The notes beneath the pieces were generated by a model that worked only from the letters and a program-made list of their open reading frames with translations, searched no databases and had not been told where the DNA came from. 64,000 nt of DNA from positions 1,756 through 65,755 of IMG/VR virus record IMGVR_UViG_3300033493_000001. One strand, 5' to 3'. Positions 1 to 64,000 of the stretch are shown piece after piece (within the stretch, counting starts at the first letter, position 1; the number at the start of each line of letters is the position of its first letter). Source of the DNA: a virus (taxonomy: Duplodnaviria; Caudoviricetes). Position numbers and translations under genes: made by a program.

Positions 1-1228
1 CGGCCATGGACACGCCGTTAGCGGCTGCCGCGGCGGCCGGGAAAGTGGCGATACCATTGGCGCCGGCCAGGACATCATAGAGCGATTGGTTTGTCGGCAA
101 GGCCGTACCAGTGCCATTGATGACATTCTCTTGCGTGTATCGAAGGACCTCGGCCATAGAGACCGCATTTGCAGCAGCCGCGCCGGCGGGGAACGAGGCG
201 ATGCCCGCGGTTCCCGCCAGGATGTCGAGAAGACCTTTGATGTAACCTACGAGGCTCTTGTCGGCGGCAATGGCCTGCACACCGGCATCCGTCTTGTTGC
301 CGATGACATCGCGCATCTGCGAATTGGTGGCAACGTCGGCCGTCGGAACATCATGGAATCCGTCAATCACAGCCACGGCGGCAGTGAGCGCGCCGATGTC
401 GTCGCCGGCAATCGCTGCGCCCGAGCCGCCTGAGAACTCCTGAGCCGCGGCGGAATCGTAGCCCTGAACGCTCCACGTTGACCCCGTCACGGTATCCACG
501 ACATTCTTGGACAGGTTGGTCGTGCCGCTGTTGTAGAAATTGCCAGTAACCGTGATGTTGTGACAGGCGGTCGTGTGGAATTCCACGATGGCGGTGGATG
601 CCACGCCGTAGAAGTCCACGTTGATTTCGCCGGTATCCACGCCAACCAGACGGACCGCGTTCACGCAGGCGTTGCCAGCGATGAAGCCGCGATACTTCAG
701 GTCCACATGCAGACGGTCTGCGCCTGCAGTGGTCAGGATGGCCGCCACTGCCTCGATGGCCGCGGATGCATCCTGATGCTCGATGTCCAGCCAGCAATCG
801 GCACCCGATACCACAATCGGACTGACCACGGAGTCGATGGATGGCTTGGTGATGATGTTCTGCACGGTCACCGATGCGGCCGAAATAACCATGGTCGCCG
901 CCGTGCCGCTGAACGTCAACGTGGGACGGTCGGCGCCGGACCCCAGGCCGATGATGGCGACGCCGGCAATATCGGCAGTGATGGCCGATGCCGTGGCCAG
1001 CGTTTCCGCATGTCCGGGTTTGACAATAATTAGATCACCGTTGTTAGCGGTGCAGTTGTTGATGGCGGTGTCGATGGTCAGATAGGGGCGCGTGAACGTT
1101 CCGTCGCCATTCTGGAGGCCGCCAGAATCGACCCAGTACACATCGCCACCGTGAGAATTCAGAACAGTAACGCCGCGGATCGCGACGCCACTGTTAAAAC
1201 CGTTCGGGAATTTGCTGAGACTACCCAT
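1..1228 (-). CDS. Virion structural protein downstream of the capsid gene (beta-helix-like N-terminal part, Ala/Gly-rich repeats); 3' end runs off the window
   Basis: Not in the ORF track. AGGAG RBS then ATG at 1228, open to base 1: MGSLSKFPNGFNSGVAIRGVTVLNSHGGDVYWVDSGG...GDGTFTRPYLTIDTAINNC. Confidence 0.75.
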   Translation of the reverse strand, partial: MGSLSKFPNGFNSGVAIRGVTVLNSHGGDVYWVDSGGLQNGDGTFTRPYLTIDTAINNCTANNGDLIIVKPGHAETLATASAITADIAGVAIIGLGSGADRPTLTFSGTAATMVISAASVTVQNIITKPSIDSVVSPIVVSGADCWLDIEHQDASAAIEAVAAILTTAGADRLHVDLKYRGFIAGNACVNAVRLVGVDTGEINVDFYGVASTAIVEFHTTACHNITVTGNFYNSGTTNLSKNVVDTVTGSTWSVQGYDSAAAQEFSGGSGAAIAGDDIGALTAAVAVIDGFHDVPTADVATNSQMRDVIGNKTDAGVQAIAADKSLVGYIKGLLDILAGTAGIASFPAGAAAANAVSMAEVLRYTQENVINGTGTALPTNQSLYDVLAGANGIATFPAAAAAANGVSMA

Positions 1229-1350
1229 GTTGCTGCTCCTGTTAGACCGCTGTGCGGTCCTCGATATGAGGAATTCCTAAAGTTCGCAGCCCCATCAGGC
1301 GTAAAAAAACCCCTTTCGGGGCTGCGTTTTGCTGGTTAGCTTGTTAGCCG

Positions 1351-2268
1351 TTAGCCGGCGCCCATAGACCCGTAGCACGAGCGCGGATCCGTCCAACCTT
1401 CGCTGTACCGCTGCCGCGCGCGATAGATGATGTTGCCGGTAGACGGATCGACGGTCGCTTTCGGCACCACCATCTTCGTGCGATTGATCACCTTCAGACC
1501 ATCCTTGATGTCGGTCTTGATGAACCACGCATCCGGATCGGTGAGGTTGGTCATGACAACGGGGTCGTTGCCAAACACGCCCTTGCGCACGATGGCGTTG
1601 ATGTCGCGCTCTGCGGTGCCGGGCCGATCCTTGTTGCCCAGGATGCGGATGGCGTTGTATTCGCCCTGCGGCGCCACGATGAGGCGAACCGGCTTCATCA
1701 TCACGGGGAGACCGCGATCATCCTTGGCGGTACGGATCTGGATGAGGAGCTGCTCAATTGCCGATTCCGACAGGTCGGCGGCAGTCGAAAGCATATTGCT
1801 CATGGTGCCGCCACCCATCAGCGGATGGTCCGTCGCCAAAAGCGGTTTGCCGTCGCCGCCGAGATAGCCGGTATCCACCGCGTTGTTCAGCACGTTCGCC
1901 GAATACACTTCTTGCGACTGACGCATGGAGCGAGCCATTGCGCGCGTGTATTTGGGGCCGAGCTGAATGTAGCGGTTGTCCTCGATTGCCTCTTCGGTGA
2001 GGCGGAACGAGAGGCCAACGATGCGATGGGTATACCGCTTGGTCCACCCTTCCATGCCCTCGTCCTGAGCGTACTCGCCGCCCTCGGACTTCTCCGGAGC
2101 GTAGCCGAGGCCGGTGACCAACAGGTCTTCCTCGAACGCCTTTTCTGACGTGCTTACATCGAATACCTGATCGTACTCGGTCGGGTAATCGTCGTATTCC
2201 AAGCCAAAGATGGTATTGAGACCATCCTGCTGCATTTTCGCGAAACTCGCGCGTGTCATTACTGCCAT
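1351..2268 (-). CDS. Major capsid protein (HK97 fold, Mu gpT-like family)
   Basis: 305 aa with GLNTIFGLEY..SEKAFEE..G...K.EG..RYTH..GL.F.LTEEAIEDN motifs typical of this capsid family; terminator-like hairpin at about 1303-1325. Confidence 0.9.
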   Translation of the reverse strand: MAVMTRASFAKMQQDGLNTIFGLEYDDYPTEYDQVFDVSTSEKAFEEDLLVTGLGYAPEKSEGGEYAQDEGMEGWTKRYTHRIVGLSFRLTEEAIEDNRYIQLGPKYTRAMARSMRQSQEVYSANVLNNAVDTGYLGGDGKPLLATDHPLMGGGTMSNMLSTAADLSESAIEQLLIQIRTAKDDRGLPVMMKPVRLIVAPQGEYNAIRILGNKDRPGTAERDINAIVRKGVFGNDPVVMTNLTDPDAWFIKTDIKDGLKVINRTKMVVPKATVDPSTGNIIYRARQRYSEGWTDPRSCYGSMGAG

Positions 2269-2280
2269 GATATTTCTCCT

Positions 2281-2850
2281 TTACACGCCGCCGACGCCGG
2301 AAACAACACCCATGAAGGCGTTCTCCGCGAACACGCCGTATGCCTTGGCGTATGCGCCATAGGCGTTATCCGGGCTGCGCTTAAGCTCAACGAGTCGCAG
2401 CTCCTTGCCGGTGCTTGCCGTGCCAGCGCCAACATCGCCATACGCGCCAGAGACGCCCGTGGTGGTGCTTCCGGTACCGGCATTCCATGCGATTTGCTGA
2501 CCGATGTCGCCCACCGCCAACGTGTCGCATTGGAACTCGTACACGATGAACGGGTCATCGTAGACAAGGGCGACGATGTCGGTAGCCACAGTGCTTGCCG
2601 GCCAGTATTTGGAGGATTTCTGCTCGCCCTGGCTGTTGACGTACCGGCATCCGACGAACACGCCGATGTTGTCGGCATTCCCGGCGGCGGCCAGCTGGAT
2701 GTTCTTTCCGGTGCCCGTCATCTCAATCGGATCGCCGTGGAAGATGTTGGTGTTGTAGGCGGACGCAATCGAATACTCATTCGTTCGAATCTCGCCGCCC
2801 GACTGATGCCGAACGGGACGAAGCCCGAAAGGCGAATTAACATTTGCCAT
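2281..2850 (-). CDS. Capsid decoration/stabilisation protein
   Basis: MANVNSPFGLRPV N-terminus, directly upstream of the capsid gene. Confidence 0.7.
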   Translation of the reverse strand: MANVNSPFGLRPVRHQSGGEIRTNEYSIASAYNTNIFHGDPIEMTGTGKNIQLAAAGNADNIGVFVGCRYVNSQGEQKSSKYWPASTVATDIVALVYDDPFIVYEFQCDTLAVGDIGQQIAWNAGTGSTTTGVSGAYGDVGAGTASTGKELRLVELKRSPDNAYGAYAKAYGVFAENAFMGVVSGVGGV

Positions 2851-2865
2851 TTATACTTACCTCGT

Positions 2866-3375
2866 TTAGTCGTCCGCGATACGCACCGGACGGCCTCGCT
2901 CTACGGTTGCACTAGTCTCTGTGTTGTGACTTATGCCAGCGTGAGATCCGCCTACGTTTTCGCGGAAAATGTTGTTTTTTACGGCAGATTCCAGGTCTCT
3001 CCGCCGTTTCTTGTTGATGGCATTCACCTTCTCGCTAATTCCCTCGTGGCGTTCCATCAGAATGTTGTCGTGCGTTCCGATGACGCCGCCGATGCCTTCG
3101 CGTTTCGATGTGAGCCATTGGTACGCTTTCGGCACTGATTCCACGGGGCGCGGTTTCCATCCCCGCTGTGCCGCCCGCGCAATGTTGCGCGCGTCATCAC
3201 CCTCTTTCGTCGCCACTCGCACCCACCGCTGGTCATAGCCGGCGCGCGCTGGAATGTTCGGCAAAGGGCCAGACTCTTCGAACAAAATGACCTCGTCATC
3301 ATGTACGTCCGTCGCATCATGCGTCTCTTGTTCGCGACTCGTGCGAACTCCACTACCCCGTACACCTCTCGCCAT
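2866..3375 (-). CDS. Conserved head-module hypothetical protein
   Basis: 169 aa, RWVR..N..R..GWKP motif, between scaffold and decoration genes. Confidence 0.65.
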   Translation of the reverse strand: MARGVRGSGVRTSREQETHDATDVHDDEVILFEESGPLPNIPARAGYDQRWVRVATKEGDDARNIARAAQRGWKPRPVESVPKAYQWLTSKREGIGGVIGTHDNILMERHEGISEKVNAINKKRRRDLESAVKNNIFRENVGGSHAGISHNTETSATVERGRPVRIADD

Positions 3376-3377
3376 GA

Positions 3378-4328
3378 TTAGGCCCTCTTCCTCTTTAAAT
3401 ATGCTTCCCGCACCTTCGGGTCTTTGTGATCTAGACCGTACTGTTTCATGGTGCGAATGTCGTAATCCGTCAGCTCGCCGGCTTTCTTGCGCGGTGGAGC
3501 TTCACCGCCGCGCGATGGCGGCGCAATGTGGTTGCGAGGCGCCGGCGTTTTCTCCGGAACCTCAGTCACTTCTTGCTCTTCGATTTCCTCGACGCCAAGC
3601 ACAGAATCGAACTCCGGCAACTCTCGGATCCGTCGGTCAATCTCGGCATATAGCTTTTTTGCCTGCTCAGGATTTTTCAGGCTGTAGCCGCGGAGAATAA
3701 GGCTCAGCTCTATTCGCTGAACTTCGGCGGATAGATGGCTGTTTCCTGGATCCGTGTACCATTGATTCGACTCAAGCCATGCCGCCGCTTCCGGAATCAT
3801 CCCTTCCGGCTCGCCTTGAACTCTCTGCTCTGTAACGCGCTCCGGTTCCGTGGTCTTCGGTCGCATCCTGTCGCGAACGGCGAACAGCTCGTCCGTCGCC
3901 CTGTTCGACTCGGCGAGATTCCCCTCTTCCTCTGCCTGGCGGCGCCTCTCGATCAACTCCTGTTCGCGCTGTTTGAGAATGGCGGCGGTTGATTCGCTCG
4001 CCCCCTTCTCTGCATCTATGCGACGTTGTTCGAGAAGCTCTGCTTTGGCTTCGGCTGCCGCGGCGCGCTCTTCTGCTTCATGCTTCTGCCGTACCAACTC
4101 ATTGAGGCGCTTCTGGTAATCATTGCGCTTTCGCTGTTGGCGCTGTTCCTTTGTGTCCGGTTGCTGCTCCAGCTGCTCGGGCTTCTGCGTTTCCTGTTGT
4201 TCGTCCTTGCTGTCATCGTGCGCAGCGTCTTGGTCGGACAGGACGGTCTTCGTGTCCTCCGGCACGTCGATGGTGTCGAACTCTGCGCCGGAATACTGTT
4301 CGTCTTGAATTTTTTCTTTCTCTGCCAT
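3378..4328 (-). CDS. Capsid scaffolding protein
   Basis: Acidic, coiled-coil rich; position between portal and capsid. Confidence 0.7.
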   Translation of the reverse strand: MAEKEKIQDEQYSGAEFDTIDVPEDTKTVLSDQDAAHDDSKDEQQETQKPEQLEQQPDTKEQRQQRKRNDYQKRLNELVRQKHEAEERAAAAEAKAELLEQRRIDAEKGASESTAAILKQREQELIERRRQAEEEGNLAESNRATDELFAVRDRMRPKTTEPERVTEQRVQGEPEGMIPEAAAWLESNQWYTDPGNSHLSAEVQRIELSLILRGYSLKNPEQAKKLYAEIDRRIRELPEFDSVLGVEEIEEQEVTEVPEKTPAPRNHIAPPSRGGEAPPRKKAGELTDYDIRTMKQYGLDHKDPKVREAYLKRKRA

Positions 4329-4337
4329 AATCGCCCC

Positions 4338-4709
4338 TTACATTGGCGTTACGATGCTCGACTCGTCGGTGACGACGGCCAGCACGTTGTCATCGTTAAT
4401 AACCCGGAAGCGAATCGTGTTATCTCCACGCTTCTGGAGAACTTCTTGCCCGGCGTGACGGTCAAAGACCACCATGTCACCGATTTTGCAGAACGGTTCA
4501 TATCCTTCCGCTTGCGGGTGCAGCTTGAATCGCTCGTTTCGGTAGCAGAGCGGGCCCATGGCTACCACGCGCCCAAAGTACCGCAGGTATTCCTGCGCCC
4601 TCACCGATTCTTCTGGAAGCGCGATACCTCCGGCGGTTTCTCGTTTGATTTCTACCGGCTCCACCAGGATTCGCCATCCCGCCGGCCGTACTGGTGCTTC
4701 ACTCATCAT
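4338..4709 (-). CDS. groES: Co-chaperonin GroES (Cpn10)-like protein
   Basis: RPAGWRILVEP..ETAGGIALP..GRVVAMGP..GDMVVF..RVINDDNVLAVV. Confidence 0.9.
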   Translation of the reverse strand: MMSEAPVRPAGWRILVEPVEIKRETAGGIALPEESVRAQEYLRYFGRVVAMGPLCYRNERFKLHPQAEGYEPFCKIGDMVVFDRHAGQEVLQKRGDNTIRFRVINDDNVLAVVTDESSIVTPM

Positions 4710-4896
4710 CTAACTCCCCGTGTCGTTTGATCACGTCTAACAAAATCTTTGCCGCGGTTTCTAGTCCGCGAATCTCGCCCGCCAGTTCTTTATAGCGTTC
4801 GTAGCTCTCTGCTTTTCCGGCGCTCAAGAACGCCGTCTTGTCCACTACCGCTTTTGCGATAGCGCGATTGAATTCTTCCCGGATTTGTCCGATCAC
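4699..4896 (-). CDS. Small hypothetical protein
   Basis: 65 aa ORF coupled to portal and GroES. Confidence 0.65.
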   Translation of the reverse strand: MIGQIREEFNRAIAKAVVDKTAFLSAGKAESYERYKELAGEIRGLETAAKILLDVIKRHGELDDE

Positions 4897-7307
4897 ATCT
4901 GTGCGCCGAATACCTGGCTATCTGCCTGCATCGACTTGATGACCGCATCTTGCGTTGCGGCCATGTCCTGACGATGCATATCGGCCGCGGCCGTTGCGTC
5001 TTTTCTCTGGATGTCCGATTGAGCTATCGCGTCTTTCCGCTCTTGCTCTTTCGCGGCAATCTCGTCCTTTCTCTGCTGCTCGGCCTGAATGGCCAATACC
5101 TGCGGATCTGGCTGCGGCGGTTGCGCCATTTGCTGCGCGGCCTGCGCGGCCATCATGGCGATTTGCGCCTCGACCTCTTGAGGTAGTTCTTCGGATTCTT
5201 CCTCGTCATCGCTCGGCATTTTGAAGAGCATCCCCATGGCGCCCTGCATCTCCAGCAGGTATTTCATCGCCATGTGCTCTTGGATATGAGCCATCAATGC
5301 GGCGGCCGGCGGCGACGACTGCGGGACCATCGTTATCTGCGATTGGTGCACGGCGATATGCGCCGGGTGGTGTTCGTCCATGAATGCGCGGATAGGAAGG
5401 CCAACCATCGCTGCCGCGCCCTCGCTCACCGGGTCACGACGCTTGCCCCTCTTGTCGGGCATCAATTCATCGGCGTCATCGACTCGCAGGGAAGCCAACG
5501 CGCGCTTGTGCAATTTCCGCTGGTCGTACAGTCCCGGCGCCGTTTCGGCCAATTGCATGACGGCCTGCGAGATGAAATATCGCTGTACGTTGCTGGCAAT
5601 GTTTGGATCCGAGACCGGCACAACATCAATGCGGTCGTCGAAGTCGGCGCGCATGATGCCGCGGTCCTCGCCCTCGACGGCGTACGGGTATTCGTCAGGG
5701 AGGTAAACCGAATCAAGCCACGCGATCAGTTTGTATTCCTGACCTGCCGCCTGATGAAGTCGCCGCTGAATGGTCGTGAACACCTTCGCGCCCTGCTCAA
5801 TGCGGGCCAGGATGGTCCCTACCGGCGTGTTCTCAGTGCCGCCACCAACCATCGTTTCGGTGGTGCCGGCGAACCTCTGCCCCATCTGCTCCAGGTGGCC
5901 GAGAAGCGCAAACAGCACTTGGCTCGGCTCTTTCCAGTTGAACGGGATGAGAGCCTTCCTGATATCGTCGAGTTCCGTTTCAATCTCGCGGAACTCGCCC
6001 GGCTCTATCGGCTTGTCGGCGTCCTTGATGCCGACTTCTCCGACTCGGTATCCGCCCTGCTGGTTGGCGAATGACGCCGAATCCAGCAGCGCACGAAGCG
6101 ATCCGGTGGCCGCTTTCGCCATCCCGCCAATCCAGTGATACAACCCGTACCCGTAGAACCCCAGGCCGGGCATAAAACGGTAGTGAATGTGGTAGATGAT
6201 TCGCTTCTTCTGCGGGTCGCTCGGCTTCCAGTTGCGGTAAATGCTCAGGACCTTACGGCTATCCTTGTCTACCGTCACGACATAGGGCAGAGCGATTCCT
6301 GTCTTTTTGCCGCCTTTCGTGTCCTCAAACCCCGGCAGGTCCAATTCGCAATAGCACTCGAACAGCGTGCGCCTATGGTCATCGGTAACGAACTGCTGTT
6401 CGCTGCGCCCCTCGGTATCTGAAATCTCCTGAATGACGATATCGCGCTTCTGCTCGTGGCTATCCTCGGTCGGTGCTATTAGATCCTCATCGCGATACAG
6501 GCCGGCAACCTGGCGCCGTCTCACATCGTTCTGCGACATGAGAACGCGCTCGGTGTAGCGCGGCGTGGTCTGTAGGTCAGTGGCGCGATAGGGAACGATG
6601 AAATCCGCGGGCTCCACGAGGGAGCGCATCACGCCGTTGATGGGGTCGAAATAGCCCTTGATGAAGCAGGAGCCAGACAGCGGCAAACGAATTAGCAACT
6701 TGTCGGTCTGCTCGAATGCGCCTGGCATCAGCTCCGTGTATTGGTAGTTCAGGAATTGCTCGACGCGCTTCGCCTGCTCCTGGCGCTCTTCGTTGATGGC
6801 ACCGAGTATTTTCGACTTCACCGGGCCATCTGCCGGCCACATCACGTCCATGGCGCGAGAGGCGAACTGTACGCACGCCTCACCAAGCAGCGGGTGAACA
6901 ACCGTTGACGCGCCTTTGAAATTCGCTCCACCGTCTACGTTCGGGCTCACACCGAGCGCCCGGATACCTGCCTGCTCCTGCGTCTGCCATTCGGCCCGCG
7001 ATTCCTCGTCCCACTCCACCCAGTTGAGGATATCGAGCGCGATTTTGTTGAGGTCGCGCTCATCGACGAACTTGGCGAGATTGGCCTGATGATCGTTCGC
7101 GTTCTCGGCAGGCACAGTCTCGCGCTCATACTGAGACAGGAGCGCGTATTCCTCGTCCGTCAACGCCTCTTCGCCAACCTCGTCACGGATGGCAATCAGC
7201 GCTTCGATGGGCGTCTCTTGCATTCCGTCTTCCGCGAATTGGATCGAATCCATTTCGTCGGGGATGGCGATGGTGTCTGATAGGCTGTTAGGCATCTTCA
7301 ACGCCAT
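4893..7307 (-). CDS. Portal protein
   Basis: Long ORF with HPLLGEACVQFASRA, GSCFIKGYFD and PGLGFYGYGL motifs; likely start MALKMP at 7307 (track extends to 7385). Confidence 0.9.
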   Translation of the reverse strand: MALKMPNSLSDTIAIPDEMDSIQFAEDGMQETPIEALIAIRDEVGEEALTDEEYALLSQYERETVPAENANDHQANLAKFVDERDLNKIALDILNWVEWDEESRAEWQTQEQAGIRALGVSPNVDGGANFKGASTVVHPLLGEACVQFASRAMDVMWPADGPVKSKILGAINEERQEQAKRVEQFLNYQYTELMPGAFEQTDKLLIRLPLSGSCFIKGYFDPINGVMRSLVEPADFIVPYRATDLQTTPRYTERVLMSQNDVRRRQVAGLYRDEDLIAPTEDSHEQKRDIVIQEISDTEGRSEQQFVTDDHRRTLFECYCELDLPGFEDTKGGKKTGIALPYVVTVDKDSRKVLSIYRNWKPSDPQKKRIIYHIHYRFMPGLGFYGYGLYHWIGGMAKAATGSLRALLDSASFANQQGGYRVGEVGIKDADKPIEPGEFREIETELDDIRKALIPFNWKEPSQVLFALLGHLEQMGQRFAGTTETMVGGGTENTPVGTILARIEQGAKVFTTIQRRLHQAAGQEYKLIAWLDSVYLPDEYPYAVEGEDRGIMRADFDDRIDVVPVSDPNIASNVQRYFISQAVMQLAETAPGLYDQRKLHKRALASLRVDDADELMPDKRGKRRDPVSEGAAAMVGLPIRAFMDEHHPAHIAVHQSQITMVPQSSPPAAALMAHIQEHMAMKYLLEMQGAMGMLFKMPSDDEEESEELPQEVEAQIAMMAAQAAQQMAQPPQPDPQVLAIQAEQQRKDEIAAKEQERKDAIAQSDIQRKDATAAADMHRQDMAATQDAVIKSMQADSQVFGAQM

Positions 7308-7719
7308 TATTATTTGCGAATGATGGGTTGGTGATTGGCCTATCCATCCATCCGTGGTTTCCGACAAGGCAGCGCCATTCCTCATCGCTCAATTCTGGAA
7401 TTGTTGTCAGCCTCATTCTTGCAACGAGCGAGCCAGTCCATATTCCATCGTCCTTGTACGTCGCCCTTATGCTTGGGCGAGACCGCCAAACGACGACTAC
7501 AGACGTGTCATCGGAATCGAGCAACCGACCGGCGGCTCCGTTGATGCGACGGATCGTGTCGGTTATCCATTTTGCTATCGCCATCGTGTCGCTTCCTGTC
7601 ATTCCCAGATAGCGATACATATGTCTGCCCGATTCGTCCTCGAAATACGCCATCGGCGGGCCATCTACGTGGATAACTTCGTTCATTTGCTTCTCATTCG
7701 GGCAATAAAAAAGCCGCAC
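7288..7719 (-). CDS. Hypothetical protein
   Basis: 143 aa ORF overlapping the portal start. Confidence 0.55.
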   Translation of the reverse strand: MRLFYCPNEKQMNEVIHVDGPPMAYFEDESGRHMYRYLGMTGSDTMAIAKWITDTIRRINGAAGRLLDSDDTSVVVVWRSRPSIRATYKDDGIWTGSLVARMRLTTIPELSDEEWRCLVGNHGWMDRPITNPSFANNNGVEDA

Positions 7720-7732
7720 TAAGGCGGCTTTG
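7706..7732 (-). terminator. Rho-independent terminator
   Basis: GCCGC-CTTAGT-GCGGC followed by T tract on - strand. Confidence 0.7.
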
Positions 7733-7935
7733 TTTCTACATTAGCTCGTTGTTCAGCTCTTTATGTTGCCGTCCATATCTTTGATGGCCTCATGAAGATC
7801 GACAAACTCCTTTATTCGCCATCCGCCAGCGAGTTCTCCGTCTTTCCCATGTACCGATAGAAGCAAGGTAATTGCTTCCCTCGCCTTTTCGATCACTTTT
7901 TTCTGTTTTTCATTCATTCGCATCTGTCCATAAAC

Positions 7936-7959
7936 AAAAACCCGCACTAGGCGGGTTTG
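7936..7959 (-). terminator. Rho-independent terminator
   Basis: CCCGC-CTAGT-GCGGG followed by T tract on - strand. Confidence 0.7.
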
Positions 7960-7982
7960 TGTGGTTGTCTATCTCTTACTTG

Positions 7983-8360
7983 CTACTTGCGTTTGTTCTT
8001 GTGTCTATCAACTCGCAGCGACTTAGCGGAAATCTCGACCAAGCCATCCGGAAGCGGCGCAGGCTTGCTCGTACCAAGCCTTTCCGGCTCTCCCGGTCCT
8101 CGCGTCGTCTCCATGCGCGGCTCGATGCCATGCTCGCGCATCTGCTCTCGGTAGCGCTTGGCGCGGTTGATGAGCTGGCGGTTGGCTTCGGCGAGTTCGT
8201 GCACTTGTGCGTCGGAGTCGGCCAGTTTGCACATGACCTCATTCAATACGCGCGTTGAAAAGTATTTATCGGCACGAAGCCGCGCGCACTCCGCCTCCGC
8301 CTCTTTTAGTCCGCGATACCACGGGAACAACAGCTTGATGCGCTCAAACATGGCCGCCAC
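7983..8360 (-). CDS. Hypothetical coiled-coil protein
   Basis: 125 aa ORF. Confidence 0.6.
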   Translation of the reverse strand: MAAMFERIKLLFPWYRGLKEAEAECARLRADKYFSTRVLNEVMCKLADSDAQVHELAEANRQLINRAKRYREQMREHGIEPRMETTRGPGEPERLGTSKPAPLPDGLVEISAKSLRVDRHKNKRK

Positions 8361-8486
8361 CTAACACATACCGCGCCGCCGCAAGTTCTTCGTAGTCATC
8401 ACCGGCTACTAGCTCTGCCAGTCTCTCCAAAATAGCCTGTTCGAAACGCTCTAAGTCCGATTGCTTTGCTTTGTCATTCATCGCCA

Positions 8487-8681
8487 TCACTCCTTGCGCC
8501 GGATGTCGATGATCATCCCTTCATCCCCGAGGTAATAGCTCATAACCTCATACTCTCCATCCGGACCGCGAATGGCAATTGGCGTCTCCATCGCCTCGGC
8601 TACCTTGTATGCCGGAGTATTCGGCTCAGAATCTCCATCGAATACAACAAAATCAATTGGTCGCATCGCCATCACCCTCAC
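8487..8681 (-). CDS. Hypothetical protein
   Basis: 64 aa ORF with GAGG RBS immediately after the structured RNA region. Confidence 0.6.
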   Translation of the reverse strand: MRVMAMRPIDFVVFDGDSEPNTPAYKVAEAMETPIAIRGPDGEYEVMSYYLGDEGMIIDIRRKE

Positions 8682-8818
8682 AGCCCCGCAGAATTAGGAG
8701 CGCCAGGCCGGGCGGGTGACCGGCTTTTCTCTCCGTCGAGATAGGCGCTTGTTCTGTTGCTCAACGCACATAGAGAGTGGACCCCCTGGTCGTCAGTTGC
8801 TCCCCGGCTGGGACGACT

Positions 8819-8874
8819 CCGCGCTACGCCTCGCGGCGTTTCGGTGGCGTTACTCACCTCATCAGACGCTTTGG
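8819..8874 (-). ncRNA. Type I hammerhead ribozyme
   Basis: - strand: CC-AAA-GCGU CUGAUGA GGUG(AGUAACGC)CACC GAA ACGCC(GCGA)GGCGU A GCGC-GG; complete core, three stems, GUA cleavage triplet (cut 3' of A8825). Confidence 0.85.
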
Positions 8875-8954
8875 TAAATACCGGGCCAGATGCTACCTGC
8901 ACAGGGGTCCGTTGGTAGCCCACGCTCTATGTGCGCTGTTCATCTACGATTGAT

Positions 8955-9072
8955 TGGCGGCTTTGTCTGGATTAGAACCAGCGCTCAGTAGACTTACCGG
9001 CCTGAGCTAGCGTTGACAGTGCGGCTATTATCTCCGCAGCGCCAGCTAAACCGAAGCTGGCACACCAAAGCC
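8955..9072 (-). ncRNA. tRNA-like structured element (non-canonical, 118 nt)
   Basis: Perfect 7-bp acceptor GGCTTTG/CAAAGCC plus G-CCA; T-arm CTGG-TTCTAAT-CCAG; three further hairpins; no canonical anticodon loop. Confidence 0.6.
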
Positions 9073-9522
9073 GGATTGATGGCGGACTCTCACCGCCTTG
9101 GCGTTCCCGTACTGGCCAATGCCAGCTTGACCGCTAGGACGCAACGCCTAAGCAAACACTCTGCGCTTGATTGCTAGGCAAAATACGACACGTTGCGTCG
9201 TTGCCCAAGTCGCCATATTGATTGTTTCTGTGGTATGAAATCTTCAAAAAACTCTCGGGTTACCGCCCACGCTCCACTCTTGAGCTTCACGCGGAATTGC
9301 TCAGGAGCTTCCTGCCCGTGAACCTCAATAAACCGCGATGCCGGAACCAAGCATCGAATGGCAATCGCCCACTCATCCGGTAATTCTTCAATTGCAGGGG
9401 CCGCGCTAACCATTGTTACCCCTCCGCTTATCGATTTCCTGCGCCATAACAATGATAACGCACGGCAGAGACACGGCGAACCATAGTGAAATGATTATGC
9501 CGAATGTTTCGTTGCTCATATC

Positions 9523-10989
9523 TCACCCATACGCCGCCCTCTTCTTAGGTGGCGCGTCTTCGATCTCTTCTTCGGTCTGGTCGCGGTCTGGCTCGTCATT
9601 CCGCGGAACATCCTCAGGAGTTAGCCACATGCGGCGCTTAACGTACATCACCGCTTGGCTAACGGTATCGGTATAGTCCGCAGCCGGCGCTTCTCCGACA
9701 GGAAACGAGGCGACATAATTTATCACCTTGCGCGCCCACTCTCGATCCTCCGGGTAATAGACCAACCCGGAAGAAAAGTATGGCGTCGCCAAGTGCGCTC
9801 GTTGCTCCTTGTCGCCGTACCGCGCCGGATCAAATCCTCGGGCAGGAAGGCGAAGCTTTTTCATGTCCTGAATGAGCGAGATACCGGACGCCTTTCGCTC
9901 AATCAGCGCAACGTCTACGCCAAATCCCTTGTGATGTTTCTTGGCGTTCTCCCGAAGCTCCGGATACCCGACCCGACCATTCCACCCATCGAGTAGAATC
10001 ATGGCTGGCTGACTGCTCACGGGGTCGTCGAATACGCCCCACGTAGTTCTCGCGGAGTGCGCCGATTTCTCGTTGTCTTTTTTGTTGCGGTCGTGCTCAG
10101 TGAATGCCGTATCCCAACTGTCGAATATGTGATAGCACTCAGGGAGCGGCTGTTTTTTCGGCCACATCTGCCACCACTTGGCCTTGATGATGCTGGCCGA
10201 TTCGTCGCGGATCCGCCAGTTTCCACGAAGAAGGCGCTCTCTGTCCACCGTGGCTAGCGCATGCAGGTTTGCTGCGTACCCCGGATCCGCATCCATCAGA
10301 ATCCTGTTGTCCTCAATGGACGCCGCCACAAACGTAAAGCTTTTCGGTTCTCCCACCGTCGGATACTTACGTCTCAGCTCGTCAGGGTTATCTGCCCAGT
10401 AAAGAGCGTCATTCACTCGGACGAAATAACGAATCACCCCGGACCGCTTTTGTATCGGATAACCCGTCTCTTGATCTATCCACCATGCGATCAGCTCAGC
10501 GACAAACGAGTCCGGGTCCGGGTTACATGTGCCCCTGATGTATGGCCGCACGCCGCATGTTGAGCGATTACGACTCAGCATGTACCAAAACTGTTTTGCG
10601 CTGAAATGGGTCAGCTCATCGAACCCGATCAGCGGTATCTGCGCGCCCTGCCACGAAAGAACGTCGCTGTCGTACTCCAGATGGGAGAACGACACTGACG
10701 CGCCTGACCCAAATCGCCATTCGAGCGTTTGCTGTTTTGGCGTCGCCCCGAGTGCGCCGTAAATCTTTGTACTCTCGTCCCAGAGTCCGCCCTCATTCCG
10801 TATCTGAGGAGTGGTTCGCCGAAATATCACGGCTCCGAAATCTGCGTTCCCGGTATGCCTCAGCGCCTCCAGCAGCAGGGCAAACGACTTACCGCCGCCA
10901 GCCGCGCCGCCATAAATAGCGATGTCGGCCGGAGAACTGAGCCATGCCTCTTGTGGCCCTGGCTGCGGGCGGAGATCTCTATCTGCCAT
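9523..10989 (-). CDS. terL: Terminase large subunit
   Basis: Walker A GGAAGGGKS, Walker B IGFDELTHF, C-terminal nuclease with DSWDTA and DTVSQA. Confidence 0.95.
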   Translation of the reverse strand: MADRDLRPQPGPQEAWLSSPADIAIYGGAAGGGKSFALLLEALRHTGNADFGAVIFRRTTPQIRNEGGLWDESTKIYGALGATPKQQTLEWRFGSGASVSFSHLEYDSDVLSWQGAQIPLIGFDELTHFSAKQFWYMLSRNRSTCGVRPYIRGTCNPDPDSFVAELIAWWIDQETGYPIQKRSGVIRYFVRVNDALYWADNPDELRRKYPTVGEPKSFTFVAASIEDNRILMDADPGYAANLHALATVDRERLLRGNWRIRDESASIIKAKWWQMWPKKQPLPECYHIFDSWDTAFTEHDRNKKDNEKSAHSARTTWGVFDDPVSSQPAMILLDGWNGRVGYPELRENAKKHHKGFGVDVALIERKASGISLIQDMKKLRLPARGFDPARYGDKEQRAHLATPYFSSGLVYYPEDREWARKVINYVASFPVGEAPAADYTDTVSQAVMYVKRRMWLTPEDVPRNDEPDRDQTEEEIEDAPPKKRAAYG

Positions 10990-11461
10990 TGGTTGGGAGA
11001 TAGACGTGGACCACCTCTGCTGTCGTCTTCACGTCTTGCTCCGTCTTGTCGCGCCACTTTGCCGCCTGACGATTGCGCAACCAAAGGGACGCGGCTTGGG
11101 TGTCGGGTGGAATTTCCTTGATGGTCTCGACCGCTGCCGGGCCTTCATCATCGCCGCCGCCGCTCATGCGCGTTTCTTTCACGGTCATTCCCGTGGCGCG
11201 CTTATACAAGCTGGCCGCGACTTCGGCGTCCGCCAAGTCCTTCCCGCGTACGATGGACTGTAAAAATCCCGGATGCGCCGCCTTCCAATTGTTGATGGTT
11301 TTCTCCTCAACATGGAAAAAATCGGCCAACTCCTTGTCGGTCGCCCCGAGAAGGCACAACTTGCGCGCTTGTTCCGCGTATTCTTCGCGGTAGTCGGTCG
11401 GGCGACCGACGGGGCGCGCCTCTTTCGACGGCGCCTGCGTTTTCGGCGGTTTCCTCGCCAC
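10979..11461 (-). CDS. terS: Terminase small subunit
   Basis: GRPTDY..AEQARKLCLLGATDKELADFF...PPDTQAASLWL.NRQ..KWRDK; GTG start at 11461. Confidence 0.85.
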   Translation of the reverse strand: MARKPPKTQAPSKEARPVGRPTDYREEYAEQARKLCLLGATDKELADFFHVEEKTINNWKAAHPGFLQSIVRGKDLADAEVAASLYKRATGMTVKETRMSGGGDDEGPAAVETIKEIPPDTQAASLWLRNRQAAKWRDKTEQDVKTTAEVVHVYLPTNGR

Positions 11462-11489
11462 TACTCGCCTTCCTCTCCCGTTTGGATAA

Positions 11490-11990
11490 TCATTTCTTGC
11501 CCTTGCTCTTCGGCTTCTTTCCGGTCGCATAGCTCAGGCCCGTTGCATCCTGGCAGATAGCAATGGCCGCGCCTTTTGCTTTAGTCTTGTCGAGCTTGGT
11601 CACGCAGCGGCCAACTTTGGAGTCCTTGGGCATTGTCGCTTCTTCCAGTTTCCGGAATAGATGCGCCTGCAAATAAGCGAGCGCCTCATGATTGTCTTCG
11701 TCTACCCGAATGCCCTTACAGCTCAGGAGATACCACGCGATATGCAGGCACTCGCGGGCTTTTGTTTCGACTCGGCACCCCTCGTGGATGTACATAACGA
11801 ACCACGTCGTCCCGCCCGGATCCGTGAGCATGCCCGCCAGTCCATGCGCCGATTGCGTATCGTCCGGCTCTAGATCTCTTGCTGCATGCCATGCGTACCA
11901 CGATTCCGACGAGGTGCAGACGTCGACCTGCGTGTCGTACACATCTACATAGATGACGTGATCAGGCAAGGTGTCAGGCGTCACTTGCAA
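11490..11990 (-). CDS. Hypothetical protein, possibly two genes fused in frame (degenerate HExxH-like domain plus small basic peptide MPKDSK...)
   Basis: 166 aa; RECLH motif; internal ATG at about 11633. Confidence 0.5.
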   Translation of the reverse strand: MQVTPDTLPDHVIYVDVYDTQVDVCTSSESWYAWHAARDLEPDDTQSAHGLAGMLTDPGGTTWFVMYIHEGCRVETKARECLHIAWYLLSCKGIRVDEDNHEALAYLQAHLFRKLEEATMPKDSKVGRCVTKLDKTKAKGAAIAICQDATGLSYATGKKPKSKGKK

Positions 11991-12100
11991 CCCTTCTTGC
12001 CGTCCTTCTTCACTGCGCCACCGTCGGCCATGCCGGGCTTGGGGCGGCCCATCATGGGCTTGGGGTTCTTGCGCGGGGCGGGGGTTTTCTTAGGTTTCAT
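11981..12100 (-). CDS. Small Lys/Pro-rich protein with MADGG motif
   Basis: GGAG RBS; MKPKKTPAPRKNPKPMMGRPKPGMADGGAVKKDGKKGCK. Confidence 0.6.
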   Translation of the reverse strand: MKPKKTPAPRKNPKPMMGRPKPGMADGGAVKKDGKKGCK

Positions 12101-12468
12101 TTTCGGCTCCTGTAAATCGAGTATGTGGCGGCCATCACGGCCAGGTTGAAAAGCGACAGGCTCGCAGCCTCGGACACGATAGGCGATAACCACGCGCCGT
12201 ACATGCCGAGCGTCACGCCGTAGGCAATGATTGCATGCCAGTCGGCGCCCTCGGCTGCGTGGTGAATGGCGACGACCGCGGTGAGGCATAGCGCCAGCAT
12301 CGTCAACATGTCAGCGAACGCGGTCAGGTCATACTGGGCCGCCGATACCAGCATGCCGAGCGTAAGCGCGATTGCCGCAATCCCTCCCAGCGACATGACG
12401 CGAATCAGTGCGGCCATGTATTCGATCCCCTCAGTGATTGCGTCGGAACTCATCATCCAGGGCCTCAT
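12097..12468 (-). CDS. Multi-pass membrane protein of the lysis region
   Basis: Several hydrophobic segments. Confidence 0.6.
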   Translation of the reverse strand: MRPWMMSSDAITEGIEYMAALIRVMSLGGIAAIALTLGMLVSAAQYDLTAFADMLTMLALCLTAVVAIHHAAEGADWHAIIAYGVTLGMYGAWLSPIVSEAASLSLFNLAVMAATYSIYRSRK

Positions 12469-12709
12469 GTCGCGTCATCCGTTCCTGATCTGACTGGCGC
12501 TGTGTCTGGAGTGCGGTGATATCCCGCTCCAGCTGCCGCACGCGCTCAACCAGCGGCATGAATTGCTGCATGATCCACCAGCCGCCGAACGCAACAAGCC
12601 CGGCATAGACCAGTTTGAGCGGAACGCTGATTTTTGCTTTGTCAATGTCGATAGCCACACTGCGACTACCTCGCCCGCTCTGCGGTAGCACATGTGGTTT
12701 GGCGCGCAA
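12431..12709 (-). CDS. Single-TM plus coiled-coil protein (lysis region); true start probably the internal GTG (VAIDIDK)
   Basis: LVYAGLVAFGGWWIM followed by heptads. Confidence 0.55.
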   Translation of the reverse strand: MRAKPHVLPQSGRGSRSVAIDIDKAKISVPLKLVYAGLVAFGGWWIMQQFMPLVERVRQLERDITALQTQRQSDQERMTRHEALDDEFRRNH

Positions 12710-12997
12710 TTCCCCGATCGGGGGGTGTCTGGTGTTCGTTTGTTTGGTGTAGTTTCATCTCAACCCGCCTGATGTGTGCGTCAGGTGTGGCCAGGGGCAT
12801 GGAGGGCCCGCCAAGGTCCTCCCCGCCCCGCTCGTTTTATCTCGTTGATTTATCTGATGCTTTCTCTCAAAGGTGCAACGTTGCACCTTTAGCTGAATCG
12901 ATTGCGTATATCCCATTTGGGATATGTTGAACTAGTGCGCGATGCACTATTCTTTTTCCAACGCCGCGGATTGTCCGGGCGAGAAGGAGAAAGAACC

Positions 12998-13207
12998 ATG
13001 ATCACCGAATCCATGAAACTGACCAGCCGCCGCGATGCCACCACCTGGGCCGCCAACATGGGCGATCTGAGCGATGAGCAGATGGAGCGTGTAACTCGCT
13101 GGATCTGGGAAAACGCGCCGTCCATTGGGTGCACGTATGAGGAGCACCCCATCAACGGCATGGACCTCGAACAGTTCTGGCGCATTGTCGAAGGTGAGGC
13201 CGAATAA
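12998..13207 (+). CDS. Moron gene, hypothetical protein
   Basis: AGGAGA RBS; opposite strand to the late operon. Confidence 0.7.
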   Translation: MITESMKLTSRRDATTWAANMGDLSDEQMERVTRWIWENAPSIGCTYEEHPINGMDLEQFWRIVEGEAE

Positions 13208-13377
13208 TGGCCGGCCGCCAATCCGCAGCCACCGAGCGCGCCCTCGCCCGTATCAGGGCGGGGGTTAGCCCTCATGCTGCCGCTCTTGCCGAGGGTGTTG
13301 AGCCATCGACCATTTACCGCGCCCTCAAACGGGAGCGGGAGCGTGCGTCCACAGGGCGAAAGGGAGGGGGCGAGTAA
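13207..13377 (+). CDS. Small helix-turn-helix protein
   Basis: Not in track; coupled TAATG start; MAGRQSAATERALARIRAGVSPHAAALAEGVEPSTIYRALKR. Confidence 0.7.
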   Translation: MAGRQSAATERALARIRAGVSPHAAALAEGVEPSTIYRALKRERERASTGRKGGGE

Positions 13378-13398
13378 TTCGCCTCCTCCGCCCGCTCG

Positions 13399-13812
13399 TT
13401 ATTTGATTTTGGTCTTGTCCCAGCTCCGCGCCCCGGTATATCCGAGATAGCCGACGCCCATCAGGGTAATGATGTCGGACGGGATAGCTGCCAGCCAGGC
13501 GCGGAACCCGTCGGCGATAGCTGTCGCGGTCGCGGGCGAGAATGCGCTCAGGACGCCCATGGGGACGGCCATCAAAATCAGGAAATAGCAGACATACAGG
13601 AACGATGGCCTGGCCCGGCTCGTCCACGGGTCCGCGCTCTGTGCCTCGCTGATGATGGCGCTCATTCGCGTTTTCAGCTCATCGAGCTCGCCGGATTGCT
13701 GGAGGCGCATGAGTTCGAGCTGCGCTTTCGCTTTCTCGGCCGGATCAGGAATGAGCTTGTCAATGAGCTTGCCGCCGATGTCGAGCAGGCTGGTGAGTGG
13801 GTCTAGGCTCAT
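13399..13812 (-). CDS. Holin (3TM, GTA-holin-like)
   Basis: LLDIGGKLIDKLIPDP..WTSRARPSFLY..LGYTGARSWDK. Confidence 0.85.
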   Translation of the reverse strand: MSLDPLTSLLDIGGKLIDKLIPDPAEKAKAQLELMRLQQSGELDELKTRMSAIISEAQSADPWTSRARPSFLYVCYFLILMAVPMGVLSAFSPATATAIADGFRAWLAAIPSDIITLMGVGYLGYTGARSWDKTKIK

Positions 13813-14174
13813 CGATTATCCCAGCGCGCTTTCGCCGGCCTCACGTCAATATGGGTGCGCCCGACGTACCGGCCGACGCCGTACTTGTCTGGATATTTGG
13901 CTTCCAGGTAGTCGGCTACTCGATCGGGGTGGACGGCGTGCACTTTGATATCCGCAGCCATCGCCTTTGTGTGCTCCGAATCCGGCGCAGCCCCGGGTGT
14001 CTCGGCATTGTGTCGCTCGCAGCGATTGCCGCTCGTGATGCTCACGGGGGCGTCGAAATGCTCGTGCACATCCTCAAGGACGGCCAGCAGCTCTGCATCG
14101 ACGGCGGCGAATCCGCACTTCCCGCAGCGGCACGCGAATTCCTGCCGGCGGAAATGCGCGGATATGTCGCCCAT
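13809..14174 (-). CDS. Endolysin, peptidase M15 (D-Ala-D-Ala peptidase-like)
   Basis: HFRRQEFACRCG..SGNRC..HN..SEH...AADI..HIDVR. Confidence 0.9.
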   Translation of the reverse strand: MGDISAHFRRQEFACRCGKCGFAAVDAELLAVLEDVHEHFDAPVSITSGNRCERHNAETPGAAPDSEHTKAMAADIKVHAVHPDRVADYLEAKYPDKYGVGRYVGRTHIDVRPAKARWDNR

Positions 14175-14177
14175 CGC

Positions 14178-14312
14178 TCAGCCCTTGCGCGGCAACTTCT
14201 TCAGCGCCGCGCGGCCGAGCTTTACGCCGGCAACCGCGCCATCCTTGGCCATAGCCTTGACGGCCTGGCCGTGGGCTTTCAGATTTGCAGGCTTACTTGG
14301 TTTTGCTGCCAT
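14178..14312 (-). CDS. Small basic protein (44 aa)
   Basis: AGGAG RBS; MAAKPSKPANLKAHGQAVKAMAKDGAVAGVKLGRAALKKLPRKG. Confidence 0.55.
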   Translation of the reverse strand: MAAKPSKPANLKAHGQAVKAMAKDGAVAGVKLGRAALKKLPRKG

Positions 14313-15394
14313 TTTGAAACTCCTTTCTGTTGGTCTCTTGGTGTTACCGGCGAATCTTGGTTGGCCACTGCTTGCTTCAATCGCTCGCCAGCTTTATCAC
14401 ACCACTCTGCGCTTTTCTCAATTCCGATGAACTTGCGCCCATTTCGGATTGCCGCCTCTCCTGCGGACCCGCTGCCCATGAAACAATCGAGGATCACGTC
14501 GCCGGGGCGGCTGCTCGTCTTGATGATGTGCTCCAGCAGCGGCAGGGGCTTCTCGCAAACGTGTTTGCCGGGGTAGTGGGAAACAGTCTTGAAGTCCCAC
14601 ACGTCGGTATAGGGAACGTCTGCCGTGACGGCGAATGGCCGCCGCAGGTCTTCGTACTCGCGCCGCAGGTCTTCGTACTCGCGGCGGAGGTCTTCGTACT
14701 CGCGGCGGAGGAATTCGTACTCGCCAACGTTGAACAACTGGCGCAGCCATTCGTAATTAGCGGCGGTCGGAAGCGTCCATTGGACGCGCTCGAACCAGTG
14801 ACCCGCCATCCCGGTCACCGTGCGGCTCCCGGTCTTGCGCTGGAACTCTTCGGCTACCCGCCTTGTGGTGAATCCCGCCCGGTCGCGCTCCCCCGCCAAA
14901 TACGCCCGCAGCGGCTCAAACACGAACCCGCGCAACTCATCGCACTTGTCCTCGTAACCGGCCTCGCCCTTGGCGATGTTGTCGGCTCCGTAATGCTCGG
15001 CGAAGATGATTTCTTCTTTCTGCTCAAAAAATCGCCGGAGCGATTCCTTATTGGCTCTGCTCCATAGCCCGCCTTCGTTCACGGTCCCGTCATGCTTGCG
15101 CCATGTGATGCGATTCATGACGTTGAGTCTGGCCGAGATTAACATCTCTATCCGCGCCGCCATCTTTGGGCTGGCAAACACATACAGCGACCCATTCGGC
15201 TTCAGGATGCGCTGCCATTGCTCGCATAGCTCGCCCATCCAAGCTAGGAACTCCTCCGGCTTATCCCATTGGCGGTCCCAGTCTTCGCCCTTGACCTTGA
15301 AATAGGGCGGGTCGGTCGCGACCAAATCGACAGAATTATCCGGCATCTGCCGCATGACGCTCAGGCAGTCGCCCTGGATAATCTGGTATGGCAT
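14279..15394 (-). CDS. Orphan DNA N6-adenine/N4-cytosine methyltransferase (beta class)
   Basis: GDCL, DPPY, HVCEKPLPLL, ILDCFMGSGS. Confidence 0.92.
   Translation of the reverse strand: MPYQIIQGDCLSVMRQMPDNSVDLVATDPPYFKVKGEDWDRQWDKPEEFLAWMGELCEQWQRILKPNGSLYVFASPKMAARIEMLISARLNVMNRITWRKHDGTVNEGGLWSRANKESLRRFFEQKEEIIFAEHYGADNIAKGEAGYEDKCDELRGFVFEPLRAYLAGERDRAGFTTRRVAEEFQRKTGSRTVTGMAGHWFERVQWTLPTAANYEWLRQLFNVGEYEFLRREYEDLRREYEDLRREYEDLRRPFAVTADVPYTDVWDFKTVSHYPGKHVCEKPLPLLEHIIKTSSRPGDVILDCFMGSGSAGEAAIRNGRKFIGIEKSAEWCDKAGERLKQAVANQDSPVTPRDQQKGVSKWQQNQVSLQI
14641..14724. repeat. Four 21-bp tandem units encoding R(R)EYE(D/F)L heptads in the methylase
   Basis: gccgcaggtcttcgtactcgc-type unit x4. 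Confidence 0.9.
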
Positions 15395-15438
15395 AGGTCC
15401 AGAAGCGCAAAAGCCCGCACGTGGCGGGCTGGGTGAAT

Positions 15439-15513
15439 TGGTGGGCCTCCGGGGAATCGAACCCTGTTCGGCCGGTTATGAGCCGGTTGCATTTACCAAT
15501 ATGCGAAAGGCCC
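15439..15513 (-). tRNA. tRNA with CAT anticodon (Ile2 or elongator Met)
   Basis: GGGCCTT/GAGGCCC acceptor, CT-CAT-AA loop, GGTTCGATTCC T-arm, encoded ACCA. Confidence 0.9.
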
Positions 15514-15517
15514 AAAT

Positions 15518-15546
15518 GAAAAAGCCCTCCGAAGAGGGCTTGGGTT
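15518..15546 (-). terminator. Late-leader terminator (tR'-like)
   Basis: AAGCCCTC-TTCG-GAGGGCTT followed by T tract. Confidence 0.85.
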
Positions 15547-15790
15547 GCTTGGGTGATGCTGGCCGGTGCTGGTCTCCGGCTCATGGTCAGATTCAGCCGC
15601 GGATCCGGGTTACCAATCCCGGGTACGGAGAGAGGTCCGCCTATCCTCGCCCGTCAGCCCGGGCATTCAGCATCATTGATCGATGTCATACGGCTGGCGA
15701 CCGGCCCCGATTCAGGCCGGTGGCTGGCTCTTTCGGTCGCCATGCGTATGACTGTTGCGTCGTAATGGCAACTTTCGCCACCTAGCATAC

Positions 15791-15819
15791 ATGGTACAAA
15801 ACGCGGAAATGGAGGTCAA
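15791..15819 (-). promoter_or_regulatory. Putative late promoter (pR'-like)
   Basis: TTGACC-17 bp ending TG-TACCAT, downstream of the Q-like gene and about 250 nt upstream of a strong terminator. Confidence 0.7.
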
Positions 15820-15826
15820 GCGGGAA

Positions 15827-16126
15827 TTACGATGGATCCTCTGTCGCCCACATCTCGACTTCATAATCGGCCGGGATGCGGTCAGTGTCGAATTTCATGA
15901 TCTGATAATCTCCGCACGAAATTTTAAAATCCTTCCTGGTGCAATCGGTAAATTCGACGCCGGGATAGGTAACGGCGAGCGCCCGCAATTGAATTTCCTG
16001 CCGCTTCGCCGAGTCCAGCGGGCTGTGCCCGCCATACTGGCGACTGCACAGATCGGCCGCATACGCTATTGATACCGGGCGCCACACCGTCGATTCCGCG
16101 TGATTCATGAATAGTCTGATCATCAC
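15827..16126 (-). CDS. Hypothetical moron protein
   Basis: 99 aa, GAGG RBS. Confidence 0.6.
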   Translation of the reverse strand: MMIRLFMNHAESTVWRPVSIAYAADLCSRQYGGHSPLDSAKRQEIQLRALAVTYPGVEFTDCTRKDFKISCGDYQIMKFDTDRIPADYEVEMWATEDPS

Positions 16127-16138
16127 CGTTATCCTCTG

Positions 16139-16438
16139 TTAGTTGGCGAAATATTTTTCGATGGCCATGGCCAGATGGGCCTCGTTTCCGGTCCCGATTG
16201 TCCATTTGCGATTCTCGATGAACCACTCGGCGCTCATAATTTCCGGGAGTCTGCGGAGCGCGGCTACGTAGCGGTCCATATCGTCGATCATCACCTGATA
16301 ATCGGGGCTGCTCGCCAGTTTCTCCGCATATTTCGCTCTGCGGGCCTCTAGCGCCGGGATCCCGTTGGCCGCGATTTTCTCCATCCCAGATTTGATTTCC
16401 GTGGCCCACGCGATTTGTTTTTCTGATCCGGTCAACAT
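16139..16438 (-). CDS. Moron protein with LTGSEKQIAWA motif
   Basis: ATG at 16438 supplied by the repeated promoter/RBS unit. Confidence 0.75.
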   Translation of the reverse strand: MLTGSEKQIAWATEIKSGMEKIAANGIPALEARRAKYAEKLASSPDYQVMIDDMDRYVAALRRLPEIMSAEWFIENRKWTIGTGNEAHLAMAIEKYFAN

Positions 16439-16520
16439 TTTCTTCTCTCCCCTTCTGCCCCCGGCCATCCGGTGAGCTTGAATACAGTCTAGTCCCGTTT
16501 TGGGACTATTGCAAGGGGGG
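16436..16520 (-). repeat. 85-bp promoter-operator-RBS-ATG unit, copy 1
   Basis: TTGCAA-17-TAGACT with TAGTCCC-N5-GGGACTA palindrome; near-identical to 17318-17402. Confidence 0.9.
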
Positions 16521-16835
16521 TTCACCATTATTTTCGGTAATCTTGTCCGGCGGCGTGAGCGCATCCGCAATCGCCCGCGCCGATCGTGCGCTGATGCCGT
16601 GCGCGCCGAGGATTCGCGGGGCAACGACACGCGCCATTGCTCGCAGCACGTTCGGGGGCGGGGTGCGTTTTCCGTCGCGCCACTCGTAGATCCTATTTTG
16701 CCGGATTGGCCGGCCGGTTGCGGCGGCAATATCGCGCACCGCATCAGCGAGCGTGCGGCCTGGGGTCGCCGTCGACACGGCGATCCAGGCTTCGATCAGG
16801 TTGGCTGGAGCGACCAACTTACAATCGCTCCTCAA
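16506..16835 (-). CDS. HTH (Cro/CI-like) DNA-binding protein
   Basis: TLADAVRDIAAATG..IRQNRIYEWRDGKRTPP. Confidence 0.65.
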   Translation of the reverse strand: MRSDCKLVAPANLIEAWIAVSTATPGRTLADAVRDIAAATGRPIRQNRIYEWRDGKRTPPPNVLRAMARVVAPRILGAHGISARSARAIADALTPPDKITENNGEPPLQ

Positions 16836-17019
16836 TCAACCGTTGATTAGTCTCGGCATCAGCGACCACAATTTTCGGCCCGTAGCCCACATATCCCCAT
16901 GCCGGAAACGACTCGTGGGCGTATTTGATGGCCAAGGCTTTTGCCTCCTCGATAGTCCCTTCGTGGTGGTGGGTAACGCCATCCTGCTGGGCGGTATAGG
17001 CGGAGTAGGTCAGTTTCAT
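16819..17019 (-). CDS. Hypothetical moron protein
   Basis: 66 aa ORF. Confidence 0.65.
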   Translation of the reverse strand: MKLTYSAYTAQQDGVTHHHEGTIEEAKALAIKYAHESFPAWGYVGYGPKIVVADAETNQRLIEERL

Positions 17020-17032
17020 TTCCGGATCCCTC

Positions 17033-17320
17033 TTAGCTGTGATATTCGCCGCCAGCCATCATGCGGGTGATGGCGTTGCGGCCCTTGATGTATTCGGCCT
17101 CGGCAATGTCGGCGGCGGTGGGGACAAAAGCGGATTCGATCTCTTTTGTGACGATGCGGTAGGCGATGCATTCGCCGCGACCCGCCTTGCGAGTGGCCTC
17201 CTTAATTTTCGCAAAGTCGGAGCGCGAGATAGTAACCATGTCCGCCTTGACGATGGTCTCAACGAGACCAGTCGGGCGACGGACATCGATCTCAATGTGG
17301 CTGGTGACTTGGACTTTCAT
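17033..17320 (-). CDS. Hypothetical moron protein
   Basis: ATG at 17320 from repeat copy 2. Confidence 0.7.
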   Translation of the reverse strand: MKVQVTSHIEIDVRRPTGLVETIVKADMVTISRSDFAKIKEATRKAGRGECIAYRIVTKEIESAFVPTAADIAEAEYIKGRNAITRMMAGGEYHS

Positions 17321-17402
17321 TTTCTTCTCTCCCCTTCTGCCCCCGGCCATCCGGTGAGCTTGAATACAGTCTAGTCCCCGTTTGGGACTATTGCAAGGGG
17401 GG
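17318..17402 (-). repeat. 85-bp promoter-operator-RBS-ATG unit, copy 2
   Basis: Direct repeat of 16436-16520. Confidence 0.9.
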
Positions 17403-17416
17403 ATTATGAAATATTT

Positions 17417-17983
17417 TCACTCGCACAATCCCTCTTCCCGATACACGTCCAGCAGCCGCCCATGAGCCCCATCCAGCAGCGCATCGAGGATAGGAATCAT
17501 CCCGCTGTGCTCGCTCCAGCCGGTGCGCCAGTTGCGCAGCGTTCGCCGGGTAGCTCTCAGATGCTCCGCCCACCACGCATCATCGTGCTCGCGCTGTCCG
17601 TGCCTGTTCCACCCTCGCATCACGTCGCAGAGATACCAGCGGTCCGGGATCTGCCCCATCTGCTCCCACAAGCGCCAGCTGAGGAGGCGCGTAGAGCACT
17701 CCTTGCGGCCCTCCAGTGTTATTCCCTGGGGCACGGTGTAGTAGGCGTCCAGCACGTCGCGCATTTGCTCCGGGAGTGAGCGGCGCATCAGGCCGAGGAC
17801 GAACACGGATTGCGCGGTCTGGTCGTAGGGCGAGACTGTGACAGTCGAGCGGATGGCGCCGTGACGTGGATCGCTGCTCATCATGCACACGGATAGGGAC
17901 TCACCCCTGTAGGCCGCCTCAAGCGCGTGCTCGACGCTACGGAATGGAGCGTTACTCAGTTTTACGGCTGCCGCCATACTCAT
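17417..17983 (-). CDS. Putative late antiterminator (Q-like)
   Basis: Last gene of the nin region before the late promoter; C-terminal HTH-like segment. Call is mainly positional. Confidence 0.55.
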   Translation of the reverse strand: MSMAAAVKLSNAPFRSVEHALEAAYRGESLSVCMMSSDPRHGAIRSTVTVSPYDQTAQSVFVLGLMRRSLPEQMRDVLDAYYTVPQGITLEGRKECSTRLLSWRLWEQMGQIPDRWYLCDVMRGWNRHGQREHDDAWWAEHLRATRRTLRNWRTGWSEHSGMIPILDALLDGAHGRLLDVYREEGLCE

Positions 17984-18001
17984 TCCTCTCGCGCTCGATG
18001 A

Positions 18002-18403
18002 TCATGCGGTTTCCTCGTCTATCGCCCTCAGTTCTGCCAGTATTCGCTTCTTCCGCTTTCGGGCTTCATTGCTGCAACACCTGTTCATGACGCGATAGGT
18101 TCGCGCCCACGGCATGACGCTATAGCGGTACTCAACGACATCGCACACTCCGCGCACATTCCCTATGTCTCCCCTTATTCGCCTGATGGTCTCCAGACAT
18201 TCCCTTCTGTCGTGCATCAAGGTGCGTAGCGGGCGCAAGGCCGCGACAGGCGAAAACAAGAGCAGAACGACCGCAGCAATGAGGTTTCCAGTCCCGATGA
18301 ACACATGCAAAAGGCCCTCGTGCGCATAGTCGAACGCCCGTTGCATTTGCTCTCCGATTTGCCGAAGGACGGCGCTCGTCATTGTTTTGCGTTCGATGAT
18401 CAT
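18002..18403 (-). CDS. Hypothetical nin-region protein
   Basis: 133 aa ORF. Confidence 0.55.
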   Translation of the reverse strand: MIIERKTMTSAVLRQIGEQMQRAFDYAHEGLLHVFIGTGNLIAAVVLLLFSPVAALRPLRTLMHDRRECLETIRRIRGDIGNVRGVCDVVEYRYSVMPWARTYRVMNRCCSNEARKRKKRILAELRAIDEETA

Positions 18404-18450
18404 GCGCTCACTATCTCATGTCTCGTTGTAACTTGGATGCCTAGTTACTG

Positions 18451-18735
18451 TCATGCCTTCTTGTACGGCACCACGTTTCTCAGTTCTTTCGTGACGCCGC
18501 CGCTGTTTTTGAAATCAACCCACTGGTTGTAATGGGCGGCGCAGTAGTGCGTGTCCGGAGCAACCTAATAGGCGTGCTCGTCGCACAGCGGGCGGTCGCA
18601 GGTCTTGCCATCGCCAACCGGGTAGTCGCATAGGTATTCGCTAACCCAGTTGCACCCGGAAGCGTTACAGTGCGGTCCCAGTGGCCCACACATGAACATG
18701 TTTCCACCATCTATGTATTTTCTATAGCAAGGCAT
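18451..18735 (-). pseudogene. Cys/His-rich zinc-finger-like gene interrupted by an in-frame TAG
   Basis: MPCYRKYIDGGNMFMCGPLGPHCNASGC..LCDYPVGDGKTCDRPLCDEHAY*VAPDTHYCAAH..; TAG at 18565-18567. Confidence 0.7.
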
Positions 18736-18740
18736 AAAAA

Positions 18741-18968
18741 CTACCGTTGAGCAGTGTCGCCAAGTGCATGCTTCCGCAGTTGCTCAGACAACCAGAGCGC
18801 GTCTCGTCGGTCCATACGCGATGACCGAACCAGCAGCTCGCCATATCTGTCGTATCCGACTACAAGCACGTCTTGCAGGTTGTCGGTATTGGCAAACTCA
18901 AGCGCCGACAGTAACGCCTGTTGCGGAGTCATCGTCGTTGTGGCCGGAAACGCCAGTATGTTCTTCAT
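18741..18968 (-). CDS. Hypothetical protein
   Basis: 75 aa; MTPQQALLSALE..LQDVLVVGYD. Confidence 0.65.
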   Translation of the reverse strand: MKNILAFPATTTMTPQQALLSALEFANTDNLQDVLVVGYDRYGELLVRSSRMDRRDALWLSEQLRKHALGDTAQR

Positions 18969-18998
18969 GCGCTCACTGTCTCATGTAGGGGATGTGGG

Positions 18999-19034
18999 GT
19001 TAGGTGGTAGTAGTGCGTCTATCGCCTGTTCGGC
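18999..19034 (+). other. attI-like site (upstream GTTAG site plus simple site)
   Basis: GTTAGGT..GCGTCTAT-CGCCT-GTTCGGC; the two GTT are 29 bp apart. Confidence 0.6.
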
Positions 19035-19299
19035 GGCACAGGTTCATGCCTTTGGCGGCATTGATTCCGCGCTCCTGATTCTGCTTGCTCATCGTTTCGA
19101 GCAGAAGGCGACGGGCCTCATGCACTCGCTGGTCGGCTGTCTCCTCCATCCACAGCAACCCGTAAGCCACTTCAACCCGGCTCGGCTTTTCGCATGGAAT
19201 CGGCTGTTTCGGGCACGGCCCGCTGTACCCGTGGAACTTGAACATTTCCTCGCCAGCCGGCATCGGCTCACCGCAAATGGTGCATTTCGCTTCAGTCAT
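19000..19299 (-). CDS. Cassette-borne hypothetical protein (CxxC N-terminus)
   Basis: 99 aa, GGAG RBS, between an attI-like site and an attC-like site. Confidence 0.7.
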   Translation of the reverse strand: MTEAKCTICGEPMPAGEEMFKFHGYSGPCPKQPIPCEKPSRVEVAYGLLWMEETADQRVHEARRLLLETMSKQNQERGINAAKGMNLCRRTGDRRTTTT

Positions 19300-19319
19300 T
19301 TCGTTCTCCAGGGCAAAGC

Positions 19320-19401
19320 GCCCAACAATTTATTTCAGGCCGACGCCCGAAAGCGCCGCTGTTTCGTCATGCGCCATCAGCGGCGCGATTCGTTGTTGGC
19401 C
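19320..19401 (+). other. Decayed attC-like site
   Basis: GCCCAAC-AATTTAT-TT[C]AGGCCG[A]CGCC left arm; right arm GGCGCG..ATTCGTT-GTTGGCC lacks most of L'. Confidence 0.6.
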
Positions 19402-19754
19402 CCGTGGTGCAGGAAGTCGCCAGTTACCACCGCTCCGCATCTAAGGCATCTCCATAGGCTCCTCTTTCCGCCAAAGTGGTTGATTTCGTCGCCGTAGATG
19501 TTTCTGATAAATCTGCGTTCTGCATGTCTGCAAAAGAATCGTTTGAAGAATGCGCCCATATCACACCGCCCGCTCATCGAAACGAAACCCGCACTCATCG
19601 CTGTACGCCATTTTTTTGCACCATCCCTCGCCTCCGAGTAGCGGCGAGCGCCCGAGACAGGCGGTGCATTTCCGCTTTTTGCGCCACGTCCGCGATTCAT
19701 CGCTCATAATGATTTCAAGCGGGTCGCGGTATTTACTGGAGCGGAGGACGCGAT

Positions 19755-20312
19755 CTACCGGCATGTCACTCCGCGCTCTGTTTTCTCTCGGAATCCACAA
19801 TGATTTTGCATGACAATTTTGAATGATACCGGCTCGCCTGATGTCGTTCTCGGATATTTGCAGTCCGGATGGTCTTCATTGCAATCAGGCTCTACTGTAC
19901 ACCGTAGGCAACAATATTCAGGCGGTCCGGAGAATTCTCGTTTCCGCCCTTTCGCGCGCTTCGTATGCCTATCCGCCGAGAACACCCACTCCAGTTCATA
20001 CCCGCGACTTATCCTCGTTTGGATCGTGCTGACTGAAATGCCTAGTTTCTGCGACCACTCAGGAATCGTCAGGCGCTCACCGTTCCACTCGTACCGATTC
20101 GGGTTATATGCTGGCGTTTTCGCGGGCCAGGGTGTCGTGATTGCGCGATCCACACCCCATCGCTTCACCCGGTCCTCCAAAGTGCGACGCGGCATGCCGA
20201 GCCTGGCAGACCACGCCTTGACTGTCATCGTTTCGCTGCCGAATGTTATTGTTCGTTCGCCTGACATTACCGGATCCTCACATCGGGTCATCAAGTAGTT
20301 TCGTTTCACCAC
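19755..20312 (-). CDS. Protein with duplicated HTH-like repeats of the HNH/NUMOD-associated type
   Basis: ETMTVKAWSARLGMPRRTL and ERLTIPEWSQKLGISVSTIQTR. Confidence 0.55.
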   Translation of the reverse strand: MVKRNYLMTRCEDPVMSGERTITFGSETMTVKAWSARLGMPRRTLEDRVKRWGVDRAITTPWPAKTPAYNPNRYEWNGERLTIPEWSQKLGISVSTIQTRISRGYELEWVFSADRHTKRAKGRKREFSGPPEYCCLRCTVEPDCNEDHPDCKYPRTTSGEPVSFKIVMQNHCGFREKTERGVTCR

Positions 20313-20856
20313 AGGACAGAAGCTCTTTCCGCTTCGCCTTAAACTCCGCCTCTATGCGCCGGCAGTCATCTACCGTAAAGCGCGCCGATGGATGCGGACC
20401 CTCTAGCCATTCCACAGTCTCAATTCCTATTTTCGCTATCAGTCGCGGCCGGTATTCGGCAATGTTCCCGCTCTTATGTGCATTGCATGGGGCGCATTGC
20501 TTGTGCACGTTTTCCTCGACGTATCGAAGCTCGGGATGCGCCCCGACGCTCAGATAGTGCCCGGCGTGCCATTGCCCGTCATGCCAGCGCCCACAGGAGA
20601 TGCACGGCTCTGTTTTGTCGCGCTCTCGCACGTAGGCGTTCATTGCTGCCTGTGCTTTCGCCTTCCACCAGGACAACGGCTTGATTGCCAGCTTCCGCGC
20701 TTTCCTCGCCTTGCGATCTTCCTTCTCGCGCTTTTGCTGAACGATGCGGATGGCGCACTCCATTGTGGCCGCCACCTGAAATGAGCTGATAGGCGTGAGC
20801 CATTGTCCGCAACCGCATCTGCATTTGATTTTGCGTGGCTTGCGCTTGGCAATCAC
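20278..20856 (-). CDS. ninG: NinG/Rap recombination endonuclease
   Basis: CISCG..WHAGHY.SVGAHPELRY.E.N.HKQC..CN..KSGN. Confidence 0.92.
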   Translation of the reverse strand: MIAKRKPRKIKCRCGCGQWLTPISSFQVAATMECAIRIVQQKREKEDRKARKARKLAIKPLSWWKAKAQAAMNAYVRERDKTEPCISCGRWHDGQWHAGHYLSVGAHPELRYVEENVHKQCAPCNAHKSGNIAEYRPRLIAKIGIETVEWLEGPHPSARFTVDDCRRIEAEFKAKRKELLSCGETKLLDDPM

Positions 20857-21278
20857 CGTTTAGGCTCCGTCAGCTGTACACCAAGACCGCGGAAATACTG
20901 ATACACGGCGTCGAGATACCGCGCCTTTTGCTTCGTTGTCATCAGTCGCGTAACCGGAAAGTCGAACGGTTCTTGCATCAGAATAAGTTTCGTTTCGTAC
21001 GGCATCGGCTTTATCACCTTGTCGTACTTCTCGCGAAACTCATCATTCTCGTTTCGTAGAATGGGCACGCCAAGGTGGAGCTTGCAGTACCCGCGATATC
21101 CCTCGGCGGTTTCCTCGCCCAGCTGTTCCGCCGCTTCGATGACCCATTTGCGCTGTAGATTGTTCTGCTCCGGCGTTCGCTTCTTCGTAATGCTCACGGT
21201 AAATGGTGGCTTGCGAACGCCAATCAGGCGCGCCACGTCTTGTTTATCGTGATCGTTCCTGATGATGCGAGTTGTCAT
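20853..21278 (-). CDS. NinB-like recombination protein
   Basis: KKRTPEQN..W; nin-region position. Confidence 0.6.
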   Translation of the reverse strand: MTTRIIRNDHDKQDVARLIGVRKPPFTVSITKKRTPEQNNLQRKWVIEAAEQLGEETAEGYRGYCKLHLGVPILRNENDEFREKYDKVIKPMPYETKLILMQEPFDFPVTRLMTTKQKARYLDAVYQYFRGLGVQLTEPKR

Positions 21279-21508
21279 GCGCTCCTCGCCGCCGTGAGTG
21301 CCACCAGAATCACGTCCAGCTCCTCCCACCGAAAAGCTCCGGCCATGCGCAAAGGCAATTCAGCACCATTGCCGTGCACCATCAGGCTCATACCTTCGTG
21401 ATTACCCCATGTGGTCACTGTCACGTTTACACCGGATCCTTTCACGAACGTCTCAGTGGCCGGCGTCCTGAACGTACTAAGCGTTATTCCTCGTTCGTTC
21501 TCGCTCAC
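21275..21508 (-). CDS. Hypothetical protein
   Basis: 77 aa ORF. Confidence 0.6.
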   Translation of the reverse strand: MSENERGITLSTFRTPATETFVKGSGVNVTVTTWGNHEGMSLMVHGNGAELPLRMAGAFRWEELDVILVALTAARSA

Positions 21509-21524
21509 TGCGCATTCCTTCTAG

Positions 21525-21818
21525 TCATTTCGCCCACAGCCTCCGCGCCTTTTCCCATTCCGCTCGGTCGCAGTCCATACCGAGCGGTTTATGCTCTTTT
21601 CCGTCCGACCTCGCTTCATCGTCACGCCGGAATGCTTCCTCGATGTCGCGCTGGATAATCGTTTTCGCATTCGGTGCTAAATTTTCCCACTGGTCTATTA
21701 GCCAATCTACGCAGTCGCCGACAACATACGTTGCCCGGCCGAGACAATAGCGCACAGCGCACATGGCCATAAGATCGGAACGACCGAAGTTTTTATCGCT
21801 CACCGTTTCTCTCCTCAT
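21525..21818 (-). CDS. Hypothetical protein
   Basis: AVRYCLGRATYVV motif. Confidence 0.65.
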   Translation of the reverse strand: MRRETVSDKNFGRSDLMAMCAVRYCLGRATYVVGDCVDWLIDQWENLAPNAKTIIQRDIEEAFRRDDEARSDGKEHKPLGMDCDRAEWEKARRLWAK

Positions 21819-22206
21819 TTCCTGTCGCCTTCATGTCGCCAAACAGGAGCTCGTGATACGCATCCATCACAAGCCCCAATATCTCATACCATTTCTCCGG
21901 TTGGGCACCGTCGCTCGGCCCTCCAAATCGCCGCCGCATGAACTGTGCGGCAAGGCGAGCTACCTGCATCACGTCGTCGTGGTCGCTCACCATCTACTCC
22001 TTCGCAAACTCGGTTACGGTGACTGTGTTTCCTGTTATGCGCTGCCGCTGCGGCGCTTTTCCCATTCCGCCTGTACTGCCGCTTTCAACTCTGCGTCGAA
22101 CCGCGCGCCGTGCCTCTGTGCCATTCGCCCCATGATTTCTCGCCGCCGTGAAAGCGGTTTCGCTAGGAGCCAGCGGGCGAGACATTCGAGTTTGTGCTCG
22201 TGTGTG

Positions 22207-22839
22207 TCAGTTGGTATCGCCGTCATCAATGAATGGTGCGGCCCTGCTGGCATGCCGCTTTAGCGCCCACACAGCATCCTCTCGCGAGATGCCTAGACAT
22301 TGCCGGCCGTAGTAATAGACCGCTATTGATCTAATTAGCCCCTCCGACGTTTCCAGTAGCCATCTGGTTAATTCCGCTTCGTTGGCGGCCTCCGACCAGT
22401 CAATCTCAACGGTTCTCATGCATGAGCTTCCGGGGACTCTGTAGACCGTCCATCCAAGCTCCCGGAGTTCGGCGTCCCTCTCCATGTCCCTCTCTCGGTC
22501 ATGCCACTCTTTCCCATCGCATTCAACGGCAATGCGCCGATTTGGATCTGCGAAATCGAGAAAGTACCGGCCTACCGGGAATTGCGGCCACATGAACACC
22601 GCCGCATATCGCATATCGCCCCACACCGCTTTTTCGATAGGCGTAAACACCTTCATCCAGTCCACCGGGTACGGCGTCCATTCGTCGGTATTGAGGCGCG
22701 AATAGAAGCCCCTCAGCCCGTCAAACCTTTCCCAATCGTTCGTCGGGCGCTCTATCATCCGAATGAATTCACTCACGTTGGCTAGACGCCCCGGCTGCCA
22801 TCCGCTTTCGATGACTTCTCTTGCAGACATCACACTCAT
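22207..22839 (-). CDS. DUF559/Vsr-like PD-(D/E)xK endonuclease domain protein
   Basis: QFPVGRYFLDFA..IAVECDGKEWH..RD..RD..L..GW.VYR. Confidence 0.75.
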   Translation of the reverse strand: MSVMSAREVIESGWQPGRLANVSEFIRMIERPTNDWERFDGLRGFYSRLNTDEWTPYPVDWMKVFTPIEKAVWGDMRYAAVFMWPQFPVGRYFLDFADPNRRIAVECDGKEWHDRERDMERDAELRELGWTVYRVPGSSCMRTVEIDWSEAANEAELTRWLLETSEGLIRSIAVYYYGRQCLGISREDAVWALKRHASRAAPFIDDGDTN

Positions 22840-23597
22840 TTACCGTTCTCCCAGTTGGCCATCATCGCTCGGATCCGGATCTGCTGCTTCTTCTGCTCTT
22901 CCGCTTTACCGGCCTCCGAGGCGCTTTCCTGAAGCAACTTCTTCGCTTCCGCACCCTTTATGGCCTCGCGCACCCGCGCCATGCGCTCGTTGAATGCCTT
23001 GCTCTTGGTCTCCACAGTGGCGCCAGTCAGCAACCCGGCAATCGCGGCACCCTCTTGTGTCTGCGCTGGTGCTGGCAGGTGATGCTTTACGGCGTCATGC
23101 GTCAGGATTCCGGCTACCACAGCCTTTTCCAGGGCTCCGGCTCTCCGCTCTTTGTCGTGCCCGATCGACATCTCCCACCTGGCCGGTGCGGCGGCCGCGC
23201 GCGCATCCGAAACAAGTCGGTCATAGGCCGACTTAAACGCCATACGTGCGCCTACCTTGTCGCCAGACTGGAGCACGGAGCGCGCCGCAAAGAAGGCTTG
23301 CGCTGTCTCGCTGGTCCACACGACGGTTTCCGCCTCGTCATCAGCGAGGAGTGCGGTAGCCCATGCCTCGTCCGCTGTTGGCCGGCCATCGGCCGTCGCC
23401 AGGCGCTCCATCACTGCCGCCAGTGTGAACCGGCCAGTGACTTCGCGGCGCACCCGAGTGAGCGCGGCATCAATTTGCGGGAGCGGATATGCCGCCAAGT
23501 CCTGCGCCATAACCGCCAGCGCGGCCGGCCTGACTTCTGCCCCGCAAATCTCGGCAGTCGCGCTCAGCAGCTCAATGATGCGGCCTAGGTCGCTCAC
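22836..23597 (-). CDS. Replication protein (P-like helicase-loader position)
   Basis: Coupled directly downstream of the initiator; DGRPTADEAW motif. Confidence 0.65.
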   Translation of the reverse strand: MSDLGRIIELLSATAEICGAEVRPAALAVMAQDLAAYPLPQIDAALTRVRREVTGRFTLAAVMERLATADGRPTADEAWATALLADDEAETVVWTSETAQAFFAARSVLQSGDKVGARMAFKSAYDRLVSDARAAAAPARWEMSIGHDKERRAGALEKAVVAGILTHDAVKHHLPAPAQTQEGAAIAGLLTGATVETKSKAFNERMARVREAIKGAEAKKLLQESASEAGKAEEQKKQQIRIRAMMANWENGK

Positions 23598-24484
23598 ATC
23601 ACCCCCTTGCGGCGAAGAATCTCTTTGGCCTCTTCAGCGGCGCTGAAGTTGGATTGCGTGCCATCGAGTTGTTTTGCGCGAGTCGTGGTCATGCGTGTGT
23701 TAGTCGCCCATTCGGTGCGGAGTTTTTCGGCATCCGCCACCAGTGGCCCGAGGTCATGCATCTTGCCGACGTAGTAACTGCCGTTGTGCGTCAGGTAAAA
23801 CGCGGCCACCGGCTTCGCCTCTTCCCCTAGCCTTTGTGCAAGCTGCTTCACCATGGAGTTCACTTTCGCGTTTCGCACTGGCTCCACTTGGTAGCGGGCA
23901 CGGTAGGCGTCGGCGTAAGAGGCCCACAGGTCGCGACACAACTGCTTGAAGGCGGTTGTCGAATCACTTGATTCGTCGTCACGAGCCTTGGCGGGCGCGG
24001 TCGCCGATTCGGCGGACGCAACCCCAACGGTAGTTGGGTAATCAGGAATCAGGTTAAGGGAATCAGGAATCAGAGAATCAGAAGAGAGGGAATCAGCCCG
24101 AGCGCTTCCGATTTTTTCGGAACGGACCCCGGCGCTATCCGCGTTAGTATCCGCTTCTTTTGAAGGCGGTATCTCACTGGGTGTTTCATTCTTGTGCGGG
24201 TTTTGATGCTTTACAAAATTGTTGATCTCTATATACCGCTTACCGGCCACGGAATAGCGCCTGATGAATTCGTTCCCGCGCAGCCAGTCCAGCATGCTTT
24301 CCATGTTGAGCCCCTCGCGGTACGGAAACACCTCGGCCTTGATCCGTAAAGGACGATCCTCAAGACGGCCCTCTCGGTCGGCAAGCACCCACAACCCCTC
24401 GAACAGGAGGCTATAAAACGGGTCGGCCGTCCCAAGAATCTCGTTCTTGAAAAATCCCGGCTTGATGTTCCTTGCTCTCGCCAT
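23594..24484 (-). CDS. Replication initiator (O-like)
   Basis: MARARNIKPGFFKNE..LLFEGLWVLADREGRL..F.KHQ.PH. Confidence 0.85.
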   Translation of the reverse strand: MARARNIKPGFFKNEILGTADPFYSLLFEGLWVLADREGRLEDRPLRIKAEVFPYREGLNMESMLDWLRGNEFIRRYSVAGKRYIEINNFVKHQNPHKNETPSEIPPSKEADTNADSAGVRSEKIGSARADSLSSDSLIPDSLNLIPDYPTTVGVASAESATAPAKARDDESSDSTTAFKQLCRDLWASYADAYRARYQVEPVRNAKVNSMVKQLAQRLGEEAKPVAAFYLTHNGSYYVGKMHDLGPLVADAEKLRTEWATNTRMTTTRAKQLDGTQSNFSAAEEAKEILRRKGVM

Positions 24485-24639
24485 GATTCACTTCACCCGG
24501 TACGGCGGAGGCTTTGTTGCGCTATCCTTACCCTCACCACCGGCCTTCCTGCGCTCAATCTCCTCCCTGGCGAGTCGTGCGGCCTCCCTGAGCGATTTTC
24601 CGTCCTCGACGTGACGGGCGATGATGTCGGCGATGGTCA

Positions 24640-25269
24640 TTATTCTTTGCCCTTCTCTTTGTTCACCGTATCGGCAATCATGAGGAGCAGATCGCGAAAC
24701 TCCGATGGCGTAGCGTTTCTGATTCTCGTTTTGTCTTTCCCGCCAACCATTGCCATCATTCCGATTCTGCGGGCTTTCTCGTAGCCGTAACGTTTTAGGG
24801 CGACCGGGTGAATGCGCTGGCCTGACGTACCCCAGCGCAGTTCTGGCAGGCTCGCGCCAACCGCGTAAAGCCAGGTCGCTTTCCTGCTCATGTGGCCGTA
24901 GTGCCCCTGTTCGACATGGCAAGTCCAGCCTCCGAAATCGTCGGCCTTCGCCCACCCACCCGCCTTCGGCGGCGGCGTGATGCCGAAGAATCGCCAAGCG
25001 TTGGAGTGCGCCGGGTGTTCCAGCACCCCCCCGTAATTCCGTACCGCGGTCAGCGCCGCAGCAAAGCATCCGCCATCCTCCCCGAGCCGGTACCGATTCG
25101 GCTTGTTAGGTGCGCCATGCCAATACCGTCCCCACCGTTGGCATGGAGGGTGAGCCACTACCGGGTGAGGGCCGGCGTATTTCCTGGCGTCTCGCGTTTC
25201 GTCCCACGGATCTACCTCGGGAATTCCGAAGTAAGCTCCACCAGTTTCGACAAACAGTGCTGCAATCAC
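24640..25269 (-). CDS. Putative DNA cytosine methyltransferase-like protein
   Basis: IAALFV..Y..D..RDAR.Y.GP.PVVAHPPCQRW (catalytic PPC) and VLEHP; GTG start 25269. Confidence 0.65.
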   Translation of the reverse strand: MIAALFVETGGAYFGIPEVDPWDETRDARKYAGPHPVVAHPPCQRWGRYWHGAPNKPNRYRLGEDGGCFAAALTAVRNYGGVLEHPAHSNAWRFFGITPPPKAGGWAKADDFGGWTCHVEQGHYGHMSRKATWLYAVGASLPELRWGTSGQRIHPVALKRYGYEKARRIGMMAMVGGKDKTRIRNATPSEFRDLLLMIADTVNKEKGKE

Positions 25270-25912
25270 CCTTCGTAATCTCTCACCTGTGCGCCCAGCT
25301 CCTCGTCTACGTGAATCGGGTGAGCGGTGCAGTCGCAGAAACAGCCGGCGCACCGTTCCGCATCTGCTGCGACGTCGATTTGCTCGGCTTGTTTCTGCTC
25401 GACCGGGCGAGGCGTGCGGAATATTTCGTCGAATGCGTCTTCGTTGAAGAGATTTGCGGTCATAGCGTCATGAACCATTCCAAGCATGTGCCCGATTTCT
25501 TGACGGCGAATCCGCCGAGCGTGCACCGCCTATTCGATTCTTTGCGATAAACGCCGCCGAATATTCCTGCTTTCTCGGTAATGTCGCTTTTGTAATTGAC
25601 GCAGTTCGCGCACGTCTGCCGAATAGGAATAGCCTTGGGGGTATATCCCTGTCGTTCTTTTGCTTCGCTCTGCTTGCTCATATCAATTACCTTGTGCTTC
25701 GTATGCCGCCACGACAAGCCACGCAGGAAGCGAGAGCCACCAGAGCGCGACGATGGAGGCCATTGTCCACGGATGGTTTTTGAGGAACGGCCGGAGGTGG
25801 TTTTTCTCCGGTACAAGTTTGTTTATCGCGATACCTATGTCTTCCACCATATAGAGCGCGAAGAGCACGGTAAGACCGGCCCACACGTATGCGATTGCCA
25901 ATGCCCATATCA

Positions 25913-26374
25913 TCAGTAGGCCCCTTTAGTGGCGGCTTCAGCGATCAGCGCCTTCGCCAATCGGTCATACAGCACTACGTTCACCGTTGCCGCGAGATTC
26001 ATGCATCCGTTCGTTGGAATGAAAACGACATCGCGACACCGCGACAGAATGCGCTCCCCAAGGGTCGCATCCTCCGCGCCGAAGATGTAGTACGCGCGCT
26101 CCGGGTGCCTGAATTCGTGCAACGGTGTAGCGCCCGCAATCAGGTCTACAGCGACCGGCACGCAATCGTACGGGAGAACGTCTAGTACGTCGGTCGGACG
26201 TAGAAGTGGCAAATGACGATAATGTTTCATCGTGTCAGTAGGGCCTGGTCCGTAACGTCCACCAGAGGCCGCCACGAATGCAGCGCCATACACGCCAGCC
26301 GCCCGTAGCGCCGACCCAACGTTCACGGCGTTTTTCGGGTTGTCGAGACCGATTGCCGCATACCCGCGCATCAC
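25913..26374 (-). CDS. SpoU/TrmH-family (SPOUT) RNA methyltransferase
   Basis: NVGSALRAA, YIFGAED, VFIP...MNLAATVNVVLYDR. Confidence 0.88.
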   Translation of the reverse strand: MMRGYAAIGLDNPKNAVNVGSALRAAGVYGAAFVAASGGRYGPGPTDTMKHYRHLPLLRPTDVLDVLPYDCVPVAVDLIAGATPLHEFRHPERAYYIFGAEDATLGERILSRCRDVVFIPTNGCMNLAATVNVVLYDRLAKALIAEAATKGAY

Positions 26375-26631
26375 GCTTGTCCTTTGGTCGTTTTCTTCGG
26401 CTCAAACCAGCGACCTTGTGGGCCGCAATAGCCGAATATGTAGGCTCCAACGACGTTGAAAATGCCGCTTTCACGGTTTGATTTGCAGTATGTGAAGTAC
26501 GACTTTTTCGGTACTCCCGCCCCTGTTACACGGCTCCGTTCCTCGTGGCGCCTTCTTCTACAAATGGCGTTCTCAGGATCTTGGTTGCCTAATTCGTGCC
26601 ACACGCAGTCTTTGCAAAGCTTCATGACGCC

Positions 26632-26916
26632 TCACTCCGGGAACATGTCCGCCACGAGTTTCTTGATCTGCCCTGCGCGACGCTCGGCGAGGTCGTACTC
26701 GTCGATCTTGTCGGTGATGGACTGGAAATTGAGTTCCTTTTCCGAGCACAGCTTTTGAATATCCGCTTCCAGGCTCACAAGCTTTTCGTCAAGGCGAGCT
26801 AGCTCAAGGTCCGCTTTTGCTTTCGCCGCTTTGGCGCGGATGGGCGCAAGCGCTTCGTCCAGTTTTTCCTTGGACATTGCGATGATTTCTTTGAACGGTT
26901 TTACGGTAAAGGCCAT
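26632..26916 (-). CDS. Coiled-coil hypothetical protein
   Basis: 94 aa ORF. Confidence 0.65.
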   Translation of the reverse strand: MAFTVKPFKEIIAMSKEKLDEALAPIRAKAAKAKADLELARLDEKLVSLEADIQKLCSEKELNFQSITDKIDEYDLAERRAGQIKKLVADMFPE

Positions 26917-27425
26917 TTTTATCTACCCTCTATTTGCACAACAAAAGCACTTTGTTAGGTGTCGGTTTTTGCGGTTGAGCCTGGTTCGTTGCATAGCCCG
27001 TTAGGCCGTCTAGGGAGGATTGTTCCATCATTTTGCGAAGTTCGTACGAGGCCTGCCGTTGAATTTCATGCGGCTTCCTTTCTTGACCACGAGCGCCTCC
27101 CAACCCATAACAAGGAGGACCGGACGATCCTGGTAATGCCATGTCACTACGCTCCCGCCCGCCGCCGCGCCGAAATCAGCTCATCGAGCATGCCCGCGTG
27201 GATCCTTGCGTACTGCACCAGGATTGCGTCGCTCGCGTGCTCAAGCGTTTTGCGGGTGATACGGCGGATGTTGCGGGGATGGATGTGCGGCACACCGAAT
27301 GCGCTCATCTGCGCCTCGATTTTTTCCATGGTGTCGCGATGGTCGCAGGTGATACTGCCCGTCGGGAGAGCGATGATGAAGCCGTCGGTTTTGGGGCTAT
27401 TGGTGTTCATTGATGGTCTCCTGAG

Positions 27426-27692
27426 TTAGGTCTTGCGCAACGCAGAAACGCGCGGCCAATAGAGCATGGGGATGTTCCCCTTTGCGGGAGGAACAAGAAC
27501 GACGAAACTTTCGTGTGCGCGCCTATTGCCGCCACCGTAAGCGGAACGGAACTTATGCGTTTTTGCCAGTTCCTTTTCCACAAGACGAAAGTTTTTTCCT
27601 GGGGGAACAATGGCAACAATTTCGCCATTCTTCGTTGTGCGTCCGCCGCCGGCCGCGCTCCACCAGTGCACTCGATCGCCAATTTTGAACAT
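27426..27692 (-). CDS. Hypothetical protein
   Basis: MFKIGDRVHW; stop lies in ACCTAAC. Confidence 0.7.
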   Translation of the reverse strand: MFKIGDRVHWWSAAGGGRTTKNGEIVAIVPPGKNFRLVEKELAKTHKFRSAYGGGNRRAHESFVVLVPPAKGNIPMLYWPRVSALRKT

Positions 27693-27704
27693 GATCCATC
27701 CTCG

Positions 27705-27932
27705 TTAGGCCGTGGGCGCCGTTGATTCCGTTGCCTCGCGCAACTTACTGCGCAGCTCATTCATTTCCGCGTTCATGCGCTGTGCCGTGTTGTAGAGATA
27801 CGGGAATGCATCAAACATCGCCCTCGCAAAATCGATCCATTGTCTGCTGCCGAATCCGTGCACCTGGGCGCGCTCTCGCATGCGCAACAAGTCATCAAGG
27901 TTCGTTACCGTCATTGTCACTCTTGTTGTCAT
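27705..27932 (-). CDS. Hypothetical protein
   Basis: 75 aa; stop lies in GCCTAAC. Confidence 0.7.
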   Translation of the reverse strand: MTTRVTMTVTNLDDLLRMRERAQVHGFGSRQWIDFARAMFDAFPYLYNTAQRMNAEMNELRSKLREATESTAPTA

Positions 27933-27944
27933 GGCGCTTCTCCA

Positions 27945-27979
27945 GTTAGGCCGCGGGAGCCGTTGATGTGGTGTTAGGT
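27945..27979 (+). other. attI-like site
   Basis: GTTAGGC..CCGTTGAT-GTGGT-GTTAGGT; the two GTT are 28 bp apart. Confidence 0.6.
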
Positions 27980-28276
27980 TGCTTTCCTCTCGTAATTTCG
28001 CCCAGCATCAAAAGCCTGCTGAACAATGGATTCGAGCAGCTCGTTGAACATCGAATCGGCTAATGGGTTGTACGTTTCGGAATGGCTTTTTGATGCCAGT
28101 TCGCACGCAAGCGTTCGAATTTGCATAACCTGATTTCCTTCCGGTACGCACTTCACTTTTACTTCTACTCGCATCACCGCCTCCGTTTAACTCGCAACCT
28201 AACAACTACTTGAGCCCGACGCCTCAGACTTCACCGCTTCTTTCCCGCAGCATCTTGGCGCGGGCTAAGAGAGCCG
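27974..28276 (+). mobile_element. Putative integron-type gene cassette (303 bp) carrying antisense ORF 27974-28177
   Basis: Starts at G/TTAGGT; its attC R'' ACCTAAC is the exact complement. Confidence 0.7.
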
Positions 28277-28282
28277 TTAGGC
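28197..28282 (+). other. attC site (86 bp)
   Basis: ACCTAAC-AACTAC-TT[G]AGCCCG[A]CGCC...GGCG-CGGGCT-AA-GAGAGCC-GTTAGGC; canonical spacings and two extrahelical bases. Confidence 0.8.
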
Positions 28283-28283
28283 A

Positions 28284-28532
28284 CTACGGTTCGCACGCAA
28301 TGCAGCGCACGCCTTTAACCTCTTCGTCCGGGTCGAGCCTGTGCTCCAAGCAAAGGTTTCTTGCCACCGTGCTTCCGGTGCCGAATGTGTCCATTACAGC
28401 CACCCATCGCGGGGAGTTTCCGTAGCGTCTCGGCCGCGCGTTCCGCATGGCTCGGCACACCAGTTCTTCCGCAGAATAGGTGGGCGCACTGGCGTTCTTG
28501 ATTTGCGGGTCGGTTGCGGTTTTCGTGCTCAT
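28284..28532 (-). CDS. Hypothetical protein
   Basis: MSTKTATDPQ..; stop abuts the attC R' box. Confidence 0.6.
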   Translation of the reverse strand: MSTKTATDPQIKNASAPTYSAEELVCRAMRNARPRRYGNSPRWVAVMDTFGTGSTVARNLCLEHRLDPDEEVKGVRCIACEP

Positions 28533-28545
28533 GGCGCTTTGCTCG

Positions 28546-28743
28546 CTAATTCTTGAGGTTCCTAGAGAACCTCTGCCGGTCAAAAAAAAGGGAGTCGGCA
28601 CTACTCGCTATCCCATTCAGGTGCGATATGACGATCTCCTCAATAAGGGCCTCGGGCGTTATGCCGCGGGCCCTTGCCTTCGCTACTAGGACTGCTTCTG
28701 TGAACTCATCCAGCGGCGGAATAACGTGTTCTTTTCCATCCAC
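28546..28743 (-). CDS. Small ribbon-helix-helix-like protein
   Basis: LVAKARARGITPEALIEEIV. Confidence 0.5.
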   Translation of the reverse strand: MDGKEHVIPPLDEFTEAVLVAKARARGITPEALIEEIVISHLNGIASSADSLFFDRQRFSRNLKN

Positions 28744-28765
28744 AAAAACCCCTTGAAAGGTTCGT

Positions 28766-28966
28766 TTAGGATCTTCCTATCACCTGCCTCTGCCCCATAT
28801 CCTCTGTGCCACTGACAGCAGCTTCGAGGGCTTGGCTTACCCACATGCGCATCAATACAGCGGGCGGAATGCGCTTCTTCCGAGCCAGCGCCACCAGCAG
28901 CGTGTCGTCGTCTTCAGGCAAGCGGATGGTTCGTTCCTTGAGTGTCGATTTGGCGATTGCGCCCAT
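28766..28966 (-). CDS. CII-position small DNA-binding protein (RHH-like)
   Basis: TIRLPEDDDTLLVALARKKRIPPAVLMRMWV, downstream of cro. Confidence 0.6.
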   Translation of the reverse strand: MGAIAKSTLKERTIRLPEDDDTLLVALARKKRIPPAVLMRMWVSQALEAAVSGTEDMGQRQVIGRS

Positions 28967-29672
28967 GTCCTTTTCCTTTCAATGCCTATCGGTGTGGTGG
29001 TCAATGCGTACAGAATTAGGGGAGGCCCCTGGCGTGGTAGGATTTGAGTCGCCAAAAACAAACCTATCCACAAAAGGAGCCTCCTGTGAAAACCGAATCG
29101 CTGTTAGAGCTAATACTTATGGCCCAAGTGCAGCAGCTTGCTATCCTCACCCGGCTGGAGAAGCGGCTATATCCTCTGCCGACTGGGCAGCAGGGCGCGG
29201 CCGCCGCCATATCAGAAGCCGAGAACGACATCAGGGCAGCCCTGAGAGAGTGCAAAGCTCTCGCGAAATCGCTGCTCGAAGCGTCACCGGATCAGCGCTA
29301 ACCGTCGTCTCACCCTTGAGGCGGTCGATAATTTTTATCGCCGTCTCCAGGGTCCATTCCGCGCTGCCATACGAGAGGCCGCCGACCACTTCGATCACCT
29401 TTCGGACATCCGTCATGTCGATGTTCGCGACGTGGTATTCGTCGTGGTCACCGGGCGGAAGAGTTGTGTCCTCGGCTCGGATGATTCCGCGCTTGATGGC
29501 CTCGGAAACGGTGATGGTTTTTTCGGTCTTTTTTTCTTGCTCGGATGTACCGATAACGATCGCCTTTAGCTCTTCCACCATCCGGTCGATGTGGGCGGGA
29601 TCTATCGCGCCCATGTCGAGCGTGGATTTTTCAGAGGATGCCGTCATGCTCTATTGCCTCTCGGTGGTTGGG

Positions 29673-29885
29673 TTACTGCGTGCGGGTGCGGCGCTTGGGT
29701 TTGGGGTGTGATGCTTTGCCGCAAGCAGAAAGCTTGTCGAGCCGTACCGCCGCGCCGGTCACGAGGTCGGCTTGGTCCTGCGTTAGGTCTTTTGGCCACT
29801 GCGAGATGGCGCTCCGTGTCCTGCCGATTGCGCGCGCTAGGGCGGCTCCGGACCCGAAAAGTTTGATCGCTTGCTGTTTCGTCAT
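29673..29885 (-). CDS. cro: Cro repressor
   Basis: MTKQQAIKLFGSGAALARAIGRTRSAISQWP; divergent from cI. Confidence 0.88.
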   Translation of the reverse strand: MTKQQAIKLFGSGAALARAIGRTRSAISQWPKDLTQDQADLVTGAAVRLDKLSACGKASHPKPKRRTRTQ

Positions 29886-29891
29886 GCCTAT

Positions 29892-29958
29892 ATGTTTAAC
29901 ACGCTGAACATTGACGGTCAAGCCCATGCAACATCAAAATGTTTAGAGTTATAGACAT
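29892..29958. promoter_or_regulatory. OR operators and PR promoter
   Basis: 20-bp imperfect palindromes ATGTTTA-N6-TGAACAT (29892-29911) and ATGTTTA-N6-TAGACAT (29939-29958); TTGACC-17-TAAACA on - strand. Confidence 0.8.
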
Positions 29959-30613
29959 GAGCACATTAGCCGAGCGCGTGGCCGAGGCATTGGCGGACGC
30001 GGGAATCAAGCCGATTGAACTAGCAAGGATGGCCGGGGTCGGCCGGGCCACCGTTTCCCTATGGATGAGTGGACATACCAAAAAATTAGAGGGGCCCAAC
30101 CTGACCAAGGCATCTAGGGCTCTCGGTGTCGATCCTCACTGGCTCGCAACAGGGGAAGGACGAAAAAGACCGCTGTCTGGGGGCAATGTTGAGCCAGGCC
30201 CGGACATTCGCGGCCAGGTCCCACTTATCTCATGGGTACAAGCGGGGAAGTGGTGCGGTATTGTGGATACGTTCCACCCTTGTGACGGGGAGAAAATGAT
30301 TTTCTCAACAAAAAAAGTCGGTCCGCATGCATTCGCTCTACGGGTCAAGGGGGATTCGATGGAAAGCCCGGCAGGACGGCCGACCTATCCAGAAGGATCG
30401 ATTATCATCGTAGATCCAGGCGTTGATGCGGTTCATGGGAGCCGCGTGATCGTCCGCCTGGATAGATCAGACGAAGCCACGTTCAAGCAACTTGTTGTCG
30501 ATGGTGGAAAGCGTTATTTGAAGCCACTGAATCCGCGCTATCCCATCCTCGAAATGACAGATGACGCGGTGGTCTGCGGTGTTGTCGTTCAAACAATCAT
30601 TGACGAGGACTAG
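29957..30613 (+). CDS. cI: CI repressor (HTH plus S24 autoprotease)
   Basis: HTH then VPLISWVQAG, FALRVKGDSM, ATFKQL. Confidence 0.95.
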   Translation: MSTLAERVAEALADAGIKPIELARMAGVGRATVSLWMSGHTKKLEGPNLTKASRALGVDPHWLATGEGRKRPLSGGNVEPGPDIRGQVPLISWVQAGKWCGIVDTFHPCDGEKMIFSTKKVGPHAFALRVKGDSMESPAGRPTYPEGSIIIVDPGVDAVHGSRVIVRLDRSDEATFKQLVVDGGKRYLKPLNPRYPILEMTDDAVVCGVVVQTIIDED

Positions 30614-30616
30614 AGT

Positions 30617-30898
30617 ATGGATATCAATGATATGTGGCGGTTAGATGCCATTCGTCCGCTTCCGTTCGTTATGAACTTCGCGGGGCTCATGGCAGCGTTT
30701 GCCACTTTGATGGCCATTGTAATGTGGAAATACCCTTCGGGAGATATCCATCTTTATGCCGCTATCGGGATAGGTGCTTCGATGGTCACTATTACCCTAT
30801 GGTCGGTTATCATCGTTATCCGCGCTAGAACGCTGATGATTATTTCTCAGCTCAGCGAAATGGACGGCCATATGAAGTCGATTTTGGAGAGAGAATGA
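30617..30898 (+). CDS. Membrane protein co-transcribed with cI
   Basis: Two hydrophobic segments. Confidence 0.65.
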   Translation: MDINDMWRLDAIRPLPFVMNFAGLMAAFATLMAIVMWKYPSGDIHLYAAIGIGASMVTITLWSVIIVIRARTLMIISQLSEMDGHMKSILERE

Positions 30899-31110
30899 GC
30901 GACGACAACATATACTGGGGAGGATACTTTGTTACTTGGATTATTCTGTTTGTTGGCTGTTGGATTTATTCGATAGCCTCCTATGGGTTTCTTCTTGGGG
31001 TCAGTCTTGGCTGGATCCCATCGCTGATCGTTGCCTCCCTAATCTCTTTCTTGTGGCCATTTATTGCGCTAGCCATTATCGTGCTAGGCATCATCCTTTA
31101 TCGGTCATAA
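30895..31110 (+). CDS. Membrane protein co-transcribed with cI
   Basis: 71 aa, almost entirely hydrophobic. Confidence 0.7.
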   Translation: MSDDNIYWGGYFVTWIILFVGCWIYSIASYGFLLGVSLGWIPSLIVASLISFLWPFIALAIIVLGIILYRS

Positions 31111-31131
31111 GCCCTACCACGGGAACATCCC

Positions 31132-31166
31132 ATCCCGCCCCGGCCCCGTCGGGCGGGATTTTTTTT
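31132..31166 (+). terminator. Terminator of the cI operon
   Basis: ATCCCGCCC..GGGCGGGAT followed by T tract. Confidence 0.85.
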
Positions 31167-31173
31167 GCCTGAA

Positions 31174-31221
31174 ATGTTTAGCGCGCTTGACATTGCTGGC
31201 AGTGTTTAGTAAGTTGAACAC
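31174..31221 (+). promoter_or_regulatory. OL operators and PL promoter
   Basis: ATGTTTA-N6-TTGACAT (31174-31193), GTGTTTA-N6-TGAACAC (31202-31221); TTGACA-17-TAAGTT. Confidence 0.85.
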
Positions 31222-31374
31222 CATCACGCACCGCACCACCGCCAGCAACGCCGCGCAGGGCCGAGCGACTGGCCGAGAGGTTGACCCACCTGGTAACGCG
31301 GACTGAGGGCTTTCCGCATAGCGGGGCCGGAAGTGGGCGAGAGAGCAGAGCGCGAATGAGCGGAGGGAGTTGAG

Positions 31375-33180
31375 ATGTCGAACATGAGTTATTGCCGATT
31401 CGAAAACACGCTGCGCGCCCTTCGCGATTGCTATGAGCACATGGACGACAAGGTTGGCGAGCGAGAGGCGCGGTATCGCTATCAGTTGATCGACTTGTGC
31501 CGAGCCATCGAAGCGGACTACGCGCACGAAATCGACCCGCAGAGTAACGAAGGCGCTGGCTCATAGGGTGAGTAGGAGCGGATAGGAGAGAGAGGAAATA
31601 ACGATGGTTCTGAACCCTAACGATGCGCCGGCCGGATTCGTTGCGGTATCGAGGTTCGACTTCGACGACGAGTGTAAAGCCTGTGCGTTTTACGATTATC
31701 CAGAAAGCGGCAATTTCATTGCTTGTCGCGACAAGTCTGGAAACAGGTGCAGCCCATCGTGTCGAGACGATAAGCATTTCGTCGTTTTCGTGAAGAGTTA
31801 GAGGATAGGAAGATGGCCGAGTTCGAGATTAACGCCAACGAAGCAACCATTAAGCCGACGTTTTCGCATAGACACGTTCGCCTCCAGTTCAGTGCAGACG
31901 TGAGCGATGTGGTTAGCCTTCTCACGTTAGAGCAGATCGTCGCCAACGTAGATGTTGATGGCCTGCTTGCCGTTATCGGCGAAGACCGTGCCGATGCTTA
32001 CTTCGGTCTGGTGCAGCCGGAATAAGAGAACGACATGACCACAAAGCGATTCACGAAAGAGAAGTTGCTCCTGGACCTGGTACGCATGCGCGACAGTCGC
32101 GGCTTGCAGCACGGGTTCATCGCTGGCAACGGTTGGGCGCAGGTGAAAGGAAAGGGCGAAGAGCTGAACCGCGAATACGGCGAGTGGGATTTTATCCGCG
32201 ACCTGATTTCGATGATTGATTCTGGCGACATCGGCCGCTGAATGCGGACGGGAGATAGGCGATGAAGGTTTGGATTTCGAAGTTGGCGCTGACGAAGGGC
32301 ATCTACGAAGCGGAAGTCGCTGTATCTGAATCTGGATATGTGTCAGAGACCAGTACCTGGGGTTTCGGCGGAAGACTCGGCCGTGACGCCCATGAAACAC
32401 GCGAAGCCGCCGTAGCCGCTGCTGAGCAGATGCGACTGAAGAAAATCGCATCGCTCAAGAAGCAGTTGACGAAGCTCGAAGCGATGAAGTTTTGATAGAG
32501 GAATGCTCTAAATGAAAACAACCGACGAAATCGAAGTGGTGCTCAGCAGGCTTCCCGCCGAAGGAACGCGCTTCAGCGGGATGACGTACGAAGAGGGGAT
32601 TGAGGAGGCGCTTCGCTGGGTGCTCGGCGAGCTTGATGACGAAGATGCGCCGTACTTCGGCACCGATTAACCATAACAACACCCCCTCGGCGCCCTCCCC
32701 GCCGACCTGAGCCGACACAGGACAAACGGCCGAACCATCTCAGGTCGAGATGGCCTCGGAAAGCAGCGAGATTCCTCCGGGCATGACGTTGTGGCTCCCG
32801 GCGCTGCTTCCCAAGGGCTCGATGATGTTGCGGCGTGGAAAGCAGACACGCAGGCGAATGCCCACTGGCGCACCGGATAGGGCAATAGTTGGTTGGTGGC
32901 AAGGGCTTTCGAATTCCCTGAGCAGCCCGCTAACTGATTGGAGATAGGACATGGCAACACCTAACCGTCCACGTTATACCGCCGAGAGGGCTCTATGGTT
33001 CCGAGAACACGGCGCGCAGAACTGGGAGGCGTGGTCATTGGAATTCTATCGCTACTATGGGCGCGGGTGGATTCGTACAGCGGAAGATATCGAGCGGGCT
33101 AAGGCGTTCATCGCGAGTAAGAGCGACAAACCGCTTTCTGAAATCGCTCCTTACCTGCTTTGCGGGCACGCACAATGAAA
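31375..33180 (+). CDS. Run of small early-left hypothetical genes (31375-31566, 31604-31801, 31813-32025, 32035-32241, 32262-32495, 32951-33178)
   Basis: Tightly spaced + strand ORFs with RBSs downstream of PL. Confidence 0.6.
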
Positions 33181-33435
33181 CACGTCGCGCTCAGTCTCGC
33201 TGTCCTTGCTCTGTGGGCGATGGCTGGCGAATGGGAATATCAGGAGCAGGCGGAAACGGTGGAGGTTGCAGCGTATGAGTGACGATATTCGAGAGCCAAC
33301 TGAGCGCCTAGCCGTTGAGTTACTAGCAGAAGTTTTTAAGGCATCTCGCGGCGAATGGGAAAAATGGCTTAGTAAGCGCGGCGCCGAATGGGACAAGAAA
33401 GCCGAGGAATTCCTCCGCGATAATGGAGTTGACCT

Positions 33436-34558
33436 ATGAACGCCCTCGACGCCTTCAACATCACCCGTCCTCTCTGCGCGCAACCGTGCTCTATCGTCGA
33501 GTGCCGACCGGACTATGAAATGGCCGAGCGCGCCATCTGCGACGCAATTACCGCTCGCTGGCCTGCACCGCTGGAGCGCGTCGGAATCGCCATCGGCACC
33601 GGCAAAGCGGAATTCGAGCGCTCACGAGACCTGCGACTCGCGATTGGTGCGGCGCGTCGCGTAATGCTGGAGGTGAATTAATGAACGCCCGCCCCCACTG
33701 CCACATATCCGCGCAATGCCTCGCATGGGCGGAGACGCAGGGAAATATGGATGAGCTGGACGCATGCCGTGATCAGCTTGTCCGGCAGGAATTCGGCCGC
33801 GTCATGGAGAAGGACCGCGCAGACATCGTGCTCCGTGCGCTCGAATCCATCACGCCGGACACGCAAGACAGGATTGCGCTGATATCCGAGTCGGACGATT
33901 TGGTGGAGCTAGGCCGAATTCTGAATCTGCACATCGACCGCATGAAATGGCAAGTGGCCGGTGAGCGCGTTGATGCGAGAAAGGGAGGGTCGAAACTGTG
34001 AGCGACTGGATTGAATGGCACGGCGGAGAAAGGCCGGTGGATGGTGATGTGATTGTTGAGTACCGCATGTGGAGCGGCGTATGGAGTGCTGCTCATGCTC
34101 GCGATTTGTACTGGGATCATCACCAATTATTAGGCGACATCGTCGCGTATCGCGTAGTTGGCGCTAGTCCGCCCAAACAACATGATGATATGGCGGAATT
34201 ACGCGACGCCCTCGCGCTTATCAAGGAGCTTAGGGATGCGTCGATGCAAACCATGCTTCTCGCCCGCCTGAGGTTCGGCAATCTGGACGATATTGCTAAC
34301 GCGGCATTTGATGCACACGGAACGGCAATCGACAAAGCCGACGCCTTCCTGAAAGAGCAAGAGCAACAACCTGGTGAGCCAGTGAAGCACGGGTGCCATG
34401 TAGATGTGTTGCTCGGCGGCGAGATGTACCACACCTGCGAGATGGACGGTGACGGACAAGCATCGTGCGCGACAGCGGAACACCTGACCCGCAAAGAGGA
34501 TTGTCCGTACTGGAAGCCTATCGATGCGGCGGATCAATCAAAGTTAACAGGAGAATAA
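33436..34558 (+). CDS. Three coupled hypothetical genes (33436-33681, 33681-34001, 33998-34558)
   Basis: Overlapping stop/start junctions. Confidence 0.6.
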
Positions 34559-34560
34559 CC

Positions 34561-35322
34561 ATGGGTGACATTGCTCCAATTAGACCGGCCGGACAGGCAT
34601 TTTCACTGACTCCGCAAACTCTTGATGAGGCCATGAAGTACGCGGACTTGATCGCGAAAAGTGAAATCGTGCCGAATGATTATAGAAACAAACCGGCAAA
34701 TGTGTTGGTAGCGATCCAGATGGGCCTCGAACTTGGGTTGCCGCCGCTCCAGGCGCTTCAGAATATTGCGGTTGTCAACGGTCGGCCCGCTGTATGGGGG
34801 GATTCATTGATGGCGATTGCGCGCGCTCACCCGGCGTGCGAATACATTACAGAGACCATGGACGAGAGCACTATGAAGGCGACCTGCAAAGCCAAACGCA
34901 AGGGCCAGCCGGAAGAGGTTCGCACGTTCAGCCAGAAGGATGCTGAGCTGGCCGGGCTGTGGGGCCGCAACACCTGGAAACAGTACCCTAAACGCATGCT
35001 CCAGATGCGGGCTCGCGGGTTTGCTATCCGCGACGTGTTCCCCGACGCCCTGCGCGGCATCGCCCTGGCCGAAGAAGTGCAGGATATGAGTCCGCGCGAC
35101 ATGGGATCGGTTCAGCGTGTCGATGAGCCCGCAAGCTCTCCATCCTTGGCGGGATATCCGGCCGGAAAGTTCGCCGAGAAACTGCCGGCATGGGCCGAAC
35201 AGATTGAGAGCGGCGCGCGCACGGCGGACGACATCATCGCCACCATCGGCAGCCGCTACTCCATGACAGACGACCAGAAGCAGCAGCTTCGCAACGTGCA
35301 GCCAACCGGAGGCGCCCAATGA
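34561..35322 (+). CDS. RecT-like single-strand annealing recombinase
   Basis: S.IVP.DY.NKPANVLVAIQMG.ELGLPP.QAL.NI.VVNGRP..WGD..KQYPKRML..RA. Confidence 0.85.
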   Translation: MGDIAPIRPAGQAFSLTPQTLDEAMKYADLIAKSEIVPNDYRNKPANVLVAIQMGLELGLPPLQALQNIAVVNGRPAVWGDSLMAIARAHPACEYITETMDESTMKATCKAKRKGQPEEVRTFSQKDAELAGLWGRNTWKQYPKRMLQMRARGFAIRDVFPDALRGIALAEEVQDMSPRDMGSVQRVDEPASSPSLAGYPAGKFAEKLPAWAEQIESGARTADDIIATIGSRYSMTDDQKQQLRNVQPTGGAQ

Positions 35323-37040
35323 AGATTCACCCCGTACAGCCCGGAAGTGACGCATGGCGTGCGCTCCGTTCGCGCATCCGCCGCACCGCCAGCGTGGCCC
35401 CAATCATGATGAGCGTGTCCAAGAAGATGCGCCGCTCCGACCTGGTGCGCATGGTCGCCACCGGAGACGAGCAGGAATTTTCGCGTTTCGTGCAGGAGGT
35501 ACTTTTCGAAAAGGGTCATGCCGCCGAGACCGCTGCCCGCCCCTTTATTGAGGCGGAAGTCATCGGCAACGACTTGTATCCCATTACCGCCACTGACGAT
35601 GCTGAATATATCCTCGTGTCCGCCGACGGCATCACCGAGGACTACCGGCACGGCTGGGAATGCAAGCTGTGGAATGAGGAAAAGGCCGGCCAGGTTCGCA
35701 ACGACATAGTGCCGGAAGAAGACCGTTGGCAGGTTGTGCAGGCGCTGGTTATTACATGCGCCGAAGACTGGACCTATACCGTTACCGACGGCACCACGGA
35801 GAAGACCGTATCTACCGTCTACCGACTCCAGGATAGCGACGAAAAGGCCCTCATGGCTGGCTGGCGCCAGTTCGATGACGATGTTGCCGCCTACGTCCAC
35901 GTGGAGCATGTCCCCACCCCTGAAGGAAGAGCCCCGGAAACGCTCCCCGCGCTACGCATTGAAGTCACTGGCATGGTCACCGCCTCAAACCTGGCCGAGT
36001 TCAAGGAAACGGCTCTTGCGGTCTTTAAAGGCATTAACCGCGACCTGAAGACCGACGAGGACTTCGCCAACGCCGCGAAAACAGTGAAGTGGTGCGAGGG
36101 CGTAGAGGATCGCCTTGGCGCAGCCAAGCAGAACGCCTTAGGGCAGACCAAGAGCATTGACGAGCTCTTCCGCACGATTGACGCCATCTCGGAGGAGGCC
36201 CGCGCCACGCGCTTGGAACTGAACCGGCTGGTGGAGTCGCGCAAGACCGCTGTCCGTGCAGAAATCCTACAGAAGGCGCAGGCCGATCTTGCCGCGTATC
36301 AGGCCAGTGTGAACGACTCCCTTGCTCGCGTTCGCCTGCTCGCCTATCAAGCCGACTTCGCAGGTGCCATGAAGGGCAAGAAATCGGTCGTCACCCTTCA
36401 AGATGCGGCGGATACCACGTTGGCCACGGCGAAGATCGCCATCAGCGCCGCCGCCGATGAGGTCCGCCGGAATCTGAAGACGCTGGACGAATGGGCTGGC
36501 GAACACATATTCCTGTTCTCCGACCTGCAAACCATCGTCACAAAGCCGGCTGACGACTTCACCGCGCTGGTGAAGATGCGCATTGCGGATCACAAGGAAG
36601 CCGAGGCCAAGCGCCTTGAAGCAGAGCAGGCCCGCATCCGCGCCGAGGAAGAACGCAAGGAAAACGAGTGCATCGAGCAGGAGCGCCGGCGCATCCGTGA
36701 GGAGGAGCGGCAGAAGGCCCAACAGGAGGTTGTGCGCATCAATCCGGGTTTCGTTGAGCGCCCGGAGACCGTAACCCATGGTATCGCTGTTCCGCACCAC
36801 ACGGTCAGCGCCGCATTCGATACCCCTGATACCGGCGCCACCATGAAGCTCGGCACGATATGTGCGCTCCTTGGCTTCACAGTCACCGCCGACTTCCTGG
36901 CCACCATCGGGTTCTCCGCCGTCGGAACCGAGCGCGCCGCGAAGCTGTACCGCCGGGCCGACTTCGGCCGCATCTGCCAGGCCATCGCCAGTCACGTGGC
37001 GGCTGTCGCTGAGATGGAAGCGCAGAAGGGGGCGGCATGA
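35319..37040 (+). CDS. YqaJ/lambda-exonuclease family protein with coiled-coil C-terminus
   Basis: W..LR..TAS..GH..E..AR..SADG..WECK..QV. Confidence 0.85.
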   Translation: MKIHPVQPGSDAWRALRSRIRRTASVAPIMMSVSKKMRRSDLVRMVATGDEQEFSRFVQEVLFEKGHAAETAARPFIEAEVIGNDLYPITATDDAEYILVSADGITEDYRHGWECKLWNEEKAGQVRNDIVPEEDRWQVVQALVITCAEDWTYTVTDGTTEKTVSTVYRLQDSDEKALMAGWRQFDDDVAAYVHVEHVPTPEGRAPETLPALRIEVTGMVTASNLAEFKETALAVFKGINRDLKTDEDFANAAKTVKWCEGVEDRLGAAKQNALGQTKSIDELFRTIDAISEEARATRLELNRLVESRKTAVRAEILQKAQADLAAYQASVNDSLARVRLLAYQADFAGAMKGKKSVVTLQDAADTTLATAKIAISAAADEVRRNLKTLDEWAGEHIFLFSDLQTIVTKPADDFTALVKMRIADHKEAEAKRLEAEQARIRAEEERKENECIEQERRRIREEERQKAQQEVVRINPGFVERPETVTHGIAVPHHTVSAAFDTPDTGATMKLGTICALLGFTVTADFLATIGFSAVGTERAAKLYRRADFGRICQAIASHVAAVAEMEAQKGAA

Positions 37041-37197
37041 GAAACCCATACATCCTATTCCGAGGGAAATTGATTTCCCATGACGAGCTTGTTGCTCTGC
37101 AAAAGCGGGCGCTTGTGAGATTGGTGGTGTCCGTAATTTTCGTTCTTTTCTGTTTCGCATGGCTCGCCTATTCGGTGATAGCGGAGGCATGACCGCC

Positions 37198-37386
37198 ATG
37201 CAAATCCTAACCGCACAAATTGGCGACCGCCTCGTCATCGGTGATGTGACGATAGCGGTTCTCGAAAAGAGGGCGCGCGGCATCAAGTGCGGAATCGACG
37301 CGCCGAAGGATGTCCCGGTGCATCGCAAAGAAGTGCGCGACCGGATCAGGGTTGACCAACAAACAACGCCAGCGCCCGGTAAATAG
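37198..37386 (+). CDS. csrA: CsrA/RsmA-like RNA-binding regulator
   Basis: GDRLVIGDVTIAVL..IKCGIDAPKDVPVHRKEV. Confidence 0.85.
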   Translation: MQILTAQIGDRLVIGDVTIAVLEKRARGIKCGIDAPKDVPVHRKEVRDRIRVDQQTTPAPGK

Positions 37387-37403
37387 GGCGCGAAAGGTTT
37401 GAT

Positions 37404-37673
37404 ATGAACAAGCTTATTCTACTCGCCTTCCTCCCCCTCTCCGCGCACGCCCTGGACGTCACCGACTGCCAACGAATCGCAGAACGGCAATCAATCGCCC
37501 CGGTAACGGTCATCGACGGCGAGCCGATAGCCGGATATGACGCAATTGTCGGGCGCATCGCGGGACGTATCAACGGGCAGACGGAGACGCGGTTTTATCT
37601 CTGCACGAACGAGCGTATCCGCGTCGGTACGATGGCGCAGATTGCGGGATTGGTGGCGAGGATTGAGGAATAG
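37404..37673 (+). CDS. Hypothetical protein with signal peptide
   Basis: MNKLILLAFLPLSAHA. Confidence 0.65.
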   Translation: MNKLILLAFLPLSAHALDVTDCQRIAERQSIAPVTVIDGEPIAGYDAIVGRIAGRINGQTETRFYLCTNERIRVGTMAQIAGLVARIEE

Positions 37674-37869
37674 ACGGAGGCTCACAATGCAAACAGTAGA
37701 CGCAAAAGCACGAGTGATTTGCCACAAGCTCGGCATACCGGATGACGGCACAGGATTCAACATCATCAAGCTGGCCCTCAAGGAGCAGGATCGCGATACT
37801 CGCCACGCCTGCGCGGAGGCGGTGATCAACGCAGCCGATCCACATGCCGCGTGCATGAACGCCAGATCC

Positions 37870-37995
37870 GTATAACGCTACGCTTGAGGCGCACGCCGAG
37901 AACGAAACCGCTGAAAGGGATGAAGATGAGCGGAACCAATGAACGTGAAGAAACCACAGCGGTAGGCGTGTCGCCACTCCAAGCGGTTGTTAGCG
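37870..37995 (-). other. attC site (126 bp), top strand on -
   Basis: On +: GTATAAC-GCTACGC-TTGAGGCGCACGCC...GGCGTG[T]CGCCACTC[C]AA-GCGGTT-GTTAGCG; canonical 7/6 spacings. Confidence 0.7.
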
Positions 37996-38132
37996 CAGTG
38001 CAATGCGATAGATGCGGATCGACTATTAGTTTGTTGATCTGCACCTTGTCTGATCGCGGCGACATCCTGTGCCTGGACTGCGCGGACCCGGTTGGTAGGC
38101 GCGCTCCGTTGTTTTCGCGCGCTAATAGGTGA
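37920..38132 (+). CDS. Cassette-borne small protein with two CxxC motifs
   Basis: Starts inside the attC loop; CDRC..CLDC; stop lies in the attI-like site. Confidence 0.6.
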   Translation: MKMSGTNEREETTAVGVSPLQAVVSAVQCDRCGSTISLLICTLSDRGDILCLDCADPVGRRAPLFSRANR

Positions 38133-38167
38133 TAGACGGACGAGTTCCGACTAACTCCACATTACGG
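38120..38167 (-). other. attI-like site
   Basis: - strand CCGTAAT-GTGGA-GTTAGTC..CCGTCTAT-CACCT-ATTAGCG; closely matches 18990-19034. Confidence 0.6.
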
Positions 38168-38529
38168 ACAACGATTTGGGTGCGCGCAGGACACAGATAA
38201 ATGACCGAGCCATGGATTTATACAGTTTCGAAGCTTACGGCGATGACCGAGCGAGCAGAACGCGCAGAGCGAGAACTCGCCGAAGCAAAAAGCCGCATCG
38301 CGCAGCTGGAAACGGCGTGCGAGCTGAAGGACGCGGTGATTGCGAGGATGGAAGCGAAATCGCAGGAGGAAGTGAAATGAATTGGCCAGAAGCATTTGCG
38401 ATGGTTGGTGTTGCGTTCGCGGTGGCGTGGTGGCTTCGCTCATAATGAACCAGGAGGAAGTGAAGTGATCAACGAACGCGAAATGCTGGCGCTTGCGGCG
38501 AGAGCGGCCGAAATTGGGAGACAAATTAA

Positions 38530-40692
38530 GTGAACCACAAAGACGAATTGATGAAGCTAGTCTGGGAGATTTTTGAAGAGTCTAGTTCGATTGAGTGCGC
38601 TACGACGCGCGCGAAGATGGCTGCGTGGGCCTCGCGCATCAGAGCCATCGCCGCCTCGCTGGAAGCGGATGAGCCGGTGGCGGAGATTGTCCAAGCTACC
38701 GAATACGACGGCATGGCCACGCCGACATCGCCTAATGGCGCGTTGACGTATCACCGAGATATTGATTACGACCAAGACGTGATCGACTCGCTTCCTGTCG
38801 GAACAAAGCTGTATGCCGACCTACCGCCCGACACCTGCAAGCCGCGTAATTCTCCGGGAACAAATCCACCAAAGTCTCGCTATATCTGCACAAAATGCGG
38901 CTATTGTGGAGATACAGCAATACATGACGGATGCGGTTACGAGGCACACAAGCTCCCGCCTAAAGACACCTGCAAGCCGCTGGTGGATGCGCTGGAGAAG
39001 ATCATAAATATCGCCCCTTCGAGCGGTCCGCTTTGGTCGTTCTCCGAAGAAATCGTTGGTGCCCGAGAAGCCCTTGTCGCCCACAGGAAGGAGAGCGGCC
39101 GTGGATGACGCCGAACCCATCCACGTCATTATTGGCGTTCTAGACGAGACACGCAAGGAGCCCATCGAATATCTGATGCATCCGGACGGCGTGCAGTTCG
39201 GCGCACAATACACGAAAACCGATCTCGAAATAAGTCGTGCCGTCTTGCTTGATTTGGCGGATGCGTTGGGCGAGAAACTGCGGATGATGGTGAATTAGGA
39301 GCGAGCCGTGGATAGAAAAGAAGTGATGCAGATTGCGAGGGAGGCGGAGATTCCTCTTCCTACAGACTGGGTAATGGCGCTTTCCGGAATTTATCCTTTC
39401 GCGATGGCCACGATGGAGCAGATTGAACGTTTCGCCTCTCTCGTCGCCGAGCGTGCGCGGGAGGAGGAGCGGGAGAAGGTCGCCGAGGAGACTGAGATTC
39501 TGCGTGAGATTGGCGAGAACATCCTAGTTCAGAATAACCGCTGCACAGACCGGCCGATGTTCATCGTTCAGCAAAAGGTGCGTACATGCGGCTTCGACCC
39601 CGATTATGCTGATGACGATGGCATAACCTGGGTTAACACAGACGGTGTAGCCGATGACGAGGAAGCGGCGGAACTGGAAGCCGCCTACCAAGAGACGCTT
39701 AAAGAGCCGGACGGGTGGACGCGCACGGTATGTATAGAGCGGTGGGAGTTCGTGACCGCCTGTTTCACGGAACAAGGCTGCAAAGACTATCTGGCAGCAG
39801 ATGGCCACAACCTTCGGGAGCCGCGCATCTATGCGGATGGGAGCTACCGCAATCACGAATTCCGCAAGCTGCACGCTTTGATGACGGAGTGCGCCATCCG
39901 CGCCAGGGGCACGAAATGATCGACACTACAGAACTCATTGCTCGCCTACGCGCCGCAGCCGACGTTGCCGAGGCTGGCGACAAAATAGAATGGGCCGAGA
40001 CCATGCGGGAGGCGGCAAGACAATTGCGCGCCACGCTACCGGCCGAACCGCAAAGCAGCCTACGAACCATAGTTGAATATCACGATGATCCCGTATGGCA
40101 GCCTATGTCCGTACTCGATTTGCTGCCGGCGCTGATACTGGCAAGCGGAGGGCGCCTGATGCTGGACAACTTTGACGCCAAGTACATCGACGCTCGGATC
40201 GACATGCGAGGAGGGCGCGTATTGCTAAAGGAAGGAAACTGCCGGGACCGAAAGCCTCGGTATATCGTGGCGAGTGCGGAGACAGTAAACGCGAATAAGG
40301 AGACTGGTGATGAGTAACTTGTTGTGGCCTTTGATTGCATTCGTTTCTGGGCTTTCGATCACGTGGTTGATGGCCACTATAACGTTGCTAGACGATGCGC
40401 AAGACGGCCGCCGGCTCAATTCGGAAATCGCTGCGGCCGTCTCAGAATGCGAGAAAGAGCTTCCGCGCACGCAACATTGCGTTCCGGTAATCGCAGCAAA
40501 GAGAAGCGAGAAATGAGCAAGCCCGTTCCGCTAGGCGAGATATTCCGCTCCTATGAGCGTGAGACGAACCCGTGCACGAAGTCGGCGTATCGGGTGATAT
40601 TGGTCAATCGGTTGAATGCACTGGAGAGTATGGAGAATCGGTTGAATGCACTGGAGCGCGGACAGAAGGAAAAGCGCAATGAGCAACCGTAA
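38530..40692 (+). CDS. Accessory early genes (38530-39108, 39308-39919, 39916-40317, 40307-40516, 40513-40692)
   Basis: Coupled + strand ORFs; 39308-39919 carries the WEFVTACFTEQGC motif typical of lambdoid ea/ead-region proteins. Confidence 0.6.
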
Positions 40693-40866
40693 CTACCTAT
40701 CATGCGCAATCACACGCCCTCTTCGTGACGAGCGATGGGCCAAGCGATTCGTGAAACTGCGCCGCGATGGAAAATGGCACATAAGGAGGCATGGAGCGGC
40801 GCTATTTTGGCATGTGAGAACGCTCAGGAAAATCGATGCGATGTTCCGGTTTATGGGGAGGATGAG

Positions 40867-41166
40867 GTGAGCAAATTAATAACCGTCCGGCAGGCGGCCG
40901 ACTCGCTTTCTATCTCTCCGAAGCAGTTGCGACGCCTCATAGACGATGGTCAGATCCCCGTGATCCCTTGCGGCCGAGGGGCGAAAGGGGATCGGATTGA
41001 TCCCGAAGATGTCGAAGTCTACAAGCGCCGCGTAAAGAGGCTAAAGAGCGTCCCATGTCTATCTTCAAACGTGGTGAGATTTGGTGGGTTGAAGTTAAAG
41101 TCGGTGGAATCAGAATTAGAGAATCTGCTGGCCCCCAAGCGACGCAAAAAGACGCGCGCGAACTAG
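40867..41166 (+). CDS. xis: Excisionase (MerR-like HTH)
   Basis: LITVRQAADSLSISPKQLRRLI..G.IP..RIDPEDV; overlaps int. Confidence 0.8.
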   Translation: MSKLITVRQAADSLSISPKQLRRLIDDGQIPVIPCGRGAKGDRIDPEDVEVYKRRVKRLKSVPCLSSNVVRFGGLKLKSVESELENLLAPKRRKKTRAN

Positions 41167-42032
41167 AGGCGCGCATTCGCGCCAGGGCGCTTGATGACCG
41201 CCTGCAGGCCAAGATGGGGAAGACGCCGTGCAGGACATTCGACGAGGCGCTGCTTCGCTGGCTGAAGGACGAAGGCTCTACGCTCAAAGACCCCGGCCTA
41301 CGGGCGCGCGCAAGGCTGGTGCTGCCGCACATCAAAGGCGTATGGCTTGAGCAAGTCCCCGACGCCTCCGCCAACATGCGGCAGAAGTTCATCGCGCAAG
41401 GACTGAAGCCGGCCACGATCAATCGCCGCCTAGCCATTATCAGGCGCGTCCTGAACTGCGCCTATGACTGGGGATGGGTTACAGAGAAGGTCGGGCGGCG
41501 CATCAAATTGCTCGCCGAGCACAATGAGCGGTACGTGTATCTAACGCGCGACGAAGTGATGTCCCTTGCCGCCGCGGCCGGCGACGCTGGGCCTATGATC
41601 TGGCAGTTGGCCTACACGGGGCTCCGGTTATCCGAACTGTTCCGCCTGACCGCTGATAACGTGGTCGGCGATGTAATCGCGCTTAGCTCTAACACAAAGA
41701 GCGGAAAGCCGCGCATTGTCCCCATACACTCTGAGATTGCGCATTACCCCATTCCGGTGACGATTACGCGGAACCAATTCCGGCGACGGTTCGAAGAGGC
41801 CCGGGTCAAGATCGGAAAGCCCGGCCTGCACGCTCACGACCTGCGCCACACGTTCGCTTCATGGCTGGTGCAATCGGGCGCCAGCATGACGGCCGTGCGC
41901 GACCTGATGGGGCATGCCCACCTTGGGGTGACGAGTCGATATGCTCACCTGCATGACGATCACCTGCGCGCGGCACTGAAGAAAGTGGGACACAAAAAGG
42001 CCCACACCAAGAAAAGCCGCAATGCCGAGTGA
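41055..42032 (+). CDS. int: Tyrosine integrase
   Basis: TGLRLSEL, K(SGKPR), HDLRHTFASW, GH..VTSRYAH; N-terminal arm-binding-like domain. Confidence 0.95.
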   Translation: MSIFKRGEIWWVEVKVGGIRIRESAGPQATQKDARELEARIRARALDDRLQAKMGKTPCRTFDEALLRWLKDEGSTLKDPGLRARARLVLPHIKGVWLEQVPDASANMRQKFIAQGLKPATINRRLAIIRRVLNCAYDWGWVTEKVGRRIKLLAEHNERYVYLTRDEVMSLAAAAGDAGPMIWQLAYTGLRLSELFRLTADNVVGDVIALSSNTKSGKPRIVPIHSEIAHYPIPVTITRNQFRRRFEEARVKIGKPGLHAHDLRHTFASWLVQSGASMTAVRDLMGHAHLGVTSRYAHLHDDHLRAALKKVGHKKAHTKKSRNAE

Positions 42033-42215
42033 ATCTCGCAAGCGATTGATTTTGAATGGTGCCCGGGACCGGAATCGAACCGGTATGGCCTTGCGGCCGA
42101 GAGATTTTAAGTCCGTTCTACGGAACCGAGAATCAATGATTTCAATGGCTTGCATCGGACTATCAAGCCGCAGATATCCACATTTAGCCCAAAATGGGCC
42201 ACAATTTGGCCCACA
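41986..42215. other. attP: core is the 3' half of tRNA-Leu(TAA) at 42057-42113 (-), with arm-type repeats on both sides
   Basis: GACTTAAAATCTCTCGGCCGCAAGGCCATACCGGTTCGATTCCGGTCCCGGGCACCA; arms TGGGACACAAAAAGGCCCACA (41986) and TGGGCCACAATTTGGCCCACA (42195). Confidence 0.88.
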
Positions 42216-42648
42216 CTCGAACGCGGGCAACTAGATGACGATTGGCCGCATCCGACGGCCAAGAACTGTATAGGCAATCAGCAGAAGTAGACCGGCAAGT
42301 CCGGGGAGGAGGTGAGCGATGAACAGAACCATTGACGTGTACCACGACCAGATAGGCGAGAAGCTGGACGAACTAGCCGACCTCTCGGAGAACTGGAAGC
42401 GCAACCGAGAGAAAGGCAGAGACGCCGGCGCGATTCGTGCGGCAATGATAATGCTGGCGCAAGAAGTGGTGGCCATTGTTGGCACTCACAGCGGTGGCCC
42501 CACCGGGGTTATGGACTGCGCGGCTGTACAATCCTAATGAGCGCCTACCGCGATCTCATGCCCATAATATGGTTCCTGGTGGCCATGGTTGTAGGCATGG
42601 CTGTTGGCGCAACTCTGGCGGAAATGTTCGCATGCTAGGTGAAAAATA

Positions 42649-43146
42649 ATGGAACAACGAGCCCGCGCCTTTGCCGAGTCCGCCCATGCCGGCCAGGTCC
42701 GCAAGTACACAGGCGAGCCCTACATTACGCATCCGGCCGCCGTTGTCGAGCTGGTGCGCAGCGTGCCGCACACCCCGCATATGATTGCCGCGGCATGGCT
42801 GCATGACGTGGTGGAGGATACCCCAATCACGCTGAGCATCATCGAGGCTGCTTTCGGGTCAAAGGTGTCCGTCCTGGTCGAGCAACTGACGGACGTAAGC
42901 CGCCCCGAGGATGGCAACCGCAAGACCCGCAAGGCCATCGACCGCGAACACACGGCCCGCGCTTCGCCGGAAGCGAAGACCATCAAGCTCGCTGACCTGA
43001 TAGACAATACGCGGCCTATCGTCGAGCGTGATCCGGAATTCGCCCGGGTCTATCTGGAAGAAAAGCGGTTGCTTCTGGAGGCGCTGACCGAGGGCGATCC
43101 GGTGCTGTATGCGATGGCGAATACGATAACGGGAGAGAATGCATGA
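42649..43146 (+). CDS. HD-domain phosphohydrolase (SpoT/Mesh1-like)
   Basis: AHAGQVRK..GEPYITHP..AAWLHDVVEDT..IKLADLIDN. Confidence 0.88.
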   Translation: MEQRARAFAESAHAGQVRKYTGEPYITHPAAVVELVRSVPHTPHMIAAAWLHDVVEDTPITLSIIEAAFGSKVSVLVEQLTDVSRPEDGNRKTRKAIDREHTARASPEAKTIKLADLIDNTRPIVERDPEFARVYLEEKRLLLEALTEGDPVLYAMANTITGENA

Positions 43147-43430
43147 CCGAGAAACAGAAGGCCGGCATCAAGCGAGTCGGAAAAGACCTGTCGAAAGCGG
43201 CGCAGGACGGGAAGCGCATGGTGGACAAAGTGCAGTTCCCGCCGAAGGCGCGAGGCAAGAAGAAATGAAATCGACATTCAAAGATATTGGCGGAATTTTC
43301 CCAACGTCTTTTGACCTTCCTGAGATGTGGAGGCTCAACGCAAGCCGCTGCGGAGGGCGATTCAATAAGCTGTTCTTCTGGGCGTACCCGGTCGTCGGGG
43401 TGATCCTTATTCCCTATACGCTTCTGTGCC

Positions 43431-43895
43431 TTATCGAACACTGGCTGAGCGCCTGAACTCCCATGGCGGGACCGGATTAGGCAAGCTCCACAATCCGCGC
43501 GCGGCCTCCCTCGCCTCGTCTTCGAGCGCGAACAGGGCCTTGTCTCTGGCGTACTTGCGATAGATCCAGGCATTGCCCGAGCGCACCATTTCGGCACTCA
43601 CGTCCGTCTCGCCCACGAGAACGCGACCAAGCATGCGCTGATAGCGGTCCTTGCCATTCTCGACCACAGTCACGACGCGGCCGAATACGAGGTCAGATAG
43701 CGCCTGACGGGCTTTCGTGCCCCATGCCTGTCGCTTCTCCGGTGCGTCAATTTCAGTGAGGCGCACCTTAACCTGTCGGACATCTACGAGGACCGTGATT
43801 GTGTCGCCGTCGGTAACTCCGACCACTCGGCCGGTGAAATCGGCAAGGCAGATAGCCGGGGCAATCATGGCCGCAAACGCGATGACGAGGCGCAT
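43431..43895 (-). CDS. Thermonuclease (SNase-like) with signal peptide
   Basis: V.DGDT..VRL..IDAPE..DRY.R.LG..G.AW. Confidence 0.92.
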   Translation of the reverse strand: MRLVIAFAAMIAPAICLADFTGRVVGVTDGDTITVLVDVRQVKVRLTEIDAPEKRQAWGTKARQALSDLVFGRVVTVVENGKDRYQRMLGRVLVGETDVSAEMVRSGNAWIYRKYARDKALFALEDEAREAARGLWSLPNPVPPWEFRRSASVR

Positions 43896-44037
43896 AGGTG
43901 CGTTCTCTGGTGAAGGGACGGTCAGTATAGGGCGGAAATGAAAAACCCCGCCAGGGCGAGCCGTAGCGGGGTTGTGTTCGGCTGAATGGTCACACCTACA
44001 AACCCTTATGCGCCGGGGCTCGGAAAGGTTTGGTCAT

Positions 44038-45229
44038 TTAGGTGACGCTTGGATCTTCACCAAATATGTTTTCAGCCACCCAGTCATACCATTTGCCCAA
44101 GAATTCCCTGTCCCGGCCCGTTGCCTCATCCACCATCTTCTCGATGGAGCTCCTGAGCACAACGGTTCTTACGTCCCAGCCGGTATCCTTCTCGAAGGCT
44201 TTAACGATCTCTTCTTTGCTGGCCGCCCATACTGCGCATGACATGAACGCCCCCGCCATCGCTGGCCAGCAATAGGGCGTCTTCGTCATGCCGAATGGCA
44301 GGCTTGGCAGTTCGTCGGTTTCGCTATGCTTGTTCATGAGCCCTCTCGGTCAGATCGTCTATCTGCTTCAGCCCGGACTCCACCATGTGCAAACAGCCCT
44401 CAATAGTTATTCCCGACACCCCCGCGAACTGCTCCCGGTAGTCGTCCAGGTAGTGCCGGACCAGCTCCAGCACGCACCGGGCGTTCTCCGAGATGATGCC
44501 GATTCGCTCCAGGGTATCCGTCAGAGCGGGTCTTGATTGGACCAGCTTCAGTACGCTAGTATTCGACATGGTTCATCGCCTTCAGTTTTGAGCCAACCCT
44601 AAGCCCCGCGAGATGGCCGTCTCCGGGGCTTTCTTTTTGGTCATTCGCTTTGCGACCAATCGATCCGGTCGCTCCCGCTCTTCCTCATGTTGGCAACGCT
44701 ATCCGCCGTGAAGGCTCCCAGTGCCTCATGAAGTTTCTGCATCCGCTGGCGGCCTGATTTGATCAGGCCCCACAAGCCATCGATCTCTTCGTCAAGAACG
44801 CCCTCTTCAGAGTTTTCCGCGATTCGTTCCAGCATCGCTTCCATGTACTGGATATCGTCAGTGGAGAGGATCGCGGCCGCATTGCCGTTGTAGACGGCGC
44901 GGTGGACGGTTGTTCCATTCGGCCATGTTGCTATTTCCTCCGGCGCAAGCTGGGGCGATGATCCATACACGTGGTATCTTGTTTCGTCTGTCATGTGATT
45001 CCCGTTCCCGTCAGTTGATGCCTTGCCCATATAACTCATGCCACAAGTCGGCGGGCATATAGTTCTTGGCGCATTCTCGGCAGCAGTCGTGAAAGTCGTC
45101 TTCATCGGTCATGCCGATGTCGTCTTTTGCCTCTTTGATCGCCTCCGACGTCCAAACACGCCCAAGCTCTCCGCCACAGTCGGGACAAACGCCTGTCATG
45201 AGCATTTGCTCGGATGCTTTCGTGCTCAC
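44038..45229 (-). CDS. Four small hypothetical genes (44038-44337, 44324-44569, 44641-about 44994, 45011-45229)
   Basis: - strand ORFs downstream of the antirepressor. Confidence 0.55.
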
Positions 45230-46008
45230 GCCATCGCTCCCGAGGAAATAAGCTCGGAAAGCTTCGCAAGCCCCCTTGGCGTCACCATCACCTGCTCCTT
45301 CAGGAACTCATTCCCTTCCGCATCAATAATGGTGGCGGTCTTAACGTTCAGATACCCGGCGACGATCTTGTCCTGGTAGGCGATATTCCTCTTGCCACCG
45401 GGGCGCTTGTAGATCCATTTCTTCTGCCGGAGCGTGTTGCAGAACTTGTTCGGCGGCTGCTGCAACGCCTTTGCCGCCACCTGCAACGGCAGATCCCCAT
45501 CGGCGGCGGATATGCGCTCCAGCGCCTCCACCTTCGGGGCTTGCTCTTCGACTTTGCTCTGAAGGATTTCCTTCTCGGCCTCTACCCTGGCTTTGGCCTC
45601 GGCGAGATCGGCCGCCAGTCTCAGCGCGTCAGGCAACGTTTCGGGGACGCGGAATGCCGTTTGCTGCTCTTTGGCTCGGAAATATCCCTTCACAAGTTGG
45701 CGCTGTACCTGCCAAGCCCGGTCATCAGTCAAAGACTTGACCAGCATCAGATAGCCGGATTCCGTGAGGACGATTAACCCGCGCGGAGGCACTTCAATTC
45801 CAAATCGGCGAAATTCGTCCTTTTTAGAAAAATCAATGAGATAGAAATCCTCTCCTTCAACGAACCTCGGCCTGTTCTCAGTGAAATTGCGCTTTGCCGT
45901 TCCTTCTGGCCTCATGTGAAGCGCGTCCGTCATTGCGAAGGTAATAACCCTTTTCTCATCGTACTCAACGATAGAGACCTGAACATCTGCCACTGTGATG
46001 CTGTTCAT
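45226..46008 (-). CDS. ant: Antirepressor (ORF6N N-terminal plus ANT/KilAC C-terminal domain)
   Basis: RVITF..D..H.RPEGTA..NF..N; GYLMLVKSLTDDRAW; PETLPDALRLAAD; VTPRGL. Confidence 0.88.
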   Translation of the reverse strand: MNSITVADVQVSIVEYDEKRVITFAMTDALHMRPEGTAKRNFTENRPRFVEGEDFYLIDFSKKDEFRRFGIEVPPRGLIVLTESGYLMLVKSLTDDRAWQVQRQLVKGYFRAKEQQTAFRVPETLPDALRLAADLAEAKARVEAEKEILQSKVEEQAPKVEALERISAADGDLPLQVAAKALQQPPNKFCNTLRQKKWIYKRPGGKRNIAYQDKIVAGYLNVKTATIIDAEGNEFLKEQVMVTPRGLAKLSELISSGAMA

Positions 46009-46202
46009 GCCCGCACCTCCCGTTCCGCCCTTGCCTCTCTCAGCGCCTTTTCGACGAACTTCACAATTTGCATATTCATCGAGCGCCCCTCCCCTTCGGC
46101 ATATTGCTTTACGCCGTCGCGAAGATGGATCGGGAACCTGACTTGGAACCGCGCCTCTAACCCTTTGGATTGATTCGAGCTTTTTCCCGTTTCTGTCTGC
46201 AT
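46005..46202 (-). CDS. arc: Arc-family repressor
   Basis: FQVRFP..LRD.VK..A..EGRSMN.QIV. Confidence 0.85.
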   Translation of the reverse strand: MQTETGKSSNQSKGLEARFQVRFPIHLRDGVKQYAEGEGRSMNMQIVKFVEKALREARAEREVRA

Positions 46203-46301
46203 TGACCATTTGCCCTCTATAGTCACTATCACAGTGACAGCCTAATCCGTCACTATGCCAGTGTCAAGACATAGTGACGGACGTAGTGATATTCTTTTTG
46301 C

Positions 46302-46787
46302 ATGGGCAAACAAGACGACTTCTTCCGGACGCAGGTTCGTTTTCCCGCAGAACTGCATGAAAAGCTTGTTGCTGCCGCCACAGCTCAGTCACGCAGCATG
46401 AATGCCGAGCTTGTCGCGAGGCTGGACAGCACCTTCGTCGGCTCTGCCAAACCTTCTTCATGCGCAGAGATCCAAGAGAACTATGCCCGCCTCCTGAAGA
46501 AGTACGAGGCGCTGATGTCCGAGTTCGCCGCCTTCGTCAACTCCGACAAGCGGCTCCGCGAGACCCTTCATCTGCTGGCCGCCAAATACAGCGATGAGCT
46601 TGTGAATATGGCGCTCAGCGAGCTTCCAGACCGGAAGATTGCGGAAATCAAAGAGGCCCTGGCCACTCGCGACCATGCGCAGGCCGGAATGGTGATGGAG
46701 GATGCGATTGCGGCCTTTGAACGCCAACTGGTGGCGCGAGGCGGCTATCGCCCAGCGCGAGGCGCGGAAGACAAAAAGCGCCGCTAG
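46302..46787 (+). CDS. Arc/Mnt-family repressor, divergent
   Basis: TQVRFPAELHEKL..AA..SRSMNAELVARL. Confidence 0.85.
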   Translation: MGKQDDFFRTQVRFPAELHEKLVAAATAQSRSMNAELVARLDSTFVGSAKPSSCAEIQENYARLLKKYEALMSEFAAFVNSDKRLRETLHLLAAKYSDELVNMALSELPDRKIAEIKEALATRDHAQAGMVMEDAIAAFERQLVARGGYRPARGAEDKKRR

Positions 46788-46865
46788 GCCAGGCGCAACC
46801 CGATCACATTGCGCCGGCCGCCCAGGGCGTGGCATGCTCCCTCTACCGCGAAACGGATAGCCGCC

Positions 46866-47390
46866 ATGAAACCGTACTACCTGCTCCTTCTCGCCGCCCT
46901 CCCGGTGCACGCCGAAGAGCTGCCATCCCTGCCCCTGTTCACGGCGCTCTGCACGGCCTCGCAGGCGGCCGGATTCGCGGCAGAGGGTGGTGGGCTGACC
47001 CCCGCCGCTCTGACGCCATCGACGTTCACGGTCCGCAAAATCGACCCAGACCTAGACCGGCCGAAGAATTTCGACGAGCGGTCTCCGTGCAACAAATCCA
47101 TGACGGCGGCCGATAACGACTACTCCTACGCTACCGGATGCTATGTTATCTCGACCGGCAAGCGTAAAACGTTCGCGTTCGCCGACGGGCGGGAATGCAT
47201 CGAGCGGTTCAAGGATGGAGAAATCCAGGCGGTCTACTGCGACACGCTCTCATTCCTGCCGAACGGGAATTTCGTGAAGGTGCCGAATGCCAAGGACGTT
47301 GAGCCGCTGGAGATAGACGCCGGCCTGCTCAAAATAAGCGTGGGCAAGTGCTCGGTGGTGGAGATGCAGAAAGAAGGTATGAAGAAATGA
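46866..47390 (+). CDS. Exported hypothetical protein
   Basis: Signal peptide MKPYYLLLLAALPVHA; several Cys. Confidence 0.65.
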   Translation: MKPYYLLLLAALPVHAEELPSLPLFTALCTASQAAGFAAEGGGLTPAALTPSTFTVRKIDPDLDRPKNFDERSPCNKSMTAADNDYSYATGCYVISTGKRKTFAFADGRECIERFKDGEIQAVYCDTLSFLPNGNFVKVPNAKDVEPLEIDAGLLKISVGKCSVVEMQKEGMKK

Positions 47391-47582
47391 CGTTGACGCG
47401 AATAAAATCCGTATTTTCCACAACGCGCGGATGCTGGCCTCTGCAAGTCTTTCACGGATTGTGGCTGCTATGCGCGGCTCTGGTGTTGGCAGAGATTATG
47501 GTTACGGGGGCGTGGTTGGTCATTGATATTTTTGGCGTGTGACAGGTGTATCCGCCCGGCTCGGTGGTGAGCGAGGGGCGCC

Positions 47583-47915
47583 CTACTCTTCTTCCTCGGT
47601 AATAGGGCCTGTTGGCAACTTCGCCCCTATCATTAGCCTCAAGTGGCTTGCAGGGTGTCCTTTTTTGTTCGATTCTGAGGCGGCGTAGAACTCGGCCTTT
47701 GTGACGCCCGCCTGCCCGATGATGCTCTTGATGTCGTCGCGCTTTACCTCGCCATTATGGCAAGCGAGGGTCGCTTTGAACTTCGAGCCGCCAACGACCT
47801 TTTCCCATTGCGTATGGGATGTGCCAGTATTGCGCCGCTCTTCAAACATGAGGTTTTGGAGTGCGCGCCGCGCCTTACGGCATGGCATGGGCTTGATGCG
47901 AAATATCCCTATCAC
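47583..47915 (-). CDS. HicA-like toxin
   Basis: GTSH..W..TL..H..I..IIGQAGVTKAEF. Confidence 0.65.
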   Translation of the reverse strand: MIGIFRIKPMPCRKARRALQNLMFEERRNTGTSHTQWEKVVGGSKFKATLACHNGEVKRDDIKSIIGQAGVTKAEFYAASESNKKGHPASHLRLMIGAKLPTGPITEEEE

Positions 47916-47930
47916 ACAACTCTTTCGCGA

Positions 47931-48278
47931 TTAAAGCGGCCTCATGGGCACGGGCTCTGTGAAGGGCAGCGCCGAGAAATGACGTGCTGCGTGGAAGAAT
48001 CTATTTAGCCAATGAGCAATCATGACCCTGGCGCGGATGGTGTAATACTTCCACCAAAAATACGCCGGCGCCGAGCGGTGGAGAAGCTGGTCGGCGTACT
48101 CGCGGTCATCCGTCAGGGCTTCCTTGATATACTCCTTCAAGAAGCCCGCCAGCATCTTCCTTGCTTCATTGTACGAAGCGGCGCGAGCATAGATGTTAAG
48201 GTCCACGCAAATGGCAAACCATTCTGATTCGCCCTGCTTTTCTGCATAGCACCTAAGGATGATTTCTTCTGGTTTCAC
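47931..48278 (-). CDS. HicB-like (DUF1902-type) antitoxin
   Basis: WFAICVDLNIYARAASYNEARKML. Confidence 0.65.
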   Translation of the reverse strand: MKPEEIILRCYAEKQGESEWFAICVDLNIYARAASYNEARKMLAGFLKEYIKEALTDDREYADQLLHRSAPAYFWWKYYTIRARVMIAHWLNRFFHAARHFSALPFTEPVPMRPL

Positions 48279-48487
48279 GCTGGTTCCTCCTGCGTTCCTT
48301 GCTGGATTGTAGACCACCGCCAAGGCTGTCGTTATTCATCGTGTCTATGCCGCATAAGATATTTTTAGTGATGGCTTGTCCACCAATAAGCCGCCAGCCA
48401 CGCGCCTCCATTGCAAGCCCTTGCCTTCCCGGTCTATCCTGTTGAATCCCCTCACGACTGCATGCCAAGGCCGGATAGCGAAGAATG

Positions 48488-48685
48488 AGCATTGACGGGT
48501 CACGCCGACAACGGTTCCAAATGCCGCCCGGCCCCGCACGAACCGCTGTTTGCTACATAGCCCCATGGAGCGCGCTGATCATCACGTGGGCTGTTTGCTA
48601 CTACGTGTTTGATTGGGGGATATGGGCTATGGTGGGTGCGATGTTTGCGTCGGCCCGCGTTCACACCTGGACTATTGGTCTGTAA
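48488..48685 (+). CDS. Small membrane protein
   Basis: Hydrophobic 66 aa ORF. Confidence 0.5.
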   Translation, partial: SIDGSRRQRFQMPPGPARTAVCYIAPWSALIITWAVCYYVFDWGIWAMVGAMFASARVHTWTIGL

Positions 48686-48688
48686 CGA

Positions 48689-50668
48689 TCATTGTTCCGC
48701 TCTCGTCGCTTCTACGGCTCCGGCCTTTGATATCAGCTCCTCTATTTTTTGTGCCGTCCTCTGTGCGCCAGGCGAACCCGGACGGAATGTTGCTGCCGCC
48801 GTTAGAAGCGCCCTTCCTTTCTTCGATGTGAACAGCATCCGTAGCCCATATGTTGATGCGAGTGCTCCGACCCCGGCAGCCGTGTTCACTGCCGACAACG
48901 CGCCTACACCCATAGCCCCCAAGAGCGGAACCGCCTGAACGCCAGTCGCCGGACCCGGGCCCGCTTGCCCTGCGCGCTGAACGTGCCGCATCAGGTTGGC
49001 GAACCCCTTAATCTCGCCGTAGTCCGATCCCTTGAAAAACGCTCTTGCGGAGTCGTCCAGCTTATCGATCTGAGTGGCGAATTTTGCAGGGCTGAATACG
49101 CCGGTCGCCTCGTCGTAGGCTTTCTGATAAGCCTTGTCGATCATCCCATATCGAACAGCCTGCCTGCCGGTATTGTCCAGCGAGTTATAGAACTTCTTCG
49201 CTTTGTCGGAATACCCGTCCTTGACGAAATAATTGAAAATCCTGTCCGGCTCATCATTCTTGATGGCGTTCTGGATCTCCTTCTCCTTGAACGGTAGGAA
49301 TTTCATTTTGTAGTACTTGTCTGCATTCTTCCAGAGCTTTGCCAAATCGTCGCCGCTCGCCGTGGCAAACGACGCCATATCATTTTCGAGCGACCTCTTT
49401 ATTTCCTTCAGCGCCCCAAGTTCTCCGGATGAAGCAATTGGCTTCTTGTTCGTCTCAAGGGAACGGATCTCTTCTCCGAGTTCCGCCCGCAACCGCTGCA
49501 AATCTGAGAATTTCGCCTCCGGGCTCTCTGTGTATTTCTTGATCTGGCCCATCAGCGCCGTGTCGCGGTAGGCTTCCGGTCTTTTCATCTCGCGCTCGAT
49601 TATGTCGGCCGCTGTTTTTTGCATCCCATCCGTGGGCGTGACGCCGAGTTCATCCGCGATTTCCGAAATTTTGGTGTATTTTCCCGCCTTGATTGTCCTG
49701 ACGATTTCGGCCTTATTCTTCATGCCCGTTTGGATAATCCTTCCGATGTCATCGGATCCTTGCTGGGCATATTTGTTGCGTAGTTTTTCCGCCGCCTGTT
49801 GCGCTTTCTGCATCTGCTCGGTGCGGGTTCCGCGCATCCCAATAACGGGCACGTCTTCGAGATACTGCGCCGTTTTCTGGACGCCCGGTCCCATCACGTC
49901 GGGGGCCAAAACAGGAACGTCAAACTTCTCTCCCTGTTGGATGGTTTCTTCGACTTTCGGTGAAGCGAATCGTCCCTTTGCTGCATTGACAATTTTCGCC
50001 ACCGGATAAGCGGCGCCTGCGATTGCGGCCGGCGCTGCTGCACCAATGAGCGCGCCCTTACCCGTTGCAGTAAGCCTGCTTTCCCCTTCTGGGACGAATG
50101 AACCCGCACCAATGGCCGCGCCAGTGCCCCCGCCTACCGCCATCCTTAGAGGCAGCGTCGCTCCGGCTGCTGCGCCAGGGATCGCCAGAGTGGGGGCGAT
50201 AGTCCCCGCGATGCGCCCGCCGCGAAATGCTTGCGCTTGCGCCTCTGGCGTTTGCTCGAAAGCTGCACGTTCTGCCTGCACCTGCTTCGTGTAACCCTCG
50301 ACATCGCCGCCTGTGGCCTGCAAATAGGCTTGCTTCAGTCCCTGCCCGAGATCCATGACGCCAGCACCAAACCCGGCCAACTGCTGACCTTCATCGGCCG
50401 CCGTTTGCTGCGCCTGGAGATTGCCCTGGATCTGAGATTGCATGCGCTGCTGCCATTGTTCCGGGCTCTCGGTGCCGGCGGGTTCCGGGGGTGCGGCGGA
50501 TGGCGCCTCCTGTGGCTCGGCGGCTGTTAGATGCTCAATAATCTCCTGATCGGAATACCCCGCATTTCTCGCTCCTCCGGCATCGAAATTCGATTCGGAT
50601 GACAGATAGTCGGTTATCTCCGCGTCCGTGTATCCGGCTTTTCTCGCGCCTTCAATGTCGAATGCCAT
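48689..50668 (-). CDS. Internal virion/DNA ejection protein
   Basis: FDIEGARKAGYTDAEI.DYL N-terminus; Ala/Gly/Gln-rich; last gene of the tail module. Confidence 0.75.
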   Translation of the reverse strand: MAFDIEGARKAGYTDAEITDYLSSESNFDAGGARNAGYSDQEIIEHLTAAEPQEAPSAAPPEPAGTESPEQWQQRMQSQIQGNLQAQQTAADEGQQLAGFGAGVMDLGQGLKQAYLQATGGDVEGYTKQVQAERAAFEQTPEAQAQAFRGGRIAGTIAPTLAIPGAAAGATLPLRMAVGGGTGAAIGAGSFVPEGESRLTATGKGALIGAAAPAAIAGAAYPVAKIVNAAKGRFASPKVEETIQQGEKFDVPVLAPDVMGPGVQKTAQYLEDVPVIGMRGTRTEQMQKAQQAAEKLRNKYAQQGSDDIGRIIQTGMKNKAEIVRTIKAGKYTKISEIADELGVTPTDGMQKTAADIIEREMKRPEAYRDTALMGQIKKYTESPEAKFSDLQRLRAELGEEIRSLETNKKPIASSGELGALKEIKRSLENDMASFATASGDDLAKLWKNADKYYKMKFLPFKEKEIQNAIKNDEPDRIFNYFVKDGYSDKAKKFYNSLDNTGRQAVRYGMIDKAYQKAYDEATGVFSPAKFATQIDKLDDSARAFFKGSDYGEIKGFANLMRHVQRAGQAGPGPATGVQAVPLLGAMGVGALSAVNTAAGVGALASTYGLRMLFTSKKGRALLTAAATFRPGSPGAQRTAQKIEELISKAGAVEATRAEQ

Positions 50669-50671
50669 GGC

Positions 50672-53359
50672 TTATTTCCTAAATGCCGAAAGGGATGGGC
50701 GCTCTGTGGCCACTGTCGGCCTCTGTTGCGTCCGCGTCTTCTGTACCCCAGCCGCTCTACGCTGGCGCTCGATGCCCTTGGCCACGATGTCACGGAACTC
50801 ATTCGCTGATTTCACGAATTCTTCTTCGGATTGCCGCCGGTTCATGCGGGCGATAGCTGCTTCGGCTTTTTTGCCCTCGATTTCCGTGATTGTGCCGCCG
50901 CCCTTCAGGCTCTGGAATGCTTGCAAGAATTGACTGCCGCCAATCTGATCTAGAAGAGTCACGAAATCGGCCTGCGACGTTCCAGGCACAACAGGGATCA
51001 GCGAGCTTGCTCCAACGGCGGCACCAAGGCCGGGATGAGTAACAAGCCTGTCAAGGTTGCGCATAAGCTCATCTGCACTAGCCTCCGCTTGCGGGAGGTT
51101 CTGCGCGGCCTTAACTTTTGCTTCCGCCGATTCTCTTCCGGAAGTCTTAGCTGTCTCAACCGCCCCTTGGTAGTCGGGAGTCTGTGTCGGTCCTGGCTTG
51201 ATGTCATAGCTCGTTACGGGCTTGCCGGTTATCGGGTCGAACCCAACGCGCCGGTTGCCGAGATCTCCCCAGTTGAGCCGCGGCGCGGGGCTTATCCCCT
51301 CGGGAAAATCAATTTCGCGCAATTCACCCGATTCGCTCAGTTGGTATCCGGCAACGTTGCCCGACTTGTCCTTTGCGTACACAGGATTAAGGCCGTATTT
51401 GATTCCGCTCCTGTCCAATCCATAGAATTTCTTTGCTTCGACGCCCAACTTAGGATCGGTGGCGAACATCTGATTAAGAATTTTCGGTCTCTGCGGCTCG
51501 CCTGCTTCTCCGTATTCCGTGACGAGATTGGAGAACTGCTCTTGTCGCTTCTTTTCGTCGGTGCGCTGCTGCTGCTGAAATGCATCCTCCTCCGCCTGCC
51601 GCGCCGACTGCTGGCCGGCCTGCACGCCCTGGAGCCACCCGCCGCGGCTGTAGGCATTGGCGAGGCCATGACCGAGCATGGACAGGCCCAGGCCTAGCCC
51701 GGATTGACCGCCGTCTGCATAGCCGCCATCCATCGCCTCGCGGAGCATTTCCTCGCGCTTGCGCTTTGCCTCTTCGATTGTGCGTGCAGCGCTCTCCGCA
51801 AGTCCGGTGCCCAGGGACGGACGTTCCTTTTCTTCCGTCTCGTCATTGACGGTCACGACACCGCTGAGGCCGCGAACCTGTCGCCCATCGGCGTACCCGT
51901 TCACCTCACGAAGCATTGCTTCTCGCCGGCGACGGGCCTCCTCGATAGTCCGTGCGGCATTCTCCGCGAGGCCAGTCCCGAGACTCGGACGGTCCACTTT
52001 GCTATCGTCATCCTCGTCGTCGAGCTTTTGGCGAACTCTCAGACCGCGGACTTCGTTACCGTCAGCGTAATGGCCGCTCAGGCCGTAGCCGCGATACGGG
52101 GACGGACGCCCGACGCTGAGGCCGCGTCCGCGCACTTGCGCCCCATCGGCATACCCGCTCAGGCCGCGCACTGCAGGTAATTCGACATCGCCAGAATTGC
52201 CCGTCGGATTACCTGCCCGGCCGCGCGGATCTATGCTAAGCCCGCGCGCCTGCTGTACGTCGGCCGGCGTGTGCGTCTGGTCGATCTGCTCCTCCAGCAA
52301 TTTGACGCCGAGCATGTGTGCCGCGCGCTCGGGATTGCGTTGCATAAACTGCAAGCCCATGGCGGCGACGGTATCGGTGGGCATCACCACTTCGCCATCA
52401 GCAAGGCGTGCCTCCTCGCCATATTCGTCGGTCACTGGGATGTCGTCGGAGACAGGCGTGCCAGGGCCGCGCATCTCGCCGCGGATCTGGCTCATCCCCG
52501 AGCCGCCCATGGGAAGCCCCATGCGGCCGCGATTTGCGCTCAGGCTACCGGGAGGCGGCTCCATACGCTCTGCGTTGCCCATGAATCGCTCAGGGGCTGC
52601 AACGCCACCGTTCGCATAGGCGCCACTGAGGCCATAGCCGCGCGTCTGCTTGCCGTCGGCATAATGGCCGCTGAGGCCGTAACCGCGGCTGTTGATTTCG
52701 CCGCCATTGGCGCTCGTTTTCACCGGAGGGCGCGCCAAGAAACCGCCATAGGCCGCCCCTGCGCCTTGAATCAGTCCGCCGATGGCCGCCTGATTGCCGG
52801 CCGAGAGCTGGCTTGCCAGGTTGCCATATTGACCGGCAGCCGAGCTGAGTCCGCTCATGCCCTGCCCCACCAGGCCGTAGTTAGGCGCATTCAGACTCGC
52901 GCCAAGACCGAGCGCCTGCGATTTCCTGGCAAATGCCGTATCACGGAGCCCGCCGCGCGCCGCATTGCGAGCCGCCGCATCTGCTGCCGCCTGCTCTCCG
53001 GCTAGGCCGGTCATGGCCGAACGAAACCGGCCCGATGTCGGATCGACGCCGTAGCGCATCAGGCCGCGCGCTGTGGTGTCTCGAGCTCGACCGAATGCGC
53101 CGGCCACGTCGCTCGACGCCTGACCCAGCGCGCGGGAATAGTCGGCTTCCGTGGGCGCGGCCTCGTCATAGAGGCCCATGCCGCGTTCCATCAACCCTTT
53201 CTGGTACGGGGCGGCATTCGTGCGCCACCAATCAACCAGCTCGCGAGATAGACCCATCTGCTCTTGCAGCGCCTTGTTGGATTGGCGCTGCGCCGTCGCT
53301 GCGCCGCCAAAATCGGTTAAACCGATCGCGTCGGTCACTCCGCTTAGTCCGAAGCCCAT
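50672..53359 (-). CDS. Internal virion/DNA ejection (pilot) protein with repeated YADG motifs
   Basis: Gly/Ala/Gln-rich; GPGTPVSDDIP..LADGEVVMP motif; C-terminal GGGTITEIEGKKA. Confidence 0.75.
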   Translation of the reverse strand: MGFGLSGVTDAIGLTDFGGAATAQRQSNKALQEQMGLSRELVDWWRTNAAPYQKGLMERGMGLYDEAAPTEADYSRALGQASSDVAGAFGRARDTTARGLMRYGVDPTSGRFRSAMTGLAGEQAAADAAARNAARGGLRDTAFARKSQALGLGASLNAPNYGLVGQGMSGLSSAAGQYGNLASQLSAGNQAAIGGLIQGAGAAYGGFLARPPVKTSANGGEINSRGYGLSGHYADGKQTRGYGLSGAYANGGVAAPERFMGNAERMEPPPGSLSANRGRMGLPMGGSGMSQIRGEMRGPGTPVSDDIPVTDEYGEEARLADGEVVMPTDTVAAMGLQFMQRNPERAAHMLGVKLLEEQIDQTHTPADVQQARGLSIDPRGRAGNPTGNSGDVELPAVRGLSGYADGAQVRGRGLSVGRPSPYRGYGLSGHYADGNEVRGLRVRQKLDDEDDDSKVDRPSLGTGLAENAARTIEEARRRREAMLREVNGYADGRQVRGLSGVVTVNDETEEKERPSLGTGLAESAARTIEEAKRKREEMLREAMDGGYADGGQSGLGLGLSMLGHGLANAYSRGGWLQGVQAGQQSARQAEEDAFQQQQRTDEKKRQEQFSNLVTEYGEAGEPQRPKILNQMFATDPKLGVEAKKFYGLDRSGIKYGLNPVYAKDKSGNVAGYQLSESGELREIDFPEGISPAPRLNWGDLGNRRVGFDPITGKPVTSYDIKPGPTQTPDYQGAVETAKTSGRESAEAKVKAAQNLPQAEASADELMRNLDRLVTHPGLGAAVGASSLIPVVPGTSQADFVTLLDQIGGSQFLQAFQSLKGGGTITEIEGKKAEAAIARMNRRQSEEEFVKSANEFRDIVAKGIERQRRAAGVQKTRTQQRPTVATERPSLSAFRK

Positions 53360-53446
53360 ATGTATTTCCTCAGGTGTGTTTTTGTACAGTTGTGCGGGCG
53401 TAAAAAAACCCGCTCGGAGCGGGCTTGGTTTGGCCTGGTGGTGTGG

Positions 53447-53959
53447 TTATGCGAGCATCAGCGGGATCTGAATCAGGCTATCCAGTCGGGCGTGCTCTTC
53501 GCGGAATTTCGGGATCTCTTTCTTTCGCGACAGCATCAAGCGCGATCCATAGGTCCCTTTGGCTTTCGATTCAGTTTCCTTGGCAATGAGGGCCTGCTTC
53601 TGCTGCCAGAGGCCCATACTGGCATTGCGGAGCTGTTCCGCCATCCAGTTGAAGGCATTGATAAATGCCTCTTGTATTTCCGCCGCCTTCTGCCCCGTGA
53701 ACCTCATAACAAGGAACATGAACCCGTCTTTCGTCATGGTGTAGAACGGTTCGGGCTTCTTAGACAACTTATTGATTTCCAAGCACTCGCCAAAATTGGC
53801 GAGCCTGAATTTCTCGGAACAACCTAAGTTTCGAATTGCTCTCAATACCTTGGCGTGCTGTTTCCCGAAATGCTTCGCCACCCTCCGCGAGTCCGTCACC
53901 AGCTTGTCGCCGGACATCATCACGAAATCGTGGAAGTTAATCATTGCTACGTCGTTCAT
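53447..53959 (-). CDS. rha: Rha-family regulator
   Basis: TDSRRVAKHFGKQH.KVLRAI..F.E..MTKDGF.FLVM.FTG.KA..AFN.M. Confidence 0.92.
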   Translation of the reverse strand: MNDVAMINFHDFVMMSGDKLVTDSRRVAKHFGKQHAKVLRAIRNLGCSEKFRLANFGECLEINKLSKKPEPFYTMTKDGFMFLVMRFTGQKAAEIQEAFINAFNWMAEQLRNASMGLWQQKQALIAKETESKAKGTYGSRLMLSRKKEIPKFREEHARLDSLIQIPLMLA

Positions 53960-54108
53960 ACGCTTTCCTTTATCTCCAGTGTGTTAGGTGCGCAGCCGTG
54001 CAGCCCTAGGAGAGATCAGGCCGCTTTCGGTAGCGATCCTAGGCCGCGCAAAACAAAGCCCGCCATGTGCGGGCGTTAAAAGTGCAACGTTGCACCTTTG
54101 TCGGATCT

Positions 54109-55803
54109 TCACTCGTTCGCCAGTTCGCGCAATGTCTCGGCCATGGCGGAATAGCGGACGGCCCCGGCGGTGACAGTGAATTCCTCTTCCCAGTCCAACG
54201 CCCGATAGCCTCCGGGCAGCCGGAACGGGTTGGCGTTCGTCACCGTTTGCGTGTGTTTGAGAACGCCGTCACCGTACAATTTCCAGGTCAGCGGGTAGGC
54301 GTCGGCGATTACCTGAGCCGCGCCGAAATTGATCGCGCGCGGGGTGCGCCTGATGGGGCTTTTCCAAGTGGCGGTCAGATAGGCCGCGTCTTCGCTCGCA
54401 AACTCCTTCACGACGCCATCGTCCAAGAGCGCCAAAAGACCTGCCTGCACTGTCGTCACGCCGCCATTGATGACGGCTTCGAAAATCGCTTGCCCGCCGT
54501 CGGCCGAGAAATCGAGCAATCGAAGGCCCGGGTATTTCGGATCGTAAATGAAGCCGCCCGCGGTCCCGGTGTACTCGTCGAACAGCGATTCCATGCTGTC
54601 CTCGACAGTCATCTGCGTGTAGCTGGTGACCCGGAAATAGAACGCGACATAGGATCCGCGCCAGTTGTAACCGCGCACAGATGCCGGGTAGATGAGATCG
54701 CGCCAGAGTTCCGGCGTGTACCATGCCTCCGTGACGTTCCGCGTCTCCCCCGAGGGTGAGACCATCATCAGGCCATCGGTGCCCGCGTAGATTCCGTACA
54801 AGCCCATGTCCACGGCCGAGAGTTTCGATGGGCAGGCTTGATAGGTCTCCAGCCGGCGCAGTTCCATGGATGCCGGATCTGAGCCCAGCAGGAGGTATTG
54901 CGGACCCGTGGTGAGCACCATCACCACGTCACCGGCCAGAATGAGCGCGGTGATGGGGTGCTGTGTCGAGGGCTGATACTCGGGCGGCCAGGCGTGCGGC
55001 TGGTACGACTCGGAAATAAGAATCTTGTTGCCGTCGTAGGCCACACAAGTTCCATCCGCTTTGACGACAATACCCATTGCTGTTGCTGGGGGCGCATCCC
55101 ATCCGGTGGAAGGGAGGATATCGGCCTCGAAGTTCGTGGCCGAAAACGTCCAGTCGTAGGTCGTCGTCGCGACGGGCAGTTCAACGATGAGGTAATACGT
55201 CCCCGCAATGGCCCCATAGATCCGGCGGTGGGTGATGTTGTAATCGCCCGCGGGAACGGCGGCGAAACTGTTGATCGTCAGCGTCTGGCCGTCGCACAGG
55301 TCTACTGTTCCGGCTTCGGATGGCGGCCCTTCCTCTGTTACCGCGGACCACGTGCGAACAAACGTGTTCAGAACGGCGACCGATGTTTGGTCGGCTACTG
55401 CGCACCCTCCACCAGCGCCAGCGGTCAGCGTCGGTGCCGTGGCTGGAGTAGGAAGGCCGAGCAGGTATCCGGTAGGCGCAAGGCCAGTGACCGCAGAATT
55501 TTCGTCCCACTCCTCCGGGCCGTTGACAGTCGCACCAAAGGCCAGCGTGCGACCGGAATCATTCGCTATCGGGCTTCGGGCGATGTCTACCTGCTGCGCC
55601 CATGCCCGCCACTCTCCGTCGAAATGGTATAGCGTCCTGAGCGTGGTATCGCCGAGATCGATGATCGTGGACATGCCACGAAGCGGACGCAAATCGCCGT
55701 GCGAGAAATCGCAATTCGTCGCGGTCTGCGCCATGCCTTCGGGCAATTTTGCGGCATTTATCCCCGGGGCAATGCCGCCGAATGTGTCGGTTCTGATGCG
55801 CAT
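54109..55803 (-). CDS. Tail hub/tubular protein B-like stabilisation protein
   Basis: FGGIAP..A.NC..G.LRP; SE.YQPHAWP; position in a podovirus-type tail module. Confidence 0.75.
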   Translation of the reverse strand: MRIRTDTFGGIAPGINAAKLPEGMAQTATNCDFSHGDLRPLRGMSTIIDLGDTTLRTLYHFDGEWRAWAQQVDIARSPIANDSGRTLAFGATVNGPEEWDENSAVTGLAPTGYLLGLPTPATAPTLTAGAGGGCAVADQTSVAVLNTFVRTWSAVTEEGPPSEAGTVDLCDGQTLTINSFAAVPAGDYNITHRRIYGAIAGTYYLIVELPVATTTYDWTFSATNFEADILPSTGWDAPPATAMGIVVKADGTCVAYDGNKILISESYQPHAWPPEYQPSTQHPITALILAGDVVMVLTTGPQYLLLGSDPASMELRRLETYQACPSKLSAVDMGLYGIYAGTDGLMMVSPSGETRNVTEAWYTPELWRDLIYPASVRGYNWRGSYVAFYFRVTSYTQMTVEDSMESLFDEYTGTAGGFIYDPKYPGLRLLDFSADGGQAIFEAVINGGVTTVQAGLLALLDDGVVKEFASEDAAYLTATWKSPIRRTPRAINFGAAQVIADAYPLTWKLYGDGVLKHTQTVTNANPFRLPGGYRALDWEEEFTVTAGAVRYSAMAETLRELANE

Positions 55804-55805
55804 GG

Positions 55806-56672
55806 TTAGATGATTGTGATGATGGCGTACCCAGGGGCGCCGTTACCGCCCGTCTGCGTGCCAGAAAAGTCGCCGCCGCCGCCGCTGGAGGAATAACCAA
55901 CGGCGTTGCCAGCAAGCCCGCCCTTGGTCCCCCAGAAAAGAGAATCATCGCCATCGCTCTCTTCCGATGAACTTGGCGTTCCAAAAATGCTTATGCCACC
56001 GGTCCCAGCTGTCGCCGTCTTCGTCCCGAATGTGCCGGCAATCGACGTGTTTCCGCCCGCCGTTCCGTTGGTGTTTACGGCGCCACCACTACCCGCTGCG
56101 CCGATTGTGATGGTCAGCGTCTCGCCCGGCGTGACTGTGACGACATACTTCAGCTGTTGCCCGGCATGACCTTCGAATCCGTCTTCTGATGCGCCCGTAT
56201 CTGCGCCGCCACCACCGCCACCACCCGCTCCCAGCTCAAGCAGGAGCGATGTCACGCCCGTAGGGACAGCATAAGTTCCGCTTGCGCTGACGAAGGTTTG
56301 GTTTCCTGGTCCGACCGCAAGGGCGGCGGCCAATCCGGAAGGGTGGACAGCAAGCGCGGAACTTGAACCAGTGATCGTTTCTGCCGACGTTGCCAATTCC
56401 ACTATCCCGCTCACGGTCTCCGATGCGGCAGGTGTGGCGGCTGTAATCTGCGCCGCGATGGCCGTTTGCACCTGGTCGAGTGTCGTGAATGCCGGAGTAC
56501 CGCCACCTGCCACGATGACGGCGCGCAGTTCTTCGATGAGCATGTACAGGTAGTACGGGTGCATCGCCGATGCCGTTACTCCTCCAGGAACGGATATTCT
56601 CGGGTATCCAGTCGTACCAGTTGTTGCGGCAGGAGGAGTTGCGGAAAGGTCAGTGTTCTGTAGGCGGTCCAT
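55806..56672 (-). CDS. Tail fibre protein with Gly-rich C-terminus
   Basis: EELRAVIVAGG.TP; ASETVSGIVELAT; GAGGGGGG. Confidence 0.8.
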   Translation of the reverse strand: MDRLQNTDLSATPPAATTGTTGYPRISVPGGVTASAMHPYYLYMLIEELRAVIVAGGGTPAFTTLDQVQTAIAAQITAATPAASETVSGIVELATSAETITGSSSALAVHPSGLAAALAVGPGNQTFVSASGTYAVPTGVTSLLLELGAGGGGGGGADTGASEDGFEGHAGQQLKYVVTVTPGETLTITIGAAGSGGAVNTNGTAGGNTSIAGTFGTKTATAGTGGISIFGTPSSSEESDGDDSLFWGTKGGLAGNAVGYSSSGGGGDFSGTQTGGNGAPGYAIITII

Positions 56673-56735
56673 TCGATGCTCCTAAAACGAAAAAACCGCC
56701 TTTCGGCGGTTACGTTTTACCTGTGGTTTATGTGG

Positions 56736-57158
56736 TTATTTCAGTAGCGGGCTAAGCAGCAAATCTCTTGGGGTGACGCGACTCACGTCAGTTCGACGCA
56801 ACATTCGAACGCCGCATTGTTCCGCAGCCCAGGCCTGAAGCTCGGAGCAGAACCATGAATCGCTCTTTTGCCAGTCTCGATGAAACGCTACTCCGAGAAC
56901 GCCGCGCCAGTCATACGGCTTTCCAATCTGCGTTATGAGCGCCTTGTAGTACTGTTCGAAAGGAATGTCGGCCACCAGTCGAGTGACGCGGGTATAGTCG
57001 CGACGCGGGCGGCGAACTGATACGCCTGCGCCCCATACGGCGCCGAGCAGTCGTCCATCTGGCATCACCAAATCGACGTGGCTGTAGGGGCTCCACGTAG
57101 ACCAGCAAATCAGACGTGAAAGCGGGTGATTCGTTGTCGAGAACTGGAGAGTGATCAT
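56736..57158 (-). CDS. YiiX/YebB-like permuted NlpC/P60 cysteine hydrolase
   Basis: YSHVD..GKPYDW..WFCSEL. Confidence 0.8.
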   Translation of the reverse strand: MITLQFSTTNHPLSRLICWSTWSPYSHVDLVMPDGRLLGAVWGAGVSVRRPRRDYTRVTRLVADIPFEQYYKALITQIGKPYDWRGVLGVAFHRDWQKSDSWFCSELQAWAAEQCGVRMLRRTDVSRVTPRDLLLSPLLK

Positions 57159-57643
57159 TGAGGAATCACTCCTCTCAAATTCGCAATGGCCAGCGCCTTT
57201 TCCGTATCCACTCCGGCAGCATCAATGGCAACCTCTATCGCCTTCTTCCCGATTAGACGATGTCCGCGGATGATGTCCATAATTCCATACCAGACGGCCG
57301 CGGTAGCGATGATGTCATCTGCCGCCTGTTGAGCCGTCCATCCGTTCACCGTCGCCCAATCCTGCACGCATACGGGAACGGTCCCCGTATATCCGGCAGC
57401 AACGTATGAACTTGCTCCGCTCTCGGCGTGTTTATACTCCTGCTCGACTAGGAATCCCGGCGACGGGAACCTTGACCGTGCGATGCCGGCCTCTATGTCT
57501 ACCTCCTTCCTTGCGGTCGCCTTGTATTCGGCCAGAGTTGGCAGCAAATCCGCATGGCCATCCGGCAAATACTCCTGCCCGGCGTATTGCTGCGTTGCCC
57601 ATATGCCGGTGACTACGAGACCTGTTCGTTCGACGTACGGCAT
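57155..57643 (-). CDS. Tail fibre assembly/chaperone-like protein
   Basis: Follows a fibre gene; ATVNGWTAQQAADDII. Confidence 0.6.
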   Translation of the reverse strand: MPYVERTGLVVTGIWATQQYAGQEYLPDGHADLLPTLAEYKATARKEVDIEAGIARSRFPSPGFLVEQEYKHAESGASSYVAAGYTGTVPVCVQDWATVNGWTAQQAADDIIATAAVWYGIMDIIRGHRLIGKKAIEVAIDAAGVDTEKALAIANLRGVIPQ

Positions 57644-58950
57644 TAGCGGCGACTCCATTCGAACCCGAAGGTGGTTACGATGTATTCATCCACGGTCGCC
57701 AGCGTGCTTCGCGTACGGATTTGGCGCGACGTATTCGTTAGAATGCGGATATTGCAGAGCGAGTAGGAGCCGGGAGTTACGCTGCTGATCGTGAATGGTC
57801 CGCTCGCCCCCGGCGCCGTGTCGGTTGTATCCGGATCGCTGATCAGCTCGGTGTGCGCATCGGTAGCGTCATACGTTCTTGCTACGGATATCGGCCGGAC
57901 TTTTATTCCAGTAGGAACGGAAAGAGCATCGGTTCTTGCGGCGGTAGTAAGCGTGTTCGCCAAACTCACGTCTACAACCGGCACTTTCCATTGGTAATTA
58001 AGGCCGCCTCCGGGCAATTCCGTCGCGACGAATCCTAGGATATTGCTGCCTCCGTCCGTCTTCACCCATCCAATATGCCGGAACTTCGTGTACCCGGCGG
58101 GCATCGTTGGAGCGGTTCGGCTCAGCGAAAACAGGTAATCGACTGAGTTGTCGGAATCCTTCAGGATGGCGTGAATGTAGTATTCCGTCGAACTCGCCTT
58201 TGCTCCGGTGTCTAGCCCGCCCTGATTCGTCCCAGCCGCCCACGCCGCATCAAGCCGCTTCGTCAACGCCGAGCCGACGAGAATGGATGCGTTCGTCGAG
58301 TCGATGCACTCGCCCGCGGCGATGTCGATATCGTTGTTCGCATCCCCGGCATTGTTGGACGCAATAAGGCCGCTGATGTAGGCGTGCCCGGAAGCTACAA
58401 TCAGAATCCTCTGAGCGGCCGCGGTGGCCGCCGCCAGGAATGATCTGCCGACCGACGTTATCGCCCCTTCTGCCCACGTATCGGCGGCCGTGGTGTATGC
58501 GTATTTGTCGGCCGCGGTTCCAAGAAGCGCGATGCTCGTCAGCGTGGCATCGAGAGGCTGCGAATTGGCCGATATGCCCTTCGTGTTGCCGCTCGAATCC
58601 AGCGTTGCCCATCCATTGCCGTGCGTGTAGATGAGCTGATCGCCAACGGCAAGCGTTGCTGTGATGATGACATAGAGCGTCGTGTTGTCGTTGTAGCGAA
58701 TCGTTACCGTGGCCGCTGCGGTATCGCTGTTTCTGACTGATACGTAATCGACATCGCGAACCGTGCTTGCGGCCGGAGCTGTTGCAATTGTTACGGCCGT
58801 CGCGCTGTTGGTGTTCGTAAGCTTAGAGGCGCCAGTGTAGGCGGATGATGTCTTGTCCGAATAGCTAACCGTGACCGGGAGCTGATTCGTAGAGACAGCA
58901 CCACCTAGAATCGCCTCCAAAGAGCGAGTTGTTGTGTCTAACCGGATCAT
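57643..58950 (-). CDS. Tail fibre protein
   Basis: SQPLDATLTSIA..TAADK.AYTT..TSVGRSFLAA; variable C-terminal domain. Confidence 0.8.
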   Translation of the reverse strand: MIRLDTTTRSLEAILGGAVSTNQLPVTVSYSDKTSSAYTGASKLTNTNSATAVTIATAPAASTVRDVDYVSVRNSDTAAATVTIRYNDNTTLYVIITATLAVGDQLIYTHGNGWATLDSSGNTKGISANSQPLDATLTSIALLGTAADKYAYTTAADTWAEGAITSVGRSFLAAATAAAQRILIVASGHAYISGLIASNNAGDANNDIDIAAGECIDSTNASILVGSALTKRLDAAWAAGTNQGGLDTGAKASSTEYYIHAILKDSDNSVDYLFSLSRTAPTMPAGYTKFRHIGWVKTDGGSNILGFVATELPGGGLNYQWKVPVVDVSLANTLTTAARTDALSVPTGIKVRPISVARTYDATDAHTELISDPDTTDTAPGASGPFTISSVTPGSYSLCNIRILTNTSRQIRTRSTLATVDEYIVTTFGFEWSRR

Positions 58951-58953
58951 GAT

Positions 58954-61398
58954 TCACCCATGCGCTGCGGCAAACGCCCACAGATTTGATTGAATGTCCG
59001 CTCTTTCCGCTGAAGTGTTGTGGTAATACTCGCCCGTCGTACCACCTTGGATACCTGACAATCCGTTGTGCTGGGTGGCAGCTGATGCGACGAACGATTG
59101 GAGGAATGCGCTATCGACCGAGCTGAACGCTGCAGCGCTTTTCTCGATGATTACTCTTCCGATGACAACGCCGACGCCCTGCAATGCCGGCGGAGGAGTC
59201 GGAACAGTAGCGACTTTTGCATCGGCGATATTCGCGTAATCGCCCTGCCCATACTGAACAGCTAGAACGGTTGGGTTGTCGAGGATGAGATAGACCCAGT
59301 GGACGCCGAACTTGTTGTTGCTGAGAGTCGCAATAACGCCGGTCCCGTTATCCCATTGCGTGTTATTTATTTGCGTTTGCGCGGTAACTTTCGTCCATCC
59401 GCCTGCACCGTCCTGGTAGTAGTAAATGAACGTGTCGGTTGCGGATGTATCAAACGCTGAATGCTCTATTTTCGCCAGTCCGTAATAGAACGCCCCGGCC
59501 GAAACGGTGATATTTCTCGTCCCCGCCGAACCAAGTACGCACCCGCCGAGAACATGGCGGAACGTTTCGCATTCCAGAAGCGTCCGCCGATGCTTCCTGT
59601 TGAAATCGACGTTCTGACTACGCGCATCGACCCAATAGAGCTGAGTTCCCTCGCGCGCCACTGTGTACATGATGCACTTGGTCAAACAGTTGAAATCGGT
59701 TACCGACGTGCTTGCCGTGACTACCGGAGCGCCTGCGTTATAGTCCAGGTAGACGTAATTGACCGAGTTGTCGGTTAGCGAAACGGAAGCATCGGCCGCA
59801 ATTTCGCAGATGACGAGGTGTCCGTGTTCGTCATCTGTCGAACGGAGTGCGGCCGTCCCTGATGCCGTCCCTATCGTCCCATCGCCGTTGTCGGTCAGCG
59901 CGAATCCATGTATAGCTCCCGCCGACCACACGTGACCAATCAGATGTTCCAGGTCAGTCGGGTCGGTTGGCGTGCCGATGATATGCGAGGCGGGATAGGG
60001 AACGTCTGACGCATCGTCACCGGCCGCGAGGACTCCGAATGTCGCCGGAGCGCTTCCATGTTGCGCTGCATCGAAGTGGTAGAACTCTCCCGCCGCCCCG
60101 CCCTGAAGCCCGCCCATCGTGTTGTGGATGGTCGGAACGACAAGTTCGAAATTCGAATCGAAAGCGTTTTGGAGCGACGTGAAAACGGCGGCGCTTTTCT
60201 TGATGATGATGCGAGCAATGAGGCGCCCTGTTGCCGTTATGCGAGGAGGCCTGTCCGGCTCGGATTCCGCTTCCGCGTCCGCTTCTAAGACATGATCGCC
60301 TCGCCCATAGACGACGATGACATCATCGTCCGTCTCCAGGTACACCCATCGCGTTACGTAGTGATTCGCAGTAAGAGCCGCGAGCGTTCCGGTCCCGTCG
60401 TCGTAGTAGGTGTTGTCGATTTGCGTCTGCGCGGCTTGCTCTGTCCATCCTCCGAGACCGTCTTGATAGGCGCCTATGAACGTTCCTGCGGCGGACGAAT
60501 CAAAGGCGGCCGTAGTGAAATAATTGGTGCATTCCCACCATTGCCCGGCAGTGATGGCAATGTTGCGCGTTCCAGTCTCTGATGCTATGCCGCCATCGAC
60601 TCGGGTAAATGGCATCGTATCGACGAGGCGGAGCGAGACCCGGCGAAGATTGTCGTTCGCCCTGGCGATGAAATTGTTGTTGATGTGTACCGTTGTTCCG
60701 TCGCGGTAGACGGTTCCGATGATGACGTTTGTGTTTGTGTCCGTCCGCTTTGTCGTTGTTACGATGTACTGCGGAACCCCGGCGTTGTATTCGGCGTAGA
60801 TGTAGTTGTGAGCGCCATCGACAGGAGCTATGCCAGCCCCCAACGGGACCATGAACAGTTGCAGTTCACCTGAATCACTGTTCGTCGTACGAAGCAGGAT
60901 GTTCGATGCGGCTACATTGACCATTCCGGCGCCGGCATCTGAAATCAGCGAGCCCGGGCCGACGATTCCCGTCGATAGCTGCGTGTTGACCAGGTCTTCG
61001 AGCGTGCTGTAGTCCGATGCCGGATCGCCATTGGCCAGTATTTGCGCGACCGTGTGAACGGTTGCCACAGACGCTTCGTGTGCCGCTACAGCGGACGCCG
61101 CCGTTCCTGCCGGGTCATATACGCCCGTGTGAAGATGGTCGCCGGCCGCTACTGTCCCTGAGCCTGTACCGACGTTTTTATAGGCCGCATTGCCGAGGGT
61201 TCCGCTAGGGGTCGGTGATGACGTCGTCGGCGTTGTGGTGATGCCGACTTCCGCTAGGCGGTCCTCAGTGACGAATTTCTCCCCGGGCCGTCCTCTTCGG
61301 CCTAACCCTATTTCGAACGCTTCCTTGATGGCCGAGAGGAGTTTGAATAGGCCCCTTGGTGAATCGCTCGGGACCTCTGGGATCGGCGGGGATGACAT
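58954..61398 (-). CDS. Tail fibre/spike protein with tandem duplicated domain
   Basis: Two copies of GTRNI..AG..FD.S..YQDG.GGWT..QTQI.N..D.GTG..GGLQGG..GE.YH. Confidence 0.75.
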   Translation of the reverse strand: MSSPPIPEVPSDSPRGLFKLLSAIKEAFEIGLGRRGRPGEKFVTEDRLAEVGITTTPTTSSPTPSGTLGNAAYKNVGTGSGTVAAGDHLHTGVYDPAGTAASAVAAHEASVATVHTVAQILANGDPASDYSTLEDLVNTQLSTGIVGPGSLISDAGAGMVNVAASNILLRTTNSDSGELQLFMVPLGAGIAPVDGAHNYIYAEYNAGVPQYIVTTTKRTDTNTNVIIGTVYRDGTTVHINNNFIARANDNLRRVSLRLVDTMPFTRVDGGIASETGTRNIAITAGQWWECTNYFTTAAFDSSAAGTFIGAYQDGLGGWTEQAAQTQIDNTYYDDGTGTLAALTANHYVTRWVYLETDDDVIVVYGRGDHVLEADAEAESEPDRPPRITATGRLIARIIIKKSAAVFTSLQNAFDSNFELVVPTIHNTMGGLQGGAAGEFYHFDAAQHGSAPATFGVLAAGDDASDVPYPASHIIGTPTDPTDLEHLIGHVWSAGAIHGFALTDNGDGTIGTASGTAALRSTDDEHGHLVICEIAADASVSLTDNSVNYVYLDYNAGAPVVTASTSVTDFNCLTKCIMYTVAREGTQLYWVDARSQNVDFNRKHRRTLLECETFRHVLGGCVLGSAGTRNITVSAGAFYYGLAKIEHSAFDTSATDTFIYYYQDGAGGWTKVTAQTQINNTQWDNGTGVIATLSNNKFGVHWVYLILDNPTVLAVQYGQGDYANIADAKVATVPTPPPALQGVGVVIGRVIIEKSAAAFSSVDSAFLQSFVASAATQHNGLSGIQGGTTGEYYHNTSAERADIQSNLWAFAAAHG

Positions 61399-62753
61399 TA
61401 GCCGACTTCCTCGGTATCAAAGCGGCAGATAACGTGAATCGTCTTGCCAATTTCCCCTGTAAATTGCGCTTCTACGCTTCCTCGCGTGGTGTTCGCGACA
61501 ATATCCACATCCCACGCCGCCGCGCCCGCGCTCGCCCAGCTGGTTGTTTTCGTTGGCGTTCCTATAAGCGCCGTGGCTGCCGCATTAGCTCCGCGAGCCA
61601 CAAGACCCTCAAACGTCCACCGCTTGGCGTCTCCATTGCTTATGTCGCGAGCAGTGACTTTTACAGTAAATCCATAGGCATGATTATCTGGCAGTACCGG
61701 GACGGTCGTTGTTGTCGCTGAGCTTCCGTTTCCGGTGAGTATCGTCGGCGTCGCGTCGGTTGTTACATTGCTGAGGGCATGCGTTCCTAACTGGCAGTCA
61801 CCAAATGCGGAGAAATATGTCGCGGCATAGACCCTTTTCCCATCGCAAGCCCTGTCTAGACACCGATTTCCCGTTGCTTCCGAATAGCTTCCGCCAGCAG
61901 CACAAAATAGTCCTCTCGCATACGAATATTGCCCTGCGGCAGACGAACTCTGACCGAACGTTACCGAACGCGTCCCCGAGCATGTGTTTCCTGTTCCTGC
62001 GGAAAAACCATAATCTCCGGTACAGCTATTTATTACGCCAAAACTTACTGCGCCCGTCCCTGATACTGTATTTTGTCGGCCGCTTGCAAACGAATATGAT
62101 CCGCTTGCCACTTGCGCGGCGCTCGTTCTCGACGTTTGCAGATCTACCGAATATGCTCCGCGCTTATTACCGCCTGTCGCCGTACCGTCAGCGATTTGCG
62201 CAGAAATCGCACCGCTCCCCTTCGGCGCAAAAACGGCGTCGATGTTCGTCTCCGCTCCGAGCGCCGTAAGGGCATGCACAGGAACCGTCGCATTAGGCGC
62301 TGTTACGGTGCGAGACTCGGTGAAATACGACAATCCAGTGATGTACCCAGCCGCCGAATGTGGATCCCCCGCATTCGCGATATGCGCCGCCAGTGCCGCC
62401 GATTCCGCAGCGCCAGTGCTCCCGCTCGTCGTCCCTCGGCAATCTTCGGAAATGTCTTCGAGATTGCAGTTAGAGTTAGGCACGAATGCGCAGACGTTAA
62501 GGATTTGCTTCTTCGTCGTCGGATGCCACGCGCGGAACTTGTAGTACGTGGTGACGGTCGTGTTCAGCGCGTTAGGCCAGACGGCCAGGACAACTTGCCC
62601 AAGCGCGTCAGTCGTCCCGGTAACTTCGCTCGATTCCGGCGCGATGAAGTCAGTCAGCGATTCCGGAAAGAACAACTTTGCAGAAACGCGGGCGCCGACA
62701 ACAGCATCAAGCGAGGCGTCTTGCAGGGTGACGGTGACATTTACGGTGGTCAT
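61398..62753 (-). CDS. Tail spike with YadA/Hep-Hag-like repeats
   Basis: SGSYSFASG, SGTGAVSFG, TGDYGFSAG and similar repeats. Confidence 0.75.
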   Translation of the reverse strand: MTTVNVTVTLQDASLDAVVGARVSAKLFFPESLTDFIAPESSEVTGTTDALGQVVLAVWPNALNTTVTTYYKFRAWHPTTKKQILNVCAFVPNSNCNLEDISEDCRGTTSGSTGAAESAALAAHIANAGDPHSAAGYITGLSYFTESRTVTAPNATVPVHALTALGAETNIDAVFAPKGSGAISAQIADGTATGGNKRGAYSVDLQTSRTSAAQVASGSYSFASGRQNTVSGTGAVSFGVINSCTGDYGFSAGTGNTCSGTRSVTFGQSSSAAGQYSYARGLFCAAGGSYSEATGNRCLDRACDGKRVYAATYFSAFGDCQLGTHALSNVTTDATPTILTGNGSSATTTTVPVLPDNHAYGFTVKVTARDISNGDAKRWTFEGLVARGANAAATALIGTPTKTTSWASAGAAAWDVDIVANTTRGSVEAQFTGEIGKTIHVICRFDTEEVG

Positions 62754-62818
62754 AGGAACCTACTGGCAATAGGAGTCCGCCCCGGCCGGTTGGTCGGGGT
62801 GACAGTTAAAACGCGGAA

Positions 62819-63448
62819 TCAATACGCCGTCGGGATAACGGACGTCGTGCGTTCGCCGAATCCGTTCATCACACGAACGCGAGCCTTACGCTTTGCGGTC
62901 TCAAACATGCCTCGGTAATACTCGGCACCTTCTCGGTCGGTCCATGATTTACCAGGAGCAGACTTCAGCCTTGCCAGCGCGCCCGCCGAGATGCCCTCTC
63001 GCCATTGGTCCAGGATGTCGCTACAGGTGGTAGCCGTCATCGTTGGCTTGAGTGCCGCTCGCAGATAGACGGGAGTCGTATCGTCCGCGGTCGGAATTGG
63101 CGATACGAAAAGCGTGTTCCATTCCTGGATCAGGTAGGACACGCCTGTTCCCGTATCGGTGCGCCAGGTGATGAGGACGCGATCCATTTCCTCGGGTGTG
63201 TAAATTGGCGTTATCTGTGAATCGTCGTAGCGGGCAGACAACACGACAACCAGTTCCGCATCGGGAGGAACGTCGATGTCATATTGCGGGATGTCATCAA
63301 TCAGCGATATCCCGTCAAGGTCCGCCTGCCATGCGCGTGTACGCTCGCAGAATTCGCGGAGCGTATGACGCAGAGCATTGAGCGCAACCGCTTCCGGGCA
63401 CCCCGGCGCTTCGAGGTAGATTTCTGGGAGGAATTCCGAAATGTTCAC
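62819..63448 (-). CDS. Head-tail adaptor/tail tubular protein A-like
   Basis: GTG start; FLPEI..PGCPE..REFCERTRAW..GALARL. Confidence 0.7.
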   Translation of the reverse strand: MNISEFLPEIYLEAPGCPEAVALNALRHTLREFCERTRAWQADLDGISLIDDIPQYDIDVPPDAELVVVLSARYDDSQITPIYTPEEMDRVLITWRTDTGTGVSYLIQEWNTLFVSPIPTADDTTPVYLRAALKPTMTATTCSDILDQWREGISAGALARLKSAPGKSWTDREGAEYYRGMFETAKRKARVRVMNGFGERTTSVIPTAY

Positions 63449-64000
63449 GCCATCATCTCCCAAAAGCGCTTGAAGCACGTTTCAGATCGCAACACGCTTC
63501 CCTCCTCCGTTTCCTCTCCGTAGGACCTTCCGAGGATCCATTCCACAATCGCCGCTTCATGGTCTGCGGAAACCGGGAGCGTGTCGCTCGATGCGGTGAG
63601 CGTCGTCGGCTCGGGCGTGTATTCCTCCTCGACGTAGACCGCTGTTGTTCCATGCACCGGAGGATTGACCAAGAACGTCGGCTCGAACGGTGATACCTGC
63701 GTCCATTCCTTGATGGTCGTGCTCGGCGTTGTCATCCAGTTGGCTGTGAATGCGTCAAGCGCCTCCCTATCGACCGGACCACGGATAACGGCGCCCGCGG
63801 TCGTCCCGTCGCTTCCCATGTTCCGTTTTGGGCCAAAGTAGGCGATGCACCCGGTGGGGACGGATTGTGACGACAGCGCGGCCGTGAGCTGCCGAGTTGC
63901 CCGCGTTCTGTGTTGCTCAGGCTTTGCGGAGACAATCTTTCGGATCGCCTCGTTGCAGTAATCGAGCAACACGGCCGCGGTCCAGCGTGTCGCTCCCGTG
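63445..64000 (-). CDS. Head-tail connector-type structural protein, 5' end outside the window
   Basis: RWTAAVLLDYCNEAIRKIV..F.V.PP..; open to the window edge. Confidence 0.65.
   Translation of the reverse strand, partial: TGATRWTAAVLLDYCNEAIRKIVSAKPEQHRTRATRQLTAALSSQSVPTGCIAYFGPKRNMGSDGTTAGAVIRGPVDREALDAFTANWMTTPSTTIKEWTQVSPFEPTFLVNPPVHGTTAVYVEEEYTPEPTTLTASSDTLPVSADHEAAIVEWILGRSYGEETEEGSVLRSETCFKRFWEMMA

Follow-up and report, generated by a model that had tools for sequence, protein, structure and literature searches.

The DNA studied here is a 64-kb window (the whole stretch that was analysed) of IMGVR_UViG_3300033493_000001, a temperate lambda-like phage whose whole record covers 65.7 kb. 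In this phage, divergent genes for a Cro-like regulator (29673-29927, minus strand) and a CI-like regulator (29939-30613, plus strand) at 29673-30613 mark two divergent early operons and fix their directions. Single attC sites have been found placed in both of these operons, in agreement with a preliminary description of this DNA. The three units concerned lie at 18992-19401 (unit 1), 27945-28282 (unit 2) and 37870-38167 (unit 3), and each combines an attC or its remnant with one small gene and a left-hand flank. The phage also encodes a tyrosine integrase (41055-42032, plus strand; phrog_1 integrase), which is not an integron integrase. With 31 bits against a cut-off of 265, it is the best match to TIGR02249 in the 65.7-kb record, so that the earlier statement that IntI is absent stands, and no intI remnants were found beside the three units. 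A search for close relatives of the phage, including one with an empty site, found none.

Three attC units in the early operons

The attC sites were scored with R1, a home-made covariance model built from 25 attC sites adjoining true intI genes together with aadA1, whose alignment is 91% paired and shows strong covariation. Held-out real attCs scored 22-60 bits on R1, and no match was obtained in 48 kb and 30 kb of unrelated control DNA. The strand call of R1 is trusted because it was right for aadA1 and because, of 84 chromosomal attCs, 48 have an ORF ending at R'' on the top strand only, as against 8 that are inverted-only. When the whole 64-kb window was scanned on both strands with filters off, the only R1 matches with E<1 were those of units 2 and 3. 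The preliminary description had taken all three hairpins to be genuine integron-type attC sites that a covariance scan of both strands should recover; with R1, which is not the model of IntegronFinder, this was borne out for units 2 and 3 and failed for unit 1. An Rfam scan returned tRNA and int-alpA matches only, Rfam being without an attC family. Half-site HMMs (nhmmer) proved powerless, and a left-arm pattern search of genomes and viral contigs gave counts at chance level, with two real attC arrays (L003 and L007) among its 8 matches (6 genome, 2 viral).

In unit 2, the attC (28197-28282, plus strand) is intact and canonical, and matches R1 over its full length with 39.5 bits (E 5.4e-7); the minus strand has no R1 match. 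The site reads ACCTAAC-AACTA-CTT[G]AGCCCG[A]CGCC ... GGCG-CGGGCT-AAG-AGAGCC-GTTAGGC, where R'' is ACCTAAC and R' is GTTAGGC, with an extrahelical G and A on the 5' arm of the plus strand, and its minus strand folds at -22.1 kcal/mol (z -3.4). The cargo ORF of 67 aa (27974-28177, minus strand) has a GGAGG ribosome-binding site and a TAA stop inside GTTAGGT; it is an ORFan, without a relative in a set of 5.8 billion proteins, and has no match in Pfam or PHROG. Directly upstream of the attC lies a phage gene of the phrog_15161 family (28284-28532, minus strand), whose stop is 1 nt from R'. The boxes at the cassette ends are complementary at 7/7 positions in unit 2 (GTTAGGT/ACCTAAC) and at 6/7 in both unit 3 (ATTAGCG/CGCTAAC) and unit 1 (GTTCGGC/GCCCAAC), as had been described. 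Since the unit 2 site is fully intact and its end boxes are perfectly matched, the evidence suggests that this attC is recently or still functional, and it looks recombination-competent.

In unit 3, the attC (37870-37995, minus strand) matches R1 on the minus strand only, in a full-length alignment of moderate significance (23.1 bits, E 0.0042), with R'' CGCTAAC, R' GTTATAC and a variable loop of 66 nt. The upstream phage ORF (37537-37875, plus strand) has its TAA stop within the R' box (GTATAAC). The cargo ORF of about 68 aa (37926-38132, plus strand), which has a CxxC...CxxC pattern, begins within the loop of the attC and extends 6 nt past the ATT junction, and no match to it was found in PHROG and no relatives on viral contigs. 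The junction itself, A|TT, departs from the G|TT or GWT consensus. This attC, too, is probably recombination-competent.

In unit 1, a relic attC is present at 19320-19401 (plus strand), where R1 gives 5.7 bits and aligns the R boxes alone. The R''-L'' arm has been kept (GCCCAAC AATTT ATTTCAGGCCGACGCC), and the L'-R' arm has been lost into the 3' end of the upstream gene at 19377-19700, leaving core boxes R''/R' of GCCCAAC/GTTGGCC and no L' partner. The kept R''-L'' arm aligns with intact attCs that stand in the equivalent position upstream of homologous genes on two other contigs (L093 and L078). The cargo ORF of 99 aa (19000-19299, minus strand) encodes a zinc-ribbon domain at its N-terminus (CTICGEPMPAGEEMFKFHGYSGPCP), and GenBank phages contain no match to this gene. 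Judged by its sequence, unit 1 is a half-decayed attC, a fixed relic. The core boxes of all three units fit the attC forms R'' RYYYAAC and R' GTTRRRY; units 2 and 3, unlike unit 1, also have the L''/L' stem, in which extrahelical bases in the '' arm and unpaired spacers of 5-7 nt confer strand polarity.

Cassette polarity in this phage and on other contigs

In none of the three units is the ORF sense to the attC top strand, as it would be in a canonical cassette. The antisense arrangement noticed in the preliminary description is defined by R1 in units 2 and 3, and the ORF of unit 1 likewise lies on the bottom strand. It was also confirmed that attC polarity tracks transcription across both early operons, so that expression of the cargo would have to come from the phage side, a Pc-like promoter being unable to provide it.

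Relatives of the unit 1 gene are present on 23 IMG/VR contigs, many of them with flanking attCs on the opposite strand, and all attC matches near these relatives (25/25) are on the strand opposite the gene. Homologues of the phrog_15161 gene upstream of unit 2 occur inside attC arrays on metagenome contigs, and one phage contig (L059; dUTPase, tail chaperone) carries relatives of this gene among attC arrays. The attC arrays of the relatives on viral or metagenome contigs are mostly of inverted polarity. Within the viral set and the window together, 27 of 40 attCs are inverted-only and 0 are canonical-only, in contigs that were reached via homologues of the phage's own genes and are therefore not an unbiased sample. 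Assignment of the coding strand by GC3 failed on control arrays and was dropped, and assignment by longest open frame was ambiguous in GC-rich viral arrays. Members of the phrog_15161-like family occur in both polarities relative to attC, and attCs are lacking in those Pseudomonas syringae phages that carry distant homologues of phrog_15161.

Another example of this polarity is seen in G403, a viral genome of 47 kb (CheckV 100% complete) whose array is bordered on its attI side by a true IntI (426 bits). In this genome, plus-strand ORFs tile between the attCs and the cassette ORFs run toward attI/intI, and the polarity of the attCs relative to intI is canonical; its ORFs on either strand have no Pfam match. 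A second viral genome, G404, has an intI remnant at the place that matches the IntI of G403, and G407, a complete phage with terminal repeats, carries two dispersed attCs on opposite strands.

Left-hand motifs and alternative explanations

The 12-mer ATGTGGNGTTAG, here termed motif A, is present in exactly 3 copies with 0 mismatches, at 18992 (plus), 27966 (plus) and 38151 (minus), one per unit, against an expectation of about 0.03 copies, and no additional copies appear when 1 mismatch is allowed. In unit 2, motif A is at the proposed junction, where the left side (27945-27979, plus strand) consists of GTTAGGC (27945-27951), a 21-nt gap and then GATGTGGTG|TTAGGT (motif A, 27966-27977). The single architecture proposed earlier for all units holds for an attC-gene unit with a left flank but is not strictly uniform, because in units 1 and 3 motif A lies 29 nt outside the junction. 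Units 1 and 3 also have in common a 39-nt site, S, located at 18992-19030 (plus strand; ATGTGGGGTTAG-N12-CGTCTATCGCCTGTT) and 38124-38162 (minus strand; ATGTGGAGTTAG-N12-CGTCTATCACCTATT), which ends at the proposed cassette junction, and CGTCTATCRCCTRTT is found in these two units only. In each of these units, the 6 nt after RTT complement the R'' box of that unit (TTAGCG/CGCTAA in unit 3).

One explanation for these motifs is that S and motif A are phage-borne, multi-copy docking sites of attI type, where cassettes would be captured and swapped time and again by an IntI provided in trans. This would fit the confinement of motif A to the three units, the presence in each unit of two GTT-type boxes 28-29 nt apart, and the likeness of the two S copies, which are identical at 31 of 45 positions although they lie on opposite strands and 19 kb apart, and whose similarity stops exactly at RTT; in addition, S takes the topological position that attI has in G403. 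However, S gave no signal against the attI regions of 18 sampled integrons, and S and the unit flanks showed weak local matches, and nothing more, to the attI regions of G403 and G404. In IMG/VR, the S pattern had a single chance match, inside a coding region, and S was not found in related loci. For motif A, moreover, the docking explanation would mean a role as the crossover in unit 2 and as an upstream element in the other two units. An attI adjoins intI and combines direct repeats with L/R boxes that bind IntI; no intI lies beside the phage units. The docking explanation is unlikely, and the preliminary view of the left-hand motifs as functional attI-like sites was not upheld, as they do not resemble the 18 attI regions, do not score as attC halves and were not found in other viral contigs.

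It is quite unlikely that the units are passive relics, that is, fragments of attC arrays from a phage-borne or host integron that arrived through phage mosaicism (illegitimate or homologous recombination) and are decaying with no integrase acting, S and motif A being leftover array sequence. The missing arm of unit 1, the overlap of the unit 3 ORF with its attC, the singleton state of all units and the longer arrays in which the same gene families are found elsewhere would all be expected in such a case. A 13-mer beside unit 2 (GTTAGGCCGCGGG) also nearly equals the first-cassette junction of G403 (GTTACGCCGCGGG), and the unit 2 flank matches the 5' end of the intI remnant of L078 with a local score of 35, where the null maximum was 33-34 in 3000 trials. 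Against this explanation stand the intact attC and perfect end boxes of unit 2, as well as the placing of the attCs, which lie exactly in the gap that separates a stop codon from the following ribosome-binding site and leave genes undisrupted; in addition, S gave no match when it was tested as a truncated attC half. Highly improbable is the idea that the hairpins are RNA or DNA structural elements retained for a phage function (such as processing or stabilising mRNA, or pausing in the stretches between early genes) with a convergent or co-opted likeness to attC. This would account for a polarity that never varies relative to transcription, either in the units or in other viral arrays, and would suit the better folding of the transcribed strand and the strictly intergenic position. 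The hairpins, however, agree in detail with integron attCs in their R boxes, in the length of their spacers and in where the bulges lie, G403 has such an array adjoining a true IntI, and there is no U-tract for termination.

Interpretation and comparison with known integron systems

The explanation that we favour, with a probability of about 0.6, is that the units are single, SALIN-like integron cassettes of inverted, phage-type polarity, which are read through from phage early promoters. It builds on the observed attC identity, the polarity, the absence of IntI and the recurrence of these gene families within attC arrays on other contigs. Followed along transcription, each cassette begins with the attC in bottom-strand sense and continues with a ribosome-binding site and the ORF, whose stop lies at or close to the xTAA|C junction, an inverted order in which the attC would travel with the gene downstream of it. 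Expression of the cargo would come about only by read-through from a PR-like or PL-like phage promoter. The cassettes most likely came in, and may still leave, through recombination for which an IntI would be provided in trans, either by the host or by an integron on a co-infecting phage. The partners would be the folded bottom strand of the attC and a secondary GTT site that directly follows the stop codon of a phage gene. We infer IntI-mediated insertion and present-day mobility; the conserved 12-nt and 39-nt left flanks are not expected under random secondary-site insertion.

The phage record is not a complete integron, which would have intI with an adjacent attI and Pc, nor a CALIN of at least two attCs clustered within a few kb without intI, its attCs being separated by about 9-10 kb that include phage core genes. 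Units 2 and 3 each have a single attC plus a CDS with no other att site or intI nearby, as in a SALIN. A wider and fairly unlikely proposal is that phages hold a distinct inverted-polarity class of integron, with flipped cargo and attCs canonical relative to attI/intI, of which the lambdoid phage studied here would represent a dispersed variant without an integrase, its three S/motif A copies serving as attI-like docking points at which an IntI in trans could swap early accessory genes. With flipped cargo, transcription of such an array would start at a phage promoter on the far end and run toward attI and on into intI, and the non-template strand would be the bottom strand, which is the recombinogenic one.

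Integrons are known mainly as bacterial gene-stockpiling devices. Because other uncultured phages share the flip, phages may swap early genes with integron machinery. If phages keep cassettes in a polarity that can be read from phage promoters alone, phage and bacterial cassette pools would be linked by recombination yet incompatible in expression, and transcription could expose the recombinogenic strand and thereby couple shuffling to infection. A defined site-specific route of exchange would then also be open to the small ORFan genes in the early operons of lambdoid phages, many of which act in anti-defence or host takeover. The two polarities in the phrog_15161-like family bear on how cassettes first form.

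The earlier remark that attC arrays are not recognised in phages is outdated. Clustered attCs (at least two required) have been described in 21 cultured phages, temperate as well as virulent and usually without IntI, and phage attCs have been recombined with attI1 by IntI1 (Qi et al., 2023; PMC9892861). Single attCs, GWT secondary-site insertions and SALINs have likewise been documented (Loot et al., published 2024; bioRxiv 10.1101/2022.09.11.507474). Thus, attC sites in phages and SALINs are already known, and the junction motif and the inverted polarity are the new parts. Like the units of this phage, a SALIN is an isolated attC with one CDS, without intI or attI nearby, with a GTT-type junction and with expression from a neighbouring promoter; the phage differs in having three copies in both early operons and cargo antisense to the attC top strand. 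The attG sites of the SALIN work share only GWT and weak motifs, whereas the left flank of the phage units is conserved between units. Qi et al. (2023) describe no single attCs scattered through the early operons of lambdoid phages, no consistently inverted polarity of the genes and no conserved junction motif.

The aadA1 cassette of In2/Tn21 has the same R''-L''...L'-R' arrangement with extrahelical bases as unit 2, which differs from the left arm of the aadA1 attC (site verified in R100) at only a few positions. The ORF of a canonical cassette has the sense of the attC top strand, stands ahead of its attC and depends on Pc at the attI side for transcription, whereas in the phage units it is antisense, follows the attC in transcription and would have to be driven from the far side. 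In the reverse integrons of Treponema and Spirochaetes, intI and the cassette genes are likewise oriented to each other in a non-canonical way, with intI upstream of the array and co-oriented with it. G403 differs from these in that its cassette ORFs point toward attI/intI, with an attC polarity that is canonical with respect to intI.

Phage genome and its attC sites

The parent record spans 65,755 nt at about 57% GC, the window being its bases 1756-65755, and none of the GenBank phages compared with it at the DNA level is close. The preliminary description had placed three mini-integrons in two divergent early operons of a lambdoid phage. The operons were correctly called, because a CI-like repressor (29939-30613, +) and a Cro-like gene (29673-29927, -) face each other; downstream of them, the minus strand carries a replication initiator (23594-24484) and NinB (20853-21329), and the plus strand RecT-like and RecE-like genes (34465-37040) together with a phage integrase (41055-42032). 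Within the initiator gene, a 38-46-nt stretch (24036-24081) shows ~97% identity to unrelated phages of Pseudomonas, Escherichia and Vibrio, with no DNA similarity to those phages outside it. The late portion of the PR-side operon carries an 85-nt direct repeat (16436-16520 and 17318-17402; 98% identical, 882 nt apart), a tRNA-Met lies at 15439-15513 (-), and an Rfam int-alpA RNA motif scores 53.6 bits, above its gathering score, among apparent phage late genes (8684-8751, -).

The attC sites were assessed with a home-made covariance model, R1. Integron integrases were located by the TIGR02249 cut-off, which 148 of 401 sampled genomes exceeded (a tally that counts four unpublished genomes used nowhere else), and the array side was taken from 20 of the intI-positive genomes. 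R1 was trained on 25 short attCs from those arrays plus that of aadA1, whose sequence matches plasmid R100 exactly; the R/L structure drawn by hand is 91% paired in the alignment, with strong covariation. Applied to those arrays, the model picks up dozens of held-out attCs (22-60 bits), every one on the strand running away from intI, and gives no match in 48 kb of unrelated loci or 30 kb of Pseudomonas phage DNA.

A check with the IntegronFinder model on both strands had been proposed; run with R1 instead, filters off, it returned three matches in the window: the unit 2 attC (28197-28282, +; 39.5 bits, E 5.4e-7), the unit 3 attC (37995-37870, -; 23.1 bits, E 0.0042) and a noise match at 47111 (E 3.8). 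The remainder of the record adds no attC by R1. The claim of three attC units thus holds for units 2 and 3 and in part for unit 1 (19320-19401), which reaches only 5.7 bits, with the R boxes alone aligning on whichever strand. Its L'-R' arm falls within the 3' end of a gene at 19377-19700, and its R''-L'' arm aligns with intact attCs that are placed likewise, immediately ahead of homologous genes, on other viral contigs; the best reading of unit 1 is a half-decayed relic attC. The integron interpretation of the units is right in kind.

Cargo polarity in the window and in other arrays

The cargo gene had been described as antisense to the attC top strand, and this is borne out in units 2 and 3, where R1 scores a single strand and the neighbouring genes lie on the opposite one. 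Along transcription, a phage gene stop (within R' in unit 3, and for unit 2 at 1 nt from it) is followed by the attC in bottom-strand sense, then by a ribosome-binding site that reads GGAGG in unit 2 and GGAGA in unit 1, and then by the ORF with its stop, which in units 1 and 2 sits at the xTAA|C box.

Polarity was scored from ORFs of at least 50 aa: those ending by R'' on the top strand counted as canonical, and those ending by R' on the bottom strand as inverted. Among 84 attCs in chromosomal arrays adjoining intI, 48 were canonical only and 8 inverted only, whereas among 40 attCs of the viral set plus the window, a sample not unbiased in that its contigs were found via homologues of the window phage's own genes, 27 were inverted only and none canonical only. 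The strand calls depend on R1, as validated on aadA1, the 84 chromosomal attCs and the geometry relative to IntI in two viral contigs, G403 and G404. G403 (IMGVR_UViG_3300048839_000431) is a 47-kb viral genome, 100% complete by CheckV, with a complete integron of at least seven attCs (locus L090, coordinates 12-4807). Its true IntI (426 bits) is positioned exactly at the attI end of the array, with the crossover 12 nt ahead of its start codon; as they do in every integron, the attC top strands point away from intI, and plus-strand ORFs, on the same strand as intI, are tiled between the attCs and directed toward it. G404 retains a remnant of intI at the corresponding place. Dispersed attCs on opposite strands, as in the window phage, are found in a further complete phage genome (G407, contig of L080; 37,384 nt with direct terminal repeats), which has two single sites at record positions 5168-5252 (+) and 17282-17344 (-).

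Unit 2 carries an ORFan as cargo. The unit 1 cargo comes from a family, present on 23 IMG/VR contigs, whose N-terminal zinc ribbon is conserved and whose C-terminal parts vary; each of the 25 attCs that R1 finds near its members has the family gene on its opposite strand. For the phrog_15161-family gene immediately upstream of unit 2, 34 relatives turned up in metagenomes, many within attC arrays. This small CxxC family is cassette-borne in both polarities, inverted in L046, L048, L051 and L059 (a phage contig carrying dUTPase and a tail chaperone) versus canonical in L052, L058 and L060/62/63, which bears on cassette origin. Another viral contig (L003, IMGVR_UViG_3300022208_000025) carries a 4-5-attC array without IntI at 832-1887, with short ORFs opposite the attC top strand.

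Junction motif and candidate recipient site

The 12-mer ATGTGGNGTTAG (motif A) has three exact copies in the window, at 18992 (+), 27966 (+) and 38151 (-), against ~0.03 expected; allowing one mismatch adds no copies. Each copy lies 150-320 nt from its own unit's attC, on the strand that is the top strand of that attC. In units 1 and 3 a longer, 39-nt site recurs, S (ATGTGGRGTTAG-N12-CGTCTATCRCCTRTT), and the similarity between the two ends exactly at RTT. The six bases that follow complement the unit's own R'' box in unit 3 (TTAGCG/CGCTAA) and read TTCGGC against GCCCAA in unit 1, while in unit 2 GTTAGGT within motif A itself matches R'' ACCTAAC 7/7. There are thus two candidate crossover positions, used non-uniformly, and the single architecture claimed for the units is not strictly uniform.

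One possible reading of S is a recipient site, preferred or attI-like; another is a remnant of lost neighbouring array sequence. S fails to score as half of an attC, shows no resemblance to attI regions from 18 integrons, and was not found in IMG/VR or the related loci. Two weak leads point toward the remnant: the first-cassette junction of G403 is nearly identical to GTTAGGCCGCGGG at 27945, and the 5' end of the intI remnant that L078 retains aligns with the unit 2 flank at a local score of 35 (null maximum 33-34 in 3000 trials). That the left motifs act as an attI-like docking site, and that the cassettes are mobile at present, we offer as hypotheses. At 38080-38154 (+), in a reading frame shifted by +1 from that of the unit 3 ORF, the S site of unit 3 would encode IGDRRTSSD*, ending at the motif A TAA. 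The unit 1 ORF has a parallel tail, TGDRRTTTT*; the likeness may come from a frameshift, or from a conserved DNA site that happens to be coding.

Relation to known integron elements

Phage integrons, clustered attCs without intI (CALINs) and recombination-competent attCs have already been reported (Qi et al. 2023, PMC9892861), where single dispersed sites and gene polarity are not treated. Single attCs without integrase (SALINs) have been described together with IntI-catalysed insertion at GWT secondary sites and expression that depends on neighbouring promoters (Loot et al., bioRxiv 10.1101/2022.09.11.507474), and a literature search for inverted-polarity arrays in phages found no paper. The window elements belong to known kinds, phage-borne attCs and SALINs; what looks new is the conserved junction motif and the inverted cargo polarity, which recurs in other viral arrays, one of them equipped with an IntI.

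Follow-up and report, generated by a model that had tools for sequence, protein, structure and literature searches.

A temperate phage without an integron integrase carries a probable integron attC site and gene cassette in its leftward early operon

The DNA analyzed here, referred to as the window, is a 64-kb stretch of a 65,755-bp IMG/VR virus record with a CheckV completeness of 84%. The window encodes a capsid protein (positions 1351 to 2268, minus strand), a large terminase (9523 to 10989, minus strand), a CI-like HTH-S24 repressor (29939 to 30613, plus strand), and a tyrosine integrase (41055 to 42032, plus strand), as well as an N6/N4 methylase and an antirepressor, and the carrier phage is temperate. 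A further protein, encoded at 57643 to 58950 (minus strand), matched the second domain of the major tropism determinant (Mtd) of Bordetella phage, which hints at a diversity-generating retroelement target. To the left of the S24 repressor, a run of small minus-strand genes forms the leftward early operon, and it is in this run that the attC site and cassette described below are located, among gene A (28284 to 28532), gene B (27974 to 28174), gene C (27705 to 27932), and gene D (27426 to 27692), all on the minus strand. No integron integrase (IntI) was found in the phage record, where the best score was 30.9 bits against a cutoff of 265. A blastn search with 27400 to 28700 against 50,697 phage records gave no match, a search for related loci with genes C and D returned nothing, and the relatives of the terminase and of gene A gave no host. 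Neither a close relative of the phage nor an empty cassette site was found in the searches made, and since no close relative with an empty site was found, no presence/absence polymorphism was seen at the cassette junctions.

Between genes A and B, positions 28197 to 28282 (plus strand) form an imperfect hairpin of 86 nt in which the geometry of an integron attC site is complete. As read from the sequence, it consists of R'' (ACCTAAC, 28197 to 28203), a 5-nt 5' spacer (UCS; AACTA, 28204 to 28208), L'' (28209 to 28223, with CTT at 28209 to 28211, AGCCCG at 28213 to 28218, and CGCC at 28220 to 28223), a 33-nt variable loop (28224 to 28256), L' (28257 to 28269, with GGCG at 28257 to 28260, CGGGCT at 28261 to 28266, and AAG at 28267 to 28269), a 6-nt 3' spacer (UCS; AGAGCC, 28270 to 28275), and R' (GTTAGGC, 28276 to 28282), all on the plus strand. 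Two extrahelical bases within L'', G28212 and A28219, correspond to C and T on the bottom strand, and the arrangement as a whole is 7-5-3-1-6-1-stem/loop/stem-6-3-6-7. An initial annotation, made from the sequence alone, had given the letters of this site exactly but had assigned it spacers of 6 and 7 nt; because the C:G pair adjoining each spacer also pairs, the spacers are in fact the canonical 5 and 6 nt. The published rules for attC sites place an EHB at position 16 and a conserved T at position 23/24 and call for a 6-bp stem, UCSs of 5 to 6 nt, and a length of 57 to 141 nt (Nivina 2016, PMC5027507), and each of these features was present in 28197 to 28282.

Judged by its sequence, the top strand of the site is the plus strand of the window and the putative recombinogenic bottom strand is the minus strand, with the crossover predicted to fall between G28276 and T28277. 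Folding of the bottom strand as single-stranded DNA, which had been put forward earlier as a check, agreed with the strand assignment; the minus strand folded with -21 kcal/mol (z = -2.9) and with T and C bulged on the 3' arm, compared to -15.7 kcal/mol (z = -1.35) for the plus strand. The initial annotation had pointed out that the first bottom-strand bulge is C instead of the usual G. This was correct, and the variant proved to be common, as it occurred in 29 of 94 natural array attCs (31%); the second bulge was invariant among the same 94 sites. In a strict structural scan of the 64 kb on both strands (RYYYAAC...GTTRRRY with paired cores), 28197 to 28282 was the sole match, and a scan of viral contigs for the exact stem pattern gave four matches, all of them by chance within coding DNA. 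An intrinsic terminator was considered separately and rejected, since no run of T follows the hairpin on either strand and the terminator scan was silent there.

A scan of the hairpin against Rfam gave nothing above noise, and Rfam holds no attC model; therefore, we built our own covariance models, trained only on attCs from bacterial chromosomal arrays. Arrays were retrieved by scanning 185,579 species genomes with a pattern (AACAAYT, gap, SCCGACGCC, gap, GGCGCGG) that returned about 80 chance matches in coding DNA and a set of real cassette arrays from Thermomonas, Luteimonas, Azoarcus, and MAGs of Gammaproteobacteria and Acidobacteriota; IntI scored above the TIGR02249 cutoff in four of the five genomes with training arrays. 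The models were made from short sites first and then by model-guided alignment, and the window was absent from both training sets. Model R1 (24 short array sites, structure 7-5-3-1-6-1-6) matched 28197 to 28282 (plus strand) over the full model with 37.2 bits (E = 1.3e-7), compared to 12.3 bits on the opposite strand and 13.9 bits for the best unrelated match, and model R2 (94 attCs from 28 loci) gave 50.9 bits (E = 1.2e-12), compared to 16.7 bits on the opposite strand; the E values are rough because the calibration was short. When the whole virus record was scanned, this attC was again the match. Judged by the two E values, the hairpin is far from anything expected by chance. As the retrieval pattern was partly taken from 28197 to 28282 itself, the score is partly circular; however, the approximately 80 chance matches that carried only the pattern scored below 18 bits, compared to 20 to 55 bits for divergent array members, so that the circular part of the score is bounded at less than 18 bits.

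The site was identical to natural array attCs at 41 of 53 arm positions, and this, together with the covariance models and the geometry, upheld its earlier assignment to the aadA/aadB type; the difference between the two strands in both models likewise agreed with the earlier choice of the plus strand as the top strand. In common with the attCs of the aadB/aadA type and of Xanthomonadales-type arrays, it has R''/R' cores of the form RCCTAAC/GTTAGGY and an AAYTN spacer, and it has their stem (3 bp, bulge, 6 bp, bulged A, and CGCC), their 6-nt 3' spacer, and their geometry as a whole. It differs from these sites in its 33-nt loop, in the top-strand G bulge (found in 31% of natural sites), in having no integrase or attI nearby, and in having its gene on the bottom strand.

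IntI crosses over between the G and the TT of the core; the TTRRRY of each R' is therefore part of the next cassette and pairs with the R'' of that cassette. This signature was evident in the bacterial arrays, in which 43 of 66 R'' boxes were perfectly complementary to the core before them, compared to only 8 of 66 that perfectly complemented their own R'. The R'' of the window site, ACCTAAC, showed no mismatch to the GTTAGGT at 27973 to 27979 (plus strand), of which it is the exact reverse complement, and one mismatch to its own R' (GTTAGGC). Since R'' complements this left core, G|TTAGGT, rather than its own R', the cassette is 27974 to 28276 (plus strand), a unit of 303 bp that runs from TTAGGT to the G of R'. 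The boundaries first proposed for the cassette, including the placement of the TAA stop of gene B (27974 to 27976, minus strand) inside the left core, thus stood up in full. The GC content of the cassette was 50.5%, among the lowest 3% of 303-nt windows, and a scan for promoters and terminators found neither within it. Its only real open reading frame (ORF) is on the bottom strand of the attC, in contrast to the usual cassette layout with the ORF on the top strand. The locus is neither a complete integron nor a CALIN; because there is no IntI and 9 kb separates the site from the next attC-like site in each direction, it was classified as a SALIN.

Just outside the left cassette boundary, a stretch at 27945 to 27972 had been thought to resemble attI. 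The analysis gave no support for this, since 27945 to 27979 has two GTTAGG boxes in direct orientation, spaced 28 nt apart, but lacks an inverted L box, and the stretch duplicates the 3' end of gene C. The copied sequence is a 23-nt direct repeat, GTTAGGCCGYGGGMGCCGTTGAT, that brackets gene C (plus strand), with one copy at 27704 to 27726, where it forms the last codons of the gene, and the other at 27945 to 27967 between genes.

Gene B, which has a GGAGG ribosome-binding site (RBS), encodes 66 amino acids from an ATG at 28174 or 67 from a GTG at 28177, is oriented with the bottom strand of the attC, and runs in the same direction as the leftward early operon. An exhaustive HMMER search of 1.8 billion representatives detected 32 distant homologues at an E value of 1e-3 or below, among which R20, C24, P37, N44, and F55 were invariant, and AlphaFold2 gave a pLDDT of 95. 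Gene B is therefore a real gene, and its product is modeled as a small helical protein. No match in Pfam or PHROG and no functional match by Foldseek against PDB and BFVD or in the ESM Atlas was obtained; a word-index protein search returned only gene B itself, and a cluster look-up returned only metagenomic singletons. At 46.3%, the GC content of gene B is within the lowest 0.9% of windows in this phage of 57.6% GC, which would fit a foreign origin. The low GC content, the intact site, and the perfect core match also lend some support to the word "recent," which the initial annotation had applied to the cassette.

The next module begins with TTAGGC and continues with gene A (28277 to 28532, minus strand). 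Gene A encodes 82 amino acids (phrog_15161), and its stop codon is TAG, outside the TAAC box; the stop, one base, and then GCCTAAC follow in order, an arrangement also seen in a related phage locus, L007. Just past the start of gene A, the sequence at 28541 to 28575 (plus strand), GCTAATTCTTGAGGTTC...GAACCTC, bears a loose resemblance to the left arm of an attC after deletion and has a 7-bp hairpin; it was not detected by the model.

Two other attC-like sites were present in the window. The second (37870 to 37995, with the minus strand as its top strand) scored 27.8 bits with R2 (E = 1e-5) and lies, mirror oriented, in the rightward early operon; a plus-strand gene (37920 to 38132) starts inside its loop, and a candidate left core, ATTAGCG (38126 to 38120), fits its R'' (CGCTAAC) in the six bases derived from the cassette. 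The third (19320 to 19401, plus strand) is decayed (R2, 16.6 bits; E = 0.024); its left arm (GCCCAAC AATTTA TTTCAGGCCGACGCC) is nearly canonical, its right arm is truncated and missing most of L', and the gene at 19055 to 19299 (minus strand) is antisense to it. An exact 12-mer, ATGTGGNGTTAG, was found in three copies, compared to 0.01 expected (18992 to 19003 and 27966 to 27977 on the plus strand and 38151 to 38162 on the minus strand), and each of the three attC units has one copy at the end that is distal to its gene. About 39 nt are common to the copies at 18992 and 38162 (…GTTAG, 12 nt, CGTCTATCRCCTRTT); a scan of the viral collection for this longer motif gave one unrelated chance match (L144). 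A landing site and a regulator site are both conceivable roles for the 12-mer. Moreover, GTTAGGY occurred 19 times in the window (6.3 expected), 8 of them within the 1.3 kb from 26954 to 28282, where they are mostly on the plus strand and several supply the TAA stops of the minus-strand genes B, C, and D; this cluster may represent scars of cassette boundaries whose attCs have been lost.

To place the locus in context, related phages were considered by way of gene A, which was the sole gene common to otherwise unrelated loci (L007 to L016, around positions 4000 to 4200). In five of these phages (L011 and L013 to L016), gene A is an ordinary gene with overlapping stop and start codons. In L007, the gene A homologue lies in an inverted cassette that is complete, bounded by G|TTAGGC and, at the other end, by the R'' GCCTAAC, which match perfectly, and in L008, with canonical gene orientation, the homologue is followed by a sense-oriented attC-like site of 18.1 bits. 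Viral contigs that had only gene A in common with the window (47 to 64% identity) contained many attC-like sites. At E values of 0.01 or below, there were 11 attC sites in the whole record of a complete 52.7-kb genome with terminal repeats, 5 in a 98%-complete 50.7-kb genome, and 2 in a complete 45-kb genome. Unfiltered searches revealed arrays of about seven sites spaced 200 to 600 nt apart; the dense arrays were L150, L153, and L156 in the 52.7-kb phage and L145 and L149 in the 50.7-kb phage, with two clusters per genome, and the two clusters of the 52.7-kb phage were oppositely oriented. The sites of these arrays are independent of the retrieval pattern, since they are AT rich and do not contain it. 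Their R'' boxes complemented the core before them perfectly in 13 of 23 cases (with no more than one mismatch in 19 of 23) and their own R' perfectly in 1 of 23. In 21 of 23 phage intervals, the longest ORF was on the bottom strand of the attC, compared to 20 of 61 bacterial intervals by the same crude measure. A scan of viral and metagenome collections with alignment A7 found one contig in both. The only gene B homologue with genomic context, in L142, ends with its stop codon in GTCTAAC and has a similar GTTATGGCCGCG... box downstream and, just upstream, an inverted attC-like hairpin that is weak (13.4 bits; E = 0.27).

Several points weigh against reading the locus as an attC with its cassette, namely, the lack of IntI in the phage record, the failure to find a close relative with an empty site, the ORF antisense to the usual orientation, the C as the first bottom-strand extrahelical base, the partial circularity of the score, and the weakness of the hairpin near the L142 homologue. 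Nevertheless, it is probable that 28197 to 28282 is a genuine attC and 27974 to 28276 is its cassette, the two together making up a SALIN in a temperate phage without IntI, and the findings suggest that phages of this group trade small accessory genes by means of a bacterial integron integrase. The explanation that survives best beside this one, although we regard it as unlikely, is that the attC is a fossil, now inert and kept only as a spacer separating two genes, whose block entered when the phage recombined, homologously or illegitimately, with a host integron or with a different phage, rather than through insertion by IntI at this position. The lack of IntI in the phage is compatible with such an origin, as is the visible decay of another site of the same phage (19320 to 19401, 16.6 bits); moreover, the nearby direct repeats and the recurrent GTTAGGY cores could serve ordinary recombination, and off-target recombination at GTTRRRY motifs has been raised for phages before (Qi 2023, PMC9892861). 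However, every structural feature of 28197 to 28282 is intact, the left core is still a perfect complement of R'', a match that is quick to decay without selection or recent recombination, and the arrays of the related phages keep the crossover signature over many cassettes.

Much less probable still, the hairpin would only resemble an attC and would be some other phage element at the RNA or DNA level (for example, an attenuator, a site of processing, or a hairpin bound by protein), with stop codons accounting for its TAAC/GTTA ends. The hairpin does lie between two cotranscribed genes, the strand that folds best is the transcribed strand, and stop codons are in or adjoin the TAAC boxes; yet it matches a model of bacterial attCs with an E value of 1e-12 and with the right bulge positions and spacer asymmetry, it has no U tract, no terminator call, and no Rfam family, and the complementarity to the flanking core has no rationale at the RNA level. 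Finally, we give hardly any credence to a reading in gene sense (GCCTAAC ... GTTAGGT), by which the hairpin would be a standard 3' attC belonging to gene A upstream and gene B would be the next cassette, with its attC truncated, for although the order gene, RYYYAAC, hairpin, GTTRRRY, gene looks canonical and the gene A homologue of L008 is followed by a sense-oriented site (18.1 bits), the minus strand scored 12.3 and 16.7 bits against 37.2 and 50.9 bits for the plus strand, the bulges would be on the wrong arm, the 5/6 spacer asymmetry would be reversed, and the TAG stop of gene A is outside the box.

A SALIN is a single attC lacking an integron integrase, thought to result from insertion by IntI at a genomic attG (Loot et al., bioRxiv 10.1101/2022.09.11.507474). 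The phage locus resembles the SALINs described in that study in having one coding sequence and one attC far from an integrase, at a GTT and with a neighboring promoter, and it differs from them in that the carrier is a phage genome rather than a bacterial chromosome and in that the target was already core-like (GTTAGGC). Reports of integron recombination sites in phages are recent and few. A survey of isolate phage genomes that demanded at least two attCs within 3 kb reported integrons, CALINs, and attCs in 21 of 10,705 (0.2%), and five of six phage attCs tested there were recombined by IntI1 (Qi 2023, Front Microbiol, PMC9892861). Those phage CALINs are similar to the present case in that attC sites and cassettes occur in temperate and virulent phages without IntI; here, in contrast, the attCs are single and dispersed in both early operons, and relatives carry arrays of seven or more cassettes with antisense genes. 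Genes antisense to attCs and a mirror arrangement in early operons are not mentioned in that survey, and none were found in a limited literature search. SALINs, attG insertion, and phage attCs are thus already described (Loot et al.; Qi 2023); what is new is the second significant attC (37870 to 37995) in mirror orientation and the dense phage arrays with bottom-strand genes (21 of 23).

Inverted cassettes, with the ORF on the bottom strand of the attC as here, also occur in chromosomal integrons. In sedentary chromosomal integrons, they are mostly toxin-antitoxin (TA) modules with their own promoters; in contrast, the phage cassette has neither a promoter nor a TA pair, and its gene is aligned with the phage operon. 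Moreover, inversion is the rule in the related phage arrays (21 of 23).

As to mechanism, an IntI encoded by a host would have inserted a circular cassette into a GTT site of the phage, and the empty site before insertion would have read ...GATGTGGTG|TTAGGCACT.... The bottom strand, in this case the minus strand that has the sense of the gene, would have been used for insertion in its folded form. Because gene B has its own RBS but no promoter, it would be expressed by read-through from the phage early promoter. The cassette may be excisable or exchangeable in a host that expresses IntI. The SOS response induces both IntI and the cleavage of CI-like S24 repressors such as the one at 29939 to 30613, and phage replication is a source of single strands; since IntI expression and S24 cleavage are both SOS responsive, prophage induction, phage replication, and IntI would coincide.

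As arrays of the same build occur in related phages, the cassettes look like a pool common to phages rather than a one-off capture. A broader proposal, which we put forward tentatively and hold to be rather less than an even chance, is a lineage-spanning pool of "phage-sense" cassettes, with early genes on the bottom strand, shuffled between coresident phages by SOS-induced IntI. Such cassettes would have their ORFs transcribed when situated in the early operons of a phage, with the two divergent operons carrying them in mirror orientation, but capture by a bacterial integron would place the ORFs antisense to Pc and leave them silent. Shuffling might take place at phage-borne landing sites such as ATGTGGNGTTAG...R|TT, and gene A, which occurs in cassette form as well as in the form of an ordinary overlapping phage gene, would exemplify how cassettes arise from phage genes. 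The findings suggest that phages are perhaps not accidental carriers only and may keep a cassette repertoire suited to phage transcription. The arrays of the relatives, with up to 11 sites, bear the footprint of IntI crossovers, which has a bearing on the origin of integron cassettes and on the movement of phage accessory genes (moron or antidefense) between unrelated genomes.

A separate observation concerns the training arrays. One training site, at positions 880 to 939 of locus L102, an environmental chromosomal array in the species-genome collection, matched the attC that adjoins aadB in clinical plasmids with 100% identity, and 2,563 plasmids carried sites with at least 90% identity to this training site. 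By sequence identity, this would fit a Xanthomonadales-type origin of the attC of the aadB cassette.
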